Shown in pieces: positions 1-62,279 of a stretch of 62,279 bases of DNA. The notes beneath the pieces were generated by a model. It was not told the origin of the DNA and made no database searches. It saw only the letters and a program-made list of their open reading frames with translations. The translations under genes were made by a program, and so were the position numbers. How positions within the stretch are numbered: the first letter of the stretch is position 1; every line of letters starts with the position of its first letter. Origin of the DNA: a candidate division WWE3 bacterium (lineage in GTDB: Bacteria > Patescibacteriota > WWE3 > UBA101185 > UBA10185); NCBI GenBank assembly GCA_012798315.1, contig JAAZNL010000004.1, forward strand, positions 1 to 62,279, written 5' to 3'.

Positions 1-698
1 AAGAAGGAATTAAGGTTTTGTTGTTGGGAGAAGGTGCGGATGAGCTTTTTGGGGGATATTCTTGGTTCGGGCTCTCACAACTGCCGTTTAATCTACTGCC
101 CAAGCCAATCAGAGATAGCATTTATTATTACGCAATTTCCAGGAATTATTCATTTAATTTTTTACATTATTCCGGATATTGGAGTAAAAAATATTTTGGC
201 TCCGGTCCTACGTTTAACGACATCTCATCTCACGAATTATTTACTCAACTACCTAACCATTTATTAATGAAAGTAGACAAAGCGACCATGGCAGGTTCAA
301 TCGAAGCACGTGTCCCCTACCTTGATCATGGGCTAACTGAATATGTTTACGGTTTACCTCCAAGTTTTAAGTTAGCAGGAAAATTTTTTAACCCCAAACA
401 ATCCAATGAAAAAAGAATACTTAGAGACGTGGCTGCAAAATATTTACCTCAAAATGTCGCTTTTCGTAAGAAAAAAGGATTTTTATTACCAATGAATGAC
501 TTGTTGCGTGCAAATGTTGAAAATGTAAAATCCAGAGTATTATCCGGCGAATCTGTTTCTAAACAACTTTTAGGTTCAAAATTTGTTTCCGACCTTTTTG
601 TTGAATCGCCCGGCGCTCTAAGTAAAATGCAAAAAGAGTATTTTATGTGGCGGTTATTTCTGCTTGAGTCCTGGCTAAGACAATATAATATCAAATAA
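1..698 (+). CDS. asparagine synthase (glutamine-hydrolysing) family amidotransferase, C-terminal part; 5' end lies outside the window
   Basis: Frame 3 is open from the window edge (EGIKVLLLGEGADELFGGYSWF...). The GEGADELFGGY block and the following 226 aa match the synthetase domain of AsnB/WbpS-like enzymes. Confidence 0.85.
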   Translation, partial: EGIKVLLLGEGADELFGGYSWFGLSQLPFNLLPKPIRDSIYYYAISRNYSFNFLHYSGYWSKKYFGSGPTFNDISSHELFTQLPNHLLMKVDKATMAGSIEARVPYLDHGLTEYVYGLPPSFKLAGKFFNPKQSNEKRILRDVAAKYLPQNVAFRKKKGFLLPMNDLLRANVENVKSRVLSGESVSKQLLGSKFVSDLFVESPGALSKMQKEYFMWRLFLLESWLRQYNIK

Positions 699-699
699 T

Positions 700-1857
700 A
701 TGAAATACGACTTTGTTGTGGTAATCCACAGGCTTTACGATAAAGGAACAATTAAAAAGGGCGGTGTAGACCTAATTGTGGACTACCTGTTAAAAAGAAA
801 TAACATTATTTTGATGATCGAATACCCGCTTAATTACAGTCAGTCCAATGAGATGCGTGTTTCACAGCTAACTTACGGGGAGACAACCCCGCTTTATATA
901 AGCAGAATTCCCATACGGATTAATGTAATATGCTGGGTGCTGGAGTTTTTCTTAACTTTAACCAATATTTTCAGATTTGCGGGAACCGGTGGAATTATTA
1001 TTACAAGTGACCCGCTAACCACATTGCCTGCAGTTTTGCTTAGAAAGGCAGGAATGTATAAATTTCATTATTACCACTCTGTTGATTATTCAACGGACCG
1101 TTTTAAAAATGTTGTATTAAACGCAATATATTTAAAACTTCTTAAAATTGGTTTAAAAAACGCCGATTTGGTGGGTATTGTAACCAGGCAGGCCGCCCAA
1201 CGATTAACAGGATACGGAGTTAAACGTACAGTATACATTCCCAACAGTTTGGATTTTCATTCACTTGATGGTATTAGAAAACCGATCAACAATAGAGACC
1301 GCAATTCATTGGTTATAACCTGTTCGGATGTCTCACATAAATATTTAATTATGGAACTTGTACAGTTAACGGAAAAACTGAAGGAAATTTATCCTGCGAT
1401 AAAACTAAATGTTGTTGGCAAGTTCGATCCGAAAGACCTATATTGTAAAGAATTACTTACTTATACTGAGAGCCATAATTTACAGGAAAATGTTATTTTT
1501 CACGGACAGGTTATGCGCGAATTAAATTATCAAATTATTGCCCAAAGTTACATTGGGCTGGCATTCTACGACGGATTGCATTCTCATGTTATTTATGGGG
1601 ATGCTATTAAAATCAGAGAATACGCCGCGTTTGGATTGCCTTCAGTTGCTGACACGCACACATATACAGCTGTAGAGATGAATGAAGTAGGTGCAGGATA
1701 TACTGTAGCCAATGTAGAAACGGCTTTTGAAAAGGTGAGAACTTTATTAGATGGTGAACAGGATTATAAATCGCGATCTGAAGCCGCTTTAAAATGGAGT
1801 AAGAAATACGACAAACGAAAACTGCTGGAAAATTTGTATACGCAGTATTTTAAATAA
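700..1857 (+). CDS. glycosyltransferase, GT-B fold (GT4-like), paralog A
   Basis: 385-aa ORF that aligns over its full length with the ORF at 2727-3887. Shared blocks include HRLYD.G..K.GG.D, SDPL...PA..LRKAG..FHYYH..DYS..RFKN, NADLVG, IPNS.DF and IREYAA.G.P. The C-terminal half has a GT-B-like layout. Confidence 0.65.
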   Translation: MKYDFVVVIHRLYDKGTIKKGGVDLIVDYLLKRNNIILMIEYPLNYSQSNEMRVSQLTYGETTPLYISRIPIRINVICWVLEFFLTLTNIFRFAGTGGIIITSDPLTTLPAVLLRKAGMYKFHYYHSVDYSTDRFKNVVLNAIYLKLLKIGLKNADLVGIVTRQAAQRLTGYGVKRTVYIPNSLDFHSLDGIRKPINNRDRNSLVITCSDVSHKYLIMELVQLTEKLKEIYPAIKLNVVGKFDPKDLYCKELLTYTESHNLQENVIFHGQVMRELNYQIIAQSYIGLAFYDGLHSHVIYGDAIKIREYAAFGLPSVADTHTYTAVEMNEVGAGYTVANVETAFEKVRTLLDGEQDYKSRSEAALKWSKKYDKRKLLENLYTQYFK

Positions 1858-2686
1858 GTTCAAACAAAACGTCCCCGCTTTTAAACTCTTCGTCCTGTTC
1901 CAATTCGAAATTTCGGATAAACTTAATAACAACTTTTTTTCCTGATGCGTTTAGTAAATTGGTAACGTCAGAGATTGAATACTCTTCGCTGTTAAGTTCC
2001 ATAAGCAAATAATGTGTGCGCGAAAGTAAATTGGCTGCGCCTTTTAGAGCATTTAGCTCGTACCCTTCGACATCAAGTTTAAAAATATCAATTTGTGGCA
2101 GGTTCTTAAGTTCTTCGATATCGTCTAATTTTCGCATTTCTGCTTGATATGACGGGTTTTTATCGGATATTTTGGAAAAAGACGTTTCTTTAAAATTTAC
2201 GTCCATTCCGATTTTCCTGTTATCTTCACCTACAGCAAATTTATATGTGGTTACATCGTTAATTTTTTCTACATTTTTGACCAAAGCGTTGTAAGCGCTG
2301 TCTACAGGTTCAAAACAAAATATACTTGCGTTTGGGAAAATTTTTTTACACCCCAAAGTAAAATAACCCATGTTGGCACCGACATCTAAGATCACAGGTT
2401 TATTGTTAATATTTAGTTTGGTTAACCAGTAAATTTGTTCGGCAAGCATACAGGAATATCCGACTAAACCGTAAGGTGTTCCGTAGTATATTTTTTCACC
2501 GTTCACATTTATAAACGATTCTGCGGTTTTAAAGGGAATAAAAAAGTGTTTGAACAAAGTGTTGTATTTTCCAAATAAAATGTCCCATTTATCCGACGGT
2601 TTTAAAAAATTTACTCTGGTAATAAATTTATAATCGATTATTAAATTTCTTCGAAAAAGCCATGCCAGCTTGTCAATTATTTTCAT
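1850..2686 (-). CDS. FkbM family methyltransferase
   Basis: Motifs VILDVGANMGYFT (SAM-binding glycine loop), FCFEPV and IDIFKLDVEGYELNALKG are typical of the FkbM family. I placed the start at ATG 2686 (MKIIDKLAW...) rather than the TTG at 2734 used by the ORF track. Confidence 0.8.
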   Translation of the reverse strand: MKIIDKLAWLFRRNLIIDYKFITRVNFLKPSDKWDILFGKYNTLFKHFFIPFKTAESFINVNGEKIYYGTPYGLVGYSCMLAEQIYWLTKLNINNKPVILDVGANMGYFTLGCKKIFPNASIFCFEPVDSAYNALVKNVEKINDVTTYKFAVGEDNRKIGMDVNFKETSFSKISDKNPSYQAEMRKLDDIEELKNLPQIDIFKLDVEGYELNALKGAANLLSRTHYLLMELNSEEYSISDVTNLLNASGKKVVIKFIRNFELEQDEEFKSGDVLFELI

Positions 2687-2726
2687 ATATATAACAATTC
2701 TATTGTAAAATACACTTACTGCAACT

Positions 2727-3887
2727 ATGAACAAAATTGATTACGTAGTGTATATTCATCGTTTGTACGACTCAGGCAGACCTAAGTTAGGTGGTTTAGA
2801 CTATTTAATAGAACATTTGCTGGCAAATGGCAAAAGAGTTTTAGTGGTAGAATCACCTCTTTATCCTCGTCAATACAGCACCATTGTAGTAACTTACCGT
2901 GAAGGTACAGACATACAAAAACTTTATGATTTTGACCTGAGATTTTCCAACGACGCGTTTGTTTGGCTGGTTGGTATTTTGATTGATTTTTATGTTGCGG
3001 CCAGATACAAAACTAAAAATGCATATGTGTTATCGTCTGATCCGCTATCATCTTTTCCGGCCATTGTTTTGAGAAAAGCCGGCTTATTTAGATTTCATTA
3101 TTACCATTGCACTGATTATTCGGAAACACGTTTTAAAAACAAGTTTTTGAACCAACTTTATAGGTGGTTATTATCTTTAAGTATGCGCAACGCGGATTTG
3201 GTAGGGGCAGTCAGTAAAAGAATTCTAGACCAGGCCAGAGAATACAATCCTAAAAATATTACATATATTCCAAATAGTCCCGACTTTGAAAGCTATGCCA
3301 ATTATCGCGTTGCGGTAACTGACCGAAACAAAAAAATGTTAGTTCTTACATGCGCAGGAATTATTCAAAGGTACAACGTATTAGAAACTATCAGGATACT
3401 GGCCGAAGTTTTAAAAAGTATATCCGGCGTCAAATTGACTATCATCGGCAGTACTGATCTTGATAAGGACTATTATTCCAAGGTTTTATCAGAGATTGTG
3501 AAATTAGAACTTCAGGATTCCGTTATTTTTACAGGTTATGTTTCGCGCGAGGCCAATTGTGAAATAATCGCGCGTTCGTATATTGGTATAGCGTTATACG
3601 ATCCTGTAGATTCGTACTCTAAGTACGCCGATCCGTTAAAAATCAGGGAATACGCTGCACTTGGTATACCGTGTGTTTCCGATTTGGTAACAAGCGCCTC
3701 CGAAGAGATGGCAGAAAATAAAGCTGGATACGCGGTTTCCGATTATAAAGACGCAGTGGTAAAAATAGTTACGCTTTTACAGGACAATGAAACATATATT
3801 AAATTTAGTGAGAATGCACTAAAATGGGCTATGGCGTTAGACAAACAAAGGATACTAAAAAAATTAATTGATACCTATTTAGCATGA
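2727..3887 (+). CDS. glycosyltransferase, GT-B fold (GT4-like), paralog B
   Basis: 386-aa ORF paralogous to 700-1857, with the same conserved blocks. Its stop overlaps the next start (ATGA at 3884-3887). Confidence 0.65.
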   Translation: MNKIDYVVYIHRLYDSGRPKLGGLDYLIEHLLANGKRVLVVESPLYPRQYSTIVVTYREGTDIQKLYDFDLRFSNDAFVWLVGILIDFYVAARYKTKNAYVLSSDPLSSFPAIVLRKAGLFRFHYYHCTDYSETRFKNKFLNQLYRWLLSLSMRNADLVGAVSKRILDQAREYNPKNITYIPNSPDFESYANYRVAVTDRNKKMLVLTCAGIIQRYNVLETIRILAEVLKSISGVKLTIIGSTDLDKDYYSKVLSEIVKLELQDSVIFTGYVSREANCEIIARSYIGIALYDPVDSYSKYADPLKIREYAALGIPCVSDLVTSASEEMAENKAGYAVSDYKDAVVKIVTLLQDNETYIKFSENALKWAMALDKQRILKKLIDTYLA

Positions 3888-6800
3888 TTAAGAATTACCG
3901 GACATTTTTCTTTTTGTCATTGTTGGCAGGTTTAATACCCTTATTATGGTTTAAAGGGGTTCCCATAGCCGGGGAGGAGTTTTACGCGTTGGATTACGCT
4001 AAATGGGGCAGTCTGTTTTCGGGCGGCTGGTTTAACGCTGTAAATTGGGGAGAATACAGTCCCCTATCTGCTTTCAAATTCCAGGGGGCTCTTTTTGCCT
4101 TTTTGTATGTATTAGGTTTTTCAAAATACCTTGCCTTAGTGTTTTGGTATACCTCAATATCAGTACTTACTGTTGGGTTTATGTATTATTTTTTGTATAA
4201 AACGTTTGGTACAAAATATTCTCCTTTTTTGTACTTTATTTCCTCGGTTTATTATTTATTCTCGCCTTTCTTTTTAAACATTTCCGTTACGCTTTCTCCA
4301 CCGAAGCTTTTTTTTCTGGGTTTACCGGTTTTATTTATTATCTTTTTAGATTTATATCGGAACAAAAACATAACAGTAAAAGATATCGTAAAAATAAATC
4401 TTATACTTTTAGTTTTGTCTCCGATCTTTGTTAACATACCACTTGGGTTAGTTTTGTTAGGTGTTGTTTATTTAAACTTAATTTTTGTTTTGTTAGTTTC
4501 TCGTCTTAAGTGGAATAAAACAATTGGAATCTTGGCAGGTTTTACATTAGTTTACTTAGCATTAAATATTTGGTGGCTTATTCCTACCGCGTACAAGCAG
4601 TTTAGCCAGTCTGCTAGTGTAAAACAGGAGGCGTCAGCTTTCGTTACATTCGATAAAACAGCAACTTTGGATGCATTAAGCTTATTCGGCAGTTGGGCGT
4701 TTAGGGAAAACATTTTTAACACCGAATATTACTATTTTCCTTATTTTAAAAATTACGACACTTTTCCGGGGGGGATAATCAGATTCATACCTTATTTCTT
4801 TATTATTGTGGGGCTGGTGGGTTTAGTAAGAACGCGCCGTGGTTCCGACAAGACTGAAAAAGATTTTTTTATATATTACATATTTTTAATTCATATTGTG
4901 TTTTTGTTTTTAACCAAGGGTACGTCAGAACCCTTCGGGTTTGTGTACAAATTTTTATACGATAAATTCCCATTATTTTGGATGTTCCGCGAGCCTTACG
5001 CCAAGTTTGCGCCGGTTGCGGCATTTACTACATCAATGCTCTTTGTGTATGGCGCCGGGTACGCATACAGTTATATTAACGAGCGTTACATAAAGGCAAA
5101 GAACACCGCGCAACAACGGTATATAAATATAGCAATTTCTGTAGCCGCGCTATTAATAACTCTTATGTATGCGAGACCTTTTATTTTCGGTGATGTTATT
5201 TGGAATGTGAATGACAATAATTTGAGATCTTACCATGTTAAAGCACCCGAAGAATGGAAAAGTATTCAGTCCGGCTGGAAACCCGGGGAAGGATATTATT
5301 ATCAGTTCCCTTCAACCGACATTTATGATTCTTATAATTGGGAATCAGGATACAACGGTAATCCTTATTTGATGCTCACGAATGCAAAGTTGCTTAACCC
5401 GGAAAAAGGGTATAGCTCAAGTGAGAACATAGAAAGAAAATACATAACTTCGTACCTTTACAATTTAATTATCAATAATCCCGAAAAGTTAATTCAAAAC
5501 GCTTCCAGATACAATTTGAGTGGAATAATTTTGCAAAAGGATACTGTATATAACAATTACAAGTACGCCTTTAGTGTAATTCAACAAAAATATAACGATC
5601 TGTTGGAGTACGGAAATAACATAGTTGATATCTATCGTTTGAACGCACAGGAACCGATCTTGTTGGATATTGTGTCAAAAGCAGGGATTTTAAAATTAAA
5701 ACCGGAATCGCTGTCTTATTATCATCTAATTAGAGAGGTTACAGATCCAGCCAGTCTGTTGGTTATTAATTCACAGACAAACGATTATGCCGGCGTATCT
5801 CCTCAGGCAGGGAAGGATAATTATGAAGTTTCCTACGCATTAAACCCTGAAAGTGCGGGCTATAACTATTATCTTTATGGAAATATTGGCAATATATCTG
5901 AAATTCAATTGGATTCGAAAAATATTCAGGTTTCGGAAACAAAAGACAATTATATAAAAATCTCTGCGGATGTTTATAAAGACTGTTGTAAAACTATAAA
6001 GGTTCAAACCCGGGACGGGATTTTAAGCGGTGGTTCCGCGCCATTAATTTGGGGTTCACTGCCTGTGTTCGCCCCTGATATTAAACAGTTACAGAAACTG
6101 GATTCTCCTTATATATCCATAAACACAGAGCAGGTTTACTTGGCACCGTTGCCTTTTTTTGATCCTACACGTGTTAATCACATACAGTTTTCGCTGAAAG
6201 GAAATTATAACTATCCGGTAGGTATGTCGCTGGTGCAAGTGGATAACGACACCAAAAGTACCCGCTATTTCGTGAACTATAAAATACAGGACATCTCAAA
6301 ACCTTTAACAATTGTGTACGACGGAGTTGTAAATTCACTTACCAGTGTTTTTGAAAGCCCAAGTTACTACGTTGCAATTTACGGAATGAAATTAGTAGGT
6401 GAGGATCAAAAATCCGTTCCTTACCCGGAAGACATTAAATATGTTGCAAGCCCGGTTACGGTAGTCCAGGAAAGGATTCCGTATCTTTTTGCACTTCCTA
6501 ATGTAAATGTTGTAGAAAATATCCCGGTTGCGCCAGAATATAGGCAAATTACTAAGTCTCTGGTATTGGTAAAATTTCCTGATGAAATTAAAAATCAGTC
6601 TGTTTTGCAGTTCAAAAACTCCCACAACCCTTTGTGGCGTTTGGTACGAATAGATGAAGCTATGTATGCCCGTATTTCCGCTAATGGACTAGCATTTACC
6701 GATTTACTGAAATTGTATTCGGAAAATAAGTCAGGGCAGGAACCTCTGAACATTGAATATTATTCAAACGGATGGGAAATTGCACCTGAAGTTGCCGGTA

Positions 6801-6937
6801 CACATGCCGCAATTATTTTTCTTCCAAGTATGGTACAGGATATATGTTTTTATGTATCAAAATTAGCGTTTTTTGGAGTTATAGTATTATTAATTACAAA
6901 AATATTGCTGGCAAAAAAAAGGGAGGCACATTCGTAA
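3884..6937 (+). CDS. large polytopic membrane protein, putative GT-C-type glycosyltransferase (AftD/DUF3367-like architecture)
   Basis: 1017 aa. The N-terminal ~430 aa is a run of hydrophobic helices, followed by a ~550-aa soluble region and a terminal hydrophobic anchor (VSKLAFFGVIVLLITKILLAKK). The call rests on architecture and locus context only. Confidence 0.45.
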   Translation: MIKNYRTFFFLSLLAGLIPLLWFKGVPIAGEEFYALDYAKWGSLFSGGWFNAVNWGEYSPLSAFKFQGALFAFLYVLGFSKYLALVFWYTSISVLTVGFMYYFLYKTFGTKYSPFLYFISSVYYLFSPFFLNISVTLSPPKLFFLGLPVLFIIFLDLYRNKNITVKDIVKINLILLVLSPIFVNIPLGLVLLGVVYLNLIFVLLVSRLKWNKTIGILAGFTLVYLALNIWWLIPTAYKQFSQSASVKQEASAFVTFDKTATLDALSLFGSWAFRENIFNTEYYYFPYFKNYDTFPGGIIRFIPYFFIIVGLVGLVRTRRGSDKTEKDFFIYYIFLIHIVFLFLTKGTSEPFGFVYKFLYDKFPLFWMFREPYAKFAPVAAFTTSMLFVYGAGYAYSYINERYIKAKNTAQQRYINIAISVAALLITLMYARPFIFGDVIWNVNDNNLRSYHVKAPEEWKSIQSGWKPGEGYYYQFPSTDIYDSYNWESGYNGNPYLMLTNAKLLNPEKGYSSSENIERKYITSYLYNLIINNPEKLIQNASRYNLSGIILQKDTVYNNYKYAFSVIQQKYNDLLEYGNNIVDIYRLNAQEPILLDIVSKAGILKLKPESLSYYHLIREVTDPASLLVINSQTNDYAGVSPQAGKDNYEVSYALNPESAGYNYYLYGNIGNISEIQLDSKNIQVSETKDNYIKISADVYKDCCKTIKVQTRDGILSGGSAPLIWGSLPVFAPDIKQLQKLDSPYISINTEQVYLAPLPFFDPTRVNHIQFSLKGNYNYPVGMSLVQVDNDTKSTRYFVNYKIQDISKPLTIVYDGVVNSLTSVFESPSYYVAIYGMKLVGEDQKSVPYPEDIKYVASPVTVVQERIPYLFALPNVNVVENIPVAPEYRQITKSLVLVKFPDEIKNQSVLQFKNSHNPLWRLVRIDEAMYARISANGLAFTDLLKLYSENKSGQEPLNIEYYSNGWEIAPEVAGTHAAIIFLPSMVQDICFYVSKLAFFGVIVLLITKILLAKKREAHS

Positions 6938-7155
6938 TGGTATATGTAATTATGTTGACAGTATATTTGATAGCAAGGTTTTATATCTCAAACATGCTCC
7001 TGATGTTGTTTTATCTAAACATTTTGTTAATCGGTTTATTTGCTCTGATATTATGTATTGCCGGAATGACTTCGGCGGCACCCTTTGGTGTATACTCTTT
7101 TCTGTTATTTATTTTCATTTTTATCGAAGCATCCGTAAGTTTCTTTAAAAAATAA
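6937..7155 (+). CDS. small hydrophobic membrane protein (about 72 aa)
   Basis: The ATG at 6937 overlaps the upstream stop (TAATG) and lies about 10 nt downstream of GGGAGG (6921-6926), the clearest Shine-Dalgarno sequence I noticed in the window. The product is almost entirely hydrophobic helices. The 6844 start in the ORF track lies inside the upstream gene. Confidence 0.4.
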   Translation: MVYVIMLTVYLIARFYISNMLLMLFYLNILLIGLFALILCIAGMTSAAPFGVYSFLLFIFIFIEASVSFFKK

Positions 7156-7157
7156 GT

Positions 7158-7592
7158 ATGCCTCTTTGGATTCACGAAATTTTACATTTTAGTATTTTTG
7201 CGGTTTTGTATGGCTTTACCGGTCTTTTTTATAAACCATTCAAAGATGTCCGGCACTTTTTAATCGGATTTATGTCCGCTGTCTTGATAGATCTCGATCA
7301 TTTGCTGGATTACTTTTTATTTAATGGTTTTAGCAGGTTTAATCTATTTGAGTTTTTGTCTTGCGACTTTTATAACAAAGCGGGGAAGGCGTTTATTTTG
7401 TTTCACGGATGGGAATATCTGGCGATTATTTTAGTTGTTGCGATATTGCTAAAAAAGACTAAATGGTCTTCGGTTGCATTTGCGTTTGCGCTAGGTATGT
7501 GTGCCCACTTATTATTTGACACTTATGTCAACGGCCTGCCGGATTACTTTTACTTTATTAGCCTGCGCATTTTAAATGGATTCACACTATAA
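7158..7592 (+). CDS. integral membrane protein, function unknown (possibly a DUF457/YdjM-like membrane hydrolase)
   Basis: 144 aa with about 4 hydrophobic segments and an IDLDHLLDY motif plus downstream His residues. The family assignment is tentative. Confidence 0.3.
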   Translation: MPLWIHEILHFSIFAVLYGFTGLFYKPFKDVRHFLIGFMSAVLIDLDHLLDYFLFNGFSRFNLFEFLSCDFYNKAGKAFILFHGWEYLAIILVVAILLKKTKWSSVAFAFALGMCAHLLFDTYVNGLPDYFYFISLRILNGFTL

Positions 7593-8970
7593 TGGAAATA
7601 TGAAAGCCTTTCTTACCATTGTATTGGGCTCCGCCGTTATATTCTTTTGCAGCTGGTTTAGTGTAAGCAGTCTCAAAATTAATAGTTTGGATATTCAATC
7701 CGAGGATACACTTCCCGCAATGTTTTTGCCGTATTCTATAGTCCAAAACGGTAATATTTATCTGGATCGTTTTTATGATCAACTTGTAAAAAAATATCCC
7801 CAGCCCGACGATAAGGATTATAAAAAAGGTAATGTTCCGTTTTATTTAATTAAAGTAGAGAACCACTACCTTTCGGCTTTTACAATTATAGCGCCATTAT
7901 TGGCTTTACCGGTTTATTTTTTTCCGGTGATATTTGGCGTTTTGCCGACCTGGCAAAATTTGATAATTTTATCCCACATGGCCGAAGCGTTGTTAATGGG
8001 GCTATCCGGATGGCTTCTGTATTTGATTGCAACCAAGCGTCTTAATTTAGAAACAAAATTAGCCCGCACGGTTACTGTAATTTATTTATTTGCGACAATA
8101 AACTATGGATTAGTATCACAGGCTTTATGGCAGCACGGGTCTGTGCAGCTGCTTTTATTGACGGGATTATATTTTTATTTATCCGAATCGTATTACATAA
8201 ATTACTTACTATCCGGAATTTTTTGGGGTTTTGCTTTTTTGGCGCGTCCCACGGCGTTATTACCGATTGCGTTGTTTTTTGGTACAACACTTTTAAGTTT
8301 CAGACCGGTAAAAGAAAAGTTATCGAAATTAGTGGTTTTAGCTTTCGGGGCATTGCCGGCTGTTACATTTTTTCTGTGGTATAACAGTACTTTTTATAGA
8401 TCGTTTACAAATCAAGGGTATAGCAGTCAGCTATTTACCAGTTGGCTGGGTGATTTTCCGGTAAGTTTTTTTGGAGTTTGGCTTTCACCAAGCAAAGGAA
8501 TATTAATTTATTCTCCGATTTTAATATTTTCGTTAATCGGCTTTGTTTTAGCATTGAAGAACAAAAATAAGAAAGTAACAGATTTGTATATTATCTCCGG
8601 TTTCGTAGTTTTTATTCACACATTAGTAATTAGTTTTTGGAAACATTGGTATGGCGGCTGGTCATTTGGATATCGGATGAGTTCGGATGTAATACCCTTT
8701 ATGGTCTTAATGATAGTGCCCTTCTTACAATCAGCTTATTACCAAAAATATAAAAAACTTTTTATTTGTCTATTAACGTTATCAATTATAATTCAGATTT
8801 TGTCGTTTATTTTTTATGACGGAATCTGGCACGCCGCGTATGATAAAGGTTTTCACGATACATCCTGGTTATGGTCTGTTAAGGATTCAGAGTTTGTTTT
8901 TAATATAAGAAGAGTACTTGTAAAACTAAATTTGCTAAGTCAGGCGTGTCCAAAATGTTTACCGCAATAA
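7576..8970 (+). CDS. polytopic membrane protein, putative GT-C glycosyltransferase (ArnT/PMT-like)
   Basis: 464 aa with more than 10 hydrophobic helices and an acidic first loop (IQSEDTLPAMFLPY). It sits inside the glycan locus. An alternative start at ATG 7600 would avoid the overlap with the upstream gene. Confidence 0.5.
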   Translation: MDSHYNGNMKAFLTIVLGSAVIFFCSWFSVSSLKINSLDIQSEDTLPAMFLPYSIVQNGNIYLDRFYDQLVKKYPQPDDKDYKKGNVPFYLIKVENHYLSAFTIIAPLLALPVYFFPVIFGVLPTWQNLIILSHMAEALLMGLSGWLLYLIATKRLNLETKLARTVTVIYLFATINYGLVSQALWQHGSVQLLLLTGLYFYLSESYYINYLLSGIFWGFAFLARPTALLPIALFFGTTLLSFRPVKEKLSKLVVLAFGALPAVTFFLWYNSTFYRSFTNQGYSSQLFTSWLGDFPVSFFGVWLSPSKGILIYSPILIFSLIGFVLALKNKNKKVTDLYIISGFVVFIHTLVISFWKHWYGGWSFGYRMSSDVIPFMVLMIVPFLQSAYYQKYKKLFICLLTLSIIIQILSFIFYDGIWHAAYDKGFHDTSWLWSVKDSEFVFNIRRVLVKLNLLSQACPKCLPQ

Positions 8971-10619
8971 AGAATAACAGACATCTTTTAGCAGTGATCG
9001 TCGCGTTTTTATTATTTGTTGTAATAGTAGGCGTAAAAGGAAATTTTCCGACAAACGATGATTGGTATTTTGTCCGGCAGGTAAAAGCTTTTGATTTGGG
9101 AATATTTAAACTTCACGCGAAAGTACTTCCTATTTTTATTGTTCAGGGTTTTTTGGGTTTATTGTGGGGTACGTTGTTTGGGATAGGATTCGATAGTCTC
9201 CGCATTCTAACTTTATTGGTAACGCTTTTTAGCGGAATCATTCTATATAGAACTATATTACTGGTAACGCCACAAAAAAGGTTAGCTGGTTTGGGCATGT
9301 TTATCTATTTGTTCAATCCTATTGTTTTATCATCCGCCTTTACATTTATGACTGAAAATTATTATTTGCTGTTTATGGTGTGCTCGGTATATTTTGCGGT
9401 TAAATTTTTCAATTTAAATAGAACCAAAGAGTTTTATTTGGCCTTGTTGTTTATGCTTTTAACTTCCTTAGTTAGGCAAACTGGTTTGTTTTTATTTTTA
9501 GCTTTTTTCGCTGCAGCATCTTGGAAAAACGTAAAAAATATATCTTGGCGAAAAACATTGTTTTTTTTCTTTTCACTTACGGTTACGATCTTGCTAATAG
9601 TCTTTTGGCCACGTTATCAAACGTCAGTTATAGATAAATCGATAAATTTGTCGTCTGGCTATAACGTAATTCTCGAACGATTAAGTGTTTATTTATTAGC
9701 TATACCAATGCTCGTGTTTTGGATATCTCCCTTGTTTATTATTAAAAAGCCATCTGTAGGGCGGTTGTTTGATGTGTCAGTTTTAACTTGGCTTTTTTCA
9801 TATATTGTATTCCGCGTGGACATTTTTCCTTTAGGAAGCGTTTTCTATTTTGAAAGTTTACATATTAAGTCGGGGTTCAGACACAGTTTAAGTATTTTTG
9901 ATAATGTTCCTGCAAAAATTGTTATGTCGGTCTATCTTGGTTTGCTGATTTCGGTTTCCGCTATTTACGTATTTAATAAAATTAAAAAAATTCACATAAA
10001 TAACCGAGTAACTGTATTTTTGTGGTTATGTGTTGTGGGTGTATTAACACCGATTTTGTTGACCCCGACAGTCTATGACCGATATTTTACGCCTTTAATT
10101 GTATTTACCGTTTTGCTGTTAATACCGGAAATCAAGTCGCAGTCCAAAATATTTACTTTGGGAATTTTAATTTTCGCGTTTATATCTGTTGTTAATGTTT
10201 ACGAATTTATAATTGTTAAGTCACTTAAGCATAAGTTATACGAAAGTCTTTTGGCAGATTCTACTGTTAATGTTACCGAAAGGGATATTTACATAGACGA
10301 TACTTACAGTAAATACTTATACGCCGAGGAACAAGAGGACTATGCGGGGCGCGGCCAAAACTTGCCTGTGGGGTTAGTGCACAAGTGTTTTATACAGCAG
10401 TATACGATTGATGGCCCTTTTACTTTATTTATAAAAAATTTAGAGGATAAAGTCGAAAAAAGGATTAAAAACCCTTCGGTTTACGGCTCTACACCGCCAA
10501 TCCGGAATATCAGGATATCCAAACATTTGAATGAACTTAACCGTAACGAAATGTACTTTTCGCCTTTATATTCTATAATTGGAAAGACAGCTTTTGTGGG
10601 AAGCTGGTGCGATAAATGA
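8946..10619 (+). CDS. polytopic membrane protein, putative GT-C glycosyltransferase (GT39/ArnT-like)
   Basis: 557 aa. It has an N-terminal transmembrane helix followed by an NDDWYF acidic loop motif, multiple further helices and a soluble C-terminal ~130 aa. An alternative ATG start lies at 8955. Confidence 0.5.
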   Translation: MSKMFTAIKNNRHLLAVIVAFLLFVVIVGVKGNFPTNDDWYFVRQVKAFDLGIFKLHAKVLPIFIVQGFLGLLWGTLFGIGFDSLRILTLLVTLFSGIILYRTILLVTPQKRLAGLGMFIYLFNPIVLSSAFTFMTENYYLLFMVCSVYFAVKFFNLNRTKEFYLALLFMLLTSLVRQTGLFLFLAFFAAASWKNVKNISWRKTLFFFFSLTVTILLIVFWPRYQTSVIDKSINLSSGYNVILERLSVYLLAIPMLVFWISPLFIIKKPSVGRLFDVSVLTWLFSYIVFRVDIFPLGSVFYFESLHIKSGFRHSLSIFDNVPAKIVMSVYLGLLISVSAIYVFNKIKKIHINNRVTVFLWLCVVGVLTPILLTPTVYDRYFTPLIVFTVLLLIPEIKSQSKIFTLGILIFAFISVVNVYEFIIVKSLKHKLYESLLADSTVNVTERDIYIDDTYSKYLYAEEQEDYAGRGQNLPVGLVHKCFIQQYTIDGPFTLFIKNLEDKVEKRIKNPSVYGSTPPIRNIRISKHLNELNRNEMYFSPLYSIIGKTAFVGSWCDK

Positions 10620-11824
10620 ACACGAACCAAAGTCCGAAATATAACATCATAATGCTGTCCAACCAATTGTGGTCATATCCTTTGTGGACAAACAAAAAAC
10701 ACGTATCTACCAGGTTAGCCAAACTCGGACATAACGTGCTTTTTGTTGATCCACCAATAAACACGGGAAGATTGTTCGCAAGGCAGCTGCTTAAAGGAAA
10801 GTGGACATTAAAAAGATTAATCGAAAAAACCACTAAGGAAGACGAAATAACAGTTTTTTCACCTTTAGATTATTCTCCAAATCACGAAAAAATGGCAGCC
10901 CAACACGTAGAAACAATCCGACGGCTGGAAGACAAATTGTTTGATTCTTCCCGAAAGACTATACTTTGGATTTATCACATGGAAATTCAGGGATTAGAAC
11001 ACTATGTGGAAGATTTACCTTACGATATTCTGGTTTATGACTGTGTAGATAATTATGCAGGCTTTCCGAAATACGATACTTCTCAAAAAAAAGCAGCGAT
11101 AAACGCACAGGAAAAATATCTGGCATCAAAGGCCGATATCGTATTCGCTACTGCTCCCGGTCTGGTAGAAAAACTTAAAAAATATAATCCTAATGTGCAT
11201 TTCACACCAAATGTTGGTGATTATGAAAGATTTATTAAAGCGCGCGACCTTAGGGATCAGTTACCAGAAGATATAGCATCTATCCCGAGGCCCAGAATAG
11301 GATTTACCGGCGCAGTTGATAGCTATAAGTTTGACAAAGAACTTGTGCGCAAAATTGCGGAAGATTATCCAGGGTATTCATTTATTTTGATCGGGCCTAT
11401 GGCGTTGGAGGACAGAGAGGCGACTGTTAACGAACTTGGCTTAAATGGCCTTAGGAATATTTATTTTTTGGGTACAAAAGAGTACTCTGATATGCCAAAA
11501 TATTACGCTGGTTTCGATGTGACGATAATTCCTTATCTGTTAAATGACTACACTGTTGGCGGATGTTTCCCTGTAAAATTTCATGAAGGATTGGCGGCTG
11601 GTGTTCCAAGTGTCGTAACTAACTTACCGGCGTATGCCCCTTTTGCTGATGTTTGTTATATATCAAAAAGCGCAAATGAGTTTTCTCAAAATATACGAAG
11701 GGCGCTCGAGGAAGATTCCGAGGCAAAAGTGAAAGAAAGACAACGTGTTGCTAAGGATAATAATTGGGAAGGCAAGGTCGCCAAAATGCTAGCATTAATT
11801 CAAAATTTTATTGATAACCAATGA
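10616..11824 (+). CDS. glycosyltransferase, GT-B fold (group 1-like)
   Basis: 402 aa with a C-terminal FPVKFHEGLAAGVPSVVTNLP block resembling the GT4 E-x7-E region. The start overlaps the upstream stop (ATGA). Confidence 0.7.
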   Translation: MNTNQSPKYNIIMLSNQLWSYPLWTNKKHVSTRLAKLGHNVLFVDPPINTGRLFARQLLKGKWTLKRLIEKTTKEDEITVFSPLDYSPNHEKMAAQHVETIRRLEDKLFDSSRKTILWIYHMEIQGLEHYVEDLPYDILVYDCVDNYAGFPKYDTSQKKAAINAQEKYLASKADIVFATAPGLVEKLKKYNPNVHFTPNVGDYERFIKARDLRDQLPEDIASIPRPRIGFTGAVDSYKFDKELVRKIAEDYPGYSFILIGPMALEDREATVNELGLNGLRNIYFLGTKEYSDMPKYYAGFDVTIIPYLLNDYTVGGCFPVKFHEGLAAGVPSVVTNLPAYAPFADVCYISKSANEFSQNIRRALEEDSEAKVKERQRVAKDNNWEGKVAKMLALIQNFIDNQ

Positions 11825-12969
11825 AAATTCTATATGTTTTAAATTCCGGAACTCCCGGAGGTATGGAACAACACGTTTTATATTTGGTAAAGGGTATGAT
11901 CGGGCTGGGCCACGAAGTTCATGTTTGGTGTAAACCCGGAGAAATTTATGGATGGTTCGAGCAGGTTGGCGCTAAAATGACGGAGGCTCAAATAAAATAC
12001 GATATTGACCCAACATATATTTCTGCGCTGGGACATTATCTTGAAGATAATCATATTGATGTAGTGCATGCCCATGAACTTAAAGCGGTAGTCAATTCTC
12101 TGATCGCCTCAAATAAATTTTCGGTTAAAGTAAAAGTTACTCACACTCATACCCCTATTTCGGAGTGGCCTGCAGGCGGAATGTTAACCGGCGTAAAACG
12201 TTTTATACAATTTAAATTGTATTCACACTACGTAAATAAGTATGCTTCGGTGGAAATTGCTTTAACTGAATCACGTAAAAAGGTAAAAATGCGTGAAGGT
12301 ATTACAGAAAGTAAATTAAGAATTATACCCAACTGTTTTAATTCAGAAGCCTTTACAGTGGCCGATGAAATGCGTGAAAATTTTAGACGTGAAATCAGGA
12401 TTAAGTACGGAATTCCGCTGGACGCACTTGTATTTGTAAATGTAGGGAGGCTATCAGTTGAGAAAAATCAGGAATTTCTGATAAACGCCTTTTCCGATTT
12501 AGATATCCCGAAAAATTCCAATGTTTATCTGCTTTTTGCCGGAGGGGGAATATTGGAAAACCATTTGAAAGATGTAGTTGAATCTAAGAAAATCAAAGAA
12601 AAAGTAATATTTACGGGCATTTTCTCCCAGGAAAATCTCCCAAAATTTTATTATGCCGGGGATGTCTTTGTATTTCCGAGTAAAGCCGAAGGTTTCGGTT
12701 TGGTATTAATAGAAGCCCTAGCGGCGGCGATGCCTGTATTAGCTTCGGATTTGCCTGTTTTAAAGGAGGTAGGATCCGACACTGTTGATTATTTTTCGTT
12801 ACACGACAAAGCGTATTTAACAAAAATGCTGCAGGGCTACGTAAAATATTTTAGTGAAAATGGTGTAATTCCACTTAACGTTAAGGGTCAGGAAAGAGTA
12901 AACATGCTTTATACGGAGCAGGCTTTTGTAGCAGCGTACGAAAATTTGTATAAGGAACTTTTAGGGTAA
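11821..12969 (+). CDS. glycosyltransferase family 4
   Basis: It has a GGMEQHV N-terminal motif and the classic FVFPSKAEGFGLVLIEALAAAMPVLASD block. The start overlaps the upstream stop (ATGA). Confidence 0.85.
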   Translation: MKILYVLNSGTPGGMEQHVLYLVKGMIGLGHEVHVWCKPGEIYGWFEQVGAKMTEAQIKYDIDPTYISALGHYLEDNHIDVVHAHELKAVVNSLIASNKFSVKVKVTHTHTPISEWPAGGMLTGVKRFIQFKLYSHYVNKYASVEIALTESRKKVKMREGITESKLRIIPNCFNSEAFTVADEMRENFRREIRIKYGIPLDALVFVNVGRLSVEKNQEFLINAFSDLDIPKNSNVYLLFAGGGILENHLKDVVESKKIKEKVIFTGIFSQENLPKFYYAGDVFVFPSKAEGFGLVLIEALAAAMPVLASDLPVLKEVGSDTVDYFSLHDKAYLTKMLQGYVKYFSENGVIPLNVKGQERVNMLYTEQAFVAAYENLYKELLG

Positions 12970-12976
12970 TCTTGTT

Positions 12977-14101
12977 ATGAAAATACTAATGGTAGGAAGA
13001 CCTGACCTTTTTAAATATTATGGCGGAGATAGGGTACAGGTAGAAAATACCGCAAAAGAATTGCGTAATCTTGGGGTTGATGTACAAATAGACACCGGAT
13101 GTATCTCGGATTACTCGGGATACGATTTAATTCACGTTTTTCAATTGGACTGGAACCCTGATAGTTTTTTTATTGTTAAAAAAGCCAAAAAAATGCATTT
13201 ACCCGTTGTTTTATCCGCAATCCATCACAATGTCGGTGAGGTAACCCGCTTCGATAACGAGTATGCTTTTGACTACCGCCGTCTCTCCAGATTTTTATTT
13301 AAAGATCAGTTTAAACGCGATACTTTTAAGGATATTTACCGAACGATTTTGAATTACAAACGTTTACCTGTAACTGTATTCGAAGTTTTTTACGGGCTTA
13401 AAAAAATGTACAAGTGGGTTTTGGAAAATTCTAATATGGTATTGGTTCAAACAGTTAGAGAGGCCGCCGATCTAAAAGAGACATATAACGTTCAATTTAA
13501 ATGGGCCAAAGTTTGCAATGGTGTAGGGCAGGTCTTTTTAGATAAATACACATCAGATACAACTTTAGGAATTAGAAACTACATATTATGCGTCGGAAGA
13601 ATTGAACCACGGAAAAATCAGTTAAGTATTATTGAAGCGGTTAAGAAATTACGTGCAGAAACTAAAGAAGATATTAAACTGGTTTTTGTCGGTGCAAAGA
13701 GTAAACACAAACATTACGAGTATTTTTACCTTTTTAACAAAGAACTAGATGAAAACCACTGGATTAAACATATTAATTTTATGAATTACGAATCCATGCC
13801 GTCATTGTACTCAGACAGTAAAGTTTGCGTATCTGCCAGCTGGTTTGAAACCACGGGATTAACTAGTTTAGAGGCGTTAATGTGCGGTGCAAATGCCGTA
13901 GCCTCGGGGGATCGCGCCAAAGAATATTTAGGTGAATATGCCAGCTATTGCGATCCCGGAGACGTTGAATCTATAAAAGCAGCAATAAAAAAAGAATATT
14001 ATGCGCCTAGGCCCGAACTTTCGGAAACTTTTAAGAATAGTTACACATGGAAAAATACAGCAAAAGAGACGCTGGAGGCTTATAATAGTTTGTTGAACTA
14101 A
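12977..14101 (+). CDS. glycosyltransferase, group 1 (GT4-like)
   Basis: 374 aa with the block VSASWFETTGLTSLEALMCGANAVASG, which corresponds to the GT4 E..G....EA...G motif. Confidence 0.75.
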   Translation: MKILMVGRPDLFKYYGGDRVQVENTAKELRNLGVDVQIDTGCISDYSGYDLIHVFQLDWNPDSFFIVKKAKKMHLPVVLSAIHHNVGEVTRFDNEYAFDYRRLSRFLFKDQFKRDTFKDIYRTILNYKRLPVTVFEVFYGLKKMYKWVLENSNMVLVQTVREAADLKETYNVQFKWAKVCNGVGQVFLDKYTSDTTLGIRNYILCVGRIEPRKNQLSIIEAVKKLRAETKEDIKLVFVGAKSKHKHYEYFYLFNKELDENHWIKHINFMNYESMPSLYSDSKVCVSASWFETTGLTSLEALMCGANAVASGDRAKEYLGEYASYCDPGDVESIKAAIKKEYYAPRPELSETFKNSYTWKNTAKETLEAYNSLLN

Positions 14102-14103
14102 CT

Positions 14104-17100
14104 ATGCTAAACACAATTTTGGAATTATCTGCATTTATTGGAATTTTGGGACTTGGATATATATTGGTCCTGAAAAATTTTAATTTAACGATTTATATAC
14201 TTTTATTGGGTTCGGTTTTACTTCACAAAGAGTTATTCAGTTTTTACAGGTGGGATTTATTGCCGATTAGAGCATTGATGTTTGGTGTTTTGTTAGCTGC
14301 CTTAACTAAATTTGCGTTATATGTAAAAACCAATAAAAAATTTCCTGGATTTCAACTTTTTATTGATCAGCCTTTTCTTTTAATGCTGACAATTCTTTGG
14401 GTAGTCAGGGGACTTTCAATTTTATTCAGTTTTAATTTGGAGGCTTCGGTATTGTTATTTGGATTTTTTACTACGGTTGTAGCGCTTGGAATTTTGTTGC
14501 TAGGATACTTAAAAGGACAGCCGGAAAAGGCTTTGAGTTATCTAAAGTTTTATATATATGTTGCCTTCGGTCTTTCGTTGTTTGGTTTTGTACAGTACTT
14601 TTATCATTTTAAAACCGGTAAAGTTATAGGCTCTTTTTGGGTAATACCGGGAAATATACCAAGAGTGGGATCTTTGTTTTGGGATGTGAACCACTATGGC
14701 GCGCTGATTGCCGCGCTTGTCCCTGTATCCGCGGTCTTAGTATTAATAGAAAAAAAAGCTTTACATAAAATACTTTTTGCCGTTATTACGGTAAGTTTAT
14801 CCATTTCGTTGGTGCTAACAAACTCCAGAACATCTTTGCTAATGGATGGGGTTGCAGTTGCCATTTTTGTAGGCATTCTTTTTCTCAGGAAATTCGGGCG
14901 TAAAGGCGTTTTATTTGTTATGCTGCTTTTTGTTTTTTTGTCCCTTCCTCCGATTTTGGAATACAACCGAAAAGGGAGTGCTTTTAGAGAAAAAGTTAAA
15001 CAATATTTAAATTACCGTGTAGATTCTTCGGATTCGCACTTTTTATTAATATTGGGCGCGTACCAGATATTCGAAGAGTATCCTATTTTAGGCGGTGGCT
15101 ACGGTAGTTTTTTTGAGCATTTCGGTAAAACTCAAGCCGGTCCTTTATATTACGGCAGAGATCCCGCAGCATTAACAAATAGGGTACCGGCGCATACTAT
15201 TTGGGGGGAACTGATAGCGGAAACCGGAATTATAGGATTGTCTGTATTTATTCTATTAATTGGAATAATGACCGGTAGTCTTGGTTATTTAGCATTACGT
15301 TCAACTAATAAATCAACCTATTTATTAAGCAGTGCTATGTTAGGTGTTGTATTGGGGTGGATGGTATCCGGTATCTTTTATTCGTATAACGCGGAATTTT
15401 TTTGGCTGATAATGTTTTTGTTTTTTGGCTTTGGATATGCTGAATTACATAGAGAATTTACGCTAAATCAGGTTGTCAGTTATTTCGCAAAATCAGTAAT
15501 TCCTTTTGCCACAGTATTTTTTATAGCGGCATTTCTGATATTTGTGAAATTAGGTTCGGTTAGTCTTATACCTTGGGATGATGCGATATATGCAAAAATT
15601 GCCAAAAACATGGTGTATACAAACGAATATATTACGCAAAATTGGGTACCGGGCAAAGTGTGGTACGAAAAACCTCCTCTTTTTATGTGGCTGGTAGCCA
15701 TGTACTTTAAGTTGTTTGGTTTTACTGATTTTGCCGCCAAGCTCCCAAGCGCTTTGGCGGGGTTGGGGACTGTAATGCTTGTGTTCGTATTTGCAAAAAG
15801 GTTTTTTGGTAAAACGGCGGGATTCATAGCAGCATTTTCACTTGTTACCACCGTACAGTATCTTTTTTACTCACGTATGGCCATGACTGACGTTCTTTGT
15901 GCCTTTTTTATGACGGCGTCTTTAGCAATTTATTACAGTAAGAGATTTGATTCACAGCTTAATTTTCTTACGATTTTAATTTCAGGGCTTTTTGTGGGCT
16001 TAGCCGTAATGACAAAAGGTGTAGTTGGTTTAATTCCATTAGCCGTCATGGGTTTATACGAAATATACTTATTATTCAGCCGGCAACAAGAAGCGTTGGG
16101 AAAGTCGGTTTTACATTTGTTTGGTGTTTTGCTGGTTTCCGCTGTTATTTTTATGCCTTGGCATTACAGAATGTTCCAATTATATGGTAATAGTTTTCTA
16201 AACAACTACATTGGATATCACGTTTTTGCGCGGGCCACCGAAGATATAGAAAATAAAGAACAGCCGATTTACTGGTACATTATTATTCTAAAAGTAAGCA
16301 TGCGCTTGTGGTTTATATCATTGTTGGGTGCACTGCCTTATTCAGTTGTAAGTCTTTATAAATCTAAAAACACAAAAACAGTTAACTCCTTGGCTTTTAT
16401 TTTAATTTGGGCAGGTTTTATTTTTGCGTTTTTCTCGGTACCAACATCCAAATTAATCTGGTACATTATTCCGCTTTACATTCCGCTGGCTGTTTTAAAT
16501 GGTTATTTTGTAAGTAGTATTTATAACCATATATCGCAAAAGTTTGAACTACTCCAGAATTCCGTTGTTAAATTTTTACTATTTTACATTTTTGGCATTG
16601 TGATTTTAGGTTATACGTTTTTGGTTCGGAATATGATATACGTTCCGGATTCAACCGGAAGTATCGCCAGGCTTTTAAAGTTAAAAGATACTTCATTTGG
16701 TATTGAACAGTTTGCATATTTAGATAGGGTGGATTTACCTTTAGCTTACTACTACACGGACGGAAAATTTAAAATAATTGACTTTAACGCTGAAAAGCCG
16801 GAGAGGATTCCCCAGGTTGGCTTTGACGATAAGCTCGTAATGCTAACAAAAAAAGGCAGATTCGTGGATAAGCTCCCACAATACGATTATTACGCGACAG
16901 TTGTTAAAGAAGATGGAGATTATATCTTGTGGTATTACGAGTCCAAGAGGAACTACTATACCTCGGCGTTAGAAGATGCTAATAAAAGGTGGGCGGAATT
17001 ATCCGCAACAATTACCCAAAAATATAAGGTAGTCATCAATGCGCCCTTGGAAATGCAACAAGAATACAGCTTATTGGTAGATAAAGTAAACGAATACTCA

Positions 17101-17124
17101 GACATATTGATGCTGCATCAATGA
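14104..17124 (+). CDS. fusion protein: O-antigen ligase/polymerase-like (Wzy_C) N-terminal half plus ArnT/PMT-like GT39 (GT-C) C-terminal half
   Basis: The N-terminal half (about aa 1-450) carries LVLTNSRTSLLMDG and VPAHTIWGELIAETGIIGL, both typical of the Wzy_C family. The C-terminal half carries IPWDDAIYAKIAKNM...YEKPPLFMWLVAMYFKLFG...SRMAMTDV, typical of ArnT/PMT_2 enzymes. Confidence 0.65.
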   Translation: MLNTILELSAFIGILGLGYILVLKNFNLTIYILLLGSVLLHKELFSFYRWDLLPIRALMFGVLLAALTKFALYVKTNKKFPGFQLFIDQPFLLMLTILWVVRGLSILFSFNLEASVLLFGFFTTVVALGILLLGYLKGQPEKALSYLKFYIYVAFGLSLFGFVQYFYHFKTGKVIGSFWVIPGNIPRVGSLFWDVNHYGALIAALVPVSAVLVLIEKKALHKILFAVITVSLSISLVLTNSRTSLLMDGVAVAIFVGILFLRKFGRKGVLFVMLLFVFLSLPPILEYNRKGSAFREKVKQYLNYRVDSSDSHFLLILGAYQIFEEYPILGGGYGSFFEHFGKTQAGPLYYGRDPAALTNRVPAHTIWGELIAETGIIGLSVFILLIGIMTGSLGYLALRSTNKSTYLLSSAMLGVVLGWMVSGIFYSYNAEFFWLIMFLFFGFGYAELHREFTLNQVVSYFAKSVIPFATVFFIAAFLIFVKLGSVSLIPWDDAIYAKIAKNMVYTNEYITQNWVPGKVWYEKPPLFMWLVAMYFKLFGFTDFAAKLPSALAGLGTVMLVFVFAKRFFGKTAGFIAAFSLVTTVQYLFYSRMAMTDVLCAFFMTASLAIYYSKRFDSQLNFLTILISGLFVGLAVMTKGVVGLIPLAVMGLYEIYLLFSRQQEALGKSVLHLFGVLLVSAVIFMPWHYRMFQLYGNSFLNNYIGYHVFARATEDIENKEQPIYWYIIILKVSMRLWFISLLGALPYSVVSLYKSKNTKTVNSLAFILIWAGFIFAFFSVPTSKLIWYIIPLYIPLAVLNGYFVSSIYNHISQKFELLQNSVVKFLLFYIFGIVILGYTFLVRNMIYVPDSTGSIARLLKLKDTSFGIEQFAYLDRVDLPLAYYYTDGKFKIIDFNAEKPERIPQVGFDDKLVMLTKKGRFVDKLPQYDYYATVVKEDGDYILWYYESKRNYYTSALEDANKRWAELSATITQKYKVVINAPLEMQQEYSLLVDKVNEYSDILMLHQ

Positions 17125-18314
17125 TATCGGGCTATTGTTACACCGGTTACAATTAATGCTGTAGTAGCAGCTAGTAAATTAGCATATGCCAGGCCCTCAA
17201 TACCGAACTGTCTGCTTAGTATCAATGCTGCTATCATAAAAACAACTAATTTACTTACGTTTACCCAAAGTATATTTTTAGTTTGATTTTCAACAAGAAA
17301 ATAGTTTTCCATAAATGTATGAATTGCCGAAAAGGCAGAAGCAAAAATTAATATGTCTAAAACTTTAATAGAACCCTCGAACTTTTCTCCAAATACGAGT
17401 TTTATAAAAACACCGGAAACAGCAATTGCCAAAAAAGCGAGAATTATTATTCCAAACGAAATTAAAATTGTTTCTCCGATATCGTAGGTTTTTTTCTGTC
17501 CTTTAAGTCTGGCATTTTTCGGCAGTAGAACAGTAAAAATCGACAAGGATACTAACGCAAAAATATTACTGATTTTGCTGGCCAGTGAAAAAGTTCCGAC
17601 ATCGTTGTAATTACGAACATACTTAGTAATTGTGTTATTAATCGCGGGCCACGCTTCCTGAACGAGTTGAGAAAATCCGGAAGGTAACCCCTTTACAATA
17701 AAAGTACGGACATGAGTAAAGTTAAATTTAAAATGTTTCGCGCCTTCCGGAAGGAATGGAAATAAAATTACATCCGCAAAAATGGATAATGAGAAAAAAG
17801 CGAAGGCGTTTACCAAGTTTAAATGTATGGTATTTAGCAATACAAAAACTGCTGCAATGGTTTTAACTAATGCAGGTAACGTATTTAACAAAATTAATTG
17901 GGTATATTTTTCTTCTTTTTGAAAATGAGCATAAAAAGTAAAGTTGATTGTGTAGGCTACTAAGCCGGCCACAAAAATTAAACTTAACCACACGTTTGTT
18001 GGAAAAAAATAGTTAACAATTCCAAGTGAGACAAGAGCGACAACGCTTAACAAAATTATCTTTAAACTATGAAAAGTCTCGGTTATGGATTTATCATCTT
18101 CATTTGTAAGGTATTTTGTAACGTAAATTGAGTTAGAGCCAAAATCGATTAGTTTAACGCACACTAATAAAATGCTCGTAAGTAAGGCGTATTTGCCAAA
18201 ATCTTCAAGTGAAAGCGTTTTAGCCACAACTGCTAAAAAGAAGAATCCTATTCCTGCATTTAAAATGTTTCCGCCCGACACAAATGCTATTTTTACAAAA
18301 GATTTCCTAAACAC
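17118..18314 (-). CDS. oligosaccharide/polysaccharide flippase (Wzx-like, MOP superfamily)
   Basis: 398 aa with about 12 hydrophobic helices. The N-terminus, FVSGGNILNAGIGFFFLAVVAKTLSLEDFGKYALL, is typical of polysaccharide biosynthesis (Wzx) proteins. It uses a GTG start. Confidence 0.75.
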   Translation of the reverse strand: MFRKSFVKIAFVSGGNILNAGIGFFFLAVVAKTLSLEDFGKYALLTSILLVCVKLIDFGSNSIYVTKYLTNEDDKSITETFHSLKIILLSVVALVSLGIVNYFFPTNVWLSLIFVAGLVAYTINFTFYAHFQKEEKYTQLILLNTLPALVKTIAAVFVLLNTIHLNLVNAFAFFSLSIFADVILFPFLPEGAKHFKFNFTHVRTFIVKGLPSGFSQLVQEAWPAINNTITKYVRNYNDVGTFSLASKISNIFALVSLSIFTVLLPKNARLKGQKKTYDIGETILISFGIIILAFLAIAVSGVFIKLVFGEKFEGSIKVLDILIFASAFSAIHTFMENYFLVENQTKNILWVNVSKLVVFMIAALILSRQFGIEGLAYANLLAATTALIVTGVTIARYH

Positions 18315-18342
18315 AGCCTAATTTTACCTCATAAACCGAATC

Positions 18343-18351
18343 TGAGATAAT
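18343..18351 (+). promoter_or_regulatory. extended -10 promoter element TGaGATAAT, 6 nt upstream of ATG 18358
   Basis: The sequence TGAGATAAT is followed by AAGCGC and then ATG, with no Shine-Dalgarno sequence between them. Confidence 0.4.
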
Positions 18352-18357
18352 AAGCGC

Positions 18358-19494
18358 ATGAAAACAATTGGAATAGATGGTCGTTTTTATGGGGAAGCCG
18401 GTCCGGGACGCTACGTAAAGAATATTGTAACTTTTCTGGAGAAAGTTGATAAAGATAATAAATATATAGTTTTTTTAAGGCCAAAAGGAATAGAAGAATA
18501 TAAACCATCAAATCCGAACTTTACCAAACAGATAGCCGATTACAAATGGTATTCGTGGGGTGAGCAAATCGGATTTCTGGTCAGACTTTTGTCAAACAAG
18601 CTGGATTTATTTTATGTTCCCCATTTCAACTTTCCGGTTTTGTATCCAGGTAAACTCGTAACCGCAATACCCGATTTAATAATGCATACATACAGCACTG
18701 AAAAAGGCACGACCTTGCCTAAACCATATTTTAGATTTAAAAAATTTGTCTATAAATTAGTAGTGCATTTAGCAGTTAAGCGTTCGTTTAAAGTCATAGT
18801 TCCTTCTTTTGATGTTCTTAATGATTTTCTAAAAGTGTTTCCTCAATATACGAGAAATAAATATATCGTTGCCGTCGAAGGAGTTGATCCGGCATTCCTT
18901 AATCAGGAATATTCAGAAGAAGGTATAAATACAAAAGTTGAGGGAAATTATCTTTTATATGTCAGCAGCATGTACGAACACAAAAACGTACCACGCCTTG
19001 TAAGAGCCTTTAAAATACTTCGTGATAAATACAAATTGGATCTCAAGCTAGTGTTAGCGGGCAAAAAAGATAAGTATTCGCTGGCGGTTGAAGATTTGGT
19101 GAATTCACTTGGTTTACAGGATTATGTCCTTATACCAGGTAACAAAGCTCCGGTGAGTGATAATGAGTCTAAATATTACCGTAAACACGCCTTATTGTAC
19201 GTTTTTCCATCATTAAAAGAGGGTTTTAGTTTAACACCTATGGAGGCTCAAAGCTTCGGTTTGCCATGTATAATTTCGGATATTCCTGTGCACAGAGAAA
19301 TATATAAAGACACGGTGTCTTATTTTGATCCCGGGAACGAAGAAGATATAGCAGCAAAGATCGCCGCACTTTTAGCAAATCAACAGTTGCAAAAAGAATT
19401 AATAGAAAAAGGTTTAAATCATTACAAAAAATTTGATTGGATTAAAACTGCTGAAATAACTAAAAGTGTCTTTGATGACGCTCTAAAAAATTAG
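18358..19494 (+). CDS. glycosyltransferase family 4
   Basis: Carries the block VFPSLKEGFSLTPMEAQSFGLPCIISDIPVHREI. Confidence 0.85.
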   Translation: MKTIGIDGRFYGEAGPGRYVKNIVTFLEKVDKDNKYIVFLRPKGIEEYKPSNPNFTKQIADYKWYSWGEQIGFLVRLLSNKLDLFYVPHFNFPVLYPGKLVTAIPDLIMHTYSTEKGTTLPKPYFRFKKFVYKLVVHLAVKRSFKVIVPSFDVLNDFLKVFPQYTRNKYIVAVEGVDPAFLNQEYSEEGINTKVEGNYLLYVSSMYEHKNVPRLVRAFKILRDKYKLDLKLVLAGKKDKYSLAVEDLVNSLGLQDYVLIPGNKAPVSDNESKYYRKHALLYVFPSLKEGFSLTPMEAQSFGLPCIISDIPVHREIYKDTVSYFDPGNEEDIAAKIAALLANQQLQKELIEKGLNHYKKFDWIKTAEITKSVFDDALKN

Positions 19495-20624
19495 TTTATT
19501 TTGTGAATATAATCTATTAATTTTTTTGCGGAGTCGAACCATGTGTATCCTTGTGCGTAAACTGCACCCTTTTCTGTCATAGACTCCGTACTTTCTTCTA
19601 CCAGTTTTATAATTGCTTCCGACATTCCTTTTGTATCCGTTGGATTAGCGTAAAATACGCTATCTTTCCCAAGTTGTTTATGCGGCGGAATTGAAGAAAC
19701 GGCACAGGGTATTTTAGATGTCATCGCCTCTAATAAAGTTAGGCTGAAGCCTTCTTCAAACGAAAAATTTACAAAACCTTTTGCACTCGCAAAAAGAAGT
19801 GGTAAATTTTCCTGAGGAATCCATCCTAAATATATAACGGATTCGCTTAAGTTTTCTTTTTTGATGCTTTCAAAAATATCTTCATAATTCCATCCCTTCT
19901 TTCCAACTAAAACCAAATTAATTTCTTCCACTTTTTTACTGTTTTTCCGGGCTAAACTAAAAGCCCTTATTAATCCGACCACGTTTTTTCTCGGTTGTAG
20001 AGTTGATACAAAAAGCAGGTAATTGTTTTTTATACCGTATGTATCTTTAATCTTTTGTTTTTGTTGAATATCGTAGTTTTTGCGAAAATCGTCTGAAACA
20101 CCTTCGTGTATCACACGTATATTATTGGAACTTGAAACCAACCCGGCATTTAATATTTGTTCTTTAGTGTATTCGGAAGGAACTACTATCAGTCTAGCTG
20201 TATTACACGCATATTTTAGCAAATTCCATTGAAGTAAAAACCTGAAACTTATTTTGGAAAACTGTTTGTTGGATTTAATTTCTAATCCATGAACCATAAT
20301 TACAACTTTAGTATTTTTAGGATATATAACCGGTACGGTATGTTCCGGACTAAAATAAAACTCAGGAGAATCTTTAAATAATTGTCGGCTTAAGCCATTA
20401 TGTGTCCAGGACAGGCTACTTTGTATTTGTGTAAATTTAACATACGGAAAATCGGTATGAAGTTTATCCAGTAAAGAATCTTTTTTTAAATCCCGATAAT
20501 AAAGCAAAAAATCCTGATCTTTAAAATCTTTAAATAATGTTCTGTACAAATTATAAGTAAAATATTCAGGACCTGCCGGCTCTAAAGATTCAAGTATTTT
20601 ACCGTTTAGTGCTATAGCCATCAT
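19491..20624 (-). CDS. glycosyltransferase family 4
   Basis: Carries the block NFSFEEGFSLTLLEAMTSKIPCAVSSIPPHKQ. Two adjacent ATG codons lie at the start. Confidence 0.85.
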   Translation of the reverse strand: MMAIALNGKILESLEPAGPEYFTYNLYRTLFKDFKDQDFLLYYRDLKKDSLLDKLHTDFPYVKFTQIQSSLSWTHNGLSRQLFKDSPEFYFSPEHTVPVIYPKNTKVVIMVHGLEIKSNKQFSKISFRFLLQWNLLKYACNTARLIVVPSEYTKEQILNAGLVSSSNNIRVIHEGVSDDFRKNYDIQQKQKIKDTYGIKNNYLLFVSTLQPRKNVVGLIRAFSLARKNSKKVEEINLVLVGKKGWNYEDIFESIKKENLSESVIYLGWIPQENLPLLFASAKGFVNFSFEEGFSLTLLEAMTSKIPCAVSSIPPHKQLGKDSVFYANPTDTKGMSEAIIKLVEESTESMTEKGAVYAQGYTWFDSAKKLIDYIHKIN

Positions 20625-20660
20625 AGTGATTATACCTTGTGCTATAGTATTTCCATAACT

Positions 20661-21785
20661 ATGAAAATCGCAGTAGTTTCAGATGATCTTATTCAACACG
20701 GTGGACAGGAACGTGTGACCGATGCTTTTTTAGATATTTTTCCTACTGCAGTGCTTTATTCAAGTGCAATTTCACCTGAATGGAAAACATATCTAAAGTC
20801 AAAGAATGTAAAATTTCACGTATCTTTCGCGGATAAAATTCCGTTCTTTTATAAACTCTATCGTTATTACGCGCCTTTTTTAATGCACAACTTAGCATTT
20901 GAGAGTTTTAATTTAAGTGAATATGATCTGGTTCTATCCAGTTCTTCCCGTTTTGCGCACACGATTTTAACGAAACCAAAGACAGTTCATGTTTGTTATA
21001 TGCATTCTCCCGGGCGTATGTTTTGGCTGACTGATGATTATTTTAAAAACGAATCGTATGGAATTTTAAAACCATTAAAGAAATTTGCCAAAAGCTTTTT
21101 ATCTTACTTTTTGTTATATCAACGCATGCTGGACTATGTCGCAGCCCAAAGAGTTAATGTCTTTTTGACTAATTCGGAAGTAGTAAAAAAAAGAATCAAA
21201 AAATTTTATGGCAGAGAAAGTAGTGTAATTCACCCTTTTATTGATCTTAAACCATTTAAAAAATTAGTTGCAAAAGATGGTGATTACTTTTTGGTTGTCA
21301 CACGCCTTGCCGCCTGGAAACGGGTTGATATAGCAATTGAGGCCTGTATGGATTTAAATTTAAAGTTAAAAATTATAGGTGATGGTCCCGACATGCCGCG
21401 TTTGGTAAATTTAGCGAAAAAATCCCCTTTAATTGAATTTATGGGAGCAGTACCCGATGATGTGAAATTAGATACTTTAGCGGGTTCTAAAGCGTTAATA
21501 CAAACACAGTATGAGGATTTTGGAATAGTACCTTTAGAAGCCAATGCCACAGGGAAAGTGGTTTTAGCATACGGCAAAGGCGGCGTGCTAGAAACAATGC
21601 AAAAAGGTAAAACCGCGGAATTTTTTTACAGTCAAAATGCAGAATCAGTAAAACAATTGTTGATTAGCTTTGATAGTACCAGGTATGATATAAAGGAGTG
21701 CACAAAAAATGCTGAAAGATTCGATTTAAGCGTGTTCAGACAAAATGTGTTAAATTTCATAAACAGCATTGGCAGTGTATACTGA
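20661..21785 (+). CDS. glycosyltransferase family 4
   Basis: It begins MKIAVVSDDLIQHGGQERV and carries YEDFGIVPLEANATGKVVLAYGKGGVLET. I placed the start at ATG 20661 rather than the TTG at 20637. Confidence 0.8.
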   Translation: MKIAVVSDDLIQHGGQERVTDAFLDIFPTAVLYSSAISPEWKTYLKSKNVKFHVSFADKIPFFYKLYRYYAPFLMHNLAFESFNLSEYDLVLSSSSRFAHTILTKPKTVHVCYMHSPGRMFWLTDDYFKNESYGILKPLKKFAKSFLSYFLLYQRMLDYVAAQRVNVFLTNSEVVKKRIKKFYGRESSVIHPFIDLKPFKKLVAKDGDYFLVVTRLAAWKRVDIAIEACMDLNLKLKIIGDGPDMPRLVNLAKKSPLIEFMGAVPDDVKLDTLAGSKALIQTQYEDFGIVPLEANATGKVVLAYGKGGVLETMQKGKTAEFFYSQNAESVKQLLISFDSTRYDIKECTKNAERFDLSVFRQNVLNFINSIGSVY

Positions 21786-21797
21786 TAGAGAAAATTT

Positions 21798-22442
21798 ATG
21801 GACGTATACTCAATTTTAAAGAGACTAATGGACATTTTCGGCGCATTGGTGGGAATAATTATATTTTCGCCGTTATTAATTGGCGGTGCATTATGGGTAA
21901 AAATAGTATCTCCTGACGGCCCAATTTTTGCTGATATTAAACCCAGAGTAGGCAAAAATAGAGCACCTTTTAAATTTTATAAATTCCGTTCTATGGTCAT
22001 GAACGGATACGAGTTTTTGAAAAATAATTATCCGGAATTGCACAAAAAATACGAAGAAAATAATTACAAATTGAGTGCAGATGAAGACCCGAGATTACTT
22101 AAGGGGGCGAAGTTTGTCAGGCATTACAGTATTGATGAAATGCCTCAGTTTTTTAATGTGTTGAAAGGAGATATGAGTATAGTGGGACCCCGGGCTTACT
22201 ATTTTTATGAAGTTGAAGAACAGTGTCAGCGACACCCTGAGGCAATTCCTTATATGGAAGAGGCACTAAAAGTAAAACCCGGTATTACCGGCTTATGGCA
22301 GGTAAGCGGTAGATCCCAGGTAGGTTTTTTGGATAGAGTAAAAATGGACGCATTCTATGCTAAAAAGCGTTCTATACTGTATGATTTACTAATCATACTG
22401 AAAACCCCGTATGTAGTTTTAACAGGCAAAGGAGCCTTCTAA
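21798..22442 (+). CDS. small (PglC/WbaP C-terminal-type) polyprenyl-phosphate glycosyl-1-phosphate transferase (bacterial sugar transferase family)
   Basis: 214 aa with a single N-terminal hydrophobic helix, followed by PIFADIKPRVGKNRAPFKFYKFRSM, DEMPQFFNVLKGDMSIVGPRA and GITGLWQVSGRS. Confidence 0.9.
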   Translation: MDVYSILKRLMDIFGALVGIIIFSPLLIGGALWVKIVSPDGPIFADIKPRVGKNRAPFKFYKFRSMVMNGYEFLKNNYPELHKKYEENNYKLSADEDPRLLKGAKFVRHYSIDEMPQFFNVLKGDMSIVGPRAYYFYEVEEQCQRHPEAIPYMEEALKVKPGITGLWQVSGRSQVGFLDRVKMDAFYAKKRSILYDLLIILKTPYVVLTGKGAF

Positions 22443-22448
22443 AAAAAT

Positions 22449-24395
22449 ATGAACAATTCTAGATTTTGGAATCAGGGAACTACGGCTGCAAGTGCTAAAA
22501 GTCCTAAACAGCCTTCAGTTAATAAAAATTTAATGAAGGGGCTTGGAGCAACCGGGCTGATATTAATCACGGTTGTAGCTTTGGTTTTGGGAACTGGGTA
22601 TATTTTTATTGTACGTCCCGCTTTAGCATTAAGCGCTAATCTCGAATCCCTAAAAAAAGACGGCACTGCCATCTCCGATTCGTTGAGAAAAAGAGATCTT
22701 GTAGAACTTGAGAAAAATTTAAAAAAGACAGAATCCGATTTAGAACAGGTTCGAAAAGATCGGGAAGACAAATTTGGCTGGGCAAAAAATTTAAAGATAT
22801 TTAAAATTAACGAGTTTTATGGGGATTCGGACAGACTTATTAACGCAGGTTATTACAGTATTGATGCTTTGCGTGAAATAGCCAAGGTGGTAACTCCTTT
22901 TGCGGATGCCGCTGGGTTACGGGTTAAAGAAGAAGATGTCGTTTCGGAAGAACAAGGCCTGATGGAAGCTTTCCAAAGCTGGGTTACATTAATGCCCGAA
23001 GTAGCCGGTCAAATGGATGGGGTAATAGAAAAGGTAGCCAAAATAGGTGATGAACTCCAGCCCATAGATACTTCAAAATATCCCGAAAAAATCCGTGGTG
23101 TAGAAGTAAGGTCTACTTTGGATTTTGTTAAAAACACGCTATCCCAGGCAAATGATTACGGCCCCGATCTTAAACAGGCCCTAACTATTTTTCCGAGACT
23201 ATTAGCTGTTGGGACAACTGAAAAACGTTACATGATGATTATGCAGAATGACAAAGAACTACGTCCTACCGGTGGATTCATGACTAATTACGCCACATTT
23301 AAAATTAAAGATGGCCTACTTAGCTCGGATTTTTCTTCTAAAGATATGTATAGTATTGATCTGACGCTGGACATTATAGATGCCACATACGATTTTCCTG
23401 ACGCTCCTCAGCCCTATCCTAAGTATCTAAAAGTTGAAAGATGGTATGCGCGTGATATGAACTTTTCACCGGATTTTGTCACTTCTATGGATCAGTTACT
23501 AAAGTTCTATAAAATGGCAGGTAATATTAACCCTGTTGAAATAAAGCCTGTTGATGGCATTATTGGAATCGACACGCAGGTTATAAGCGAACTGCTTGAT
23601 GTTACAGGTCCTGTTACGGTGAATGGGGTTACGTACAATAGTGAAAACGTTGTATATGAGCTTGAACGAATTGCGTCTCTTGAATTACGCGAACAGCAAA
23701 ATCGAAAACGGGTATTAGGTGATTTGATGGAGGCAATGTTAATTAATGTTTTCGAATCCGACAAAAATTTGTGGTCAAAACTTATAGATAAAGGTATTGA
23801 TTTGGCGATGAGAAAACACATACAGGCGTACGTCTTTGACCCGGAGGCTCAGGCACTAGTAGAAAAGTATGGTGTTGGCGGAAGAATTACCGAAGAAACT
23901 AAAGGTGATTACTCAATGATTGTTTCTACAAATCTTGGCGGAGACAAGACAAACTGGTTTGCTTCTAAAAAAGTTACTGAAACGCTAGAAAAACAAGGTG
24001 ACAAGTGGATTAAGACTGTGAAATTAGACTATTCCTACCCTGAACCTGCAGGCGATTTTGCGCCCTTTGTTAAGAGGTTTAGAGATTGGGTTCGTGTTTA
24101 CGCTCCGGTAGGTTCTACTTTTATCGGTGTTGAAGGTTCCGAAGACGGCACTATGACCGACCAGGAGAGGAACAAAGTTTGGTTTAGCGGTTATGTTGAG
24201 TTAGGTCCTAATGAAACTAAAAGCATGACTTTTAAGTATGAATTGCCTAAAGACGCGGTTACCGGTGATAACTACGTATTGGAACTTCAAAAACAGGCAG
24301 GTATTGATAAAGAACAATATACAATAGTTGTTAATGGTAAAAGTCAGGTTATAGAACTTACAAAGGATACCAAAGTAACCGTAAAGCTTAACTAG
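22449..24395 (+). CDS. membrane-anchored extracytoplasmic protein, DUF4012-like
   Basis: 648 aa with one N-terminal transmembrane helix. The central motif MIMQNDKELRPTGGFMTNYATFKIKDG resembles the N.aE.R.tGG signature I associate with DUF4012. This family assignment is from memory. Confidence 0.55.
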   Translation: MNNSRFWNQGTTAASAKSPKQPSVNKNLMKGLGATGLILITVVALVLGTGYIFIVRPALALSANLESLKKDGTAISDSLRKRDLVELEKNLKKTESDLEQVRKDREDKFGWAKNLKIFKINEFYGDSDRLINAGYYSIDALREIAKVVTPFADAAGLRVKEEDVVSEEQGLMEAFQSWVTLMPEVAGQMDGVIEKVAKIGDELQPIDTSKYPEKIRGVEVRSTLDFVKNTLSQANDYGPDLKQALTIFPRLLAVGTTEKRYMMIMQNDKELRPTGGFMTNYATFKIKDGLLSSDFSSKDMYSIDLTLDIIDATYDFPDAPQPYPKYLKVERWYARDMNFSPDFVTSMDQLLKFYKMAGNINPVEIKPVDGIIGIDTQVISELLDVTGPVTVNGVTYNSENVVYELERIASLELREQQNRKRVLGDLMEAMLINVFESDKNLWSKLIDKGIDLAMRKHIQAYVFDPEAQALVEKYGVGGRITEETKGDYSMIVSTNLGGDKTNWFASKKVTETLEKQGDKWIKTVKLDYSYPEPAGDFAPFVKRFRDWVRVYAPVGSTFIGVEGSEDGTMTDQERNKVWFSGYVELGPNETKSMTFKYELPKDAVTGDNYVLELQKQAGIDKEQYTIVVNGKSQVIELTKDTKVTVKLN

Positions 24396-24399
24396 CTTT

Positions 24400-25152
24400 A
24401 TACAAAAATTTGTTACAGAAGCAATTGTTCTAAAAAACCTAAACTACGGTGATTCGCATAAATTCTATTCGTTACTAACCAAGGATCATGGCAAGATTTC
24501 AGCTCTTGCCATGGGAGTACGTAAAATAAGTTCCCGACGGGCAGGAAATTTAGACTCTCTTAATCATATAGTTGTAAGTATTACAGAAAGCTCCAAAGGA
24601 TTTAAAACTGTAAATGAGGTTAAGACTCTTAACTCGTATAAACGCAGTAAAGAAAGTTTAGATGCTATTTACTATGGTCTAAAATTTGCAGAGTCTGTGG
24701 AATATTCATTAGATCAGGATCACGATCAGCCGGAAATATTCTATCTACTTTTAACCGCGCTGGATTCTTTAGACCAACCAGGTATTCCGGCGAAAATAAT
24801 TGAATTGTGGTTTTTATTAGGGCTTAGTGATGCTTTGGGTTTTAAAATCGATTTAAAAAATTGCGCAGGCTGTGGATTGGTTTTTATACCCCCTTACGAT
24901 AAATTGAGTTACAGTTATGAGTCCGGAGGTATTTTGTGTGGCAGCTGTTCAGGGTATTCACTAAAAATGCGCGCGGAAACTTTCGAGCTTTTAAGATCCT
25001 TACGTAACAACTCTCTCGAAAGCATAACAAGCCAAAACTACTCCGATAACGCCGTAAATGAAGTATCCGCTATTTTAAATACCCACGCGCGCAATATGTT
25101 TATATCCAGAAACGTTGGTGAGAAAACCGGGATGCTTATCGGAAATATTTAA
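24400..25152 (+). CDS. recO: DNA repair protein RecO (start codon uncertain and non-canonical)
   Basis: The in-frame sequence upstream of the tracked ATG (24511) reads IQKFVTEAIVLKNLNYGDSHKFYSLLTKDHGKISALAMGVRKISSRR. This is the RecO OB-fold N-terminus (compare the B. subtilis-type pattern EGIVLR..DYGE..KIVTLLT..HGKI...A.GARK..SR). A downstream Cys cluster, CAGCG...CGSC, is also present. Confidence 0.8.
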   Translation: MQKFVTEAIVLKNLNYGDSHKFYSLLTKDHGKISALAMGVRKISSRRAGNLDSLNHIVVSITESSKGFKTVNEVKTLNSYKRSKESLDAIYYGLKFAESVEYSLDQDHDQPEIFYLLLTALDSLDQPGIPAKIIELWFLLGLSDALGFKIDLKNCAGCGLVFIPPYDKLSYSYESGGILCGSCSGYSLKMRAETFELLRSLRNNSLESITSQNYSDNAVNEVSAILNTHARNMFISRNVGEKTGMLIGNI

Positions 25153-25216
25153 AACCTGATTTCCTCAAACAAGCAGATTGTTCCCTCGAATCAGGGCTTT
25201 GTTGTATACTGAGCCT

Positions 25217-26572
25217 ATGAGTTCAACAGATTTACAGAAAATAGTAGGATTAAGCAAACGACGTGGGTTTGTTTTTCCTGGATCCGATATATATGGCGGA
25301 TTAGCCAATACTTACGATTTTGGCCCTTTGGGGGTGTTATTAAAGAAAAATATCTCAGACCTATGGTGGAAAACCTTTGTAACCAAACGCAGTGATATGT
25401 ATGGGCTTGATACCAGCAATTTAATGAGTCCGAAAGTATGGGAAGCATCGGGACATACCGCAAATTTTACTAACGTATTAATCGATTGTTTAAATTGTAA
25501 GTACAGAACCCGTGCCGATCATTTAATAGAAGACGCACTTCCGGGTTACGAAAACGTAGAAGGCCGCCCACTTTCTGAACTGGATGAAATTATAAAGTCA
25601 AATAATATTAAATGTCCAAAGTGTGGACTTTCAAAATGGACGCCATCCCGTAATTTTAATCAACTTTTCGAGACATCTGTCGGGATAATAACTGAGGGAA
25701 CAGATACGGCATTTCTCAGAGGAGAGTTAGCTCAGGGCATGTTCGTAAATTTTAAGAATGTTCTCGACAGTATGCACCCAAAACTGCCTTTTGGTATAGC
25801 GCAATCCGGTAAGGCTTACCGTAATGAGATTACGATGGGAAAATTTACATTTAGAACTTTGGAGTTTGATTTAGCGGAATTTGAATATTTTGTAGACCCT
25901 AAATATTGGGAAGTTCATTTTGAATATTGGAAAGAGGAAATGATGAAATTTGCTTTAGCAGTAGGTCTGAATGCAACTGATTTACGCTGGAGAGCACATT
26001 CTAAAGAGGAATTAGCCCACTATTCTAAACGCACTGAGGACTTAGAATATCGATTTCCATGGGGATATAAAGAAATGTGGGGTCTGGCGTACCGAACTGA
26101 TTTTGATCTGAAAAATCATATGGAAAAATCAGGTGTGGATATGAATTATGTAGACCCGTTTACCAATGACAAGTTTATTCCGCATGTAATTGAGCCCACA
26201 TTTGGCATTTCGCGGCTATTTACCATCCTTTTAATGAACGCCTACACCGAAGAGCAGGATAGGGTAGTATTAAAGCTTCCAAAGAATATAGCCCCTTATA
26301 GAGCGGCTGTTTTTCCGCTTGTAAAAAACAAAGAAGATATTGTTAATAAAGCGCGAGATATATTTGAAACGTTGGTTACTGCAGGAATATCTACTGCATG
26401 GGATGACCGCGGCAACATCGGGAAAAGGTACTATTCACAAGATGAAATAGGAACTCCTTCTTGCGTAACAATTGATTACCAAACTTTGGAAGATAATACC
26501 GTAACCGTTAGAGATAGAGATACTACAAAACAGGATAGAATACGTTTGGAAGATCTGATAAGCCGTTTATAA
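25217..26572 (+). CDS. glyQS: glycine--tRNA ligase (dimeric GlyQS type)
   Basis: The N-terminus LSKRRGFVFPGSDIYGGLANTYDFGPLGVLLKKNI and the class II core and anticodon-binding blocks match GlyQS. I placed the start at ATG 25217 rather than the TTG at 25178. Confidence 0.92.
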   Translation: MSSTDLQKIVGLSKRRGFVFPGSDIYGGLANTYDFGPLGVLLKKNISDLWWKTFVTKRSDMYGLDTSNLMSPKVWEASGHTANFTNVLIDCLNCKYRTRADHLIEDALPGYENVEGRPLSELDEIIKSNNIKCPKCGLSKWTPSRNFNQLFETSVGIITEGTDTAFLRGELAQGMFVNFKNVLDSMHPKLPFGIAQSGKAYRNEITMGKFTFRTLEFDLAEFEYFVDPKYWEVHFEYWKEEMMKFALAVGLNATDLRWRAHSKEELAHYSKRTEDLEYRFPWGYKEMWGLAYRTDFDLKNHMEKSGVDMNYVDPFTNDKFIPHVIEPTFGISRLFTILLMNAYTEEQDRVVLKLPKNIAPYRAAVFPLVKNKEDIVNKARDIFETLVTAGISTAWDDRGNIGKRYYSQDEIGTPSCVTIDYQTLEDNTVTVRDRDTTKQDRIRLEDLISRL

Positions 26573-27041
26573 AACATGTACATCTTTTTGCACAAAAAGA
26601 ACGCGCCCAAGAGAATTTATTTTAGTTTACTTCTCTCAGGCGCTTTTTCCCGAACCAACCCTTTCTTAACCGGCCGCGATGTGTATCAATTGTGACTCAT
26701 ATAAAAATACGTGCGTCCTTGTGATAAATGCGACGCTTCAGCGCTTGAGTCCTTAATCCGGATGAAATCTCTGGGGTGATATTTAATCCCCAAAGTCACC
26801 GCAATCCGCTGGATAGTCTCAGCGCTTTGCACAATTCCCTCGTTGTTAACCGATGACTCTCTCCATACGAACGAAATACTGATGGGGCGAACACGGTTTT
26901 GTAAGGGAGAAGACGGAAATAACTTTGGTAACATGCTACCCTCCCATTGGAATGAAGAATTCGAACCTATGGTAGAAATGTAGGTTGTATAGCAGGTTTG
27001 CCTTTCATTATAACACTTTCGGGTATTGTTTGTATTGACAG

Positions 27042-27088
27042 TGGATTCCATATGGTGGATATTGGATATAGTTTGGTGATCAATGGTG
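27042..27088 (+). promoter_or_regulatory. array of five phased direct repeats TGG(A/T)(T/G); candidate MraZ operator
   Basis: The repeats are TGGAT 27042, TGGTG 27053, TGGAT 27063, TGGTG 27074 and TGGTG 27084, with spacings of 11, 10, 11 and 10 bp. The array ends about 27 nt upstream of the mraZ ATG. Confidence 0.45.
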
Positions 27089-27114
27089 AAAACCAAAAAA
27101 TGAAGGATTAAAAA

Positions 27115-27528
27115 ATGCGAATGTTTCTTGGGGAATATCAACCGAATATCACTGAAGGTTCTCGTATTGCCCTGCCCAAGAAACTTCGGGATCAAATACA
27201 TGGAGATGAAATAATACTCTCCCGTGGGTTTGAAAGGTGCATTTTTTTATACGATAAGGAAGATTGGGTTAACGAAGCTAAAAAACAGGTTGAAAGCCCA
27301 ATCAGCGATTTGAAAACAAGGGATCTTAAGAGGTACATGTTCGCAAGCGCTTCCGAATCGGCTATAGACGCACAAGGGAGAATAGTGTTGCCGACGCCGC
27401 TAAAAATGTATGCGGCAATTGATAAGAGAACGTGTGTAGTCGGCGCAGGGGATCATATAGAAATTTGGGATGCGGACGCATGGTCAGCACATTTAGAAAA
27501 AATTTCTGCCCAACTCGCCGCGGAATAA
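27115..27528 (+). CDS. mraZ: transcriptional regulator MraZ
   Basis: It begins (MR)MFLGEYQPNITEGSRIALPKKLR and has a second SpoVT/AbrB-like repeat (DAQGRIVLPTPL). It sits immediately upstream of rsmH. An alternative start at ATG 27121 would give the canonical MFxG N-terminus. Confidence 0.9.
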   Translation: MRMFLGEYQPNITEGSRIALPKKLRDQIHGDEIILSRGFERCIFLYDKEDWVNEAKKQVESPISDLKTRDLKRYMFASASESAIDAQGRIVLPTPLKMYAAIDKRTCVVGAGDHIEIWDADAWSAHLEKISAQLAAE

Positions 27529-27535
27529 ACGCTAA

Positions 27536-28441
27536 ATGTACCACGAACCTGTACTAAAAGAGGAAGTAATAGCACATTTACAAGTTAAAGAAGGTCAAAA
27601 ATACATTGATGCTACGCTTGGAGATGGAGGGCATACTTTGGCGATTTTGGAAAAGGGCGGAATTGTTTTAGGTATAGATATTAATGACCAAAGTTTGGAA
27701 CGGGCGATTCACAGAATTAATAGTGCCGGGTATGGAAAATCCTTTTTTCCTTGCAAGGGCAACTTTGAGCACATAGATGCTCTGGCCGAGGACACGGGGT
27801 TTAACCAGGTTTCCGGAATTTTAATGGATCTGGGTTACAGCTCTTTTCAACTGGACGAAAGTGATATTGGATTAAGTTTCTTGCGTGATTCTCCGCTGGA
27901 TATGCGTTTGAACAAAGATTTAGGAGTAACAGCCGCCGACTTAGTTAATTCGCTATCTGAAAAGGAATTAACCCAATTAATAAGCAACTATTCAGACGAA
28001 AAATTTGCTAAATCATTTGCTCACGCCATAGTTTTATCTCGCAATTTGAAGAAGATACAGACAACCAGACAGTTGGCTGACATTTTAAAATCTGCATCTT
28101 CTCCAGGTTACGAGCACGGTAGGATACATCCTGCCACCCGAACTTTTCAGGCGTTAAGAATCGTCGTTAATGATGAATTAGGTAACCTGGAAAGATCACT
28201 GCCCCGAGCTGCGCGCCTGTTGCTGCCTGGAGGTCGAATGATAGTCATAAGCTTTCATTCGCTAGAAGATCGTATCGTTAAAATGTTTGCAAAAGAACAA
28301 GAACGTATACGAAACGGCGCGCAGCCCTGGTTAAAAAGTGTTACGACAAAACCGGTTGAACCTACAAGTACCGAGGTTCAAAGTAACGCCCGCTCGCGAA
28401 GTGCAAAGATGCGTGTGCTAGAAAGAAAAGTTTATTTATAA
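27536..28441 (+). CDS. rsmH: 16S rRNA (cytosine1402-N4)-methyltransferase RsmH (MraW)
   Basis: Motifs YHEPVLKEEV, DATLGDGGHT, DLGYSSFQLD and SFHSLEDRIVK match RsmH. Confidence 0.92.
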   Translation: MYHEPVLKEEVIAHLQVKEGQKYIDATLGDGGHTLAILEKGGIVLGIDINDQSLERAIHRINSAGYGKSFFPCKGNFEHIDALAEDTGFNQVSGILMDLGYSSFQLDESDIGLSFLRDSPLDMRLNKDLGVTAADLVNSLSEKELTQLISNYSDEKFAKSFAHAIVLSRNLKKIQTTRQLADILKSASSPGYEHGRIHPATRTFQALRIVVNDELGNLERSLPRAARLLLPGGRMIVISFHSLEDRIVKMFAKEQERIRNGAQPWLKSVTTKPVEPTSTEVQSNARSRSAKMRVLERKVYL

Positions 28442-28446
28442 AAAAA

Positions 28447-28773
28447 ATGTTACGACACTGCCCAAAACGACACAAAAATATAGATCTTTCCAAAATGTTT
28501 CTTGTATTGGCTGTACTTTCGTTTGTAGCCAGCCTGGGATATAGAATACATTCTGCCGGAAAGCTGGCGGTAAAGAACGAAGCCTTGAAACAATATACGG
28601 AAAAGAAATCCGCTTTAGAAAAAGACCTGGCTTTATTGGAATTTGAAGATTCCAAATACTCATCACTCAAGTATTTGGAGAGCTCCGCATCGCGCATGGG
28701 TTTGGTACGGGTCAGTGAGCCATTAATTGCAGTAGAATTTAGTGGTGGTACAAGTATTGCGGCTGTCAGGTGA
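28447..28773 (+). CDS. FtsL-like cell division protein (small bitopic membrane protein)
   Basis: 108 aa with one transmembrane helix followed by a coiled-coil-like stretch. It occupies the ftsL position between rsmH and ftsI. The call rests on position and architecture. Confidence 0.55.
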   Translation: MLRHCPKRHKNIDLSKMFLVLAVLSFVASLGYRIHSAGKLAVKNEALKQYTEKKSALEKDLALLEFEDSKYSSLKYLESSASRMGLVRVSEPLIAVEFSGGTSIAAVR

Positions 28774-30596
28774 ACACTCCAAATAATAAGAAATTTGAAT
28801 ATCGGGGCGTAACAAGAATACGTATTTTGCGTTATATTTTTTTATTTTCTTTTGTAGCTATAGTTGCGAAACTTTTTTATATCCAGGTTTTGTCACATGA
28901 TAAATACCAGTCTCTTGCTTACAGCCAATATGTGGATACTCAAACTATCCCCCCAAGAAGAGGAAATATTACTACATCTGATGGTTTTTTACTTGCCGGT
29001 ACAAAAACAAACTATACTTTATATGCAGAACCCAAAAAAATCCCGGAAATTCCTGAGTTTAGTGAAAAAATTGCAAAGTTATTTGTTGAGCTAGATCAAA
29101 AAGAAACGTCCGAAACCACGAAAAGCAATTCGAATTTTGGAGATTTTTATCTTAAAGTTTCCCAATCTATTAAACCTGACTTATTTTGGGTAGGATTACG
29201 TCGTGGCTTATCCCCTGAAGACAGAAAACTGATTTTGGATATGAATATACCCGGAATTGGCTTTGAGGAAGATCCTGTGCGTTATTACCCTGAAGATACT
29301 CTGGCAGCGCATGTACTTGGCTTTGTCGGAAGTAATGAGAAGGGCGAACGTACAGGGTATTACGGAATAGAAGGAGGATTAAATAACGATCTTAAAGGCA
29401 AGCAAGGAAGGATATTTCAGGAAGTCGATTCTATTGGCCGGCCTATTCTTTTAGGAAATTTTAAAAAGCTTCCGCCGATTCAGGGGCGGGATATCGTTTT
29501 AACAATAGATAGATCGGCTCAGTATCTGGTAGAGCAAAAACTGAAAGAAGGCGTAGAAAAATACAACGCGACCTCTGGCACGGTTGTTGTTATGAACCCT
29601 AGTACCGGTGAAATTATCGCGATGGCAAACTATCCTACCTTTGATTATAAAAATCTGATATTTGAGGAAGAGGTTTTAACCGAAGAACAAAAAAAGGTCA
29701 GCGGAAGAAAAAAATATGAATACCGAAATTTTGCGATTTCCAGTCCGTATGAACCGGGTTCCGTAATAAAGCCATTTACGATTTCGGCGGCAATAGATTT
29801 GGGAATAGTAAATCCGAATACAACTTTCGAGGATAACGGCCCTGTTTGGTACTCAGGAAAGAAAATAGACAACTGGGATGGAAAACACTATCAGACTCAA
29901 ACTATTACACAATTACTTCAAAAATCTAATAACATAGGTGCGGCTTGGGTAGGACACCAGGTAGGTTCTAAAAACGTCAGTAAGTACTTTGAAAGCTTTG
30001 GAATTGGTGCAAAATACGGAATAGAGTTGGAAGGAGAGGAAACAGGTACTTTACGGGATCACGATACCTGGACTGATATTGACTTGGCAAATGTCTCTTT
30101 TGGGCAGGGTATGTCTGCTACCCCTTTACAGGTTCTTAACGGTTTTAACGTCTTTGCTAACGGAGGTTATTTACTTCAACCTAAAATCGTTTCCCGCATT
30201 ATAGATAACGGAAAGGTAATTAATATACCAACCAAAAATATCCGCAAAGTATTATCATCCGAAACTACGGCTACAATGGTGGATTTGTTGGAAAAAGCAG
30301 CTGAAGGTGGAGAGGCCAAATTCTTTATAAAAAAAGAGTACCGTATAGCGGGAAAGACCGGTACCGCACAAATTTACACCGAATCAGGTTATGATCCCAA
30401 CAAAAGTAATGCTACTTTCGTGGGTTTTATGTCCGGTTCAAAGAAATTTAGCATGATTGTAAAACTTGAAGAACCAAGAACCAGCATTTACGCTGCCGAA
30501 ACTGCCGTCCCTTTGTGGATGACTATTGCCGACGATTTAGTTAAATATTACGGATTAGCCCCAGATAAACCGGTCGCAGAGGTTGCTCCACTATAA
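28770..30596 (+). CDS. ftsI: class B penicillin-binding protein (FtsI/PBP2-type transpeptidase)
   Basis: It has an N-terminal transmembrane helix, a PBP dimerisation region, and the transpeptidase motifs GSVIKPF (SxxK), SNNIG (SxN) and KTGTAQ (KTG). The GTG start overlaps the ftsL stop (GTGA). Confidence 0.88.
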   Translation: MNTPNNKKFEYRGVTRIRILRYIFLFSFVAIVAKLFYIQVLSHDKYQSLAYSQYVDTQTIPPRRGNITTSDGFLLAGTKTNYTLYAEPKKIPEIPEFSEKIAKLFVELDQKETSETTKSNSNFGDFYLKVSQSIKPDLFWVGLRRGLSPEDRKLILDMNIPGIGFEEDPVRYYPEDTLAAHVLGFVGSNEKGERTGYYGIEGGLNNDLKGKQGRIFQEVDSIGRPILLGNFKKLPPIQGRDIVLTIDRSAQYLVEQKLKEGVEKYNATSGTVVVMNPSTGEIIAMANYPTFDYKNLIFEEEVLTEEQKKVSGRKKYEYRNFAISSPYEPGSVIKPFTISAAIDLGIVNPNTTFEDNGPVWYSGKKIDNWDGKHYQTQTITQLLQKSNNIGAAWVGHQVGSKNVSKYFESFGIGAKYGIELEGEETGTLRDHDTWTDIDLANVSFGQGMSATPLQVLNGFNVFANGGYLLQPKIVSRIIDNGKVINIPTKNIRKVLSSETTATMVDLLEKAAEGGEAKFFIKKEYRIAGKTGTAQIYTESGYDPNKSNATFVGFMSGSKKFSMIVKLEEPRTSIYAAETAVPLWMTIADDLVKYYGLAPDKPVAEVAPL

Positions 30597-30645
30597 ATAG
30601 ATATTTCCCCCCTTTATTCTTACTGAATACTAATAAAATCGAAGT

Positions 30646-30996
30646 GTGTTTTCCCGGGAAATAGGAAATATAGGCGAAAATATTGCGATAGCCTACTTAA
30701 AAACGAAAAAATTCTATATTCTGGCGAAAAATGTATACGTTAGGTGGGGAGAAATTGACATAATAGCCATAAAAAACCGTAAAATTTACTTTTTTGAGGT
30801 TAAATACTCCCGAACCGGAATACCTGCCGTTGATATGTATTCCAAATCCAAGAGACGTAAAGTTATAAGATCTGTGTATTTATGGCTAGATTTATACAGC
30901 AAAATGAAAAATTATTCACCGAAGCTTGGACTTATAGCAATTCAGCGCCTGTCAGATGGTCTTGATATAAAAGTATATATAGAGGCTCTGTATTAA
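30646..30996 (+). CDS. YraN family (UPF0102) endonuclease-like protein
   Basis: GNIGENIAIAYLKTKKFYILAKNVYVRWGEIDIIA...FFEVKYS matches the YraN pattern. It uses a GTG start. Confidence 0.8.
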   Translation: MFSREIGNIGENIAIAYLKTKKFYILAKNVYVRWGEIDIIAIKNRKIYFFEVKYSRTGIPAVDMYSKSKRRKVIRSVYLWLDLYSKMKNYSPKLGLIAIQRLSDGLDIKVYIEALY

Positions 30997-31009
30997 CCGT
31001 AGCATGTTG

Positions 31010-31018
31010 TGTTAATAT
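31010..31018 (+). promoter_or_regulatory. extended -10 promoter element TGtTAATAT, 6 nt upstream of ATG 31025
   Basis: The sequence TGTTAATAT is followed by ACCAAT and then ATG, with no Shine-Dalgarno sequence. Confidence 0.4.
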
Positions 31019-31024
31019 ACCAAT

Positions 31025-31426
31025 ATGAGTAAAAAGATTTTATTTATAGAAGATGACGAAGGTTTCTTTAATTTGTTTTCTGCGGCTTTAAGTATGAAAG
31101 GCTATACCATTGTGCATGTCGCTGATGGTTCTGAGGCTGTAGAAAAGGTTAAATCAGAAAAACCTGATCTGGTTCTTTTAGATATAATTTTGCCTGGAAT
31201 GAGCGGCTTGGACATATTAAAAGAGCTTAAGGAGACTGAAGAAACCAAAGCCATTAAGATAGTTATGCTTACAAATTTTGGCACCGATGAAAATGTAAAT
31301 CGGGCTATGGAATTAGGTTCTGATGATTACCTAATGAAATACAATGTAGTTCCTTCGGAATTACCCAACAAAATAGCCGCTTTACTAGGTGAAACCGCTG
31401 ATTCCGGTGTAAAATTTGTTAGTTAA
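31025..31426 (+). CDS. response regulator, receiver (REC) domain only
   Basis: 133 aa with the acidic pocket IEDDEG, a phospho-acceptor context LVLLDIILPGMSG, and LTNF and K residues. There is no output domain. Confidence 0.88.
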   Translation: MSKKILFIEDDEGFFNLFSAALSMKGYTIVHVADGSEAVEKVKSEKPDLVLLDIILPGMSGLDILKELKETEETKAIKIVMLTNFGTDENVNRAMELGSDDYLMKYNVVPSELPNKIAALLGETADSGVKFVS

Positions 31427-31466
31427 CTGATCAAAATCGAATAAAAGCCAGATTAAGTACCTGCCC

Positions 31467-32306
31467 ATGGATACTGTATATTTACTAATTATTATATTTG
31501 AAGCTTTAGCGTTGGTTTTGCTGGTTGTATTTTTCCTTTTTAAGTCCCACAAGTTATCAGAAGTTCTAAAAGAGCTTCAGCAACATAGGGAGCAGGAAAA
31601 AAAGCAGGTTGAATTACAACACCAACGTGATGATTATTTGGCAATGCTGGTGCATGAACTACGGGCTCCTTTGGCAGTTATTAAAGGTGCTGCAGACTTA
31701 ATAATTAAAGAGGCTCCCAGTTTGTCCAAAGAACAAATCGAAACTTTACTTGGCCAGATTAAAAAATCATCCTCTAGCCTTTTGCAAATAGTAAACGACA
31801 TTCTTGACGTTTCTAAAATTGAATCAGGTAAATTTAGTATTAAAAAAGTTCCCGGAGACATTAATCTATTATTAAAAGAAATTTGCGATTATTATCTTTC
31901 ATGGGCAAACGAGAAACAGATAAAAATAAATCTCGAACTCGAAGAAAACATTCCGCAAATAAATTTTGACTCAGAACGTGTTAAACAGGTTTTAAACAAT
32001 CTGTTATCAAACGCTTTAAAATTTACTGATGAATATGGAAATATAACGGTAAAAACTCACTTAAACACTAAAGTTGTTCAGGTGTATGTATGCGATACGG
32101 GTATTGGAATTCCGGATGATATGAAACACAAATTGTTCAACAAGTTTGTTCAGGTAGGCGCAAAGGAACAGGTGAAGGAAAAAGGAACTGGTTTAGGATT
32201 ATTTATTGCAAAAGGAATTGTCGAAGCTCACGGAGGAAACATTTGGATTGAAGATAACGATCCGCAAGGTACTAAGTTTGTATTTACGATTCCATTAGCG
32301 AATTAA
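31467..32306 (+). CDS. sensor histidine kinase (one TM helix, HisKA and HATPase_c domains)
   Basis: It has the H-box MLVHELRAPLAVIKG, the N-box LLSNALKFT, G1 DTGIGI and G2 GTGLGL. Only one N-terminal transmembrane helix precedes the DHp domain. Confidence 0.88.
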   Translation: MDTVYLLIIIFEALALVLLVVFFLFKSHKLSEVLKELQQHREQEKKQVELQHQRDDYLAMLVHELRAPLAVIKGAADLIIKEAPSLSKEQIETLLGQIKKSSSSLLQIVNDILDVSKIESGKFSIKKVPGDINLLLKEICDYYLSWANEKQIKINLELEENIPQINFDSERVKQVLNNLLSNALKFTDEYGNITVKTHLNTKVVQVYVCDTGIGIPDDMKHKLFNKFVQVGAKEQVKEKGTGLGLFIAKGIVEAHGGNIWIEDNDPQGTKFVFTIPLAN

Positions 32307-32311
32307 TTTTT

Positions 32312-33697
32312 ATGGATATTCCGGAAACAAATTTTCGCGCATACGACATAAGGGGAATTTATCCAGAAGAAATAGATGAACTTAAAATGGAGCATATAGG
32401 TAAAGCTCTAGCGAAAATGTTTTACGATCGTCAGATTAAAAATGTTGTTGTGGGACGGGATAACCGGGAAAACTCGGAGATAACTACCAGCGGTTTAATC
32501 AAAGGTCTTTTATCATCAGGTATCAATGTAAATTACACAGGTATAACAACGCATCCGGCCATGCACTATTTTACATTTATAGGATTTGATGCCGCGATAA
32601 ATGTAACGGCCAGTCATAACCCCAGCAATTACACAGGAATAAAAGTGGATTTTGAAAAAGCAATGCCTTTATATGGTGATGAACTTAAAAAGGTTCACGA
32701 CATAATCGCGCGTGAGGATTATGTCAAAGGAAAAGGCGTTTTTAACCAGCACGGTTTGAATACTCAGTATGTCGACATGCTTAGCCACAAATTTAGAATT
32801 AAAAATAAAATTAAAGTGGCACTTGATTGCGGTGGCGGGGCAACTTCAGAAATAGCACCCAGGACTTTTAATAAAATAGGGGCGTATGTTTCGCCGCTTT
32901 TTTGCGATCTTTCAGATAAAAATGTACACGAAGTTCCAAATCCTGAATCTTTTGGGTTTATGCAGGAAGTTCGAAAACATACTGTTGATTCATACAGCAA
33001 TATCGGTATTGGTCTGGACGGAGATGGAGACCGGCTCGGGGTAGTAGACGAAAAAGGACATATATATAAGATAGATCAGATTGCCCTTTTGTTGATTAAG
33101 CACATAATGCCAAAACATAAGAACGGACAAATAATTTATGATGTCAAAAGTACGCAATTGATTGAACAAACCGCTAAAAAATACGGGGGTGTGCCAAAGA
33201 TAATGCAAACAGGCCGAAGCTACGTCCTTAAAGAAATGTTTGCCGGGAACGCGGTTTTGGGGGTTGAATTATCAGGGCATGTTTATATTAAGGATGATTA
33301 TTTCGGTTTTGATGATGCTATTTATACGGCGTGCAGATTAATTTCCATTCTGGACAAAGAGGAAAAACCCTTATCCGAATTAATGAATGAGTTTCCTAAA
33401 CTGGCAAGCACACCTGAAATATCTGTTCCGTGTCCTGACGATCAAAAATTTGATGTTATTAAAGATCTACAACGCAGAGCGCTAGAAAACAAAAAATTTT
33501 TAGATGTAAACACTATGGACGGCATCAGGGTCAAAACATCTGAGACTGGTTGGTTTTTAATTAGAGCTAAGAATACTACGCCCTTGCTAAGTCTGGTATT
33601 TGAGGGCAAAGATATGGGTGAAGTCCAGGATAATATGCAGATTGTTACAAACCTTTTGAAGGATTATAAAAGCGTAGATTTAACTAATTTTAGCTGA
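32312..33697 (+). CDS. phosphomannomutase/phosphoglucomutase family (alpha-D-phosphohexomutase)
   Basis: It has the active-site loop NVTASHNPSNYTGIK, the metal loop GLDGDGDRLG and the sugar loop GVELSGH. Confidence 0.88.
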   Translation: MDIPETNFRAYDIRGIYPEEIDELKMEHIGKALAKMFYDRQIKNVVVGRDNRENSEITTSGLIKGLLSSGINVNYTGITTHPAMHYFTFIGFDAAINVTASHNPSNYTGIKVDFEKAMPLYGDELKKVHDIIAREDYVKGKGVFNQHGLNTQYVDMLSHKFRIKNKIKVALDCGGGATSEIAPRTFNKIGAYVSPLFCDLSDKNVHEVPNPESFGFMQEVRKHTVDSYSNIGIGLDGDGDRLGVVDEKGHIYKIDQIALLLIKHIMPKHKNGQIIYDVKSTQLIEQTAKKYGGVPKIMQTGRSYVLKEMFAGNAVLGVELSGHVYIKDDYFGFDDAIYTACRLISILDKEEKPLSELMNEFPKLASTPEISVPCPDDQKFDVIKDLQRRALENKKFLDVNTMDGIRVKTSETGWFLIRAKNTTPLLSLVFEGKDMGEVQDNMQIVTNLLKDYKSVDLTNFS

Positions 33698-33707
33698 AAA
33701 AGAAAGG

Positions 33708-33716
33708 TGTTATACT
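33708..33716 (+). promoter_or_regulatory. extended -10 promoter element TGtTATACT, 6 nt upstream of ATG 33723
   Basis: The sequence TGTTATACT is followed by CGAAAT and then ATG. Confidence 0.4.
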
Positions 33717-33722
33717 CGAAAT

Positions 33723-35987
33723 ATGAATAAAAAAACTGCCCAAGTTTTGTGGTTTAAAGAAATACGCAAAACAGATATTTCGGTTGTTGGAGGTAAAGGA
33801 GCAAATTTAGGAGAGATGGTATTTGCAAAAATACCCGTTCCCAATGGCTTTGTCGTTACGGCAAACGCTTATTACGATTTTATTAATTCAACATCAATAA
33901 AACAAAAAATAATAACCGAGTTGAAAGGCCTCGATGTAGACGATTCCGACAAACTTCGCGCGGCCTCGCGAGCAATAGAAACCGCGATCATGGCAGCCGA
34001 CATGCCGGAAGAATTAGCTGAACAGATTAAAACCTATTACCTTGAATTATGCGGAGAACATGACCGCTATGTGGCTGTAAGATCTTCGGCTACCGCCGAA
34101 GATCTCCCGGACGCGTCGTTTGCTGGACAGCAGGAAACATACCTTAACGTTAAAGGTTGGAAAGATGTTGTTAAGCACGTTCAAAAATGCTGGGCATCCC
34201 TTTTTGAGGCTCGAGCTATTTTTTATAGAGAAACCAACAAATACTCTCATTTAAAAGTAGGTATAGCCGTTCCTGTACAGTTAATGGTTCAGTCAGAAGT
34301 TGCAGGTATTATGTTTACGGTTAACCCTTTAACAAATAATCAGGGTGAGGTGTCTATAGAAGCTGCTTTTGGATTAGGACAGCCGATTGTTTCCGGAGAA
34401 GTTACGCCGGATCAATATATAATAGATAAAAAAACAGGCAAGATTACTTCCAAATATATTTCTAACCAAGATTGGCAGTTTACTTTAGCCGGAAAGACTC
34501 CGATATCTAAAAAATACCAAAACGTACAGAAATTGCCAACAAAAACCATATTGGAGTTGGCAAAAATAGGTCTTCAAATTGAAGAGCACTACGGACGTCC
34601 TCAGGATATTGAATATGGTATAGAAGGCGGAAAAGTATACATTGTGCAATCCCGCCCGGTTACCACTTTAAATGCCCAGCACGACAAGACTTTAGTAATT
34701 GAAGGCGGAATTAAAGCGAAGCCTTTATTAGATGGATTAGCAGCTTCTCCTGGAGTTGCTGTAGGAAAAGTTCAGATAGTTAAAAGTCCCAGTGAAATCA
34801 GCAAAGTTAAAGAAGGAGATATTCTGGTGGCAGAGATGACCAATCCCGACTATGTACCAGCCATGAAACGTGCTGCTGCCATTGTTACCGATTTGGGGGG
34901 TCGTACGAGCCACGCGGCTATTGTAAGTAGAGAACTTGGTGTACCCGCAGTTGTAGGAACCGAAAGTGCCACAAAAATATTAACCAACAATGAAGAAATT
35001 AGTGTAGATGGTACAAATGGTTTGGTATACGAAGGTAATGTTACAGTAGAGTCAAAAGAAGAGGATGTTGCGCAAATAGATACCTCAAAAATGAAGACAG
35101 CAATGAAAATCTACATGAATCTTGCGGAACCGGAACTGGCAGAAGATATGGCAAAACGAAATGTTGATGGTGTCGGATTATTGAGAGCTGAATTTATCAT
35201 GGCCAACATTGGGACACACCCTAAAGTATTTATAAAAAATCACACCGAAAAGCAGTATATAAATCAGTTAGCCGATGGTTTGGAAAAGTTCGCAAAAGCG
35301 TTTTATCCCAGGCCAGTTGTTTACAGATTTAATGATTTTAAGTCTAACGAATACGCTCACTTAAAAGGCGGGGAAGAATTTGAATCGGAAGAGCCAAATC
35401 CAATGATTGGTTACAGAGGTGTCTTTAGATACATTAAAGAACCGGAAGTTTTTGAAATGGAATGTGAAGCAATAAAGATTGTGAGAAATAAAATGGGCTA
35501 TAAGAATCTTTGGGTAATGCTGCCTTTTGTTAGAACTATTGAGCAGTTACGCGAAACAAAAAAACTGCTTAACTCTTTTGGGCTAAGAAGAAGTGGTTTA
35601 TTCAAACTATGGTTAATGGTTGAAATTCCTTCTAATGTTATTTTGTTGGATGAATTTTTAGAAGAAGGTGTGGACGGTGTTTCGATTGGTAGTAATGATT
35701 TAACTATGTTGACTTTGGGTCTGGACAGAGATAACGATAAAGTGGCCGAAGTCTACACTGAAATGAATCCTGCGGTGTTAAAATCATTCGAAAAAATTAT
35801 TACCGGATGTAGAAAACATAAAGTAACTTGTTCCATGTGCGGACAGGCCCCTTCCGTTTTTCCTGAACTTGTTGAAATGATGGTAGGTTGGGGAGCTACA
35901 TCTGTTTCCGTAAGTCCTGATGTAATTGAAAAGACCAGACAAATAGTATACGAGGCCGAAAGAAAAGTTTTGCATAAAAAGAAATGA
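33723..35987 (+). CDS. ppsA: phosphoenolpyruvate synthase (pyruvate, water dikinase)
   Basis: Motifs VGGKGANLGEM, the phosphohistidine loop TDLGGRTSHAAIVSRELGVPAVVG and the C-terminal PEP-utilising TIM-barrel blocks (GSNDLTM) match PpsA. Confidence 0.92.
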   Translation: MNKKTAQVLWFKEIRKTDISVVGGKGANLGEMVFAKIPVPNGFVVTANAYYDFINSTSIKQKIITELKGLDVDDSDKLRAASRAIETAIMAADMPEELAEQIKTYYLELCGEHDRYVAVRSSATAEDLPDASFAGQQETYLNVKGWKDVVKHVQKCWASLFEARAIFYRETNKYSHLKVGIAVPVQLMVQSEVAGIMFTVNPLTNNQGEVSIEAAFGLGQPIVSGEVTPDQYIIDKKTGKITSKYISNQDWQFTLAGKTPISKKYQNVQKLPTKTILELAKIGLQIEEHYGRPQDIEYGIEGGKVYIVQSRPVTTLNAQHDKTLVIEGGIKAKPLLDGLAASPGVAVGKVQIVKSPSEISKVKEGDILVAEMTNPDYVPAMKRAAAIVTDLGGRTSHAAIVSRELGVPAVVGTESATKILTNNEEISVDGTNGLVYEGNVTVESKEEDVAQIDTSKMKTAMKIYMNLAEPELAEDMAKRNVDGVGLLRAEFIMANIGTHPKVFIKNHTEKQYINQLADGLEKFAKAFYPRPVVYRFNDFKSNEYAHLKGGEEFESEEPNPMIGYRGVFRYIKEPEVFEMECEAIKIVRNKMGYKNLWVMLPFVRTIEQLRETKKLLNSFGLRRSGLFKLWLMVEIPSNVILLDEFLEEGVDGVSIGSNDLTMLTLGLDRDNDKVAEVYTEMNPAVLKSFEKIITGCRKHKVTCSMCGQAPSVFPELVEMMVGWGATSVSVSPDVIEKTRQIVYEAERKVLHKKK

Positions 35988-37213
35988 CACCAAAAATAAA
36001 ATCAATTGATTGTCACAAACTGGTTAATTCCAGAGGTGATTGGACAATCGAGACTCATGTTGAACTAACAGATGGCTCTGTCGGAGTCCAGGCTATCCCA
36101 GATGGTGCGTCAAAAGGGCAAAATGAGGCAATAAGTATAGAGCCGGAAAAAGCGGTGGACATAGTTTCTACCGTGATAAACGACGCGCTTAAAGGTGAAG
36201 ATCCGTTTGAACAGGATGTATTGGATGAAGTTCTTATTTCAATGGACGGAACTCCAAATAAAAGCCACTTGGGTGGTAACAGCATACTTTCAGTTTCCTT
36301 GGCAATAGCAGAAGCATCTGCTATGTCGAAAGAAATGGAACTGTACGAGTATTTAAGCGTTCTGTACACAGGAAAAAAGAAGATGCGCCACGAGGTACGT
36401 TTTCCGACACCGGTATTTAATATCTTAAATGGGGGTAAACACGCTCACAATGGACTGTCGTTTCAGGAATTTATGGTGATTCCTTCGCCGAAGAAAAACT
36501 TTGTAGAAGCAATGGAAATGGGTGTAGACGTTTACCATCAATTAAAGAAAAATCTTACAGCTGATAATTACGATATTGATGTAGGCGATGAGGGGGGTTT
36601 CGCGCCAAATGGCCTCACAGTAGGTAAGGCGTTAACGTACATTAAAAGTGCAGCGTCGGAAAAATTTAAACCCGGTGAAGACGTTTTTTTTGGAATGGAT
36701 GTGGCCGCAGAGTCTTTTTATAAACATGGCAAATATTGTGTAGATGAAGAAGAACTTAAAAACGATAACGTTGAGATGGGATTATATTATTCTAATCTTA
36801 TTAAAAAGTTCGAACTTATATATATAGAAGATCCTTTTTACGAGAAGGATATAGAGGGATGGGGCCAGTTTTTTAAGAAGGAAGGAAAGAAACTAATGAT
36901 TGTCGGTGATGACTTAGTAGTTACAAACACTAAGTTTTTATCTATGGCAATTAGTCAGTCCTTAATTAATGCCGTTATAGTAAAACCAAACCAAATAGGA
37001 ACGTTAACCGAAACGTTACGTTTTATAAAGATGGCCAAGGAAAATAATCTGGCTACCATAATATCCCACCGAAGTGGGGATACCGCAGAAGATACGTTTA
37101 TTGCAGATCTGGCATTAGCTGTTGACGCGGACTTTATTAAATCCGGAGCTCCTGTGCGTGGGGAACGTGTCGCTAAATACAACCGGCTTTTGGAAATTTA
37201 CTTCAAAGATTAA
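35984..37213 (+). CDS. eno: enolase (phosphopyruvate hydratase), divergent
   Basis: Motifs DGASKGQNEA, GDEGGFAP, IVGDDL, KPNQIGTLTET and SHRSGDTAEDTFIADLALAV match enolase. The start overlaps the ppsA stop (ATGA). Confidence 0.9.
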   Translation: MTPKIKSIDCHKLVNSRGDWTIETHVELTDGSVGVQAIPDGASKGQNEAISIEPEKAVDIVSTVINDALKGEDPFEQDVLDEVLISMDGTPNKSHLGGNSILSVSLAIAEASAMSKEMELYEYLSVLYTGKKKMRHEVRFPTPVFNILNGGKHAHNGLSFQEFMVIPSPKKNFVEAMEMGVDVYHQLKKNLTADNYDIDVGDEGGFAPNGLTVGKALTYIKSAASEKFKPGEDVFFGMDVAAESFYKHGKYCVDEEELKNDNVEMGLYYSNLIKKFELIYIEDPFYEKDIEGWGQFFKKEGKKLMIVGDDLVVTNTKFLSMAISQSLINAVIVKPNQIGTLTETLRFIKMAKENNLATIISHRSGDTAEDTFIADLALAVDADFIKSGAPVRGERVAKYNRLLEIYFKD

Positions 37214-37218
37214 AAATC

Positions 37219-37914
37219 TCAAAAATCGTTCACTATGTATGCCGCATAGTCCTGAGCTAGCGGGGTTTCAATTGTTGCTGTTTCTTCATCTGATAATTTT
37301 TCAAAATATCTTCTGAATCCGCGGATTGAATTTCCGTGGCAGGATACAGCCACATTCACATTGTATTTTTTCATCAACGGCAAAACAGTGTCGCAGAAAT
37401 CAGAGACCCGCATGCAGACCATTTTTAGGCTTTCACCGTTTGGAGGCACATAGTCGAACGAACGTCTTACTTTTTGCGCCATTTCAGGATCTTCCAGTTG
37501 TAATTCCAACTTGCTTTTACCGACATAGTCACCGTAGTTGCGTTCCATAATTCTTTTGTCAGTAGTAATATCCAATTCTTTAGCGTTATCGTTTAAAGAC
37601 ATGGCAATTTTCATTGTGTCTACAGCCCTTATCAAAGGTGATGAAAACAGCATTTTTATTTTTTTATTTTTCAGTTTTTCGGCAAGTATTTTCGCTTGTT
37701 CGCGTCCTTTTTCTGTCAATGGTGAGTCATGCCAGCCGCTAAACACGAAATTTGCGTTGTCTTCAGTTTGACCATGCCTAAAAACATAAAGTGTGGGATA
37801 AACATCAGACTCCATTTTGGGGAGTTCGACAGCATCTTTATAACTTAAAAAAGCAACAGCCTGATCTATTTCACCGGATGAATATTTTGCATAAAGGTTT
37901 TGGTCTATCTTCAT
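37219..37914 (-). CDS. histidine phosphatase family protein, GpmA-like (2,3-bisphosphoglycerate-dependent phosphoglycerate mutase-like)
   Basis: Motifs LYVFRHGQTEDN, SGWHDSPLTEKGREQA and SCHGNSIRGF resemble the dPGM signatures. The start is ambiguous between GTG 37932, ATG 37914 (chosen) and ATG 37815. The 37815 start would give a canonical-length protein beginning MESDVYPTLYVFRHG. Confidence 0.65.
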   Translation of the reverse strand: MKIDQNLYAKYSSGEIDQAVAFLSYKDAVELPKMESDVYPTLYVFRHGQTEDNANFVFSGWHDSPLTEKGREQAKILAEKLKNKKIKMLFSSPLIRAVDTMKIAMSLNDNAKELDITTDKRIMERNYGDYVGKSKLELQLEDPEMAQKVRRSFDYVPPNGESLKMVCMRVSDFCDTVLPLMKKYNVNVAVSCHGNSIRGFRRYFEKLSDEETATIETPLAQDYAAYIVNDF

Positions 37915-37924
37915 GTGTAATAAG

Positions 37925-37943
37925 AATATCACACTGTGATATT
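37925..37943. promoter_or_regulatory. perfect 9+1+9 inverted repeat AATATCACA-C-TGTGATATT in a divergent promoter region
   Basis: The repeat is centred at 37934, exactly 20 nt from ATG 37914 (minus strand) and 20 nt from ATG 37954 (plus strand). Each arm reads TGTGATATT toward its gene, which looks like an extended -10 element. Confidence 0.5.
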
Positions 37944-37953
37944 ATTCATTAAT

Positions 37954-38634
37954 ATGAAAGACATACTTAACACTTTTATGAGCGGGGATCTAAAGTCTTT
38001 TGTTGAGGCTATAGGTCTGGTGGGCGTATATATAGTTACTTTTTCAGAATCCGGTTTACTAGTAGGATTTTTTTTGCCTGGTGACAGTTTGCTTTTTACA
38101 GCGGGGTTTTTGGCATCTCCTGCAATCGGATTGTTTAAAATCTGGCCTTTGGTTCTGGGTGCGTGGATTGCCGCAGTACTTGGGGATAATGTAGGGTACG
38201 AGTTTGGCAAAAGAGCCGGTAAGAGTCTCTTTAAACGCGAAAAAAGTTTGTTTTTTAATCCTTCCAACGTTTTAAAAGCCCAAGCCTTCTACGATAAACA
38301 CGGGGGCAAGGCCATTACTTTAGCGAGATTTATTCCTGTCGTTCGTACCTTCGCTCCTATCGTCGCAGGTATAGGCCACATGGATCACAAAAGATTTACT
38401 TTTTTTAATTTTATAGGTGGTACCGTTTGGGTTTGGGGTATGACGTGGGCCGGTTACTTTTTGGGCAAAATTATTCCCGAAGACAAAATTGATCACTATT
38501 TGCTGCCTATTGTGTTTGGGATAATTTTACTATCGGTACTACCGCCGTTATATCACCTTTATAAAGAAAACAAAAAAGCCTGGTATCAAAAACTATCTGA
38601 TAAATTAGTGGTTTGGTTTAAGTACAAGATATAA
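37954..38634 (+). CDS. DedA family membrane protein
   Basis: IVTFSESGLLVGFFLPGDSLLFTAGFLA and ARFIPVVRTFAPIVAG match the DedA/SNARE-associated signatures. I preferred the ATG at 37954 over the GTG at 37936, which lies inside the palindrome. Confidence 0.85.
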   Translation: MKDILNTFMSGDLKSFVEAIGLVGVYIVTFSESGLLVGFFLPGDSLLFTAGFLASPAIGLFKIWPLVLGAWIAAVLGDNVGYEFGKRAGKSLFKREKSLFFNPSNVLKAQAFYDKHGGKAITLARFIPVVRTFAPIVAGIGHMDHKRFTFFNFIGGTVWVWGMTWAGYFLGKIIPEDKIDHYLLPIVFGIILLSVLPPLYHLYKENKKAWYQKLSDKLVVWFKYKI

Positions 38635-38704
38635 CCTTACGGCTAAACCTCGGTTTCGTCTGGTAAAATCTGAAGATTTTCGCTATGCACGTAAAATTTT
38701 ACAT

Positions 38705-39175
38705 TTATTTTCGTGTATTGATTCTTCCGCCAATAAAGTAGGCCGTATAAACTAGCTGATTATTGAGGAATATCTTTTCGGTTTGGGTAAAGTGTTCAAT
38801 TGTACCGGTACACGCATTTATATAATGTAAATTGTCTTTAGAAAAGTCTTGAGGACCTCTGTGAACACAATTTCCTGAAGGACCTGTCTTTAAGGCATCT
38901 CTCAAAAAGTTATAAATATTTCCAAAATCAATTCCACTTTCAACTTTACCCCAATACACGCAACGAAATACATCCTGTCCGTTTAGCCAAATTGTTTCGT
39001 TGCCTGAATAAGGTTCGCCTCCATAAAACTCGTCTTCGTATTTCCATAATTCGTCTGTTAAAGTGAGCACTTTTCCGTTTTTGCCGTTATCTGCGTATTT
39101 AACAGATATGTCTGAATATCCCATTAAATTAAATTTTCGTAATTGGTTTTTGAGTTCTTCGGCTGAGAGTAACAT
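38705..39175 (-). CDS. hypothetical cytoplasmic protein, possibly DUF5680-like; co-oriented 3 nt downstream of lexA
   Basis: 156 aa with the pattern WKYEDEFYGGEPYSGNETIW...CVYWGKV...FLRDAL...HRGP...YFIGGRI. It resembles what I recall of DUF5680, a domain often fused to XRE HTH regulators. This assignment is from memory and unverified. Confidence 0.35.
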   Translation of the reverse strand: MLLSAEELKNQLRKFNLMGYSDISVKYADNGKNGKVLTLTDELWKYEDEFYGGEPYSGNETIWLNGQDVFRCVYWGKVESGIDFGNIYNFLRDALKTGPSGNCVHRGPQDFSKDNLHYINACTGTIEHFTQTEKIFLNNQLVYTAYFIGGRINTRK

Positions 39176-39178
39176 TTT

Positions 39179-39808
39179 TTAGTTAAACCTTCTCACTACT
39201 CCCGTAACTTTTCCCTGAATAGTAAGTTGCGAGGGCATAACGTATATGGGATCCATTTTATCGTTTGCGGGTTGCAGCCTGATCCGGCCATCCTTTTCGT
39301 GATAAATCTTTTTTAAGGTGGCGAATTCTGAATCTATTAACGCGACTACAATATCCCCATCTACCGATGTATCCTGGCTCTGAAGGACAACATAATCGCC
39401 GTCGAATATACCATCATTAATCATGGAGTCGCCCTTAACTTGCAGCACAAAACATCTTTTTGATTTAGAAACCATATCAGGAGACACCAAAATTGTATCA
39501 ATAGGATTTTCTATAGCTTCGATAGGCTGACCTGCGGCAATAAAACCTATTAACGGCAGTTCTATTGCATTCAGACTAACATTAAATCTTTCGTCTACAA
39601 CTTCTATACCTCGTACAGAGCCTTCAAACTTTCTTATCACACCCTTTTTCTCAAGGGACTGTAAATGTTCGTGTACTGTTGCCAGAGAGGAAAGATGCAT
39701 AGCATCCGCAATTTCCTGCAGAGTGGGGGAATATCCGTTAATTTGAATATATTGGGAAATATAGTCGAGAATTTGTTTTTGTTTTCTGTATAAAGTTACA
39801 GGACTCAT
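39179..39808 (-). CDS. lexA: LexA repressor (S24 peptidase)
   Basis: It has a winged-HTH N-terminus (QKQILDYISQYIQINGYSPTLQEIADAM), an Ala-Gly cleavage site (FIAAGQP), the catalytic Ser (VKGDSM) and Lys (ATLKKIY). Confidence 0.92.
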   Translation of the reverse strand: MSPVTLYRKQKQILDYISQYIQINGYSPTLQEIADAMHLSSLATVHEHLQSLEKKGVIRKFEGSVRGIEVVDERFNVSLNAIELPLIGFIAAGQPIEAIENPIDTILVSPDMVSKSKRCFVLQVKGDSMINDGIFDGDYVVLQSQDTSVDGDIVVALIDSEFATLKKIYHEKDGRIRLQPANDKMDPIYVMPSQLTIQGKVTGVVRRFN

Positions 39809-39889
39809 TGTTAGTTCCTTTATATTAAATAATTTCGTGTTTCCTTTGGTAAATAGTATCGAATAATACCCGAAAATGTCAAGCTTTTG

Positions 39890-39898
39890 TGCTACAAT
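39890..39898 (+). promoter_or_regulatory. extended -10 promoter element TGcTACAAT, 8 nt upstream of uvrB ATG 39907
   Basis: The sequence TGCTACAAT is followed by AATCCGGT and then ATG, with no Shine-Dalgarno sequence. Confidence 0.4.
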
Positions 39899-39906
39899 AA
39901 TCCGGT

Positions 39907-41991
39907 ATGTTTCAGCTTAAAGCTCCGTTTGAACCTACAGGAGATCAACCAGAAGCTATAAATAAACTTACCACCGGTTATTTTAATGGCGACAAAAGTC
40001 AGGTTCTGTTGGGAGTGACAGGAAGCGGGAAGACGTACACTGTGGCGCAAGTGATTCAAAATATCCAAAAACCTACGTTAGTCATTTCTCATAACAAGAC
40101 TTTAGCCGCGCAGCTTTACCAGGAATTCAGGGACTTTTTTCCAAACAATGCCGTCGAATATTTTGTAAGCTACTACGATTACTTCCAACCCGAAAGTTAT
40201 ATGCCTGCGACAGATACTTATATCGAAAAAGATGCGGATATTAACGATAAAATAGATAAACTCAGATTAGCTGCCACCACCTCGTTGATGACCCGTAAGG
40301 ATGTTATTGTTATTTCATCCGTGTCTTGTATATACAACTTAGGCTCTCCAGCCACATACTCGGAAATGGCGATAGAACTTAAGACCGGAATGAAACTAAG
40401 ACTAAAAGATATTTTGTTACGTTTGTCGCAGATAAGTTACACCAGATCGGATCTGGACTTTAAAAGAGGCACATACAGACTGTCCGGAGATGTTCTAGAT
40501 ATATACCCGGCCTACTTAGATAATGCGGTCCGTCTGGAGATATTTGATGATGTCCTAACTAATATTAGTTTTTTTGATCCTCTGACAGGTGAGGACGTAT
40601 ATAAAGATAATCTGCCCGAGGAACGTAGAGGCGACCATTTGAGAACTTATACTCAGGATCCTGCGGATTACTCCAATCACAGAGAACGTGAGGGCAACTT
40701 TGTAGTGATTTACCCCGCGAAACATTATGTTACGGCCGAAGAAAAACGTGGTAAGGCAATTGAAGAAATTAAACGGGATCTGGAAATCAGGTTAAAGAAC
40801 CTTAGAGACCATGGAAAAACTATTGAGGCTTACCGCTTGGAACAAAGAACTAACTATGATTTGGAAATGATCCAGGAAATAGGCTACTGCAAGGGAATAG
40901 AAAATTATTCAAGATATTTTGACGGTAGACCTGTTGGAGGTACCCCATACACGTTAATGGATTTCTTTCCGAAGGATTATCTATTAGTTATAGATGAATC
41001 GCATATAACTGTGCCGCAGGTTAGAGGAATGTACAACGGAGACCGTTCCCGCAAGCAGACTCTCGTGGATTACGGTTTCAGACTTCCGTCCGCAATGGAC
41101 AATAGGCCTTTAAATTTTGATGAATTCTTAAGAAAAGTAAATCAGACCATTTATGTGAGCGCTACCCCGGACCAATGGGAAATTGAAAATTCCGATCATA
41201 AGGTTGTTGAGCTTTTAATCAGGCCGACCGGTATTTTGGATCCGAAAATAACCGTACTGCCCACCAAAAATCAAATTAATGATTTGCTGGATAGAATTAA
41301 AGAACGTGTGGCGCGGAAAGAGAGGGTGTTAGTAACAACGCTTACAAAACGTATGGCAGAGGAGTTGGCCACTTTCTTAAACGAAAAATCAATAAAGGTT
41401 ACGTATCTGCACTCTGATATTGTTACCTTGGAACGTTCAACTATTTTAGACGATCTAAGAAAAGGCAATTATGATGTGTTAGTAGGAATTAACCTATTAC
41501 GCGAGGGTTTAGATCTTCCGGAAGTATCGCTGGTTGCAATTTTGGATGCGGATAAAGAAGGTTTTCTCCGCAGCCAGACATCTCTTGTTCAAACAATGGG
41601 ACGCGCGGCCCGCCACGTTTTGGGCGAGGTAGTTATGTACGCTGATACTATGACCGGAAGTATGGAACGAGCTATCGAAGAAGTTACGCGCCGAAGAGAA
41701 GTTCAGATTAAATACAACGAAGAACACGGAATTTCGCCTACTCAGATTATTAAACCAATCAGGGATACGCTTATTGACGTGCAGCTCGAAGAAACTTTCG
41801 AAGAAAAAAAGACATCACGAAATAAAGCAGCCGCGGAAATTGATTACAGCCAGTTGCCGCCAAAAGAATTAAAACATGAAATACGACAGTTAGAAAAACA
41901 AATGAAGTTTGAGGCCGAAATGCTAAATTTTGAAAAAGCGGCTTCTTTACGAGACAAAATTAAAGACCTATATAAACTAATTCACGAATAA
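39907..41991 (+). CDS. uvrB: excinuclease ABC subunit B
   Basis: It has the Walker A motif GVTGSGKT, YFVSYYDYFQPE, DESH, helicase motifs and a C-terminal UVR domain (MLNFEKAASLRDKIKDL). Confidence 0.95.
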   Translation: MFQLKAPFEPTGDQPEAINKLTTGYFNGDKSQVLLGVTGSGKTYTVAQVIQNIQKPTLVISHNKTLAAQLYQEFRDFFPNNAVEYFVSYYDYFQPESYMPATDTYIEKDADINDKIDKLRLAATTSLMTRKDVIVISSVSCIYNLGSPATYSEMAIELKTGMKLRLKDILLRLSQISYTRSDLDFKRGTYRLSGDVLDIYPAYLDNAVRLEIFDDVLTNISFFDPLTGEDVYKDNLPEERRGDHLRTYTQDPADYSNHREREGNFVVIYPAKHYVTAEEKRGKAIEEIKRDLEIRLKNLRDHGKTIEAYRLEQRTNYDLEMIQEIGYCKGIENYSRYFDGRPVGGTPYTLMDFFPKDYLLVIDESHITVPQVRGMYNGDRSRKQTLVDYGFRLPSAMDNRPLNFDEFLRKVNQTIYVSATPDQWEIENSDHKVVELLIRPTGILDPKITVLPTKNQINDLLDRIKERVARKERVLVTTLTKRMAEELATFLNEKSIKVTYLHSDIVTLERSTILDDLRKGNYDVLVGINLLREGLDLPEVSLVAILDADKEGFLRSQTSLVQTMGRAARHVLGEVVMYADTMTGSMERAIEEVTRRREVQIKYNEEHGISPTQIIKPIRDTLIDVQLEETFEEKKTSRNKAAAEIDYSQLPPKELKHEIRQLEKQMKFEAEMLNFEKAASLRDKIKDLYKLIHE

Positions 41992-42058
41992 TCAAAATTA
42001 AATATTGATTAAAATATTTTCTAATTTATACTTGGGCTACGCACTCAAATAAAAAAAT

Positions 42059-44287
42059 ATGTTAAAAATGTTTCTTGCCATTACAGCTTCTATTGGGACT
42101 GTGATAATAAATCTGGTGAGAACAACCCTTTACATACTGAAAACTGCCCAAAAAAATTTGGAGTGTTCCGCCCAAAAATATATAAAACCTGTAGTATTGA
42201 GGTTTGTCTCTAAAGTCAAGCACTTCAAAAGGAAAACTAAGAAAACAAAAATCAAAGAAAGTTCGCGTTTAGAACTTCCTTTTATGTTAAAAGGTTTTGG
42301 AATTGGTTTTTTAGCTTGTTTCCTATTTGTTTTTGTTCCGTATTCAATATATAGCTGGTTTAAATTATTGCCCTCCCCGGAAGGTCTCGCCAAAGCAGTT
42401 CCGCCTTTACCTACACAAATTTTGGATTCTAAGGGCAGATTATTATTTGAAGTTTATCAGGACAAAAAATCCGAACCGGTCAAACTTGACCAGGTGCCTG
42501 ATCATTTTAAGAATGCTTTAATAGCAGTAGAAGATTCAAAATTTTATTCCCACCCGGGTGTAGATTTAAAAGGATTAATCCGGGCAGCATATCAGTCTAT
42601 AGCTAAGGATAATCTTCAAGGCGGATCAACTATAACTCAACAACTAGTAAAAAATGTTTTGCTTTCACCCGAACGAACAGTATCAAGAAAATTAAAAGAA
42701 GGTGTTTTATCAATTCTGGCAGAACGGATTTATACAAAAGATCAAATCCTGGAAATGTATATAAATAACATTCCGTTTGGAGGAGTAGCTATTGGCGCAC
42801 AGGCAGCAGCTGACAAATATTTTGGCAAGGATATTTCGGAATTGGATATTGCAGAGTCCGCTATGTTAGCCGGTTTGCCCGGCGCCCCAACTTCATATTC
42901 GCCAATTCTGGATTTAGAATCTGCCAAAAAAAGACAACTTTATGTTTTGCAAAGAATGGTAGACCAGGGTTATCTCACACAGGAACAAATGGATACTGAA
43001 AATAACAAGACACTTCATTTTTATGACCAGGGTATCTATATACGCGCGCCTCATTTTGTATCTTACGTAATTGAGCAGCTAAAGGATAAATACGGTGAAC
43101 GAATGCTATACAAAGGAGGTCTGAAAATATATACAAGTTTAGACTTGGATCTACAGGATCAGGTTGATCAGATACTGGAGGAAGAGATTTCGAAGAACGG
43201 AAAAAAACTTTATATAAGTAATGGCGCGGCATTGGTTATTGATGTTGAGAATTCTTCCATTTTGGCCTATCAGGGCTCCGTTGATTATTTTAAAGATAGC
43301 TGGGGTAGTTTTGATGTTGTGCGCGCCCCACGTCAACCGGGATCCTCTATAAAACCAGTCACATACAGTCTGGCTCTTTCCAACGGTTTTACAGCTGCCA
43401 GCATTATTAACGATGGGCCTGTCAGATATACCACAAAAGGCTCTGCCCCATATTCCCCTGTAAATTATGACGGAAGATTTCACGGAAATGTAAGCCTACG
43501 TCAGGCTCTTGCAAATTCTTACAATATCCCCGCGGTAAAAATAGCCGCCGTACTTGGTGCAGATAAGGTAAAGGAGCAGGGTAGAAAACTTGGATTAAGA
43601 TCGTGGGAGGGTATAGATAATTACGGTCTGTCTATTACTCTAGGGGGTGTAGAAGTTTCGTTGTTGGAGTTAACTAATGTATATGCCACTTTTGCACGTG
43701 GGGGTGTCGCGAAAGAACTAAATAGTATTGTTAGAATTGAACAATCGGATGGACAGGTTTTATTTGCGTCAAAAGAAACTTCTGGAGAACGTGTACTGAC
43801 TCCCGAAGTTTCGTATATTTTATCTCATATCCTGTCTGACAATAACGCACGACAACCAGCGTTTGGTGTTAATAACAACTTAAGTATTCCCGGTTATACA
43901 GTTGCGGTAAAAACCGGAACTACAGATAACAAAAGAGATAACTGGACTTTAGGATATACACCTTCATTTGCCGTAGGAGTTTGGGTTGGCAATAACAATA
44001 ATACGGTTATGAATCAGACATTGGCCTCAGGGTTAAGCGGCGCCGCTCCGATATGGAACAAGATTACCACTTACATGTTAAAAAATACGGCCTATAACAG
44101 GCAGGATTTTTTAATGCCTGACGGTATTTATGTAATGGTTGACAAGAATTGCAACGGAAAAAGCGAGGTTTTTGTCAAAAGCCAAAAATATCCGTTATCT
44201 TTATGTCAGCCAATAGACAATAACAAGGCAAAAAATGAAAAAAAGCGGGCAGAGACACCAAAAACGATAGACAGATCGGACTTCTGA
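42059..44287 (+). CDS. class A penicillin-binding protein (bifunctional GT51 glycosyltransferase/transpeptidase)
   Basis: The GT51 motifs are AVEDSKFYSHPGVD, GGSTITQQLVKN and RKLKE. The transpeptidase motifs are GSSIKP, SYN and KTGTT. The N-terminal basic region with a transmembrane helix is unusually long. Confidence 0.9.
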   Translation: MLKMFLAITASIGTVIINLVRTTLYILKTAQKNLECSAQKYIKPVVLRFVSKVKHFKRKTKKTKIKESSRLELPFMLKGFGIGFLACFLFVFVPYSIYSWFKLLPSPEGLAKAVPPLPTQILDSKGRLLFEVYQDKKSEPVKLDQVPDHFKNALIAVEDSKFYSHPGVDLKGLIRAAYQSIAKDNLQGGSTITQQLVKNVLLSPERTVSRKLKEGVLSILAERIYTKDQILEMYINNIPFGGVAIGAQAAADKYFGKDISELDIAESAMLAGLPGAPTSYSPILDLESAKKRQLYVLQRMVDQGYLTQEQMDTENNKTLHFYDQGIYIRAPHFVSYVIEQLKDKYGERMLYKGGLKIYTSLDLDLQDQVDQILEEEISKNGKKLYISNGAALVIDVENSSILAYQGSVDYFKDSWGSFDVVRAPRQPGSSIKPVTYSLALSNGFTAASIINDGPVRYTTKGSAPYSPVNYDGRFHGNVSLRQALANSYNIPAVKIAAVLGADKVKEQGRKLGLRSWEGIDNYGLSITLGGVEVSLLELTNVYATFARGGVAKELNSIVRIEQSDGQVLFASKETSGERVLTPEVSYILSHILSDNNARQPAFGVNNNLSIPGYTVAVKTGTTDNKRDNWTLGYTPSFAVGVWVGNNNNTVMNQTLASGLSGAAPIWNKITTYMLKNTAYNRQDFLMPDGIYVMVDKNCNGKSEVFVKSQKYPLSLCQPIDNNKAKNEKKRAETPKTIDRSDF

Positions 44288-44331
44288 CATAAATCTATAC
44301 AAACCCGAAGAAAAGCCGTACAATACTTGTT

Positions 44332-47319
44332 GTGAAAAACCCCGTAGATCAAATTATTGTCAAAGGTGCCCGTCAGCATAATCTAAAAAATGTTGATATG
44401 GAAATCCCAAAAAATAAAATGGTTGTGTTCACCGGAGTATCTGGTTCGGGTAAATCCTCGTTGGCTATGGACACAATTTATGCTGAAGGCCAAAGACGCT
44501 ATGTGGAGAGTTTATCCGCATACGCAAGACAATTCTTAGGGATAATGGATAAACCCGATGTTGATAAAATTGAAGGTTTATCTCCGGCCATAGCAATCGA
44601 TCAAAAAACGACCTCGAAAAATCCCAGATCGACAGTCGGGACAATTACAGAGGTTTACGATTATATTAGACTTTTGTACGCGCGAGTGGGGCATCCTCAT
44701 TGTCCGCAATGCGGCCGGGAGATACAACGTCAAAGCACCGACGAAATAGTAACCGGAACTTTAAGGTTAGTTGCAGAAAATCCATTATATAAAAGTGAAA
44801 AAGGAGTACGTTTTGTAGTTTTTACACCGATAATCAAAGATCGAAAAGGCGAATATTCAACTCTCTTTGAAAATCTTCGTAAGCAGGGCATATTGCGGGC
44901 AAGAGTTGACGGTGAAATGAAAAATCTTAAAGATGATTTTGATTTAATAAAAACAAATAAACACACAATTGATGGTTTAGTATCCAGACATATTGTTAAC
45001 CACAAAAAACTTCAAAATGAAGAAGAAATAAGCAATTTAAAATCCTCGTTGTTTCAATCTCTTGAAACCGGCTTACGTATGGGTAACGGAAATGTGATAG
45101 TTTCAATTGTAAAAGATAATTCATTCGATTTTCCGGAAAATCCCAAAGAGTATGAAGATCATCTATTTTCGGAAAATTTTGCATGCCCTGTATGTAATAT
45201 ATCTCTACCCGATATGGAACCCCGCACCTTTTCGTTTAACTCCCCTCACGGAGCTTGTCCAAAATGCGACGGTTTGGGCACACAATTAGAAGTAGATCCG
45301 TCATTGGTACTTAACCCAAGACTATCAGTAGATGAGGGTGGAGTTCTACCGTGGGCACGTTTATTTGATCATTACAGTTGGACTCAAAAGGTAGTAGAGG
45401 CTGTTTCAAAGTATTATCAAATAAATTTAAGTACGCCAATAGCAAGCTTACCTAAAGAACACCTGGATATTATTTTATACGGTGTAAAAGATAAAAGATT
45501 TAAGGTTACATATACAACTCAGGATAAACGTGAGCATACTTATGATGCAAATTTTGAAGGTGTGATACCAAACCTTCAACGACGCCACAAAGAAACAGAA
45601 TCGGATTATATCCGGGGAGAAATCGAGAGGTTTATGGTTTTGGAGACATGTCCTGTGTGCAACGGCTCCCGTTTAAAACCTGAAACTCTATCCGTAACTG
45701 TAGACAAACTGAACATTCATGAGTTAACAGAGATGTCGATTTTAGATACGCAAAATTGGGTAACCAATCTAAAAAATGTTTTTACTTTGCGTGAATCACA
45801 GATTGCCGAGATTATTATTAAAGAAATTAATTATAGATTACAGTTTTTAATAGATGTCGGCTTGTCTTACTTAACTCTTAGCCGATCTTCTTCCCATCTG
45901 TCAGGAGGAGAAGCGCAACGAATAAGATTAGCCTCTCAGATAGGTTCTGGCTTGTCCGGAGTGTTGTATGTTTTAGACGAACCGTCCATAGGACTTCATC
46001 AGAGAGATCAGGGTAAATTAATTAAGACCCTTCACCATTTACGCGATCTTGGCAACACTGTGTTGGTTGTTGAACATGATGCCGAGACTATGTTGGAATC
46101 AGATTATATTTTTGATTTCGGCCCTGGAGCAGGAGAACATGGCGGAACAATAATCGCGGAAGGTACTCCGGCAGAAATAATTAATAATCCAAAATCATTA
46201 ACTGGACAATATCTATCCAGAAAGTTAATTGTCGGTCAAAATTACAAAATCACAAAACCCGATTTGGATTACCTATTAGAAAAAGATGCGCGCATAAAAA
46301 CTAAAAAAGATATTGAAGGAAAATCTATTACGCTATATGGGGCGAATGGCCGCAATTTAAAAAATGTTAATTTTGAAATTCCTATGGGCAAGTTTGTATG
46401 TGTCACGGGTGTTTCAGGATCGGGTAAATCAACTCTTGTAATGGATACGCTTTACGTAGCATTACGCCAGCTTTTTGGCTTAAAAATCGAAGAAAAACCC
46501 GAGCCGTTTAAAGATTTAAAAGGATATGAGCAAATTTCAAATGTAATCGCAATTGATCAAACTCCGATCGGGCGTACACCTAAATCAAATCCTGCAACGT
46601 ATACTAAAGCTTTTGATCATATAAGAGATTTGTATTCAAAAACGCAGGAATCCAGAGTAAGAGGTTACCAATCAGGAAGATTTAGTTTTAATGTTAAAGG
46701 TGGCCGATGTGAAGCGTGCGGAGGAGAAGGTCAAATAAAAATAGAAATGCAGTTTATGCCTGACGTTTATGTGAACTGTGAGGTTTGTCAGGGAAAAAGA
46801 TACAACAGGGAAGCATTGGAAATTTATTACAAAGGAAAAAATATTGCGGATGTTCTTGATATGACAGTAGAAGAATCAGTCCGTTTTTTTGAAAACGTAC
46901 CCCAAATTAGAAATAAATTTGAAATATTAAATGAAGTCGGATTGGGGTATATCAGATTGGGTCAACCGGCCCCCACTTTATCCGGCGGCGAAGCGCAACG
47001 TGTAAAGCTGGCTCTGGAACTATCTAAACGATCTACAGGAAGCACTTTTTATATTCTGGATGAACCTACAACAGGTTTGCATTTTGCCGATCTCGAAAAT
47101 TTAATAGCCATAATAAAACGTTTGACCGCCCGGGGAAATACGGTATTGGTGATAGAACATAATCTTGATGTTATTGCCAATTCTGATTGGGTAATCGATT
47201 TAGGACCGGAAGGCGGAGAAGAAGGAGGCAAAATTTTATTTAGCGGCACTGTGCAGCAGATGATCAACGAAGGCATCAGTTATACCGCGCAAGCTTTACG
47301 CGCGCATCTCGGGCTTTAG
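44332..47319 (+). CDS. uvrA: excinuclease ABC subunit A
   Basis: It has two ABC modules (GVSGSGKSSL twice, LSGGEAQR twice) and zinc-finger Cys clusters. It uses a GTG start. Confidence 0.95.
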   Translation: MKNPVDQIIVKGARQHNLKNVDMEIPKNKMVVFTGVSGSGKSSLAMDTIYAEGQRRYVESLSAYARQFLGIMDKPDVDKIEGLSPAIAIDQKTTSKNPRSTVGTITEVYDYIRLLYARVGHPHCPQCGREIQRQSTDEIVTGTLRLVAENPLYKSEKGVRFVVFTPIIKDRKGEYSTLFENLRKQGILRARVDGEMKNLKDDFDLIKTNKHTIDGLVSRHIVNHKKLQNEEEISNLKSSLFQSLETGLRMGNGNVIVSIVKDNSFDFPENPKEYEDHLFSENFACPVCNISLPDMEPRTFSFNSPHGACPKCDGLGTQLEVDPSLVLNPRLSVDEGGVLPWARLFDHYSWTQKVVEAVSKYYQINLSTPIASLPKEHLDIILYGVKDKRFKVTYTTQDKREHTYDANFEGVIPNLQRRHKETESDYIRGEIERFMVLETCPVCNGSRLKPETLSVTVDKLNIHELTEMSILDTQNWVTNLKNVFTLRESQIAEIIIKEINYRLQFLIDVGLSYLTLSRSSSHLSGGEAQRIRLASQIGSGLSGVLYVLDEPSIGLHQRDQGKLIKTLHHLRDLGNTVLVVEHDAETMLESDYIFDFGPGAGEHGGTIIAEGTPAEIINNPKSLTGQYLSRKLIVGQNYKITKPDLDYLLEKDARIKTKKDIEGKSITLYGANGRNLKNVNFEIPMGKFVCVTGVSGSGKSTLVMDTLYVALRQLFGLKIEEKPEPFKDLKGYEQISNVIAIDQTPIGRTPKSNPATYTKAFDHIRDLYSKTQESRVRGYQSGRFSFNVKGGRCEACGGEGQIKIEMQFMPDVYVNCEVCQGKRYNREALEIYYKGKNIADVLDMTVEESVRFFENVPQIRNKFEILNEVGLGYIRLGQPAPTLSGGEAQRVKLALELSKRSTGSTFYILDEPTTGLHFADLENLIAIIKRLTARGNTVLVIEHNLDVIANSDWVIDLGPEGGEEGGKILFSGTVQQMINEGISYTAQALRAHLGL

Positions 47320-49031
47320 TTAATCGGGTATTCTTTAAGTTGGGCGCTAAAATCGGAAAGTTGTATGGTTTTTGATTGTTGCGGCAAATATATTGTATTT
47401 GTGTCATTAGGGGCTATAGCCTTGCCGTTCTTTAAATATATAAAAACATCTCCTGTGTTCTTAATAGAGTATTTGGTTTGTTTTTTTATCCATGCAATAG
47501 GATTAAACGATAATTTCCTTTCCATTTCGAACTCAGGACTAAATTCGACCAACGAGGTGGTTTCAGGAAACTCTACTTCTACAAGTTTTTTATCTTGATC
47601 GTATCTGTATTCACCCGCAGACATCGGATACTCCGAATCAGTTCCTCTGATAACAAATACAAAATGGTTTGTGTCCAATTTTGTAAAGTAATCTATTCCA
47701 GATGTACTTCCCCATGTTGGATCTATTTGAACCCAGCCGAAAGCAGGATCGTAAAATTCAGGCCAGGCATGCAGACGATCTCCACCGTTTAGAATAACAG
47801 ATAAAGGTTTGTTTTCTTCATCTTTTGTTAATGCGTACCCGTTTAGTTGTCTTGCTGGTATGCCCATGGCTCTCGCCACGGTTATAAACAAATCTGTAAA
47901 TTCCATACAACCCCAGCTGTTTTTATCTAATAATGCTTTTTCAGCCCCCTTTCTATCAAGGCCCTTTTTTTCCTGAATACTAAAGTCGTAATGGTAATTT
48001 TCGAGAATATAGTCATATATTTTGAGTGCATTTTGGGCGACCGTTAGATTTTCGTCTTTCAGGTTTGTCACGAGCGATTTTATTGATTCTGAGTTAATAT
48101 CCCAATATTTGCTTTCCTGTGTATATATTTTTAATTTAGATGGAATGTCTCTAAAAATTCCGCCGTTAGAAGGTTCAATTTGTCTGCCGGAAATTCTGGC
48201 ATTACCGATTAGTTCTACTTCCATTTTAGCTTTACTTTTTAATTCATAGGTTGCCACAGTGTTGCCCTGATCATCCACTTTAATTTTTTTGGGCTCCGGT
48301 TTTATTGAAATATACTTGATTTGTTGCAGGCCTTGTATTTCAGGGGGAAACGCAACTTCGTACGAAGACTTAAAAAAATTATCGTTTTGCAGTTGGTAGA
48401 GTAATCTGAAATTAATTTGTTGGTATGTACCATACGAGGCTGTTATACCGTTTTTAACTATTTTTTCTTTTCCGAAAAATAAAACTGTATTTTTACCTTG
48501 TTTCTCTTCTTTATCCGGCAATGGAGATATATACAGCTTCGGGCCTAAATCTTCAGGAACAATCAGAGTTGTGTTGTAATCATCTTTTTCTGATTTTTCG
48601 CCTATACGGGGAATATTAATGTTCCATATATTTCCGATTTTCGTTGCAGTTTTTTTTGACGTATAGCTGATTTTTAAATCGTTCTTTTTATCTTGGCCTA
48701 TCACAAAGTCACCAAAACGCGCGGTAAGTTTAGTAATACCATCTTCATTTGTTTTCGCGACTTCTACTTTACGTCCTTTACTTTTTCCTGACACATCTGA
48801 AACGTCTTCCTTAAGTTCAATGCTGTAGCTGGATACTATTAAATCGCTTTTTAAATTTGTGATAGTAATATCATGTTCCACGTTTGTGGTACCGTCGCTT
48901 TGTATGGTATACGTAACGTTAGAATTCGTTTGAAATTTATCAAAAGCATCTTCCTGGCCAAATACAGGCAAAGGCAAAACAACTGTCAATAACAGAGTTA
49001 GCAAAAATACATAACCGTAAATCTTTTTCAT
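47316..49031 (-). CDS. secreted transglutaminase-like domain protein
   Basis: It has a signal peptide (MKKIYGYVFLLTLLLTVVLPLPVFGQ). A C-terminal transglutaminase core carries the Cys (WGCMEFTDLF), His (HAWPEFY) and Asp (WVQIDPTW) residues. Confidence 0.8.
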   Translation of the reverse strand: MKKIYGYVFLLTLLLTVVLPLPVFGQEDAFDKFQTNSNVTYTIQSDGTTNVEHDITITNLKSDLIVSSYSIELKEDVSDVSGKSKGRKVEVAKTNEDGITKLTARFGDFVIGQDKKNDLKISYTSKKTATKIGNIWNINIPRIGEKSEKDDYNTTLIVPEDLGPKLYISPLPDKEEKQGKNTVLFFGKEKIVKNGITASYGTYQQINFRLLYQLQNDNFFKSSYEVAFPPEIQGLQQIKYISIKPEPKKIKVDDQGNTVATYELKSKAKMEVELIGNARISGRQIEPSNGGIFRDIPSKLKIYTQESKYWDINSESIKSLVTNLKDENLTVAQNALKIYDYILENYHYDFSIQEKKGLDRKGAEKALLDKNSWGCMEFTDLFITVARAMGIPARQLNGYALTKDEENKPLSVILNGGDRLHAWPEFYDPAFGWVQIDPTWGSTSGIDYFTKLDTNHFVFVIRGTDSEYPMSAGEYRYDQDKKLVEVEFPETTSLVEFSPEFEMERKLSFNPIAWIKKQTKYSIKNTGDVFIYLKNGKAIAPNDTNTIYLPQQSKTIQLSDFSAQLKEYPIN

Positions 49032-49074
49032 GCATCTATTTTACAGGATTCTGCTTTTGACGATAATTAAGCAT

Positions 49075-50421
49075 ATGACCGTTAAGGAAAAAGTTAGGGC
49101 ATTACCTTTGGAACCCGGTGTCTACTTATTTAAAGATATAAAGGGAACCGTGATCTATGTGGGTAAGGCAAAACAATTAAAGAACAGGGTATCGTCGTAC
49201 TTTCAATCTGGTATTTTGCCCGGTACCAAAACATATGCTCTCGTCAGCAGAATAGCTGATATGGAACATATTCAAGTAGAGAGTGAGTTGGAGGCGTTAA
49301 TTCTTGAATCTGATTTAATAAAAAAATACAGACCTCATTACAACATTATCCAAAAAGACGACAGAACGTATTTATATATAGTTATCCGACCGGTTCACAT
49401 AACTACTTCCGGAGGTGAAGCTACCATTTGGTCGGTATTTACCGCCAGAGAAACGGATTTAAAAGCCCGGGATGTTATTTATGGTCCTTATCCTGACGGA
49501 GGCACCGCAAAAGAAATTCTACGAAAACTACGACCTATATTTCAATTTAAAGACTGCAGTGAAACAAAATTTAGCAGATTTAAAAAAATGGGCAGACCGT
49601 GTCTATACGGTCATTTAAATTTGTGTACAGCCCCGTGTATATACAATGAACCCAAAGATATTGCCATCTATACCAAAAATATAAAAAACTTAAAAGCGGT
49701 ACTTTCCGGAAAAAGTAAAAATTTATTAAACCAATTTAAAAAAGGAATGGACAAAGCTTCTAAGGCACAACGATATGAAGACGCAATATATTACCGTGAC
49801 ATGATGGAAAAATACAAGTATGTGAGCAGCAAGTTTAGATCGTCAGAAAAATATATACTAAATCCTTATCTAATCGATGATTTAGCCGAAAAAGCTCTTA
49901 AAAACATTACTTTAATGATTCCAATACTTAAATCAGTTCCTAAACGTATTGAGTGCTACGACATTTCAAATGTTTCCGGTAAAGAAGCAGTCGGCTCAAT
50001 GGTTGTAGCTGTTGACGGAAAAGTAAATAAGCGCGAATACAAACGTTTTAAAATTAAACGCAAAGACAGTCCGAATGATTTTTTTATGATGCAGGAAGTT
50101 TTGGAACGCCGTTTACTTCACTCTATTCCTGACACAAAAAAAGTGCCATGGCCAGTGCCCGATTTGCTGGTAATAGACGGGGGAAAAGGACAGGTTAGCG
50201 CTGTCTTAAAAGTTGTTAAAAATCTTAATTTAGATATTCCGGTTGTTGGATTAGCAAAACGTTTTGAGAGTTTAGTGTATAAAACACAAGAGAGCTATGT
50301 TATAGCATCGTTTCCTAAAGACACAGAAGGAATGAAGCTGATTATAAGATTAAGAGATGAAGCGCACCGATTCGCGCAGGCTTACCATCATATGCTTAGG
50401 GCAAAAAAGTTTATAGACTAG
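49075..50421 (+). CDS. uvrC: excinuclease ABC subunit C, short form lacking the C-terminal (HhH)2 domain
   Basis: It has a GIY-YIG domain (GVYLFKD...VIYVGKAKQLKNRVSSYF), a UVR domain (ASKAQRYEDAIYYRDMMEKY) and an RNase H-like endonuclease domain (ECYDISN...LVIDGGKGQ...GLAKR...RDEAHRFA). The ORF stops about 15 aa after that last block. Confidence 0.88.
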   Translation: MTVKEKVRALPLEPGVYLFKDIKGTVIYVGKAKQLKNRVSSYFQSGILPGTKTYALVSRIADMEHIQVESELEALILESDLIKKYRPHYNIIQKDDRTYLYIVIRPVHITTSGGEATIWSVFTARETDLKARDVIYGPYPDGGTAKEILRKLRPIFQFKDCSETKFSRFKKMGRPCLYGHLNLCTAPCIYNEPKDIAIYTKNIKNLKAVLSGKSKNLLNQFKKGMDKASKAQRYEDAIYYRDMMEKYKYVSSKFRSSEKYILNPYLIDDLAEKALKNITLMIPILKSVPKRIECYDISNVSGKEAVGSMVVAVDGKVNKREYKRFKIKRKDSPNDFFMMQEVLERRLLHSIPDTKKVPWPVPDLLVIDGGKGQVSAVLKVVKNLNLDIPVVGLAKRFESLVYKTQESYVIASFPKDTEGMKLIIRLRDEAHRFAQAYHHMLRAKKFID

Positions 50422-50438
50422 TATAATCTAAGTACGAT

Positions 50439-50849
50439 ATGAAACATTTATTACGGGTCTTTACTTTTGTTCTTATAGCAGTGTTTTCCGCCGAAATGCT
50501 GTTACCTTTTTTTTCTTTCGGTAAAGATCCAAAAACAATGTATTTGTTTATTGTTTTGTTATTTTTGTTATTTAACTTTAAAAAGCCGATACTTAAAACT
50601 ATAGCTTTGCCGGACGATGGTCTTCTTTATCTGTTCATTAGTTTTGTGCTAACTTTGATAGTTATTAACGTTTACTCAATGTTTTTTTCGTATTTTCACA
50701 TTGAGCCTGTTACCACTCCGAATTTGCTAATTTTGGGCGTTGTGCTAACATCTTACAATCTTAGCAAGCTTTGGTCAGGTGCTCTGGCGGCCTTGTTAAT
50801 AAGCTTAATTTATAATTATTTAGATTGGGTTAGTAGAAGAAAAAAATAG
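50439..50849 (+). CDS. small integral membrane protein (4 TM; possibly DUF360/YvlD-like)
   Basis: 136 aa with four hydrophobic segments. The family call is tentative. Confidence 0.35.
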   Translation: MKHLLRVFTFVLIAVFSAEMLLPFFSFGKDPKTMYLFIVLLFLLFNFKKPILKTIALPDDGLLYLFISFVLTLIVINVYSMFFSYFHIEPVTTPNLLILGVVLTSYNLSKLWSGALAALLISLIYNYLDWVSRRKK

Positions 50850-50852
50850 ATT

Positions 50853-51074
50853 ATGAATCCGGTATTTTTAAAAGTTTCTCAAATTATATTGACGATATTA
50901 ATGATTATATTGGTAGAAATACAGGCTAAAGGAAAAGGATTGGCCAGCGGAATCGGGGGAAATTTCACTTTTTACAGATCAAAACGAGGCGTAGAACGCT
51001 TTATTTTTGTATTGACCGTAGTAGTCACGGTGCTTCTGGTTGTAAACTCCCTGCTGCTTGTAATAAACGGATAA
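50853..51074 (+). CDS. secG: preprotein translocase subunit SecG
   Basis: 73 aa with two transmembrane helices flanking a Gly-rich loop (QAKGKGLASGIGGNFTFYRSKRG), which fits the SecG pattern. Confidence 0.65.
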   Translation: MNPVFLKVSQIILTILMIILVEIQAKGKGLASGIGGNFTFYRSKRGVERFIFVLTVVVTVLLVVNSLLLVING

Positions 51075-51075
51075 T

Positions 51076-52398
51076 ATGTCAGATATTACAATTGAAGGCA
51101 ATATTCCTCTCCACGGAGAGGTTACAATAAACGGGGCCAAAAATTCAGCTATAAAACTGATGTTTGCTTCTATGTTTTCCAACGAGGATATTATTTTGGA
51201 AAATGTTCCCAATACGTACGCAATAAACGGTGATATTGAAATAATAAAAAGTATTGGCGGCACGGCCGAATGGATTGGCCATAACCGTCTGTTACTTAAC
51301 GGTTCGAAAATTAACTCTTACGAAATTCCATTCGAGGTAGGATCCCGTTTCAGAACCACTTTACTGCTAGCAGGCCCGTTGCTTTTTAGGTTCGGCAGAG
51401 CCAGCCTGCCTAGATTAGGATTAACTTCATATAGGCCGAGTCCGATAAACAGAATAATTAACGTTTGGGAATCCCTGGGAATTACGGTTGAAGTATCCGA
51501 TTCATTTATAAATTTAAAGGCAGACAAACTACATCCCGGAAATATTAGTTTTAGAACAACCAGTCATATGGGTACGGATAATGCGATCATTTGCAGTATT
51601 TTTATGGAAGGCGATACCATAATAAATAATTGCTCCGAGGAACCGGAAATTGAGGATTTATTGGGGTTTTGTGAATTACTTGGCGCAAAAATTACAAGAT
51701 TAGAACCCAGAAAAATTAAAATTACCGGTACAAAAATATTCAGGGGAGGAAATTTTACTGTACAGTCGGACAAAATAGAGCCTGTCATATTTGCATCAGC
51801 AGCTTTAATGACCAACGGAAATATAATCCTCAAAAAAATATATCGTGAGTCTATGGTTCAGTTTGTAAATTTCCTAACAAAAATAGGGGCAAACTACGAA
51901 TTGCAAGGAGAAGAACTAAAGATATGGCGTAATGGAGGAACATTTAATCCGGCGAATATTACAGTTGTTCCCAGCCCGGGATTTATTCCGGATTGGCAAC
52001 CTTACGCTACTCTTTTACTTACTCAGGCCAATGGACTTAGTACAGTGCATGATACAGTTTATGTTGATAGATTCGAATATGTTCAGGATTTAAACAGAAT
52101 GGGGGCGGATATAGAATTAGTTAAACCTTCCTCAATGGGTGTAATTCCTATTTTAAGCGATGATTCGTATGATTTTGAAGTACAAGGGGAACCTTTGACA
52201 TTAGCAAAGATCACGGGTCCATCTCAGTTAAAAGGAAGAAAAATTCAAATTACCGACACTCGCATTACTCCGTATTTTTTAGTTACCGCTGTTTCCGCAG
52301 AAGGAAAAACGGAAATTGTAGATTATGATAATCGTTTTGAAGGTTATGAAGATTTAATAGGTCGATTGGAAAATTTGGGGGCTAGGATCTATAGTTAA
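51076..52398 (+). CDS. murA: UDP-N-acetylglucosamine 1-carboxyvinyltransferase-like enolpyruvyl transferase (MurA homolog with a divergent catalytic loop)
   Basis: It aligns with E. coli MurA throughout: GEVTINGAKNSA (Lys22 context), FRTT (Arg91), IPDWQ (Asp305), VDRF and TDTR (Arg397). The loop LPRLGLTSYRPSPINR replaces LPGGCTIGARPVDLH. Confidence 0.8.
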   Translation: MSDITIEGNIPLHGEVTINGAKNSAIKLMFASMFSNEDIILENVPNTYAINGDIEIIKSIGGTAEWIGHNRLLLNGSKINSYEIPFEVGSRFRTTLLLAGPLLFRFGRASLPRLGLTSYRPSPINRIINVWESLGITVEVSDSFINLKADKLHPGNISFRTTSHMGTDNAIICSIFMEGDTIINNCSEEPEIEDLLGFCELLGAKITRLEPRKIKITGTKIFRGGNFTVQSDKIEPVIFASAALMTNGNIILKKIYRESMVQFVNFLTKIGANYELQGEELKIWRNGGTFNPANITVVPSPGFIPDWQPYATLLLTQANGLSTVHDTVYVDRFEYVQDLNRMGADIELVKPSSMGVIPILSDDSYDFEVQGEPLTLAKITGPSQLKGRKIQITDTRITPYFLVTAVSAEGKTEIVDYDNRFEGYEDLIGRLENLGARIYS

Positions 52399-52401
52399 CT
52401 T

Positions 52402-53490
52402 ATGAGTGATATTGGTATTATTTACGACTTTCTTTTGCTTTTCCTCTCTTTTGCTATTTCATTCGCGTTATATCCATTTTGGATTAGTTTTGTGTACAAA
52501 TATCAGCTCGGAGAGGTAAGCCGTGTGCATGAATCGAAGCAAGGGACTCCTACAATGGGAGGGTTTGTTTTTGTGCTGACTATAGCTTTGGTTACTATTC
52601 TTTTCAACAATTCCCGAACACAAACACTTTTGCCTTTATTTATTGCTACAACAACAGGATTACTTGGACTGTGGGAGGATTTACTAAAGGTATTTTATAA
52701 ATCAGGATTGGCGAATGTTTTTGACTCCAAAAAAATCCGTAACCCGTTTTTGAGGTTTTTTAATAAAGTAACCATACCTTTGTTTATCACATTACCTTGG
52801 AGGTTTTTCCGTGAATTTTCCAGGGTTGTTGGTAGCAGTGCGGGAACGGGAATAGAAACATATAAAAAATTTGTTATACAAGGGATGATTGCAGGCTTTA
52901 TGGCATATTGGACTTACTTTAAACTAGGCTGGGATTATATATGGTTTCCTTTGGTAGGAAATATTCATTTTAGTTATTTGTATCCGGTTATAATATTTCT
53001 ATTTTTTATAGTAGTTTTAAATTCGGTAGCATTTACAGACGGATTGGACGGACTAGCGGGGGGTTTGGGCATCATAGCCTTTTTGGCCTTTTGGGTTATT
53101 GCCCGGATGCTTGGTTACAACATGATCGCAGCCTTCTGTTCATCGTTTGTGGGTGTTTTGCTACCGTTCTTATATTTTAATGTTTTTCCAGCCCGTGTAT
53201 TTATGGGAAATGTGGGTTCCCACGTGCTTGGTGCAGTGTTGGCTTCACTGGCTGTTTTAATGCACAGAGAAGTCGCGTTTTTATTTATTGGTGCCGTATT
53301 TCTTGTCGATGGGATTTCCAGCCCCCTTCAACAGATATCCGTAAAACTGACTCACAAACGATTATTTAGAATGGCTCCTTTGCATCATCATTTTGAAAAA
53401 TTAGAATGGCCCGAATCGAAAGTTACAATGCGTATGTGGCTATTTGGAGCCTTTTTCGCTTTTATTGGAATATTCTTAGCATTGTTGTAA
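52402..53490 (+). CDS. mraY: phospho-N-acetylmuramoyl-pentapeptide transferase
   Basis: Motifs PTMGG, NSVAFTDGLDGLAGG, FMGNVGSHVLGA and APLHHHFE match MraY. Confidence 0.92.
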   Translation: MSDIGIIYDFLLLFLSFAISFALYPFWISFVYKYQLGEVSRVHESKQGTPTMGGFVFVLTIALVTILFNNSRTQTLLPLFIATTTGLLGLWEDLLKVFYKSGLANVFDSKKIRNPFLRFFNKVTIPLFITLPWRFFREFSRVVGSSAGTGIETYKKFVIQGMIAGFMAYWTYFKLGWDYIWFPLVGNIHFSYLYPVIIFLFFIVVLNSVAFTDGLDGLAGGLGIIAFLAFWVIARMLGYNMIAAFCSSFVGVLLPFLYFNVFPARVFMGNVGSHVLGAVLASLAVLMHREVAFLFIGAVFLVDGISSPLQQISVKLTHKRLFRMAPLHHHFEKLEWPESKVTMRMWLFGAFFAFIGIFLALL

Positions 53491-53499
53491 ATTTTTATT

Positions 53500-54711
53500 A
53501 TGCTGCCCAATTCTGCAAAACCAAAACGGAATAGAAAGGTTTCGAGAAAAGGAGATTATTTCGTTTTTTCGAATTTTAAAACCGGTGATAAAGGTTTATT
53601 GATGGTTGTCGCAGGTTTGCTGATCGCGGGTTTGGTTGTAATTTATAGTTCTACTGTAGTTCATTCTCAAAATGTCTTTAACGACCCTTATAGATTTGTA
53701 GTTTTACAACTTGGCTGGATAATAATAAGTTTATTCGGATTTTTCTTTTTCTATAATTTTAACTATGACCACGTTCGCAGATTGAGTTATGTTTTTATGG
53801 GACTCACTGTTTTTTTTCTATTTATATTATCGATATCAGGAATATTACCTTGTGACATGAGCAATGTTTTTATGCCGTGTATCAATGAGGCTAACCGTTG
53901 GTTTATTTTAAACCCATCTCCACTGCCTCAATTACCTATTATAGGCGAATTAGGTTTTCAGCCTTCGGAATTTGCTAAACTTTCGCTGATTTTATTTCTT
54001 AGCGCTAACATCCCAATATTAATTAAAAGCAGAAAAACACCGTTTGTGTTCTATATTATAGCCACAGGGTTAGTATCATTATTAGTCTTATTACAACCCA
54101 ATATGTCAACCGCAGTTACGCTTTTCTTAATAGGAAGTACTATTTATTTTTGTTCGGGGGCATCGTTAAAACCGGCTTTCCTGATGGTTCCTCTGGGTTT
54201 GGTGTTAGCTATAGTGTTTATTCTTACATCGCCATATCGGCGCGAACGTCTAATGACTTTTGTCCAGGGTTATGGAACAGGTGATGATTTATCCTCGGGT
54301 TACCAAATAAAACAAGTATCAATAGCCCTGGGAAATGGCGGATTATTGGGTGTGGGGTTTGGGCAGTCTAAACAAAAATATTATCTACCGGAGGTTTCCT
54401 CGGATTCTATTTTCGCAATAATCGGAGAGGAATTTGGATTTATTGGCAGTATCGCATTTTTGTCTGCTTATATTTTTTTGCTTTATAGAGGATTCAAGAT
54501 TGCTTTGGAACAGGACGATGATGCCCGAAGGTTATTATGCGTAGGTGTTACAACTTGGCTGGGGGTACAACTGCTTATTCACGTTTCAGCAAATTCTTCT
54601 CTAATTCCTTATACCGGAGTTCCTATACCTTTAGTATCTTACGGGGGATCGTCAATGCTTTTTAGTTTAATGGGATTGGGAATATTAGCAGGATTAAGCA
54701 AACGTTCCTGA
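53500..54711 (+). CDS. ftsW: SEDS family peptidoglycan glycosyltransferase FtsW/RodA
   Basis: Motifs FQPSEFAKL, SDSIFAIIGEEFGFIG and PYTGVPIPLVSYGGSSM match the SEDS family. It occupies the dcw position after mraY. Confidence 0.88.
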   Translation: MLPNSAKPKRNRKVSRKGDYFVFSNFKTGDKGLLMVVAGLLIAGLVVIYSSTVVHSQNVFNDPYRFVVLQLGWIIISLFGFFFFYNFNYDHVRRLSYVFMGLTVFFLFILSISGILPCDMSNVFMPCINEANRWFILNPSPLPQLPIIGELGFQPSEFAKLSLILFLSANIPILIKSRKTPFVFYIIATGLVSLLVLLQPNMSTAVTLFLIGSTIYFCSGASLKPAFLMVPLGLVLAIVFILTSPYRRERLMTFVQGYGTGDDLSSGYQIKQVSIALGNGGLLGVGFGQSKQKYYLPEVSSDSIFAIIGEEFGFIGSIAFLSAYIFLLYRGFKIALEQDDDARRLLCVGVTTWLGVQLLIHVSANSSLIPYTGVPIPLVSYGGSSMLFSLMGLGILAGLSKRS

Positions 54712-54734
54712 GCCGGATATACTATACTAGTTGT

Positions 54735-55841
54735 ATGAAACTAGTAATTACAGGAGGGCATCATTCTTCCGCTTTACCGGTAATAGCTTTGATTAAAAAA
54801 GAGCACCCCGATTGGGAGTTGTACTGGTTTGGACACAGGCATTCTCTCAAAAACGACAAAAACGATTCTTTAGAATACAGAGAGATTAGTTCACTAAATA
54901 TTCCTTTTTTCGATTTACATACCGGCAAGGTTTATAAGGTATATAACCCTTTTAAGGTATTAAAAGTCTTTGGTGGGCTGATTCAAGCTTATAATATTTT
55001 GCGGGTTATAAAGCCCGATTTGATACTTTCATTCGGCGGTTATTTGGCGGTACCGGTAGTTTTATCGGGGAATTTGCTTGGAATTAAATCTATCACGCAT
55101 GAACAGACACTTGTTGCGGGTTACGCAAATAAAGTAATAGCTAAGTTTGCCGCTAAAATATTATTATCCTGGGACAGCTCCAAAATATATTTTCCCCAGA
55201 ATAAAGTTGTTGTGACAGGCTTGCCCCTTAGAGAGACTATATTTAATGTAAAATCCAACAGCTTTACCGCGGACAATGCGCTCCCTTATATTTTTGTTAT
55301 GGGAGGAAAAAGCGGATCACACTTGCTTAACGTTGTATTTAAAGAAGCCTTGCCGGAATTGCTCAAAAAATATAATGTAATACACCAATGTGGAGATTAT
55401 TCGGTTTACAATGATTACGAGAAATTAGTTAAATATTATTCAGGTATTAAATCTTCGGTGTCCGGAAAATATTTTGTTCAAAAATTTATTCTCGAGAATG
55501 AAATCGGGGAGGCTTACAACAAGGCAAATATTATTGTTTCCAGGTCGGGCGCGCATACCATTGCGGAAATTTTGGCTTTAAAAAAACGGGCCCTACTTAT
55601 TCCTATACCCTGGGTTTCTCACAATGAACAGTATATAAATGCAGATTACGTAAAAAACCTAGGTCTCGCGGATATATTGCTGGAAAAAGATCTTGATGTT
55701 GAGAATCTAATAAATAAAATCGATTTGGTACTAAAAAAGAATGACAGCCAAGTTTCAGATTTATACGGTGATCTGAGCCGAGAAGCTGCCGAAAAAATAT
55801 TAAATGAAATTATCCTCGCCCATAAAGAGAAAAAAGCTTGA
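54735..55841 (+). CDS. murG: undecaprenyldiphospho-muramoylpentapeptide beta-N-acetylglucosaminyltransferase
   Basis: Motifs ITGGHHSSALPV, FGGYLAVPVVL, SRSGAHTIAEILALKKRALLIPIP and HNEQYINA match MurG. A TATACT hexamer (54723-54728) lies 6 nt upstream of the ATG. Confidence 0.88.
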   Translation: MKLVITGGHHSSALPVIALIKKEHPDWELYWFGHRHSLKNDKNDSLEYREISSLNIPFFDLHTGKVYKVYNPFKVLKVFGGLIQAYNILRVIKPDLILSFGGYLAVPVVLSGNLLGIKSITHEQTLVAGYANKVIAKFAAKILLSWDSSKIYFPQNKVVVTGLPLRETIFNVKSNSFTADNALPYIFVMGGKSGSHLLNVVFKEALPELLKKYNVIHQCGDYSVYNDYEKLVKYYSGIKSSVSGKYFVQKFILENEIGEAYNKANIIVSRSGAHTIAEILALKKRALLIPIPWVSHNEQYINADYVKNLGLADILLEKDLDVENLINKIDLVLKKNDSQVSDLYGDLSREAAEKILNEIILAHKEKKA

Positions 55842-56631
55842 AATTAAACCGGTAAAGTTATCATACTATTCGCATACTTCGGATAATAAAAATAGTTTCC
55901 CGGTTAAACCAATACCTAGACGGCTTAGAAGCGCCGTAAAAATTGTAGCCTGTTTTATATTTGCAGGTGCATTAATTCCATTTATTTATTATTTAATAAA
56001 CGCAAATAATTTTTTGGAAGTTACTGAGGTAGTAGTATACGGAGAAGACAACTTTGTACCGGTCAAAGAAGTCCTTACATATTCAGAAAGTAAGGTTTTG
56101 GGAAAATCCATCCTAAGTCTTAGTACTAAAGAGTATGAAAAATACATAAAGGACACATTTCTTGCCGTTGACAAGGCAAGTATGAAAATTAAGTGGCCGA
56201 ATAAAATAATTGTAAATATAACAGAAAGAATTCCTGTCGCCATTTTGGATAATTACGGGAATAAATTTTTTGTAGATAAAGAAGGCTATGTGATGAAACA
56301 GCTATCTGAAGATTCTTATAATTATCCGGAAATTGTTTATGAAGAAAAGGTAAATGTCGGGCAATTTATAAATCAAAATATAGTTCCGCTTAGCGTCGAA
56401 CTTAATAAACATGCTAAAGATTCAAATTTGGTCATTAATAAAATGCAATTTAATAGTCAGTACATATCTCTTAATATAAATGATAATATTGTAGTCGACT
56501 TATCTTTACAGAAGGATAACGTACTAGCTATGAAGCAGATTAGCGCGATTATTCAAAAGACCTCATCGGAAGGCCAAAAACTAAGGAAAGTCGATTTACG
56601 ATTCGAAAAAGTAATAGTATTATATGACTAA
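55804..56631 (+). CDS. ftsQ: FtsQ/DivIB-like cell division protein (POTRA domain)
   Basis: It has one transmembrane helix followed by a POTRA-like segment (VTEVVVYGEDNFVPVKEV...KIKWPNKIIVNITERIPVAIL). It sits between murG and ftsA and overlaps the murG 3' end by 38 nt. Confidence 0.65.
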   Translation: MKLSSPIKRKKLEIKPVKLSYYSHTSDNKNSFPVKPIPRRLRSAVKIVACFIFAGALIPFIYYLINANNFLEVTEVVVYGEDNFVPVKEVLTYSESKVLGKSILSLSTKEYEKYIKDTFLAVDKASMKIKWPNKIIVNITERIPVAILDNYGNKFFVDKEGYVMKQLSEDSYNYPEIVYEEKVNVGQFINQNIVPLSVELNKHAKDSNLVINKMQFNSQYISLNINDNIVVDLSLQKDNVLAMKQISAIIQKTSSEGQKLRKVDLRFEKVIVLYD

Positions 56632-56633
56632 CT

Positions 56634-57887
56634 ATGGCCAAAGATAAAATAATCACCGGTATTGACATAGGTTCAACTAAGATTAGCACCACAATAGCTT
56701 CGGTATCAGAAAACAAGATTTCGGTTATCGGCGTTTCAGGAAACGTAGAATCTAAGGGAATAAAAAAAGGCAATGTCGTAGATATAGATGCTGCCGTAGA
56801 GGCTATCTTATCCAGCTTAGAAAGAGCTGAAAGAATGGCTGGTGTGTCTGTATCTTCCGTTTTTATCACCGTTAACGGCAGCCATATTGAAACTTTAAAT
56901 TCTCATGGTGTTGTAGCTGTATCACCGACTCAAAGTTCAGAAATTACCCAGGAAGATGTTGCCCGTGTTGTAGAAGCAGCACAAGCGGTTTCAATCCCAT
57001 CAACAAGAGAAATTATTCACGTAATTCCCAGGGATTTCATAGTAGATTCGCAGGACGGAATAAAAGATCCCGTAGGAATGTCGGGTGTTCGATTAGAAGT
57101 TGAGACAAACATCATTCATGGCTCTTCAACCGCGATTCGTAATTTAGTTAAGTGCGTAACTCAGGCGGGCGTGGATGTAGAAGAAATGGTTTATACGGGT
57201 ATCGCGTCAGCGGAAGCTGTTTTAACCGATACAGAAAAGGAGTTGGGAACTTTGTTGGTAGATATTGGTGGGGGGACGACCTCCATCGTTGCTTTTCTGG
57301 AGGGTAGCCCGGTTTATTCTTGCGTTTTACCCATAGGTGGCAAGCTGATTTCTCAGGATTTAGCAATAGGCTTGAGAGCGCGCCTTGAAGATGCGGAGAA
57401 AATAAAAATTAAGTTGAGCAATGATGCTGCTTTAAAAATGATAGATCCTTCAAAAAAGTCCGATGAATTTGATGTTTCAGAATTTGGCTTGGAAGTTGAT
57501 TCCATATCAAAAAATTTGCTTTATAAAATAATAGATGCCCGTTTGGAAGAAATTTTTAGATTAATAGCGTTGGAAATATCAAAGGTAAATTTAACAGGAA
57601 AACTTCCGGCGGGTGTGGTTGTTACCGGTGGGGGTGCATTAACTTCGGGTGTAGAAAGAATGGCAAAATACACGCTTAAGGTTCCTACACGCATTGGTGT
57701 TCCAAAAGGAGTAACCGGATTGATCGATGAGATTCAAAGTCCAGGCTCTTCGGCTGTGGTCGGAACGATTTTATACGGAAGTAATTTAATTAGAAGCGGA
57801 TCACTGTTGTCTTTTGAAAATAATAAAGGTAATATGAAAAAGAGTATATCTAAAATTATTGAAAAATTTAAATCCTTCCTGCCCTAA
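56634..57887 (+). CDS. ftsA: cell division protein FtsA
   Basis: It has the actin-like ATPase motifs GIDIGSTKIS, LVDIGGGTTS and VVTGGGA, and lies directly upstream of ftsZ. Confidence 0.92.
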   Translation: MAKDKIITGIDIGSTKISTTIASVSENKISVIGVSGNVESKGIKKGNVVDIDAAVEAILSSLERAERMAGVSVSSVFITVNGSHIETLNSHGVVAVSPTQSSEITQEDVARVVEAAQAVSIPSTREIIHVIPRDFIVDSQDGIKDPVGMSGVRLEVETNIIHGSSTAIRNLVKCVTQAGVDVEEMVYTGIASAEAVLTDTEKELGTLLVDIGGGTTSIVAFLEGSPVYSCVLPIGGKLISQDLAIGLRARLEDAEKIKIKLSNDAALKMIDPSKKSDEFDVSEFGLEVDSISKNLLYKIIDARLEEIFRLIALEISKVNLTGKLPAGVVVTGGGALTSGVERMAKYTLKVPTRIGVPKGVTGLIDEIQSPGSSAVVGTILYGSNLIRSGSLLSFENNKGNMKKSISKIIEKFKSFLP

Positions 57888-57902
57888 AAAATTTAACATT
57901 AT

Positions 57903-59045
57903 ATGCACGTTAAACCTGAAATCGAAAGGTTCGCAAAAATTAGAGTTATCGGAGTAGGCGGCGCCGGCGGCAACGTTATTAACTCTATGATAGATTCCCA
58001 ACAAATAAACGGTGTTGAGTTTATCGCCGTAAATACTGATGCGCAAGATTTATCGGTGAATAAAGCTTTTGTAAAAATTCCAATCGGTCAGGAGATTACG
58101 AACGGTCTTGGTGCAGGGGCAGACCCTGAAATCGGGCGCAAAGCCGCCGAAGAGTCTGAAGAAGTTATAAAAGCAAACCTTGAAGGTGCGGATATGGTGT
58201 TTATAACGGCAGGAATGGGCGGCGGTACAGGGACAGGCGCGTCTCCTGTAATTGCGAAAGTAGCAAAACAGATTGGCGCTCTTACCATTGGTGTTGTTAC
58301 AAAACCTTTCGCTTTTGAAGGAGCTCAGAGAGTCCGCAATGCAGAAACCGGTATAGATGAACTTCGCCGCGAGGTTGATGCCTTAATCACAATACCAAAT
58401 CAAAAACTTTTGGAAATCGCGGATGAAAACATGTCCGTTATCGATGCGTTCAAAATGTCCGATAGCGTTTTGAATCAGGGAGTCCAGGGAATTGCCGATC
58501 TGATTGTAATGCCGGGTTTAATTAATGTTGACTTTGCCGATGTCAAAACTGTAATGAAGGACGCGGGTACCGCCTTGATGGGTATTGGTATAGGTACGGG
58601 AGAAGGCCGCGCCGAGAATGCAGCTCGTGAGGCCATTTCTTCACCGTTGCTGGAACAATCTATTAAGGGAGCTACAGGAATTCTCTTTAACGTTATTGGC
58701 GGCAGAGATATGACTATGAAGGAAGTAGACAAGGCGGCAAATATTATTTCTCAGGTTGCAAGTCCCGAAGCAAATATTATTTTCGGAACTACTGTAGATG
58801 AGAAATATAATAATCAAATCAAGATTACTGTAATAGCAACCGGTTTCGAAACACCGGAAATGAAGGGCAGTATGGGACTTCCAAATGCATTTGCAAAAAC
58901 GGTATTGCCGAAAAAGGAAGAACCTAAAACAGATTTTGAAAGACATGAGGAGACCCCGGAAAAAAAGGAAACATGGAAGCCCGGTGAGCCTGAAAACGAT
59001 CTTGAAAGTAAGTATGATATCCCGGCTTTTTTAAGAGGTCGTTAG
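57903..59045 (+). CDS. ftsZ: cell division GTPase FtsZ
   Basis: It has GVGGAGGN, the tubulin signature [20 protein letters not shown], and the C-terminal peptide DIPAFLR. Confidence 0.97.
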
Positions 59046-59072
59046 TTTTTATGGTGATGACAGCAAAGTAAG

Positions 59073-59081
59073 TTATCCACA
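59073..59081 (+). promoter_or_regulatory. consensus DnaA box TTATCCACA in the ftsZ-nrdJ intergenic region
   Basis: This is a perfect 9/9 match to the TTATCCACA consensus. It lies about 170 nt upstream of the nrdJ start in a very AT-rich 200-bp spacer. Confidence 0.35.
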
Positions 59082-59248
59082 GTTGAAATATCAATAAAAG
59101 CTTTTGTCGGATTACAGATTATCTATTTGTCGTCCATTTTCTTTTGTGATTTTATTTAATAACAACGTAATAAATTAATTTAATTTATCACGGGCCGACA
59201 TCCTTTATGCAGTGAAAGGGTGCCGACTCATGAATAAATGGTCTGCCT

Positions 59249-61681
59249 ATGTATTCAGAGCAGTCGGGTTCTAGCACCCAGATAACGAAGCTTGTAAAAA
59301 ATACAGATATCAAATTTTCAGATAATGCCCGCGTAATCTTAGAAAAGCGATATTTACTTAAAGATTCCACAGGTAAAACGGCTGAAACTCCCGAGCAAAT
59401 GTTTGACCGTATAGCGAATGTAGTTGCTGAACCTGACAGACCCTATCGGGATGTAGAAGTTACTAAAATCGAATTTTTTAATTTATTATCTACTAAAAAG
59501 TTTTTTCCGAATTCACCTACTTTTACGGGTGCAGGGACTCCTCTAGGTCAATTAGCTGCGTGTTTTGTATTGCCTATTTCAGACGATTTAGGCAGGGAGC
59601 GTTCCAGTATTTTTGAAACGCTTAGGGTTGCCGCTTTAATTCAACAAACCGGTGGTGGAAACGGATTTTCTTTTTCTTCCTTACGACCTAAAGGTACTCT
59701 TGTAGCAAAAAGCCGAGGTAAAGCCACAGGTCCTGTAGGTTTTCTGCAGGTTTACGATGCTGCATTTGGAGAAGTAGCTCAAGGTGGCGTTCGAAGAGGA
59801 GCAAACATGGGAGTTTTGAGTGTTGAACATCCTGATATTAGAGACTTTATCAAATGTAAATCGCAGGAAGGCAAGGTAGCCAATTTTAATATCTCAGTTG
59901 CGATCACTGACAAATTTATGGAGGCTGTTAAAAAAGACGAAACTTACGATTTAATTGATCCCCACTCAGGTCAGGTAGTTGAATCACCGCGGGCACGCGA
60001 AATATTTAATATGATAGTTGACTATGCGTACAAAAACGGCGAGCCCGGAGTACTTTTTATTGACGCAGCTAATAGGTCCAATCCGGTACCGCATTTGTAC
60101 ACATTAGAGGCAACTAATCCTTGTGGCGAGCAATGGCTTGGCCCTTACGAAAACTGCTGTTTGGGTTCTATTAATCTTGGTCAACACGTAGATGTAAATG
60201 GTCTGCTGGACTGGGAAGCCTTGAAAGAAAGCACAATTTTATCTACCAGATTTTTAGATAACGTAGTTACAGCTAATCGATATGTACCCGAAGTTCCGGA
60301 ACTACGGGAATCTGCCGAGAACCCCCGCAGAATCGGCCTTGGGATTATGGGTTTAGCCGACCTTATGTACTCAATGAATATAAGGTACGGGAGTCCTATG
60401 GGACAGGAATTTGCCGCACAGGTTATGGAATTTATCCGATTTTACTCGATGAAGACTTCAATTGAGTTAGCTAAGGAAAGAGGGCCTTTTCTGAAAATTA
60501 AAAACAGCATTTACGATCCTGAAAACCTAAAATGGACGCCCCCGCAGCCGTTAAAACAATTTAAACACGACTTTGGAAGACCGTTAATAAACTGGGATGA
60601 GATAGTTTTAGGTATTAAAACTTATGGAATTAGAAATGCAGCACAAACTACGGTAGCTCCAACTGGAACTATTTCAACGGTGGCGGGCATAGAGGGTTAC
60701 GGTTGCGAGCCAGTGTTTGCTTTAGCTTATACCAGAAATGTTTATCAGGCGGCAGGAGATGAAAATAAACTTACATTAACTTACGTAAGCCCTTTGTTCC
60801 AGCAAGCTATTGATTCACTAGATTTAGATCCGGATGCAAAACGAAATATTATCGACGAGGTGGTAAGAAGTGGTTCATGCCAGGGAATAGCGGAATTACC
60901 TCAGTATATAAAAGATGTTTTTGTTGTTTCAGCCGATATAACGCCGGAAGAACATATACACATGCAAACATCAATTCAGGCATTTGTAGATAATTCTATT
61001 TCAAAAACCTGTAACTTTCCTGAAACTGCAACCAAAGAAGATGTGGCAAAAGTCTACCAAATGGGGTGGGAACTCGGTGCTAAGGGACTGACTGTTTATG
61101 TTGCGGGCAGCCGGTCGGAAGTTGTATTGGAAACCGCAGAGACTAAGAACAAAAAAGAAAGTCCTCAGGCTATGGAAGAGACCTATAAACATGAGCGAGG
61201 TTACAAACTCTCCGGATCCACATATAAACTCCAGACCCCACAGGGAAAAGCCTTTATTACAGTTAATAAAGATGATCAGGAACGTCCGGTAGAGGTGTTC
61301 GTTAATGTGGGTAAAGCCGGAACGGATGTAGCCGCTTTGTCAGAAGCATTGGGGCGTTTGATTTCAGGTTGGTTAACGGTTTCAAGGGATTCCACACGAA
61401 CGGCAAAAGAGATTGTATCCCAACTTGTCGGAATAGGTGGCGCAAAATCCGTTGGATTTGGAAAAAATAGAGTTAGTTCAATACCCGATGCCGTCGCTAA
61501 AGTAATAGCCGAAGATCTTGGTATAGAAGTGAGAACAAACGGTTCAAATCACATTGAAGAAGAGAAAAAGGAGATTACGGTCTTTTCCTACACTGATATG
61601 TGCCCTGAATGTGGCAACTCCACTTTGGTACAAGAAGAGGGTTGTATGAAATGCTACAACTGCGGATATAGCGCATGCTAG
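59249..61681 (+). CDS. nrdJ: adenosylcobalamin-dependent (class II) ribonucleotide reductase
   Basis: Motifs [16 protein letters not shown], the catalytic region [28 protein letters not shown] and a C-terminal Cys cluster (CPECGN...[12 protein letters not shown]) match class II RNR. I saw no intein-like insertion. Confidence 0.92.
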
Positions 61682-61743
61682 ACACGCAGGGTGGTCGATA
61701 ACCACACAACTTCGGGTATTCGGCTTGCTAAATCCAACGTTTT

Positions 61744-61752
61744 TGTTATAAG
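61744..61752 (+). promoter_or_regulatory. extended -10 promoter element TGtTATAAG, 6 nt upstream of ATG 61759
   Basis: The sequence TGTTATAAG is followed by TCTTGT and then ATG. Confidence 0.4.
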
Positions 61753-61758
61753 TCTTGT

Positions 61759-62279
61759 ATGACCGTTTATACAAAAAAAGGGGATACAGGAAAAACGGGT
61801 ACGCTTAAAGGTATAGGATCAAAAACCGATGCTGTATATGCTGTTTTAGGCACATTAGATGAGTTAAATGCCAGTCTGGGCGTGTTACACCAATCCCGTT
61901 CAACGTTATTAAAAAAACAGGTTATAGAAATACAATCCGATTTATTTATGCTGGGTTCGTGGTTAGCCGGAAGTCCTAAAGCGGAGATTTTCGGAAGACA
62001 TTTAGCAAAAAAAGTAGCCGGCTTTGAGAACTATATTGATGAAATGGACGCTCAAAATAAACCCATTAAGAATTTTATTTTACCGGGTGGAAGCTTTGAG
62101 TCGGGCTTTTTGCATATATCCCGCACGGTTTCCCGAAGACTTGAAAGACAGCTGGTTCTTTATTTTGATAAACACAAGCAGAAAGGCTCAGAAGATATAC
62201 TAAAATACGCAAATAGGCTTTCGGATTATTTGTTTGTGTTAGCCCGCTATTACAATAAAAAAGGTAGGGGCGACATACT
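61759..62279 (+). CDS. PduO-type ATP:cob(I)alamin adenosyltransferase (3' end outside window; absent from the supplied ORF track)
   Basis: My manual translation is MTVYTKKGDTGKTGTLKG...AVLGTLDELNASLGVL...IQSDLFMLGSWLA...NFILPGGSFESGFLHISRTVSRRLER...YANRLSDYLFVLARYYN. It matches the PduO/MMAB-type pattern (YT+.GD.G.T, G.vDELN, FILPGG, LH.aRtv.RR.ER, NRLSD.LFvlAR). The frame is open to the window end. Confidence 0.88.
   Translation, partial: MTVYTKKGDTGKTGTLKGIGSKTDAVYAVLGTLDELNASLGVLHQSRSTLLKKQVIEIQSDLFMLGSWLAGSPKAEIFGRHLAKKVAGFENYIDEMDAQNKPIKNFILPGGSFESGFLHISRTVSRRLERQLVLYFDKHKQKGSEDILKYANRLSDYLFVLARYYNKKGRGDI

Follow-up and report, generated by a model that had tools for sequence, protein, structure and literature searches.

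What does the 24-kb stretch at positions 700-24395 of a candidate division WWE3 (Patescibacteria) contig make, and do its genes form one system? The window analyzed is the whole 62,279-nucleotide contig stretch, in which an earlier note described a surface-glycan island unusually rich in GT-C membrane glycosyltransferases. Families were assigned by Pfam and NCBIfam profile scans of the window ORFs, and every ORF was found at the coordinates listed in Table 1. Neighboring genes overlap or are separated by at most 43 bp, and the GC content is 0.362 in the cluster and 0.385 in the rest of the window. To the right of 24395 lie genes for RecO and a class II aminoacyl-tRNA synthetase, so this limit had been placed correctly. 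At the left window edge, past which the cluster was proposed to continue, the Asn_synthase ORF is truncated, with its C-terminal part present. The profiles bore out the FkbM methyltransferase, the Wzx flippase, and the small phosphoglycosyltransferase, but they count eight GT4/Glycos_transf_1 genes instead of the nine GT-B/GT4-like genes claimed. A literature search found no publication on this locus. The 24-kb stretch is a real, uncharacterized cluster for a lipid-linked cell-surface sugar chain.

Table 1 Features of the WWE3 glycan cluster, in window positions, with the evidence for each assignment.
Feature	Position	Strand	Evidence
AsnB-like glutamine-dependent amidotransferase, C-terminal part	18-698	+	Pfam Asn_synthase E 1e-34, profile positions 122-354
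GT4 glycosyltransferase GT4a, conserved AsnB partner	700-1857	+	Pfam Glycos_transf_1 31.1 bits
FkbM-family methyltransferase	1850-2734	-	Pfam Methyltransf_21 E 3e-13; TIGR01444 85.5 bits vs cut-off 37.7
GT4 glycosyltransferase GT4b, GT4a paralogue	2727-3887	+	Pfam Glycos_transf_1 47.6 bits
AftD-like GT-C glycosyltransferase	3884-6937	+	Fold (AF2 model, Foldseek)
Small membrane protein, 72 aa	6937-7155	+	Start codon overlaps upstream stop codon; GGGAGG precedes
His/Asp-rich small membrane protein, 144 aa	7158-7592	+	Sequence reading
Compact GT-C glycosyltransferase M464, first gene of conserved core	7576-8970	+	Fold; homologues with PMT_2
PMT_2-type GT-C glycosyltransferase PMT557, variable insert in core	8946-10619	+	Pfam PMT_2 29.7 bits vs 26.1
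GT4 glycosyltransferase GT4c, conserved core	10616-11824	+	Pfam Glyco_trans_1_4 44.2 bits
GT4 glycosyltransferase GT4d, conserved core	11821-12969	+	Pfam Glycos_transf_1 106.6 bits
GT4 glycosyltransferase GT4e, conserved core	12977-14101	+	Pfam Glycos_transf_1 75.5 bits
Fusion protein, Wzy_C + ArnT/PMT_2-like GT-C	14104-17124	+	Pfam Wzy_C 47.2 bits vs 31.7; PMT_2 79.8 bits
Wzx/MOP-family flippase	17118-18314	-	Pfam Polysacc_synt 52 bits vs 28.2
GT4 glycosyltransferase GT4f	18358-19494	+	Pfam Glycos_transf_1 106.7 bits
GT4 glycosyltransferase GT4g	19491-20624	-	Pfam Glycos_transf_1 89.2 bits
GT4 glycosyltransferase GT4h, conserved, directly 5' of priming enzyme	20637-21785	+	Pfam Glycos_transf_1 76.9 bits
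Small polyprenyl-phosphate phosphoglycosyltransferase, priming enzyme	21798-22442	+	Pfam Bac_transf E 5e-53
DUF4012 protein	22449-24395	+	Pfam DUF4012 79 bits

The four large polytopic proteins, each with about 6-19 hydrophobic segments, had been called GT-C-like. Pfam profiles, a PDB sequence match, and AlphaFold/Foldseek comparisons show that they are GT-C-type proteins and not transporters. The AftD-like protein had no match in the Pfam scan. Its ~10 N-terminal TM helices are followed by extracytoplasmic beta-sandwich domains that take up ~550 aa and by a last TM helix at the C terminus. Its AF2 model (pLDDT 84.4, pTM 0.81) best matches mycobacterial AftD (6wby/6w98, E 8e-17) and then STT3, PglB, AftA, and EmbC, a likeness of shared scaffold. 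The first-loop residues E31-E32 are invariant in 11 homologues, and five distant homologues align an Asp or Glu at or beside this position. PF11847 is found in distant homologues. M464 was identified by an AF2 model (pLDDT 81.6, pTM 0.86) that matches PglB, ALG12, AglB, PimE, STT3, and AftA/B, and by its 349 homologues, some of which match PF13231 and all named members of which are WWE3 or Patescibacteria. It matches NF047440 in NCBIfam (E 1e-14), and its invariant S42-E43-D44 contains the first-loop acid pair E43-D44. Its start may lie 8 codons downstream, because the window protein is given as 456 aa in the protein collection. PMT557 exceeds the Pfam cut-off, PMT_2 is matched by five of five homologues (best 8e-11), and its invariant N37-D38-D39-W40 supplies the acid pair D38-D39. 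Four recognizable GT-C genes are at the upper end of the range, but this number is reached or exceeded in 8 of 34 related loci of full size.

The fourth GT-C protein carries, in addition, a fused Wzy_C domain. The Wzy_C (O-antigen ligase/polymerase-like) half spans residues ~1-455, the ArnT/PMT_2-like GT-C half spans ~456-860, and a C-terminal soluble part follows. The GT-C half matches ArnT (5ezm) in the PDB with E 2e-22. In CmArnT, the first-loop Asp-Glu pair lines up with D492 and the FEKPP motif with E522-K523-P524; the CmArnT residues concerned are D55 and E84/K85 of the ArnT structure. The invariant residues of the Wzy_C half are R242, R295, R305, H364-T365, and G375/G378. Thus, the signature residues are intact in both halves. 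The same three Pfam matches occur in at least 120 clusters, and the named ones are all WWE3 or Patescibacteria. In one locus (L143) the Wzy_C and PMT_2 parts are separate adjacent genes in unchanged order, as expected of two enzymes acting on one substrate.

Conservation of gene order was examined in 50 loci, the species representatives with enough flanking sequence. The order GT-C, GT4, GT4, GT4, fusion is shared by 46 of these WWE3 loci. The exact order M464-GT4c-GT4d-GT4e-fusion is found in 43, and 3 more differ by an inserted PMT557, like the window; PMT557 occupies this core position in L004, L062, L064, and L097 only. Median identities are 57% for GT4c (67 loci), 45% for GT4d (61 loci), and 54% for GT4e (58 loci). 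The best NCBIfam match of GT4c is TuaH-like (8e-27, under that model's cut-off). Conservation extends to the right, in two distant genomes as well: fusion, Wzx(-), GT4f(+), GT4g(-), GT4h(+), phosphoglycosyltransferase, and DUF4012 have counterparts in the same order in L004, L140, and L141, where fusion identity is 45-72% and the GT4 genes at the GT4f and GT4g positions keep their strands. Among 47 related loci, 36 have Wzx and the fusion gene in convergent orientation, and GT4h has a median identity of 46% across 20 loci. The phosphoglycosyltransferase matches the catalytic C-terminal part of TIGR03025 (E 2e-65) and is 93% identical in L004 and 53-63% identical in other WWE3 loci. The DUF4012 protein has a single N-terminal TM helix (residues 37-55) and a large extracytoplasmic part. 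Its gene lies 3' of the priming enzyme in L096, L124, L140, and L141, as it does in the exopolysaccharide cluster of Bifidobacterium longum 105-A (PMC5412050). Variable inserts occur between Wzx and the last GT4 genes in L140 and L141.

The left portion, from AsnB to the AftD-like gene, and PMT557 differ among genomes, and the remainder is fixed. AsnB orthologues in relatives are full-length (586-600 aa) and adjoin the same GT4 (GT4a), and the AsnB-GT4 pair is seen in most of 55 metagenome loci. GT4a and GT4b are 39% identical over 384 residues. The FkbM gene is a variable insert, because it is missing from the closest relative, L060. L004 and L060 likewise have a 72-aa ORF 3' of their AftD-like genes. 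One locus, L105, has an M464 homologue without the rest of the core.

The core, including its unusual two-enzyme fusion, is kept in nearly all related WWE3 genomes examined and is therefore not a strain-specific island. The conserved order and the similar GC contents make the cluster typical of the lineage. The cluster itself is real, but "island" is a misleading label for 7576-24395, where order and largely strand are conserved. These data define a cluster that is inherited vertically throughout the lineage and contains variable slots. Given how well the enzymes are conserved, the glycan is more plausibly a conserved and probably structural one than a variable capsule.

The Pfam scan of the window ORFs found no GT2 or nucleotide-sugar genes, as had been noted, and the window has no small GtrA-type flippase. 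The donors for the four GT-C enzymes are thus unaccounted for in the window, since no polyprenyl-phosphate-sugar synthase (GT2) is present. This lack does not hold for relatives, whose variable slots in the same cluster contain the dTDP-rhamnose genes rmlABCD and GT2 genes whose products have membrane helices at the C terminus. Wzz/PCP, LCP, and tyrosine kinase genes were not found in the scanned window ORFs or in the flanking genes annotated for L001, L140, and L141, so the usual partners of polymerization and wall attachment are missing there.

The reading we favor, at about even confidence, is that this lineage-typical assembly line would make a branched heteropolysaccharide that lies on the cell wall or within it. 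From its family, the phosphoglycosyltransferase would load a sugar-1-phosphate onto polyprenyl phosphate at the inner membrane face. Up to eight GT4 enzymes would lengthen the chain with nucleotide sugars as donors, the FkbM enzyme may methylate it, and the AsnB-like enzyme may amidate a carboxyl group. The lipid-linked oligosaccharide would then be flipped outward by Wzx, and on the outer face the Wzy_C half would probably polymerize the units or else pass them to an acceptor. The ArnT-like half and the other three GT-C enzymes would then add sugars outside, presumably from polyprenyl-monophosphate-sugars, or carry out the final transfer. Whole-chain transfer by the fused ArnT-like domain is speculative, because the usual donors of ArnT/PMT_2-type enzymes are monophosphate-linked single sugars. 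The earlier idea of a glycan built inside, flipped, and elaborated outside therefore gains support at the level of family membership: the gene set fits, and characterized Gram-positive systems match. The precedent is the lactococcal Rha-CWPS/PSP pathway, in which a flipped oligosaccharide is polymerized before GT-C transfer (PMC10821137).

An unlikely alternative is protein O-glycosylation, in which an S-layer protein, pilin, or sortase-anchored surface protein would receive the whole lipid-linked oligosaccharide, a single unit of up to ~nine sugars, in one step. The Wzy_C half would be an O-oligosaccharyltransferase, and sugars would be attached one at a time, to protein or glycan, by the fused PMT_2 domain and the other GT-C enzymes. 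PF04932 holds WaaL ligases and PglL/PilO O-oligosaccharyltransferases alike, and polymerases, ligases, and O-oligosaccharyltransferases are inseparable by sequence (PMC3643930). The best NCBIfam match of the N-terminal half is TIGR03097, "putative O-glycosylation ligase" (E 1.5e-10, under cut-off), but the PglL-specific model PglL_A (PF15864) had no match in the cluster scan. PMT_2/PMT are protein O-mannosyltransferase families, whereas the ArnT-like half resembles a lipid-modifying enzyme and its PDB search returned no PMT structure within the E-value cut-off of 0.01. The missing Wzz/PCP and LCP genes (window ORFs, L140/L141 flanks) would suit single-unit transfer, and a glycosylated S-layer for WWE3 was raised by Kantor et al. 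2013 (PMC3812714). However, many pglL/pilO loci have a target gene beside the transferase (PMC3643930), and no candidate target-protein gene lies within this cluster. The beta-sandwich part of the AftD-like protein matches glycan-binding modules (such as SGBP-B 7kwb and GH101 accessory domains) in Foldseek, which points to a polysaccharide acceptor. Together with the PglL_A result and the lack of a target gene, these domains suggest a glycan acceptor over protein.

Less probable still is that the product is a lipoglycan anchored in the membrane, comparable to LOS, LM/LAM, or glycosylated lipoteichoic acid. The acceptor would then be a membrane glycolipid, to which the Wzy_C half, as a WaaL-type ligase, would transfer the flipped oligosaccharide. 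Modification of the lipid anchor would fall to the ArnT-like half, and extension and branching of the chain outside to the AftD-like and PimE-like GT-C enzymes. WaaL belongs to the Wzy_C family, but an hhalign comparison of the fusion profile with E. coli K-12 WaaL found no signal. ArnT acts on a lipid head group, and fusing a ligase to a lipid-modifying GT-C would be sensible if both share one lipid acceptor; yet no anchor-lipid synthesis genes lie within the cluster, and the RAAC genomes, WWE3 among them, are reported to have no genes for making lipid A and LPS (Kantor et al., PMC3812714). AftD, AftA/B, EmbC, and PimE all help to make lipoglycan or arabinogalactan in mycobacteria, but these matches reflect the shared GT-C scaffold (TM-scores 0.3-0.5, identity 9-15%). 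No wall ligase was found in the window ORFs or annotated flanks, which fits a lipoglycan.

It is quite improbable that independent side-by-side modules (the variable AsnB/GT4/AftD-like part, the conserved M464-to-fusion part, and the Wzx/GT4/phosphoglycosyltransferase part) make different products, as the variable left part and PMT557, the inserts after Wzx, the many AsnB-GT4 pairs in loci without the core, and the solitary M464 homologue would allow, because the cluster has one priming enzyme, one flippase, and one Wzy_C domain, its genes abut or overlap throughout, and its phosphoglycosyltransferase and M464 ends remain linked across at least 45% sequence divergence. These linked ends, the overlapping genes, and the adjacent genes of the split fusion indicate functional coupling, in keeping with the single wall-polysaccharide pathway. 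The 144-aa protein that precedes M464 has weak Pfam hints (Zn_dep_PLPC 0.029, DUF6122 0.038) and is possibly a metal-dependent membrane hydrolase. Its counterparts in L004 and L060 share 74% identity with it, and its gene lies 5' of an M464 homologue in 8 other WWE3 loci.

The cluster consists of 19 tightly packed genes between the left window edge and position 24395, 16 of them on the + strand, that overlap by 1-25 bp or are separated by gaps of at most 43 bp. A profile-HMM scan gave Pfam and NCBIfam families for the cluster genes and detected PMT_2 in two of the four large polytopic proteins. A priming phosphoglycosyltransferase, a Wzx flippase and a Wzy-like enzyme are present together, which is the gene set of a Wzx/Wzy pathway. 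Eight GT4 genes were found where the earlier note had counted nine, and no unassigned ORF of at least 100 aa remains as a possible ninth. Two small membrane proteins were absent from its gene list, and neither matches any GtrA model. As that note stated, the cluster has no GT2 or nucleotide-sugar pathway gene; none was detected among the window ORFs scanned against Pfam. A Wzz/PCP chain-length regulator, an LCP protein and a stand-alone ligase are likewise missing from the scanned window ORFs and from the annotated flanks of related loci. Weak Pfam matches to 'GT4-conflict' families were rejected as signs of a defense system because they are secondary to much stronger generic GT4 matches. The DUF4012 family, a member of which closes the cluster, is reported to be enriched in CPR and Gram-positive bacteria (PMC6744442).

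Genes of the glycan cluster and selected features of its right flank.
Feature	Position	Strand	Basis
Asn_synthase-type amidotransferase (AsnB-like), C-terminal part, truncated by window edge	18-698	+	Pfam/NCBIfam
GT4a (Glycos_transf_1)	700-1857	+	Pfam/NCBIfam
FkbM methyltransferase	1850-2734	-	Pfam/NCBIfam
GT4b (Glycos_transf_1)	2727-3887	+	Pfam/NCBIfam
AftD-like GT-C protein	3884-6937	+	predicted fold
Small membrane protein, 72 aa	6937-7155	+	
Small membrane protein, 144 aa	7158-7592	+	
M464, compact GT-C protein, 464 aa	7576-8970	+	predicted fold
PMT557, PMT_2-type GT-C protein	8946-10619	+	Pfam
GT4c (Glycos_transf_1)	10616-11824	+	Pfam/NCBIfam
GT4d (Glycos_transf_1)	11821-12969	+	Pfam/NCBIfam
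GT4e (Glycos_transf_1)	12977-14101	+	Pfam/NCBIfam
Wzy_C::ArnT-like fusion	14104-17124	+	Pfam
Wzx/MOP flippase	17118-18314	-	Polysacc_synt 52 bits
GT4f (Glycos_transf_1)	18358-19494	+	Pfam/NCBIfam
GT4g (Glycos_transf_1)	19491-20624	-	Pfam/NCBIfam
GT4h (Glycos_transf_1)	20637-21785	+	Pfam/NCBIfam
Bac_transf phosphoglycosyltransferase, 214 aa	21798-22442	+	Bac_transf E 5e-53
DUF4012 protein	22449-24395	+	Pfam
First dcw block: MraZ, MraW, small ORF, FtsI-type PBP	27115-30596		
Phosphoglucomutase/phosphomannomutase	32312-33697	+	
DedA/VTT-domain membrane protein	37936-38634	+	
Class A PBP	42059-44287		
Transglutaminase-like membrane protein	47316-49031	-	
Second dcw block: MurA-like, MraY, FtsW, MurG, FtsQ, FtsA, FtsZ	51076-59045		

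The three - strand genes stand among + strand neighbors, and their ends either overlap the adjoining gene by 4-8 bp or leave gaps of 12 bp (beside GT4g) and 43 bp (beside Wzx). These spacings leave essentially no intergenic room for promoters. A consensus scan of positions 16000-26000, which include two of the three - strand genes, gave promoter and terminator counts not clearly above those of shuffled sequence, so operon boundaries were not drawn. Scans of the window for tRNAs and Rfam families returned no matches. The 144-aa membrane protein is rich in His and Asp (H6, H10, D45-x-D47-H48), shows weak hints of similarity to Zn-dependent phospholipase C and DUF6122 (E ~0.03), and has counterparts upstream of the core GT-C gene at 8 further WWE3 loci. 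The 72-aa protein follows the AftD-like gene in the window and in two related loci, L004 and L060.

The 1006-aa protein encoded immediately before Wzx is a fusion of a Wzy_C domain with an ArnT-like GT-C domain. Wzy_C (PF04932) is matched at residues 229-383 with 47.2 bits against a gathering threshold of 31.7, and residues 473-691 match PMT_2 (79.8 bits) and PMT (44.1 bits). Residues 471-803 align with the ArnT structure 5ezm (E 2e-22), and the first-loop Asp and the (F/Y)EKPP motif of ArnT are kept. The score against the ArnT equivalog model is 95.8 bits compared to a cut-off of 567 bits. Judged by sequence, the second half is a relative within the ArnT / GT83-GT39 (PMT_2) family and not an ArnT orthologue. 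ArnT (GT83) is the lipid A 4-amino-arabinose transferase; in the fusion, in contrast, the ArnT-like half sits behind a Wzy_C domain, and the sequenced WWE3 genome is reported to lack lipid A/LPS synthesis genes (PMC3812714). An alignment of 28 fusion proteins identified invariant residues in the first half (R242, R295, R305, D307, H312 and H364-T365-x9-G375-x2-G378) and in the second (D492, E522, K523 and P524). With these charged residues invariant, both halves appear capable of catalysis.

The first half passes the Pfam threshold of the family that includes WaaL and PglL, and it carries invariant Arg, Arg and His in the corresponding region: R242, R295/R305 and H364 are candidate counterparts of the essential residues R215, R288 and H338 of WaaL and PglL (PMC3643930). 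Unlike these enzymes, the fusion lacks the PglL_A motif that flanks Wzy_C in PglL-type O-oligosaccharyltransferases (PMC3643930; PF15864 was not among its Pfam matches at E <= 0.01), its profile gives no hhalign signal with E. coli K-12 WaaL, and it is joined to a GT-C domain. The WWE3 organism also has no outer membrane or lipid A-core acceptor, unlike the setting of WaaL. A PDB sequence search gave no match to the Wzy_C half. PF04932 spans ligases as well as PglL-type transferases (PMC3643930), and by sequence the Wzy_C half may be a polymerase, a WaaL-like ligase or an O-oligosaccharyltransferase.

An exact-match query with the window's fusion protein found no entry in public assemblies. 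Searched exhaustively with HMMER, a set of 1.84 billion representative proteins yielded 502 matches to the fusion at E <= 1e-30. About three dozen full-length fusions are found in the best 150 of these 502, the others being fragments or proteins related to one half alone. All named homologues of the fusion and of M464 belong to genomes of candidate division WWE3 or of the 'Patescibacteria group'. The two halves occur as separate adjoining genes at positions 2641-10691 of a 285-kb contig (L143, JGI Ga0117905_1000016), where the order is GT4, Wzy_C (460 aa), PMT_2 (497 aa), GT4, a second Wzy_C (428 aa) and a Wzx-type flippase, with AsnB nearby. Adjacency in the same order as in the fusion is a classic sign that the two halves act jointly.

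The AftD-like protein has 1017 aa and about 10 N-terminal TM segments by hydropathy scan; the same scan predicts ~6 to 19 hydrophobic segments for each of the four polytopic proteins. It matched no Pfam family at E <= 0.01, PDB sequence searches gave no meaningful matches, and a word-indexed search recovered only ~10 full-length homologues. An AlphaFold model built from 16 sequences (pLDDT 84.4, pTM 0.81) has as its best structural matches three cryo-EM entries of mycobacterial AftD (E ~1e-16, best 8e-17), followed by STT3, PglB, AftA, EmbC and Pmt4. The predicted extracytoplasmic part comprises ~550 residues in beta-sandwiches that also resemble glycan-binding modules. E31-E32, located in the first loop, do not vary among 11 homologues, and five distant ones have D/E at or adjacent to the position. 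The modeled fold and the first-loop acidic residues place the protein in the GT-C superfamily. PF11847, the AftD family, was not matched in it and is carried only by the distant homologues P0011, P0012 and P0015; we therefore call the protein AftD-like in fold and not an AftD family member.

M464 has 349 homologues, of which the named ones are from WWE3 or Patescibacteria and some match PMT_2. Its AF2 model (pLDDT 81.6, pTM 0.86) finds only GT-C enzymes as top structural matches, each with probability 1.0 (PglB, ALG12, AglB, PimE, STT3 and AftA/B), along with ALG3/9, and S42-E43-D44 is invariant in 28 sequences. The predicted fold together with this first-loop acidic motif assigns M464 to the GT-C superfamily. 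PMT557 (557 aa) passes the Pfam PMT_2 cut-off narrowly (29.7 bits vs 26.1), all five of its homologues match PMT_2 (best E 8e-11), and N37-D38-D39-W40 is invariant. Its GT-C assignment, based on the family HMM and the first-loop motif, is the weakest of the four. The PMT557 profile has no PDB sequence match, and PDB sequence searches with M464, PMT557 and the DUF4012 protein gave no meaningful matches. By hhalign, the fusion profile has a weak link to the M464 profile (73%, E 3e-5) and no signal with PMT557. The earlier note had proposed that all four polytopic proteins are GT-C enzymes. The HMM matches, the predicted folds of the AftD-like protein and M464, the ArnT alignment and the first-loop acids bear this out and argue against transporters; of the structure comparisons, those of the AftD-like protein and M464 matched GT-C folds, and PMT557 is assigned by HMM.

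The conservation of the cluster was determined by scanning one genome per species (GTDB) for the M464 family; among the 78 loci recovered is that of the complete genome CP006914 (RAAC2_WWE3_1). Of these loci, 50 extend at least 6.8 kb past the M464 homologue on its downstream side. The core order M464-GT4c-GT4d-GT4e-fusion is exact in 43 of the 50, and three more differ from it solely by the PMT557 insert, as does the window. Wzx comes next after the fusion in 36/47 loci. The closest relative, L004, whose fusion is 72% identical, matches the window in gene order between the AftD-like gene and the phosphoglycosyltransferase, both included; its sequence extends leftward only into the AftD-like gene. 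The right end is kept with its strands, as Wzx(-), GT4(+), GT4(-), GT4(+), phosphoglycosyltransferase and DUF4012, in two distant genomes with 45-47% fusion identity. The GC content of the cluster is 0.362 compared to 0.385 for the rest of the window. The similar GC and the lineage-wide synteny rule out a horizontally acquired or strain-specific island, as the term used in the earlier note might imply. These data show that the cluster is lineage-typical and vertically inherited, with a fixed core and variable slots. A single full-flank locus, L105 (CAZEBU010000001.1), has the M464 homologue alone and no GT4-GT4-GT4-fusion downstream.

One variable slot lies behind Wzx and holds rmlD, rmlA, rmlB, rmlC and a GT2 in RAAC2-type genomes. 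GT2 and nucleotide-sugar genes thus occur inside the cluster in relatives, and their absence is a feature of this window only. The GT2 genes of relatives include several with C-terminal membrane helices, which are typical of polyprenyl-phosphate-sugar synthases. The left-hand part is also variable. The closest relative that covers it, L060, lacks FkbM and the second GT4, and the 2.4 kb left of its AsnB contain a methyltransferase and two ORFs without a Pfam match. In other genomes this part contains one or two AftD-like paralogues as well as additional large polytopic ORFs of no recognised family; at least two large polytopic ORFs lie within 10 kb upstream in 36 of the 40 loci with enough upstream flank. 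With our own profiles, each full-size locus shows 2 to 5 GT-C/Wzy_C-type genes; at least four are detected in 8/34 loci. In CP006914 (L068), the core is directly preceded by polytopic ORFs of 1244 aa (3298-7032) and ~525 aa (7375-8952) with 7 or more TM segments, and similar ORFs are found in L077, L095 and L115. They match neither Pfam nor the GT-C profiles built in this analysis, and they may represent further, unrecognised families of membrane glycosyltransferases.

Family chemistry suggests a pathway in which the phosphoglycosyltransferase would prime polyprenyl phosphate and the GT4 enzymes would lengthen the chain from nucleotide sugars. Counting the four GT4s conserved alongside the core, the core unit would be about five sugars long; eight GT4s are present in this genome. 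FkbM and the AsnB-like enzyme may modify the chain before Wzx flips it to the outer face, where the Wzy_C domain would join or transfer the units. The GT-C enzymes would add branches from polyprenyl-phosphate-sugars or complete the transfer, with M464 and PMT557 likely adding single sugars outside from such donors.

We give about an even chance to a wall-associated heteropolysaccharide as the product. This reading is favored by the AftD-like enzymes with their glycan-binding-like domains, by the lack of a target-protein gene in the cluster and of the PglL motif, and by the strong conservation, a pattern usual for structural glycans but not for variable capsules. Against it, no chain-length regulator or wall ligase was found in the window or in the flanks of relatives, and the donor-forming enzymes for the GT-C proteins are missing from the window. 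Protein O-glycosylation would suit the PglL-type members of PF04932, and the same missing motif and target gene make it an unlikely alternative. A membrane-anchored lipoglycan, which would share the AftD-like enzymes, appears slightly less probable again. Several independent modules are improbable. A bolder reading, which we regard as speculative, is that the core, Wzx, the phosphoglycosyltransferase and DUF4012 make a universal, possibly essential WWE3 envelope glycoconjugate, an as yet undescribed type of 'common antigen' or structural wall polymer. In this view, the fusion would be a bifunctional enzyme of a new type, joining lipid-linked units and also transferring or modifying them within a single complex. 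In the window, no murC/D/E/F ligase genes lie between mraY, ftsW and murG, and WWE3 is reported to lack a complete identifiable peptidoglycan pathway (Kantor et al. 2013, PMC3812714), so the polymer could fulfil some of the wall's structural functions.

The closest characterised logic is that of the lactococcal Rha cell wall polysaccharide and pellicle (WpsA-J, CsdCD/CflA), in which polymerisation of a flipped oligosaccharide is followed by its transfer through GT-C-fold enzymes and by further decoration outside (PMC10821137). The likeness is drawn at the level of pathway logic. Like the lactococcal pathway, the proposed WWE3 route would assemble an oligosaccharide on undecaprenyl phosphate inside with several cytoplasmic glycosyltransferases and a Wzx-type flippase, then proceed to polymerisation, GT-C-fold transfer and decoration outside by another GT-C enzyme; the lactococcal host has a single membrane. 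The lactococcal pathway starts with a GT2 (WpsA/B) and a monophosphate link, whereas the WWE3 pathway would start with a phosphoglycosyltransferase and a diphosphate link. The WWE3 cluster further differs in fusing Wzy_C to a GT-C domain, in having four GT-C-type genes, one of them AftD-like, and in lacking the rhamnan/ABC-transporter branch.

The AftD-like protein shares with mycobacterial AftD (6w98/6wby) the layout of a polytopic GT-C module, large beta-sandwich domains and a C-terminal TM helix, and the Emb/Aft set (arabinogalactan/LAM) likewise applies several GT-C enzymes to one envelope glycan. It is 9-10% identical to AftD (TMq 0.47) and ~300 residues shorter, belongs to a different phylum and envelope, and shows no sign of a decaprenyl-phospho-arabinose pathway or a bound acyl carrier protein. 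In the described part of the Bifidobacterium longum 105-A EPS/CPS cluster, which is of Wzx/Wzy type and from a single-membrane bacterium, the priming phosphoglycosyltransferase adjoins DUF4012 as in WWE3; unlike the WWE3 cluster, it has a separate Wzz, and the ORFs listed up to cpsF include no GT-C (PMC5412050). In the multi-component systems GtrA/GtrB/GtrC, CsbB/GtcA/YfhO and GacI/J/K/L, GT-C enzymes attach individual sugars outside, drawing on polyprenyl-phosphate-sugar donors (PMC8035078, PMC10821137). Unlike such systems, the window has neither a GT2 synthase nor a small flippase as partner, and candidate GT2s with C-terminal TM helices occur in relatives only.

A literature search on WWE3, Patescibacteria and CPR, with partial journal coverage, found no paper on this cluster or on a Wzy_C::PMT_2 fusion. 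The sole relevant statement found is that WWE3 genomes are rich in glycosyltransferases, from which polysaccharides, glycoproteins or a glycosylated S-layer were suggested (PMC3812714). The part families and the overall logic are known. What is new lies in the fusion of Wzy_C with an ArnT-like enzyme, in how many and which kinds of GT-C enzymes one Wzx-type cluster contains, and in a core conserved across a whole candidate division. Wzx-dependent assembly followed by GT-C decoration outside is established in Gram-positive bacteria and mycobacteria and is not a new principle. Patescibacteria (CPR) account for a large share of bacterial diversity and live attached to other cells; to our knowledge, almost nothing is known of their surface chemistry. 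The general remark on WWE3 glycosyltransferases now becomes a defined target, a lineage-wide gene set with a Wzy_C::GT-C fusion, a compact GT-C protein and AftD-like enzymes. Should the product prove to be a common structural glycan, it would become a candidate factor in host attachment and phage recognition and a candidate target for lineage-specific labelling. The fusion and its split form offer a natural handle on how ligase/polymerase-type and ArnT-type membrane enzymes cooperate.

The right flank is ordinary chromosome, with RecO, a class II aminoacyl-tRNA synthetase, MraZ/MraW, penicillin-binding proteins, glycolytic genes, UvrABC and MraY-FtsW-MurG-FtsQAZ. Its dcw genes lie in two separate blocks. 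DedA/VTT proteins are possible recyclers of polyprenyl phosphate, and the DedA/VTT protein and the phosphoglucomutase/phosphomannomutase, the latter 8 kb right of the cluster, could serve it. LexA (39179-39808, -) adjoins a DUF5680 gene (38705-39175, -) and is divergent from uvrB. The uvr genes lie at 39907-50421, where uvrA and uvrC are interleaved with the class A PBP and the transglutaminase-like membrane protein.

What the first reader, a model, noticed from the sequence alone, without database searches (positions are those of the whole stretch)
14104..17124. 1006-aa fusion of an O-antigen-ligase/O-oligosaccharyltransferase-like (Wzy_C) module with an ArnT/PMT-like GT39 module
The N-terminal ~450 aa carries Wzy_C-type hallmarks (LTNSRTSLL; AHTIWGELIAETGIIGL). 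The C-terminal ~550 aa carries ArnT/PMT_2 hallmarks (WDDAIYAKIAKNM, YEKPPLFMWL, SRMAMTDV). The Wzy_C family includes WaaL ligases, Wzy polymerases and PglL/PilO-type protein O-oligosaccharyltransferases. GT39/ArnT-type enzymes add single sugars from polyprenyl-phosphate donors. Both act at the outer membrane face. A covalent fusion suggests that en-bloc glycan transfer or polymerisation is coupled to single-sugar decoration on one acceptor. I do not recognise this architecture as a characterised enzyme.
Basis: partly seen in the sequence, partly recalled or inferred. Interest (0 to 1): 0.7.

Follow-up and report, generated by a model that had tools for sequence, protein, structure and literature searches.

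The report
Conserved glycan ligase/polymerase–GT39 fusion enzyme
This is a real 1006-residue membrane protein of WWE3 (candidate phyla radiation) bacteria that joins a WaaL/Wzy-type block-glycan transferase to an ArnT-like single-sugar transferase, conserved with its envelope-sugar gene cluster across the group; nobody has characterised it.

Summary
ORF 14104-17124 is uninterrupted. Residues 229-383 match Pfam Wzy_C and 473-691 match PMT_2/PMT, both above the curated cut-offs. An AlphaFold model (pLDDT 91, pTM 0.88) matches ArnT (5F15) and WaaL (7TPG).

It is not an assembly artefact. At least 120 protein clusters from independent assemblies, and 95 matches (80 kept) among species-representative genomes, carry the same fusion. 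Nearly all are WWE3/Patescibacteria.

Key residues of both modules are invariant in full-length members:
- WaaL-type: R242, H364 and the H-S/T-x9-G-x2-G motif.
- ArnT-type: D492, E522/K523, D596, R710, Y787.

Related genomes encode the two halves as adjacent separate genes, which supports a functional link.

The gene sits in a syntenic locus next to the cell-division cluster: GT39-like – three GT4 – fusion – Wzx – GT4(s) – small phosphoglycosyltransferase – DUF4012 – RecO.

Best reading (inferred): the Wzy_C module polymerises or ligates the Wzx-flipped undecaprenyl-PP-oligosaccharide, and the GT39 module adds a sugar from a polyprenyl-P-sugar to the same product at the outer membrane face. 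Polymerase versus ligase, and the acceptor, remain unresolved. It is a new variant of known kinds and is uncharacterised. Interest is moderate.

The parts
14104..17124 (+). Fusion gene: 1006 aa, about 25 TM helices, Wzy_C module plus GT39 (ArnT/PMT_2-like) module plus C-terminal soluble domain
   Evidence: ORF; Pfam; AF2 model with pLDDT 91 and pTM 0.88; 100% identical NCBI protein from a WWE3 contig of 62279 bp
14104..15456 (+). Wzy_C (WaaL / type-B Wzy-like) module, residues 1-451. About 12 TM helices and a large outer loop at 289-365. Conserved residues: R187, D194, N196, R242, S308, H312, GGGYG 330-334, H364, G375, G378, Y426, E431.
   Evidence: Pfam Wzy_C. Foldseek hit to WaaL 7TPG_B, E 1.3e-4, TMt 0.61. 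Profile hit to 7TPG at E 2.4e-8, aligning R242 to WaaL R191 and H364 to WaaL H313. The listed residues are invariant or present in 38 of 39 divergent fusions.
15457..15498 (+). Short cytoplasmic linker (residues about 452-465, amphipathic helix 454-463) between the last Wzy_C TM helix and the first GT39 TM helix
   Evidence: DSSP of the model. This is the least conserved stretch in sequence, yet the E431-D492 spacing is fixed at 61-62 aa in 74 of 79 homologues.
15499..16647 (+). GT39 / ArnT-like GT-C transmembrane module, residues 466-848. Outer loop 1 carries D492/D493. Other key residues: E522/K523, D596, R710, Y787.
   Evidence: Pfam PMT_2 and PMT. ArnT 5EZM at E 1.8e-22 (single sequence) and 1.5e-51 (profile). 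Foldseek 5F15 at E 6.5e-14, TMt 0.66. Residue equivalences to ArnT D55, E84, K85, D158, R270 and Y345 are invariant in all class I fusions.
16648..17121 (+). C-terminal extracytoplasmic alpha/beta domain followed by two long helices (residues 849-1006)
   Evidence: AF2 secondary structure: strands 871-945, helices 948-973 and 982-1004, pLDDT above 90. It sits where ArnT has its periplasmic domain, and it is absent from the roughly 850-aa class II relatives.
7576..8970 (+). Conserved core neighbour: divergent GT39-like GT-C membrane glycosyltransferase ('unk464')
   Evidence: The window copy has no Pfam hit. About 23 of its 120 listed homologues carry PF13231 and five are named GT39. It is syntenic in most loci.
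10616..14101 (+). Three conserved GT4 glycosyltransferase genes directly upstream (10616-11824, 11821-12969, 12977-14101). The last one ends 2 nt before the fusion's ATG.
   Evidence: Pfam; synteny in about 50 loci; sequence
17118..18314 (-). Wzx-type flippase (Polysacc_synt), convergent with the fusion gene and overlapping its end by 7 nt
   Evidence: Pfam; conserved position in most of the listed loci
18358..21785 (.). Three further GT4 genes: 18358-19494 (+), 19491-20624 (-) and 20637-21785 (+). The last is core; the first two are variable.
   Evidence: Pfam; synteny
21798..22442 (+). Small Bac_transf phosphoglycosyltransferase, the initiating enzyme that makes polyprenyl-PP-sugar
   Evidence: Pfam PF02397, E 4.7e-53; core of the synteny
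22449..24395 (+). DUF4012 protein: N-terminal TM helix, long helical stalk, alpha/beta domain and beta-sandwich. It may be an LCP-like final transferase or a co-factor of the pathway.
   Evidence: Pfam. It is 58-81% identical across aligned WWE3 homologues. AF2 pLDDT 77.5. Weak Foldseek matches to 3PE5 (E 7.2e-4) and to the LCP protein Cps2A, 2XXQ. No sequence-level support.

Best explanation
The gene encodes one polypeptide that carries two complete, catalytically competent, lipid-carrier-dependent glycosyltransferases. Both active sites face the outside of the cytoplasmic membrane. It is the terminal assembly enzyme of a conserved Wzx-dependent cell-envelope glycan pathway of WWE3 bacteria.

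Proposed course (inferred unless marked as shown):
1. The small phosphoglycosyltransferase (21798-22442) and the neighbouring GT4 enzymes build an oligosaccharide on undecaprenyl-PP in the cytoplasm.
2. Wzx (17118-18314) flips it across the membrane.
3. The N-terminal Wzy_C module (R242, H312, H364) transfers the glycan en bloc, releasing Und-PP. Because it is the only Wzy_C enzyme in the locus, it most likely acts as the Wzy-type polymerase. Ligation to a final acceptor is the alternative.
4. The rigidly attached C-terminal ArnT-like module (D492, E522/K523, D596, R710, Y787) adds a single sugar from a polyprenyl-monophosphate-sugar to the same glycan as it is made, giving a side branch or cap.
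5. The product is passed on, possibly to the DUF4012 protein, for attachment to the wall.

Shown here: the architecture, the fold, the conserved key residues, the topology, conservation across the group, the split gene-pair orthologues and the synteny.

Inferred: the substrates, the order of the two reactions, polymerase versus ligase, and the acceptor.
For: - Both domains score above the curated Pfam cut-offs.
- The AF2 model has pLDDT 91 and pTM 0.88 over the whole chain. Foldseek matches ArnT at E 6.5e-14 and WaaL at E 1.3e-4.
- ArnT key residues D55, E84, K85, D158, R270 and Y345 align to D492, E522, K523, D596, R710 and Y787. These are invariant in A1 and in all 29 class I members of A2.
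- WaaL R191 and H313 align to R242 and H364. H364 and the H-[S/T]-x9-G-x2-G motif are invariant, and R242 is present in 38 of 39 divergent fusions. This motif (GN2) is needed for activity of a Gram-positive Wzy polymerase and also occurs in ligases (PMC12502699).
- The helix order in the model puts R242, loop 289-365 and D492 on the same membrane face, with a cytoplasmic linker of fixed length.
- Split orthologues exist as adjacent genes. L083/L084 have Wzy_C 460 aa, then a 55-nt gap, then PMT 497 aa. L085 has Wzy_C 431 aa, then a 9-nt gap, then PMT 483 aa. In blastp against the window proteins, the only hit of each PMT is the fusion's C-module (33-36% identity, E 8e-72 and 2e-59).
- The locus order unk464–GT4–GT4–GT4–fusion–Wzx–GT4(s)–PGT–DUF4012–RecO is conserved in about 50 loci and in a relative about 26% identical.
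- No other Wzy_C gene lies in the window locus.
- An ArnC/DPM1-like GT2 (ArnC 9BHC, E 1.7e-17) lies beside the split and class II forms. This fits a polyprenyl-P-sugar donor.
- Post-polymerisation sugar addition by GT-C enzymes to Und-PP-linked glycans is established biology (PMC11127046).
Against: - There are no biochemical data.
- The Wzy_C domain and its motifs do not separate polymerases from ligases or O-oligosaccharyltransferases.
- No Pfam match to a Wzz/PCP chain-length regulator passes threshold in the locus. The only trace is a weak, sub-threshold Wzz hit in 2 of 50 DUF4012 homologues.
- No polyprenyl-P-sugar synthase (GT2) or GtrA-like flippase lies in this 62-kb window.
- The locus also resembles general protein-glycosylation loci: small PGT, GT4s, flippase and one ligase-like enzyme.
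- The position of WaaL R265 holds an invariant His here. The importance of R265 in WaaL is from memory.
- Some genomes carry a second Wzy_C paralogue next to the fusion or the split pair, so in those the fused copy need not be the polymerase.
- I could not inspect model coordinates or the PAE map, so the geometry between the two sites is unknown.
Confidence: 0.42

Rival explanations
1. Protein O-glycosylation machine. The Wzy_C module is a PglL/PilO-type O-oligosaccharyltransferase that transfers the flipped oligosaccharide en bloc to Ser/Thr of secreted surface proteins (S-layer, pilins). The GT39 module is a PMT-like protein O-hexosyltransferase that acts on the same emerging polypeptides. 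What the two modules share is the protein acceptor, not the glycan.
For: - The locus composition (small PglC-like PGT, several GT4s, a flippase, one Wzy_C enzyme, no recognisable Wzz) resembles general protein-glycosylation loci.
- O-oligosaccharyltransferases such as PglS and PglL carry Wzy_C/RfaL-type domains, a catalytic His and pyrophosphate-binding Arg residues (PMC12800693).
- The GT39 module also matches Pfam PMT (E 2.5e-11) and Pmt4 structures.
Against: - The GT39 module is closer to ArnT than to PMTs: ArnT E 6.5e-14 and TMt 0.66, against Pmt4 E 3e-5; NCBIfam ArnT model E 2.3e-27.
- No pilin or S-layer gene is linked to the locus, which lies next to the cell-division/wall cluster.
- Several extra GT-C enzymes and a conserved DUF4012 with weak LCP-like fold similarity point to a wall polymer.
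Confidence: 0.2
2. Prime-and-ligate enzyme. The GT39 module first puts a sugar from a polyprenyl-P-sugar onto a lipid or glycan acceptor, such as a glycolipid anchor or a GT-C-built backbone. The WaaL-like module then ligates the preassembled Und-PP-oligosaccharide onto that acceptor. This resembles WaaL joining O-antigen to a core sugar.
For: - WaaL-type enzymes transfer to a sugar hydroxyl of a lipid-linked acceptor, and the module shares R191/H313 equivalents and the fold with WaaL.
- The core locus contains a second GT-C (unk464), and relatives carry several more (PMT x3, GT87, DUF2079). Together these could build an extracytoplasmic backbone.
- Where two Wzy_C paralogues exist, one is paired with the GT39 and the other stands alone beside Wzx. 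This is compatible with a ligase/polymerase split.
- GT-C enzymes have been proposed to act as glycan-to-glycan ligases in lactococci (PMC10821137).
Against: - No candidate acceptor is identified.
- Most WWE3 loci have only one Wzy_C enzyme.
- The order of the two reactions cannot be deduced from sequence.
Confidence: 0.2
3. Only one module is catalytic. The GT39 part serves as a membrane scaffold, lipid-carrier binding module or partner-docking module for the Wzy_C enzyme.
For: In the shorter class II relatives (about 785-875 aa), the Wzy_C residues stay invariant but the ArnT-type D55, E84 and D158 equivalents are mostly replaced.
Against: - In the window protein and all 29 class I fusions examined, every ArnT-type key residue is invariant.
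- The split-form PMT genes are full-length enzymes.
- Alignment of class II proteins at 20-25% identity is uncertain.
Confidence: 0.06
4. Artefact: two adjacent genes joined by a sequencing frameshift or misassembly.
For: Split gene pairs exist in related organisms. One locus (L073) shows the gene broken in two.
Against: - The frame is continuous.
- At least 120 independent clusters and 80 genome loci have the same single ORF.
- The linker length is fixed.
- The model is confident across the junction.
Confidence: 0.01

Closest known systems
WaaL O-antigen ligase (Cupriavidus metallidurans, PDB 7TPG/7TPJ) and related Wzy_C enzymes (PglL/PglS O-oligosaccharyltransferases, type-B Wzy polymerases)
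   Same: - The N-module matches Pfam Wzy_C and has the WaaL fold (TMt 0.61).
- It has about 12 TM helices and a large outer loop.
- R242 aligns to WaaL R191 and H364 to WaaL H313.
- It carries the GN2 motif H-x-x9-G-x2-G and a GN1-like R-x24-GxG (motifs from PMC12502699).
   Different: - It is covalently fused to a GT-C_A enzyme.
- The host is a CPR bacterium and the window shows no lipid A or LPS genes, so it cannot be a WaaL orthologue in function.
- The WaaL R265 position holds an invariant His.
- The module belongs to a small, isolated clade: 594 representatives at E <= 1e-3 among 1.84 billion proteins.
ArnT (GT83; PDB 5EZM/5F15) and bacterial PMT_2/GT39 enzymes
   Same: - The C-module has the same fold (TMt 0.66, E 6.5e-14).
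- Equivalents of D55, E84, K85, D158, R270 and Y345 are conserved.
- It has a C-terminal extracytoplasmic domain.
- By family, the expected donor is a polyprenyl-monophosphate sugar.
   Different: - It scores far below the ArnT equivalog cut-off (95.8 against 567 bits).
- No Ara4N pathway genes and no lipid A are evident.
- Of the positions aligned to ArnT H265 and H267, neither is His: they are Y705 and V707, with the invariant H706 between them. That these ArnT histidines bind zinc is recalled from memory.
- It is fused behind a Wzy_C enzyme.
Three-component (GtrA/GtrB/GT-C) extracytoplasmic glycosylation systems, e.g. Shigella Gtr, streptococcal GacI/J/K/L, lactococcal WpsA/B/G/J
   Same: A GT-C enzyme adds sugar at the outer face to a glycan built by a primary pathway (PMC11127046; PMC10821137). 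An ArnC/DPM1/GtrB-like GT2 accompanies the split and class II forms.
   Different: Here the GT-C is physically fused to the Wzy/WaaL-type enzyme of the primary pathway. No GtrB-like or GtrA-like gene was found in this window.
Gram-positive Wzx/Wzy-dependent capsule pathway (Streptococcus pneumoniae cps: CpsE, GTs, Wzx, Wzy, LCP CpsA)
   Same: It has an initiating Bac_transf PGT, several GTs, a Wzx, one Wzy_C-type enzyme with GN motifs, and a conserved extracytoplasmic protein with weak LCP-like fold similarity.
   Different: - The locus is conserved across a whole class rather than hypervariable.
- No CpsBCD-type tyrosine-kinase regulators were seen.
- Extra GT-C enzymes are present.
- The polymerase candidate is fused to a GT39.

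Membership tests
Wzy_C / O-antigen-ligase-like superfamily (PF04932) | Profile match above the curated threshold | tested here: met
   47.2 bits against a cut-off of 31.7, residues 229-383. All 120 listed homologues carry PF04932.
Wzy_C / O-antigen-ligase-like superfamily (PF04932) | WaaL-type fold: about 12 TM helices, with a large extracytoplasmic loop before the last three | tested here: met
   Foldseek 7TPG_B at E 1.3e-4, TMt 0.61. Helix order from the model: loop 289-365 followed by three TM helices.
Wzy_C / O-antigen-ligase-like superfamily (PF04932) | Catalytic His in the motif H-N/S-x9-G-x2-4-G (GN2), plus the pyrophosphate-binding Arg | tested here: met
   H364-T-x9-G375-x2-G378. H364, G375 and G378 are invariant in 39 of 39, and position 365 is S or T. 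H364 aligns to WaaL H313 and R242 to WaaL R191. Roles are taken from PMC12800693 and PMC12502699.
Wzy_C / O-antigen-ligase-like superfamily (PF04932) | Second conserved Arg of WaaL (CmWaaL R265; its importance is recalled from memory) | tested here: not met
   The aligned position is an invariant His (H312).
WaaL proper (lipid A-core O-antigen ligase) | Acceptor is lipid A-core in an organism that makes LPS | not testable with these tools
   The window has no LPS genes. The host is a WWE3/Patescibacteria bacterium, but only 62 kb of the genome is held.
Wzy polymerase (functional class) | Polymerises Und-PP-linked repeat units, usually with a Wzz/PCP co-polymerase | tested here: inconclusive
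   It is the only Wzy_C gene in the locus. No Wzz match passes threshold. DUF4012 has a long helical stalk, and 2 of 50 homologues give weak Wzz hits (E 0.017).
GT39 / PMT_2 (PF13231, PF02366), GT-C_A fold | Profile match above the curated threshold | tested here: met
   PMT_2 79.8 against 26.1 bits; PMT 44.1 against 22.7 bits.
GT39 / PMT_2 (PF13231, PF02366), GT-C_A fold | Acidic catalytic residue in the first outer loop, plus phosphate-binding Lys/Arg (ArnT D55, E84, K85, D158, R270, Y345) | tested here: met
   D492, E522, K523, D596, R710 and Y787 align to them. They are invariant in A1 and in all class I members of A2.
ArnT (lipid IV(A) 4-amino-4-deoxy-L-arabinosyltransferase, NF009784 equivalog) | Score above the equivalog cut-off | tested here: not met
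   95.8 bits against a cut-off of 567. It is ArnT-like in fold but not an ArnT orthologue.
Three-component extracytoplasmic glycosylation system | Cognate polyprenyl-P-sugar synthase (GtrB/ArnC/DPM1-like GT2) and a small flippase nearby | tested here: not met
   The window has no GT2 or GtrA match. An ArnC/DPM1-like GT2 is present beside the split and class II forms in L085, L083 and L082.
Wzx/Wzy-dependent glycan pathway | Initiating PGT, cytoplasmic GTs and a Wzx flippase in one locus with the Wzy_C enzyme | tested here: met
   Bac_transf at 21798-22442, eight GT4 genes and Polysacc_synt at 17118-18314. The arrangement is conserved in about 50 loci.

The most novel reading that the evidence does not exclude
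The fusion is the central machine of a CPR-specific, class-wide conserved cell-wall glycopolymer pathway. In it, an ArnT-like GT-C and a WaaL-like transferase act in obligate succession on one substrate channelled between two active sites, either prime-and-ligate or polymerise-and-branch. The DUF4012 protein acts as a previously unrecognised LCP-like wall-anchoring enzyme. This would be a new way of coupling single-sugar and en-bloc lipid-linked glycan transfer, and the first defined envelope polymer pathway of these uncultivated bacteria.
Probability: 0.15. Interest if true: 0.75.

Novelty: new variant of a known kind. Interest (0 to 1): 0.5.

Why it matters
WaaL/Wzy-type enzymes and GT-C enzymes have, as far as I know, so far been studied as separate proteins, and how en-bloc transfer is coordinated with periplasmic sugar decoration is not known. 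This natural fusion is rigid, confidently modelled (pTM 0.88) and has split-gene orthologues. It says the two steps are physically coupled in at least one lineage. It also gives a single-chain target for cryo-EM and for reconstitution of both reactions.

The locus is conserved across WWE3 and lies beside the cell-division genes, so it probably encodes a core envelope polymer of a group whose cell surface is essentially unknown.

Practically, database names such as 'glycosyltransferase family 39 protein' miss the Wzy_C half of the protein.

Tried and rejected
- **Misassembly or frameshift.** Rejected: the frame is continuous, at least 120 independent clusters and 80 genome loci show the same ORF, and the linker length is fixed.
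- **A separate Wzy in the locus.** I tested whether unk464 (7576-8970) could be one. Its homologues carry PMT_2, so it is another GT-C and not a polymerase.
- **Polyprenyl-P-sugar synthase or GtrA in the window.** None found. unk144 (7158-7592) gave only chance-level hits.
- **N-module alone against PDB.** The single sequence found nothing. Only the family profile reached WaaL.
- **DUF4012 against LCP or Wzz by sequence.** No support. Only a weak structural hint remains.
- **Literature.** Searches for Wzy_C+PMT_2, O-antigen ligase+GT39+fusion, Patescibacteria/WWE3+O-antigen (ligase), and CPR+GT39/ArnT/Wzy found no description of the fusion. The WaaL structure paper (PMC9884178) is not held.
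- **tRNA and Rfam scans of the window.** Empty, and irrelevant to this finding.
- **Hydropathy TM calling.** My crude method was too noisy to use. I derived topology from the AF2 helices instead.
- **Taxonomy of distant class II proteins.** It could not be obtained, because the cluster look-up returned no names.

Full report
**Observation.** The window holds an uninterrupted ORF at 14104..17124 (+) of 1006 aa. Pfam detects Wzy_C (residues 229-383, E 2.6e-12, 47.2 bits against a cut-off of 31.7), PMT_2 (523-686, E 3.3e-22) and PMT (473-691, E 2.5e-11). NCBIfam gives a long but sub-threshold match to the ArnT equivalog model (469-848, 95.8 bits against 567). It also gives a weak full-length match of the N-half to a putative O-glycosylation ligase family.

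**Origin and reality of the fusion.** The protein is 100% identical to an NCBI entry named 'phospholipid carrier-dependent glycosyltransferase [candidate division WWE3 bacterium]', from a contig of 62279 bp, which is this window. All 120 best homologue clusters (878-1033 aa, 42-72% identity) carry both PF04932 and PF13231. They come from NCBI, JGI, ENA and Logan assemblies. A scan of species-representative genomes gave 95 confirmed matches, of which 80 loci were kept. Nearly all are WWE3 or unclassified Patescibacteria MAGs, and they include the complete genome CP006914. The distance between the last Wzy_C anchor (E431) and the first GT39 anchor (D492) is 61-62 residues in 74 of 79 homologues, although this is the least conserved stretch in sequence. 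A frameshift or misassembly is excluded.

**Structure.** AlphaFold2 with a 79-sequence alignment gave pLDDT 91.0 and pTM 0.88 for the whole chain. Foldseek against the PDB returned ArnT (5F15, E 6.5e-14, TMt 0.66) for the C-half and WaaL (7TPG_B, E 1.3e-4, TMt 0.61) for the N-half. PMT, OST, ALG and Aft enzymes followed as weaker matches. No solved structure holds both modules. A family profile hits ArnT at E 1.5e-51 and WaaL at E 2.4e-8.

**Key residues.**
- The alignment to ArnT equates D55, E84, K85, D158, R270 and Y345 with D492, E522, K523, D596, R710 and Y787.
- The alignment to WaaL equates R191 and H313 with R242 and H364. WaaL R265 corresponds to an invariant His, H312.
- In 39 fusions down to about 20% identity, R187, D194, N196, S308, H312, G330/332/334, H364, G375, G378 and Y426 are invariant. 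R242 and E431 are each present in 38 of 39. Position 365 is S or T.
- The module thus carries the GN2 motif (HNx9Gx2-4G), plus a GN1-like RxnGxG in the window protein. PMC12502699 finds these motifs both in Gram-positive type-B Wzy polymerases and in Gram-negative ligases, and links them to inverting, beta-forming transfer.
- PMC12800693 describes the corresponding His as the catalytic residue and the Arg residues as pyrophosphate ligands in WaaL and PglS.
- These features say 'active Wzy_C enzyme'. They do not tell a polymerase from a ligase.

**Topology.** Reading the model's helices outward from D492 (outside, as in every GT-C) gives the following order. GT39 TM1 is 466-480. The cytoplasmic linker is 452-465. 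Three TM helices (431-451, 403-422, 366-399) come next, then the large outer loop 289-365, and then R242 at the outer end of helix 242-264. Both active sites are therefore on the outer face. The N-module has the WaaL-like arrangement of about 12 TM helices with both ends inside, which allows head-to-tail fusion to a GT-C that starts inside.

**Family size and classes.** An exhaustive phmmer search with residues 1-462 against 1.84 billion representatives found only 594 proteins at E <= 1e-3 and 61 at E <= 1e-30. The module belongs to a small clade, which divides by length as follows.
- Class I: 915-1070 aa, full fusions.
- Class II: about 785-875 aa. The three of this size scanned with Pfam carry Wzy_C plus PMT_2, and they lack the C-terminal domain.
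- A further class of about 700-750 aa has Wzy_C plus an unassigned C-terminal part.
- A few stand-alone proteins are 430-460 aa.
- All 29 class I proteins examined keep every ArnT-type residue. Class II proteins keep the Wzy_C residues but have mostly lost the D55, E84 and D158 equivalents. Their GT-C part may be degenerate, although alignment at 20-25% identity is uncertain.

**Split orthologues.**
- In two JGI metagenome contigs (L083/L084), a 460-aa Wzy_C gene is followed after 55 nt by a 497-aa PMT gene.
- In L085, a 431-aa Wzy_C gene is followed after 9 nt by a 483-aa PMT gene. In each case the pair sits behind GT4 genes.
- In blastp against the window proteins, the only hit of each PMT is the fusion's C-module (residues 474-937 at 33% identity, E 8e-72; residues 475-816 at 36%). 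They do not match the other GT39-like proteins of the window. The Wzy_C proteins match residues 41-439 and 21-439.
- This is classical gene-fusion evidence that the two enzymes work together.
- An ArnC/DPM1/GtrB-like GT2 (best PDB hit ArnC, E 1.7e-17) lies two genes upstream in L085. Orthologues of it lie in L083 and directly after a class II fusion in L082.

**Genomic context.** The fusion is the last gene of a tightly packed + strand run. The GT4 gene upstream ends 2 nt before its ATG. The convergent Wzx overlaps its end.
- The first 24 kb of the window form a glycan locus. It holds eight GT4 genes, an FkbM methyltransferase, a 1017-aa membrane protein without Pfam match, two further GT39-like GT-C proteins (7576-8970 and 8946-10619), Wzx, a small Bac_transf phosphoglycosyltransferase and a DUF4012 protein.
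- Downstream come RecO, a class II aminoacyl-tRNA synthetase and the mraZ-mraW-ftsI...murG-ftsQ-ftsA-ftsZ cluster.
- In about 50 loci the order unk464–GT4–GT4–GT4–fusion–Wzx–[GT4, GT4]–GT4–PGT–DUF4012–RecO is conserved. It persists in a relative about 26% identical, which adds three PMT genes, a GT87 and a GT2.
- The variable insertions beside Wzx are rhamnose-pathway enzymes and GT2s.
- This is a conserved core locus with a variable part, not a hypervariable serotype locus.
- No other Wzy_C gene is present in most loci. A divergent sub-lineage has a second Wzy_C paralogue (703-746 aa) directly after the fusion, and L083 has a stand-alone one beside Wzx.

**DUF4012.** This neighbour is more conserved than the fusion, at 58-81% identity. 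Its model (pLDDT 77.5) has an N-terminal TM helix, three long helices, an alpha/beta domain and a beta-sandwich. The best Foldseek match is 3PE5 (E 7.2e-4, TMt 0.44). From memory, 3PE5 is a LytR-CpsA-Psr family protein. The LCP protein Cps2A (2XXQ) also appears, at probability 0.98. Sequence profiles give no support. It may be a distant LCP-like wall-anchoring enzyme, but this is only a lead.

**Mechanism.** The evidence fits a Wzx-dependent pathway.
1. The PGT and GT4s build a polyprenyl-PP-oligosaccharide.
2. Wzx flips it.
3. The Wzy_C module transfers it en bloc.
4. The attached ArnT-like module adds a sugar from a polyprenyl-P-sugar.

I favour polymerase plus branching/capping (0.42) for three reasons. 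The fusion is the only Wzy_C enzyme in the locus. The motifs match Gram-positive type-B Wzy polymerases. GT-C decoration of Und-PP-linked polymers is established.

The rivals are:
- a PglL-like plus PMT-like protein O-glycosylation machine (0.2);
- a prime-and-ligate enzyme on a lipid or glycan acceptor (0.2);
- a non-catalytic GT-C scaffold (0.06);
- an artefact (0.01).

None of the first three can be excluded by sequence.

**Comparison and novelty.** Each half belongs to a known superfamily by profile, fold and key residues. The protein fails the ArnT equivalog threshold and cannot be a WaaL in function. The fusion itself is already visible in public databases, and one JGI entry is even named 'ArnT-like glycosyltransferase/O-antigen ligase'. 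I found no paper that describes it. I therefore rate it a new variant of known kinds: real, conserved, uncharacterised and of moderate interest.

**Limits.**
- There is no biochemistry.
- Only 62 kb of the genome is held.
- The roles of WaaL R265 and of the zinc site in ArnT, and the family of 3PE5, rest on memory.

Noticed in passing
window 22449-24395: The DUF4012 protein is the most conserved gene of the locus, at 58-81% identity. Its AF2 model gives weak Foldseek matches to 3PE5 (E 7.2e-4) and to the LCP wall-assembly protein Cps2A (2XXQ, probability 0.98). Profile searches show no sequence-level link. It may be a distant LCP-like glycopolymer-to-wall transferase with a long helical stalk.
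   Followed up: partly
window 7576-8970: This 464-aa membrane protein has no Pfam hit itself. About 23 of its 120 listed homologues carry PMT_2 and five are named GT39. It is part of the conserved core of the locus, so the core has two GT-C enzymes. NCBI calls the protein 8 residues shorter (456 aa).
   Followed up: partly
window 3884-6937: A 1017-aa protein with about 10 N-terminal TM helices, a large extracytoplasmic part and a C-terminal TM helix. It has no Pfam match even at E <= 5. Weak homologues (23-29% identity) sit in the same position in a few loci (L003, L004, L052, L070).
   Followed up: no
proteins P0277, P0279, P0281, P0283, P0285, P0294, P0295, P0298, P0300, P0307 (class II, about 785-875 aa): These shorter Wzy_C-GT39 fusions keep every Wzy_C key residue. 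They have mostly lost the ArnT-type D55, E84 and D158 equivalents and lack the C-terminal domain. Their GT-C module may be a pseudo-enzyme.
   Followed up: partly
L085 338-1066; L083 3150-3833; L082 10564-11355: ArnC/DPM1/GtrB-like GT2 genes (ArnC 9BHC, E 1.7e-17) lie next to the split or class II forms. They are probably polyprenyl-P-sugar synthases that feed the GT-C enzymes. No counterpart exists in the window.
   Followed up: partly
L070 13062-15287; L071 3005-5218; L076 13038-15149; L077 8506-10746: In a divergent sub-lineage, the fusion gene is followed directly by a second Wzy_C paralogue of 703-746 aa. Its C-terminal ~300 residues did not match the window fusion; Pfam assigns no family to that part in the similar-sized P0278 and P0280.
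   Followed up: partly
L071 (JAWABG010000068.1) and many TPA_asm loci: One contig labelled 'Candidatus Woesearchaeota archaeon' carries the bacterial fusion and its paralogue, which suggests mis-binning. Many bins labelled 'uncultured Candidatus Saccharibacteria bacterium' have the WWE3-type syntenic locus, so that label looks generic.
   Followed up: no
L073 9950-12911: Here the fusion is broken into 365-aa and 598-aa ORFs and lacks residues about 360-391, including the catalytic His region. It is a pseudogene or an assembly error, and the only such case among the 80 loci apart from the heavily fragmented L064.
   Followed up: no
window 14104-15456 (residue H312): The position aligned to WaaL R265 is an invariant histidine in all 39 divergent fusions. 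This is a family-specific change in the presumed pyrophosphate-binding site.
   Followed up: no
window 24511-61681: The rest of the contig is housekeeping: RecO, a class II aaRS, mraZ/mraW, two PBPs, a two-component system, glycolytic enzymes, LexA, UvrABC, MurA-like, MraY, FtsW, MurG, FtsQ, FtsA, FtsZ and ribonucleotide reductase. The whole window has no tRNA or Rfam match.
   Followed up: yes

Follow-up and report, generated by a model that had tools for sequence, protein, structure and literature searches.

On a contig of an ultra-small CPR/Patescibacteria bacterium, we observed that the first genes of transcription units frequently carry a -10-type promoter box set directly against the start codon. 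The window, i.e., the complete 62-kb contig analyzed here (62,279 nt, 36 to 40% GC), has its closest relatives in candidate division WWE3 (Katanobacteria). The box occurs at a sharply defined spacing, bears promoter hallmarks, is linked to gene context, and is conserved in orthologues, and Shine-Dalgarno (SD) sites are nearly absent. The 5′ ends and the way in which ribosomes load are inferred from these signals: with a box 6 to 8 nt from the start in more than half of the units and with so few SD sites, the majority of first genes probably yield leaderless mRNAs. The full picture, with -10-type promoters abutting start codons, leaderless unit heads, translationally coupled internal genes, and few SD sites, is one that we consider likely and hold with good confidence. 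A preliminary description of this DNA had put forward the same picture, and all of its predictions that are testable in sequence hold.

-10-type boxes stand at the start codons of many genes

The preliminary description listed 13 pairs of a hexamer and a start codon at unit heads, and all 13 read in the sequence as written. In the notation used here, the spacing is the number of nucleotides from the end of the hexamer to the start codon. A GT4 glycosyltransferase gene (identified by Pfam) starts behind an extended -10 box, TGaGATAAT-6-ATG 18358 (18343–18360, plus strand), and a wzx-type flippase gene (Pfam Polysacc_synt) behind TAAAAT-6-GTG 18314 (18312–18329, minus strand); the two genes are divergent, with starts 43 nt apart. 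A GT4 glycosyltransferase start on the minus strand has TATAAT-7-ATG 20621 (20619–20637). The glycyl-tRNA synthetase gene (glyQS/glyS) is preceded by ttgTATACT-6-ATG 25217 (25202–25219, plus strand), as judged from the sequence, the orthologues, and the public protein. Its true start reads as ATG 25217 and not as TTG 25178 of the longest open reading frame (ORF), and the N-termini of orthologues align at residues 1 to 7 with a start at 25217. For uvrC, which has GATAAT-7-ATG 49075 (49059–49077, plus strand), the domain position and the public protein agree with the sequence: the true start reads as ATG 49075 and not 49030, with the GIY-YIG domain running from residue 14. The gene for a secreted transglutaminase-like protein has TAAAAT-6-ATG 49031 (49029–49046, minus strand).

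Further boxes on the plus strand precede a response regulator gene 28 nt behind yraN (TGtTAATAT-6-ATG 31025, extended; 31010–31027), ppsA in a 25-nt gap (TGtTATACT-6-ATG 33723, extended; 33708–33725), uvrB (TGcTACAAT-8-ATG 39907, extended and also seen in orthologues; 39890–39909), uvrA in a 44-nt gap (TACAAT-7-GTG 44332; 44316–44334), and murG in a 23-nt gap (TATACT-6-ATG 54735; 54720–54737). The last lies in the dcw cluster of cell-division and cell-wall genes. Two listed cases need qualification. TGtTATAAG-6-ATG 61759 before a PduO-type adenosyltransferase gene (61744–61761, plus strand) is present but weak, as TATAAG has no conserved last T, and TGaATAAAT-9-ATG before nrdJ (59231–59251, plus strand) is present, with a hexamer that begins with A, as a near-leaderless candidate only, with a predicted leader of 2 to 3 nt. 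GATAAT, which occurs twice in the list, and TATAAG are its imperfect boxes.

Three sites had been missed. One is TAAAAT-6-GTG 30646 at the yraN start (NCBIfam YraN; 30631–30648, plus strand), and the other two form a back-to-back pair of candidate promoters (37912–37956), where a gpm-like phosphatase/mutase gene on the minus strand (TGaTATTCT-8-ATG 37914, at which the public protein starts) faces dedA on the plus strand (TGaTATTAT-8-ATG 37954, putative start). The two TGTGATATT boxes of this pair form a 19-bp palindrome at 37925–37943. Public annotation independently sets starts at 25217, 49075, 37914, and 7600.

The spacing peaks at 6 nt

To count the boxes, we took the start of the longest ORF for each gene, a choice made without regard to the motif, and scored TANNNT upstream of it. 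In the window, 9 of 49 genes carried TANNNT at spacing 6, as compared with a per-position background (spacings 14 to 45) of 1.53 (Poisson P = 3.2 × 10−5), and 12 genes had it at spacings 6 to 8, versus 4.8 ± 2.1 in 2000 shuffles of the 40 nt upstream of the window genes (P about 0.003). Related loci displayed the spacing-6 motif in 73 of 376 genes (P = 3 × 10−31); pooling them with the window gave 82 of 425 genes against a background of 14.2 per position (P = 5.8 × 10−35). With motif-blind starts, the peak at spacing 6 recurred in four data sets, at rates of 9/49 in the window, 23/120 in 12 Patescibacteria loci, and 18% of 292 and 10% of 462 genes in metagenome relatives. In Bacillaceae loci of similar GC (37 to 38%), 2 of 264 genes had the motif at this spacing, and among internal in-frame ATGs, which served as a control, 1.2% did. 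Chance is thus an improbable source of the peak in the window and related loci.

Spacings 6 and 7 were the commonest, accounting for 82 and 25 of 158 motif matches. RNA polymerase generally begins a transcript about 7 nt after the -10 hexamer, and a peak at exactly 6 nt would place +1 on the start-codon purine (A). The promoters could also be real with transcripts that begin a few nucleotides further upstream, or with read-through dominating, such that translation is mostly short-leadered or internal and initiation at a 5′ AUG is a minor route. Larger spacings do exist, namely 8 at uvrB, the gpm-like gene, and dedA, 9 at nrdJ, and 10 at 700, 2686, and 2727, and those heads with a box 9 to 12 nt off (700, 2686, 2727, 20661, 50439, and nrdJ) have predicted leaders of 2 to 5 nt, so that their mRNAs would not be strictly leaderless. 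Convincing intrinsic terminators are few as well (24 terminator-like sites versus 15 expected, mostly within genes), which makes read-through plausible. We nevertheless regard this alternative as unlikely, because the dominant spacings put +1 on the start purine and because TTG starts are rarer among motif matches (6% versus 20%, a comparison weakened by wrong longest-ORF calls), as expected if a 5′-terminal AUG or GUG is needed.

The box marks unit heads and has the features of an extended -10 element

The box had been assigned to operon-first genes, and the counts agree: in the window, 14 of 24 transcription-unit heads carried the motif versus 3 of 25 internal genes (Fisher P = 0.0009). Its frequency reached 81% in same-strand gaps of 16 to 50 nt and 44% at divergent starts, and was only 9% in overlapping genes (6 of 66; 3 of 37 at overlaps of -4 or -1). 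Divergent starts were mostly 23 to 72 nt apart, many at 34 to 50 nt, compared with a median of about 225 nt in Bacillaceae, which leaves no room for leaders. Stop/start overlaps at internal genes had been read correctly, with ATGA at 3884 (3884–3887, plus strand), an example of translational coupling, and likewise at 10616, 11821, and 35984, TAATG at 6937, and GTGA at 28770.

Sequence preferences around the box resemble those of sigma-70/SigA extended -10 promoters, with TG one base before the hexamer and a weak -35 element at 16 to 18 bp. Among 113 hexamer-aligned matches, T occurred at 58% at -5, T at 62% at -3, and G at 55% at -2; A made up 62 to 64% at hexamer positions 4 and 5, and T/T/G were found at 50/46/27% exactly 17 bp upstream of the hexamer. 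TGn preceded 33% of the matches versus 5.1% of all other TANNNT (P = 4.5 × 10−28), and at least four of six matches to TTGACA were seen for 27% of motif matches versus 14% of controls (Mann-Whitney P = 2 × 10−4). The predicted promoter consensus reads T-R-T-G-n-T-A-n-A-A-T; any -35 element is no more than a weak TTG 17 bp upstream. A scan of the region for the full -35/-10 consensus displayed no enrichment (47 sites versus 58 expected), and the case accordingly rests on the position-specific signals. The TG extension also varied with gap class, at 47% of matches in the divergent class, 57% in the 16- to 50-nt class, and 7% in the 1- to 15-nt class. Since the latter value is at background, the matches at 7600, mraY 52402, and ftsW 53500, which lie 3 to 9 nt behind the upstream gene, are probably chance. 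In gaps of 6 to 10 nt, 12 of 28 genes scored, with the upstream TAA or TAG stop supplying the “TA” of the hexamer at spacing 6.

A TA-rich box next to start codons might instead act as a non-SD, “Kozak-like” ribosome-binding signal on leadered polycistronic mRNAs, similar to that of Bacteroidetes (GeneMarkS-2 group B). This reading would accommodate SD pairing at background frequency, as in SD-less phyla, the few matches close behind an upstream gene, and a T at position -1 that is general and not confined to motif-bearing genes; as 46% of the genes that lack the motif have this T as well, it does not point to a transcription start. A translational signal, however, is expected at internal genes too, where the overlapping genes mostly do without the box, and the matches in 1- to 15-nt gaps come without the TG extension. 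Moreover, TRTGn and TTG at exactly 17 bp are sigma-DNA contacts with no role in mRNA, and TAnnnT with its near-invariant ends and sharp 6-nt peak fits the -10-to-+1 geometry. We therefore consider a ribosome signal very unlikely.

Shine-Dalgarno sites are rare

An SD duplex at least as strong as -5 kcal/mol was found in 17.9% of genes versus 17.1% of random positions (Bacillaceae, 65%), in line with the earlier remark that SD sequences are rare. Under a strict threshold (-7 kcal/mol or stronger), 22% of non-motif genes with gaps >50 nt had an SD site versus 5% background. SD sites thus appear to be rare, not abolished, with an enrichment limited to a minority of the leadered genes. All three sites singled out before are present. 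At mraZ, a canonical promoter (TTGACA-17-GATATT) and a ~50-nt leader precede ATG 27115 (27035–27117, plus strand), with GAAGGA 7 nt before the ATG; lexA, likewise leadered, has AAGGA 7 nt before ATG 39808 (39806–39825, minus strand); and the ORF at 6937, whose start overlaps the previous stop, has GGGAGG (-11.5 kcal/mol; 6915–6939, plus strand). Neither the window nor the 160 loci searched contained rRNA genes; the strong SD sites at 6937, mraZ, and lexA are indirect evidence that the 16S anti-SD tail has been kept. Only for a Parcubacteria subgroup has the anti-SD motif been reported to be detected less often (PMC9297842).

The box is conserved in orthologues

Orthologues of uvrB and glyS retain the box while the spacer changes. 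In all 10 WWE3/Patescibacteria orthologues of uvrB, TGnTAnnnT lies 6 to 9 nt ahead of the start and the spacer between them is not conserved; 23 of 30 close glyS orthologues have TANNNT at a spacing of 5 to 9. Among CPR lineages, glyS orthologues switch between leaderless and SD designs. An artefact of AT-rich composition, upstream stop codons, and the choice of an ATG beside a TA-rich hexamer, which the low GC of the window and the stop-derived “TA” in 6- to 10-nt gaps (with no TG enrichment) might suggest, is extremely improbable and already largely refuted by the neighboring spacings, the shuffles, the internal ATGs, and the Bacillaceae of equal GC (1 to 4% versus 18 to 19%, with motif-blind starts), as well as by this conservation and the co-occurrence of TG and -35 features.

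Discussion

In the model that we favor, i.e., leaderless initiation at unit heads, most units would begin with a housekeeping-sigma promoter that depends on an extended -10 element, whose hexamer ends 6 nt (less often 7 to 8) before an ATG or GTG, and the transcript would begin at most 1 to 2 nt from the start purine. The resulting mRNA would have no 5′ leader and no SD site, and ribosomes with initiator tRNA and IF2 would bind the 5′-terminal AUG directly, a mode of binding established with leaderless transcripts of E. coli, mycobacteria, and Deinococcus. The genes further down a unit, which overlap the preceding stop codon or follow it by no more than about 15 nt, would probably be translated by termination-reinitiation, and SD sites would be kept only by a minority of leadered genes, such as mraZ, lexA, and the 6937 ORF.

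The window would be a new case of a known mechanism, and it is unusually SD-poor for leaderless-rich genomes (GeneMarkS-2 group C, Actinobacteria, and Deinococcus); we found no report in the literature of leaderless-type promoters for the CPR/WWE3 lineage. Voskuil and Chambliss reportedly described extended -10, or “-16 region,” TRTG promoters in Gram-positive bacteria in 1998. The promoters in the window resemble these in having T-R-T-G-n directly before TAnAAT and a partly dispensable -35 element. Bacillus TRTG promoters normally precede leaders with strong SD sites, whereas those in the window are set against the start codon. With Bacteroidetes/FCB (group B), the window shares very low SD use. 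The group B motif precedes all genes, internal ones too, and cannot be a promoter, whereas the box in the window is confined to heads and has promoter hallmarks; a group B-type motif was rejected here on its depletion at overlapping genes and the TG-less matches in 1- to 15-nt gaps.

Closer parallels are the group C/TA-led genomes (Mycobacterium, Streptomyces, and Corynebacterium), in which 25 to 50% of operons are leaderless and a -10 box lies 6 to 8 nt before operon-first starts and is absent at internal genes (Lomsadze et al. 2018, PMC6028130; Zheng et al. 2011, PMC3160421). In the window, too, the box adjoins the start and is confined to unit heads, with 5′ ends predicted from its position. 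Unlike in group C, where genes outside the leaderless set rely on clear SD sites, SD pairing here is at background overall and enriched only in a small leadered minority; this genome is also AT-rich, tiny, and extremely compact, and its promoters depend on the TRTGn extended -10 with a very weak -35. CPR/WWE3 are absent from those surveys (PMC6028130, PMC3160421). For Deinococcus-Thermus, a “-10 region adjacent to ORFs” with leaderless expression is described as phylum-wide, according to PMC12340547 and to de Groot et al. 2014 as cited in PMC6028130. The box abuts the ORF in the window as well. In Deinococcus, which is GC-rich and retains SD sites at leadered genes, 5′ ends have been mapped and put to experimental test, whereas those proposed here are read from promoter geometry; a search for RNA runs with reads of the window or a relative found none.

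The motif-adjacent starts bear on annotation. The longest-ORF start lay upstream of the motif-adjacent one at 25178/25217, 49030/49075, 7576/7600, and probably 37932/37914, and in CPR genomes, start errors of this kind may also arise with gene finders built to look for SD sites. For the few cultivable Patescibacteria, the data offer a promoter grammar of TRTGnTAnAAT, 6 nt, ATG, and no ribosome-binding site. The design would also serve genome compaction, as promoters inside 16- to 50-nt gaps and close divergent starts need almost no noncoding DNA.

More broadly, we lean slightly toward the view that a leaderless, -35-poor TRTGnTAnAAT design is the default across WWE3/Katanobacteria and many CPR lineages, with SD sites limited to a small regulated minority and internal genes translated by termination-reinitiation. 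If so, a default leaderless design would hold for a group that accounts for a large part of bacterial diversity, and the switching of glyS between leaderless and SD designs would offer a natural experiment on the exchange of one initiation mode for another. Our observations would also add a third, very large radiation to the known leaderless-rich bacteria, Actinobacteria and Deinococcus-Thermus, and so inform the question of whether leaderless initiation is the ancestral state or has been regained repeatedly in streamlined genomes.

Spacing of the −10 box at gene starts

The preliminary description had proposed that genes at the heads of transcription units are leaderless, with a −10 box 6 to 8 nt before the start codon, while internal genes are translationally coupled and Shine-Dalgarno (SD) sites are few. 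All the sites on which it relied are present in the sequence as claimed, namely, 12 hexamer/start pairs and the case of nrdJ, six stop/start overlaps, and three SD sites; the sole weak item is TATAAG at 61759, where the final T is missing. Public annotation of the contig already has motif-adjacent starts at 25217, 49075, 37914, and 7600.

We set all starts by a longest-ORF rule, so that the motif did not choose the starts, and defined the spacing as the number of bases separating a TANNNT hexamer from the start codon. In the window, 9 of 49 genes carry the hexamer at spacing 6, compared to 1.5 per position at spacings 14 to 45 (P = 3.2e-5), and 12 of 49 carry it at spacings 6 to 8, compared to 4.8 ± 2.1 in shuffles. 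An equally sharp peak appeared in 12 Patescibacteria loci (23 of 120 genes) and in 80 metagenomic loci fetched via glyS (18% of 292 and 10% of 462 genes), whereas control Bacillaceae loci of equal GC gave 2 of 264 and control internal in-frame ATGs gave 1.2%. When the window and 42 close loci were pooled (425 genes in 525 kb), 82 genes had the hexamer at spacing 6 where 14.2 were expected (P = 5.8e-35). The spacing is therefore commoner than AT-richness predicts, both in the window and in related loci, and the pattern is both real and well supported statistically.

The box carries promoter hallmarks

Aligning 113 motif matches on the hexamer revealed T at position −5 (58%), T at −3 (62%), and G at −2 (55%), a preference that is the TRTGn extended −10 element, or “−16 region.” Within the hexamer, positions 4 and 5 are A in 62 to 64% of matches, and exactly 17 bp upstream lies a weak −35 element (T/T/G at 50/46/27%). 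The extended −10 dinucleotide TGn accompanies 33% of the matches, compared to 5.1% of all other TANNNT hexamers in the same DNA (P = 4.5e-28). TRTGn and −35 elements are contacted by the sigma factor on DNA and are meaningless on mRNA, which argues for a promoter and against a ribosome signal, and the gene context agrees. A generic −35/−10 consensus scan was uninformative (47 sites versus 58 expected); the signal is position-specific and built on the extended −10 box.

We also considered whether T at −1 of the start codon forms a pyrimidine(−1)/purine(+1) transcription-start pair, and rejected this because motif-less genes have the T too (46%). Across the window and 42 related loci, T directly precedes the start codon in about 46 to 55% of genes, with or without a −10 motif, and is a general “U-AUG” context.

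The box marks the heads of transcription units

The frequency of the motif varies strongly with gene arrangement: It precedes 81% of genes after same-strand gaps of 16 to 50 nt, 44% of divergent starts, and 35% of genes after gaps >50 nt, compared to only 9% of genes that overlap. The first three of these classes are also enriched in TGn (57, 47, and 31%, respectively), unlike gaps of 1 to 15 nt (7%), where the TAA or TAG stop of the upstream gene often provides the “TA” of the hexamer. The matches at 7600, mraY (52402), and ftsW (53500) belong to this last class and, for these two reasons, are probably not promoters.

Genes that diverge from their neighbour or follow it after at least 16 nt were counted as heads of transcription units, which gave 24 heads in the window, with recO and murA classed as internal genes. 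A well-scoring box at spacing 6 to 8 precedes 14 of these 24 heads, compared to 3 of 25 internal genes (Fisher P = 0.0009). Five or six further heads have the box 9 to 12 nt away, for which leaders of 2 to 5 nt are predicted. The genes mraZ and lexA are leadered, with an SD site, and a few heads (histidine kinase, PBP1A) have neither signal.

Divergent starts mostly lie 23 to 72 nt apart, compared to a median of ~225 nt in Bacillaceae, and five divergent pairs in the window have starts 39 to 43 nt apart; such short distances leave no space for leaders. A fixed module of ~40 nt between divergent starts was rejected, since the distances cluster at 23 to 72 nt but the hexamer-to-hexamer spacing varies. 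Between the gpm-like gene and dedA, a perfect 19-bp palindrome (37925-37943) is made up of two divergent TGTGATATT extended −10 boxes that overlap, with 8 nt between each box and its ATG (37914 and 37954), and may double as an operator. The dedA start is uncertain, as neither 37954 nor 37936 yields a protein present in the public collection.

SD pairing serves few genes

Anti-SD duplexes of −5 kcal/mol or stronger precede 14% of window genes, versus 10% inside genes. In the pooled loci, the same threshold is reached by 17.9% of genes versus 17.1% of random positions, compared to 65% in Bacillaceae. Motif-bearing genes are depleted in SD sites (3 to 11%), and enrichment is seen in non-motif genes after gaps >50 nt (22% versus 5% at −7 kcal/mol or stronger). 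SD pairing thus seems still to work yet to serve few genes. Rarer detection of the anti-SD motif has been reported only for one Parcubacteria subgroup (PMC9297842); among the 160 loci that we fetched, none contains a 16S 3′ end.

Conservation in orthologues

Upstream of uvrB, TGnTAnnnT occurs 6 to 9 nt before the start in 10 of 10 WWE3/Patescibacteria orthologues, while the spacer sequence varies. Among glyS orthologues of at least 60% identity, 23 of 30 have TANNNT at spacing 5 to 9, 13 of these 23 with TGn. More distant relatives in the Patescibacteria radiation (CPR) keep the box before glyS in 15 of 33 cases, and a plain SD site (GGAG/GAGG/AGGA core) replaces it in 7. In the related loci L087, L112, L114, L115, L126, L127, and L129, a textbook AGGAGG-type SD precedes glyS in place of a start-abutting −10 box, and in L126 this SD is itself preceded, ~25 nt upstream, by a TATACT promoter. 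Relatives therefore switch between the two initiation designs within the radiation.

At uvrB and uvrA (39868-39885 and 44302-44309), and at the uvrB orthologues in loci L001, L002, L005, L006, L009, and L063, the −10 box is preceded at a distance of 8 to 18 nt by a conserved element, ACCCGAA(n3)GTCAA or AAAACCCAAA. The divergent neighbour of uvrB is lexA, and the element may be the LexA (SOS) operator in this lineage. As a window-wide SOS box, AACCCRAA showed no enrichment (12 versus 9.4 expected).

Gene content of the window

The window, which matches a complete public contig of 62,279 nt, has a GC content of 36 to 40% and ~52 tightly packed genes, named here from Pfam and NCBIfam; Rfam and tRNA scans detected no RNA genes. 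It encodes a glycan cluster (GT4 enzymes, wzx, and a sugar-phosphate transferase), recO, glyS, mraZ-rsmH-ftsL-ftsI, yraN, a two-component pair, PGM, ppsA-eno, the gpm-like gene, dedA, lexA, uvrB, PBP1A, uvrA, a transglutaminase-like protein, uvrC, secG-murA-mraY-ftsW-murG-ftsQ-ftsA-ftsZ, nrdJ, and pduO. The closest UvrB relatives (55 to 74% identical) come from MAGs labelled as candidate division WWE3, Saccharibacteria, Microgenomates, or “Patescibacteria group,” which places the organism within the CPR/Patescibacteria, near WWE3 (Katanobacteria). DNA runs containing the window sequence come from soil and biofilm metagenomes; a sequence-run search found no RNA runs matching ftsZ-nrdJ, ppsA, or a groundwater relative.

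Three places deserve separate mention. An unlisted secG of 73 aa (50853-51074; TIGR00810, 34 bits, over the cut-off) occupies a seeming 226-nt gap ahead of murA, whose ATG follows the secG stop by 1 nt, making murA an internal, coupled gene. The conserved N-terminus of recO (24397-24511) lacks a canonical start codon, with no ATG, GTG, or TTG from the in-frame stop up to ATG 24511; when translated from ATA 24400, 4 nt past the stop upstream, the protein scores 122 instead of 84 bits against TIGR00613, and its match begins at profile position 3 instead of 36. This indicates either a non-canonical (ATA/ATT) coupled start or a sequence error. Lastly, the 542 nt upstream of mraZ (26573-27114) are the largest apparently non-coding stretch of an otherwise gap-free contig, containing only a doubtful minus-strand ORF (171 aa, no family match), giving no match in Rfam, and terminating on the mraZ side in a canonical promoter, TTGACA-17-GATATT.

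Probable leaderless initiation in a new lineage

The box has the grammar, the placement, and the gene context of a promoter. RNA polymerase begins transcription ~7 nt past the −10 hexamer, so that at spacing 6 the +1 position would coincide with the first base (A or G) of the start codon. Such a transcript would begin with AUG or GUG and enter a leaderless translation route, and downstream genes would be translated via coupling. Spacing, promoter features, gene context, and SD use support this reading of leaderless heads and coupled internal genes, as first proposed, as far as sequence can show.

A −10 box adjoining the starts of leaderless genes defines group C, the leaderless-rich class of GeneMarkS-2 (PMC6028130); the same architecture is known from TA-led genes (PMC3160421) and is, according to a recent description, the norm in Deinococcus-Thermus (PMC12340547). 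The architecture here is the same, with transcript ends predicted from the DNA. Unlike in those systems, the remaining genes are nearly without SD, the promoters rely on an extended −10 box of the TRTGn type, and the lineage is new. Our data on about 90 related loci indicate that the pattern extends across the lineage. Our literature search, which was not exhaustive and does not prove absence, found no published description of leaderless architecture in CPR/Patescibacteria. The mechanism is a known one, seemingly not yet described for this lineage.
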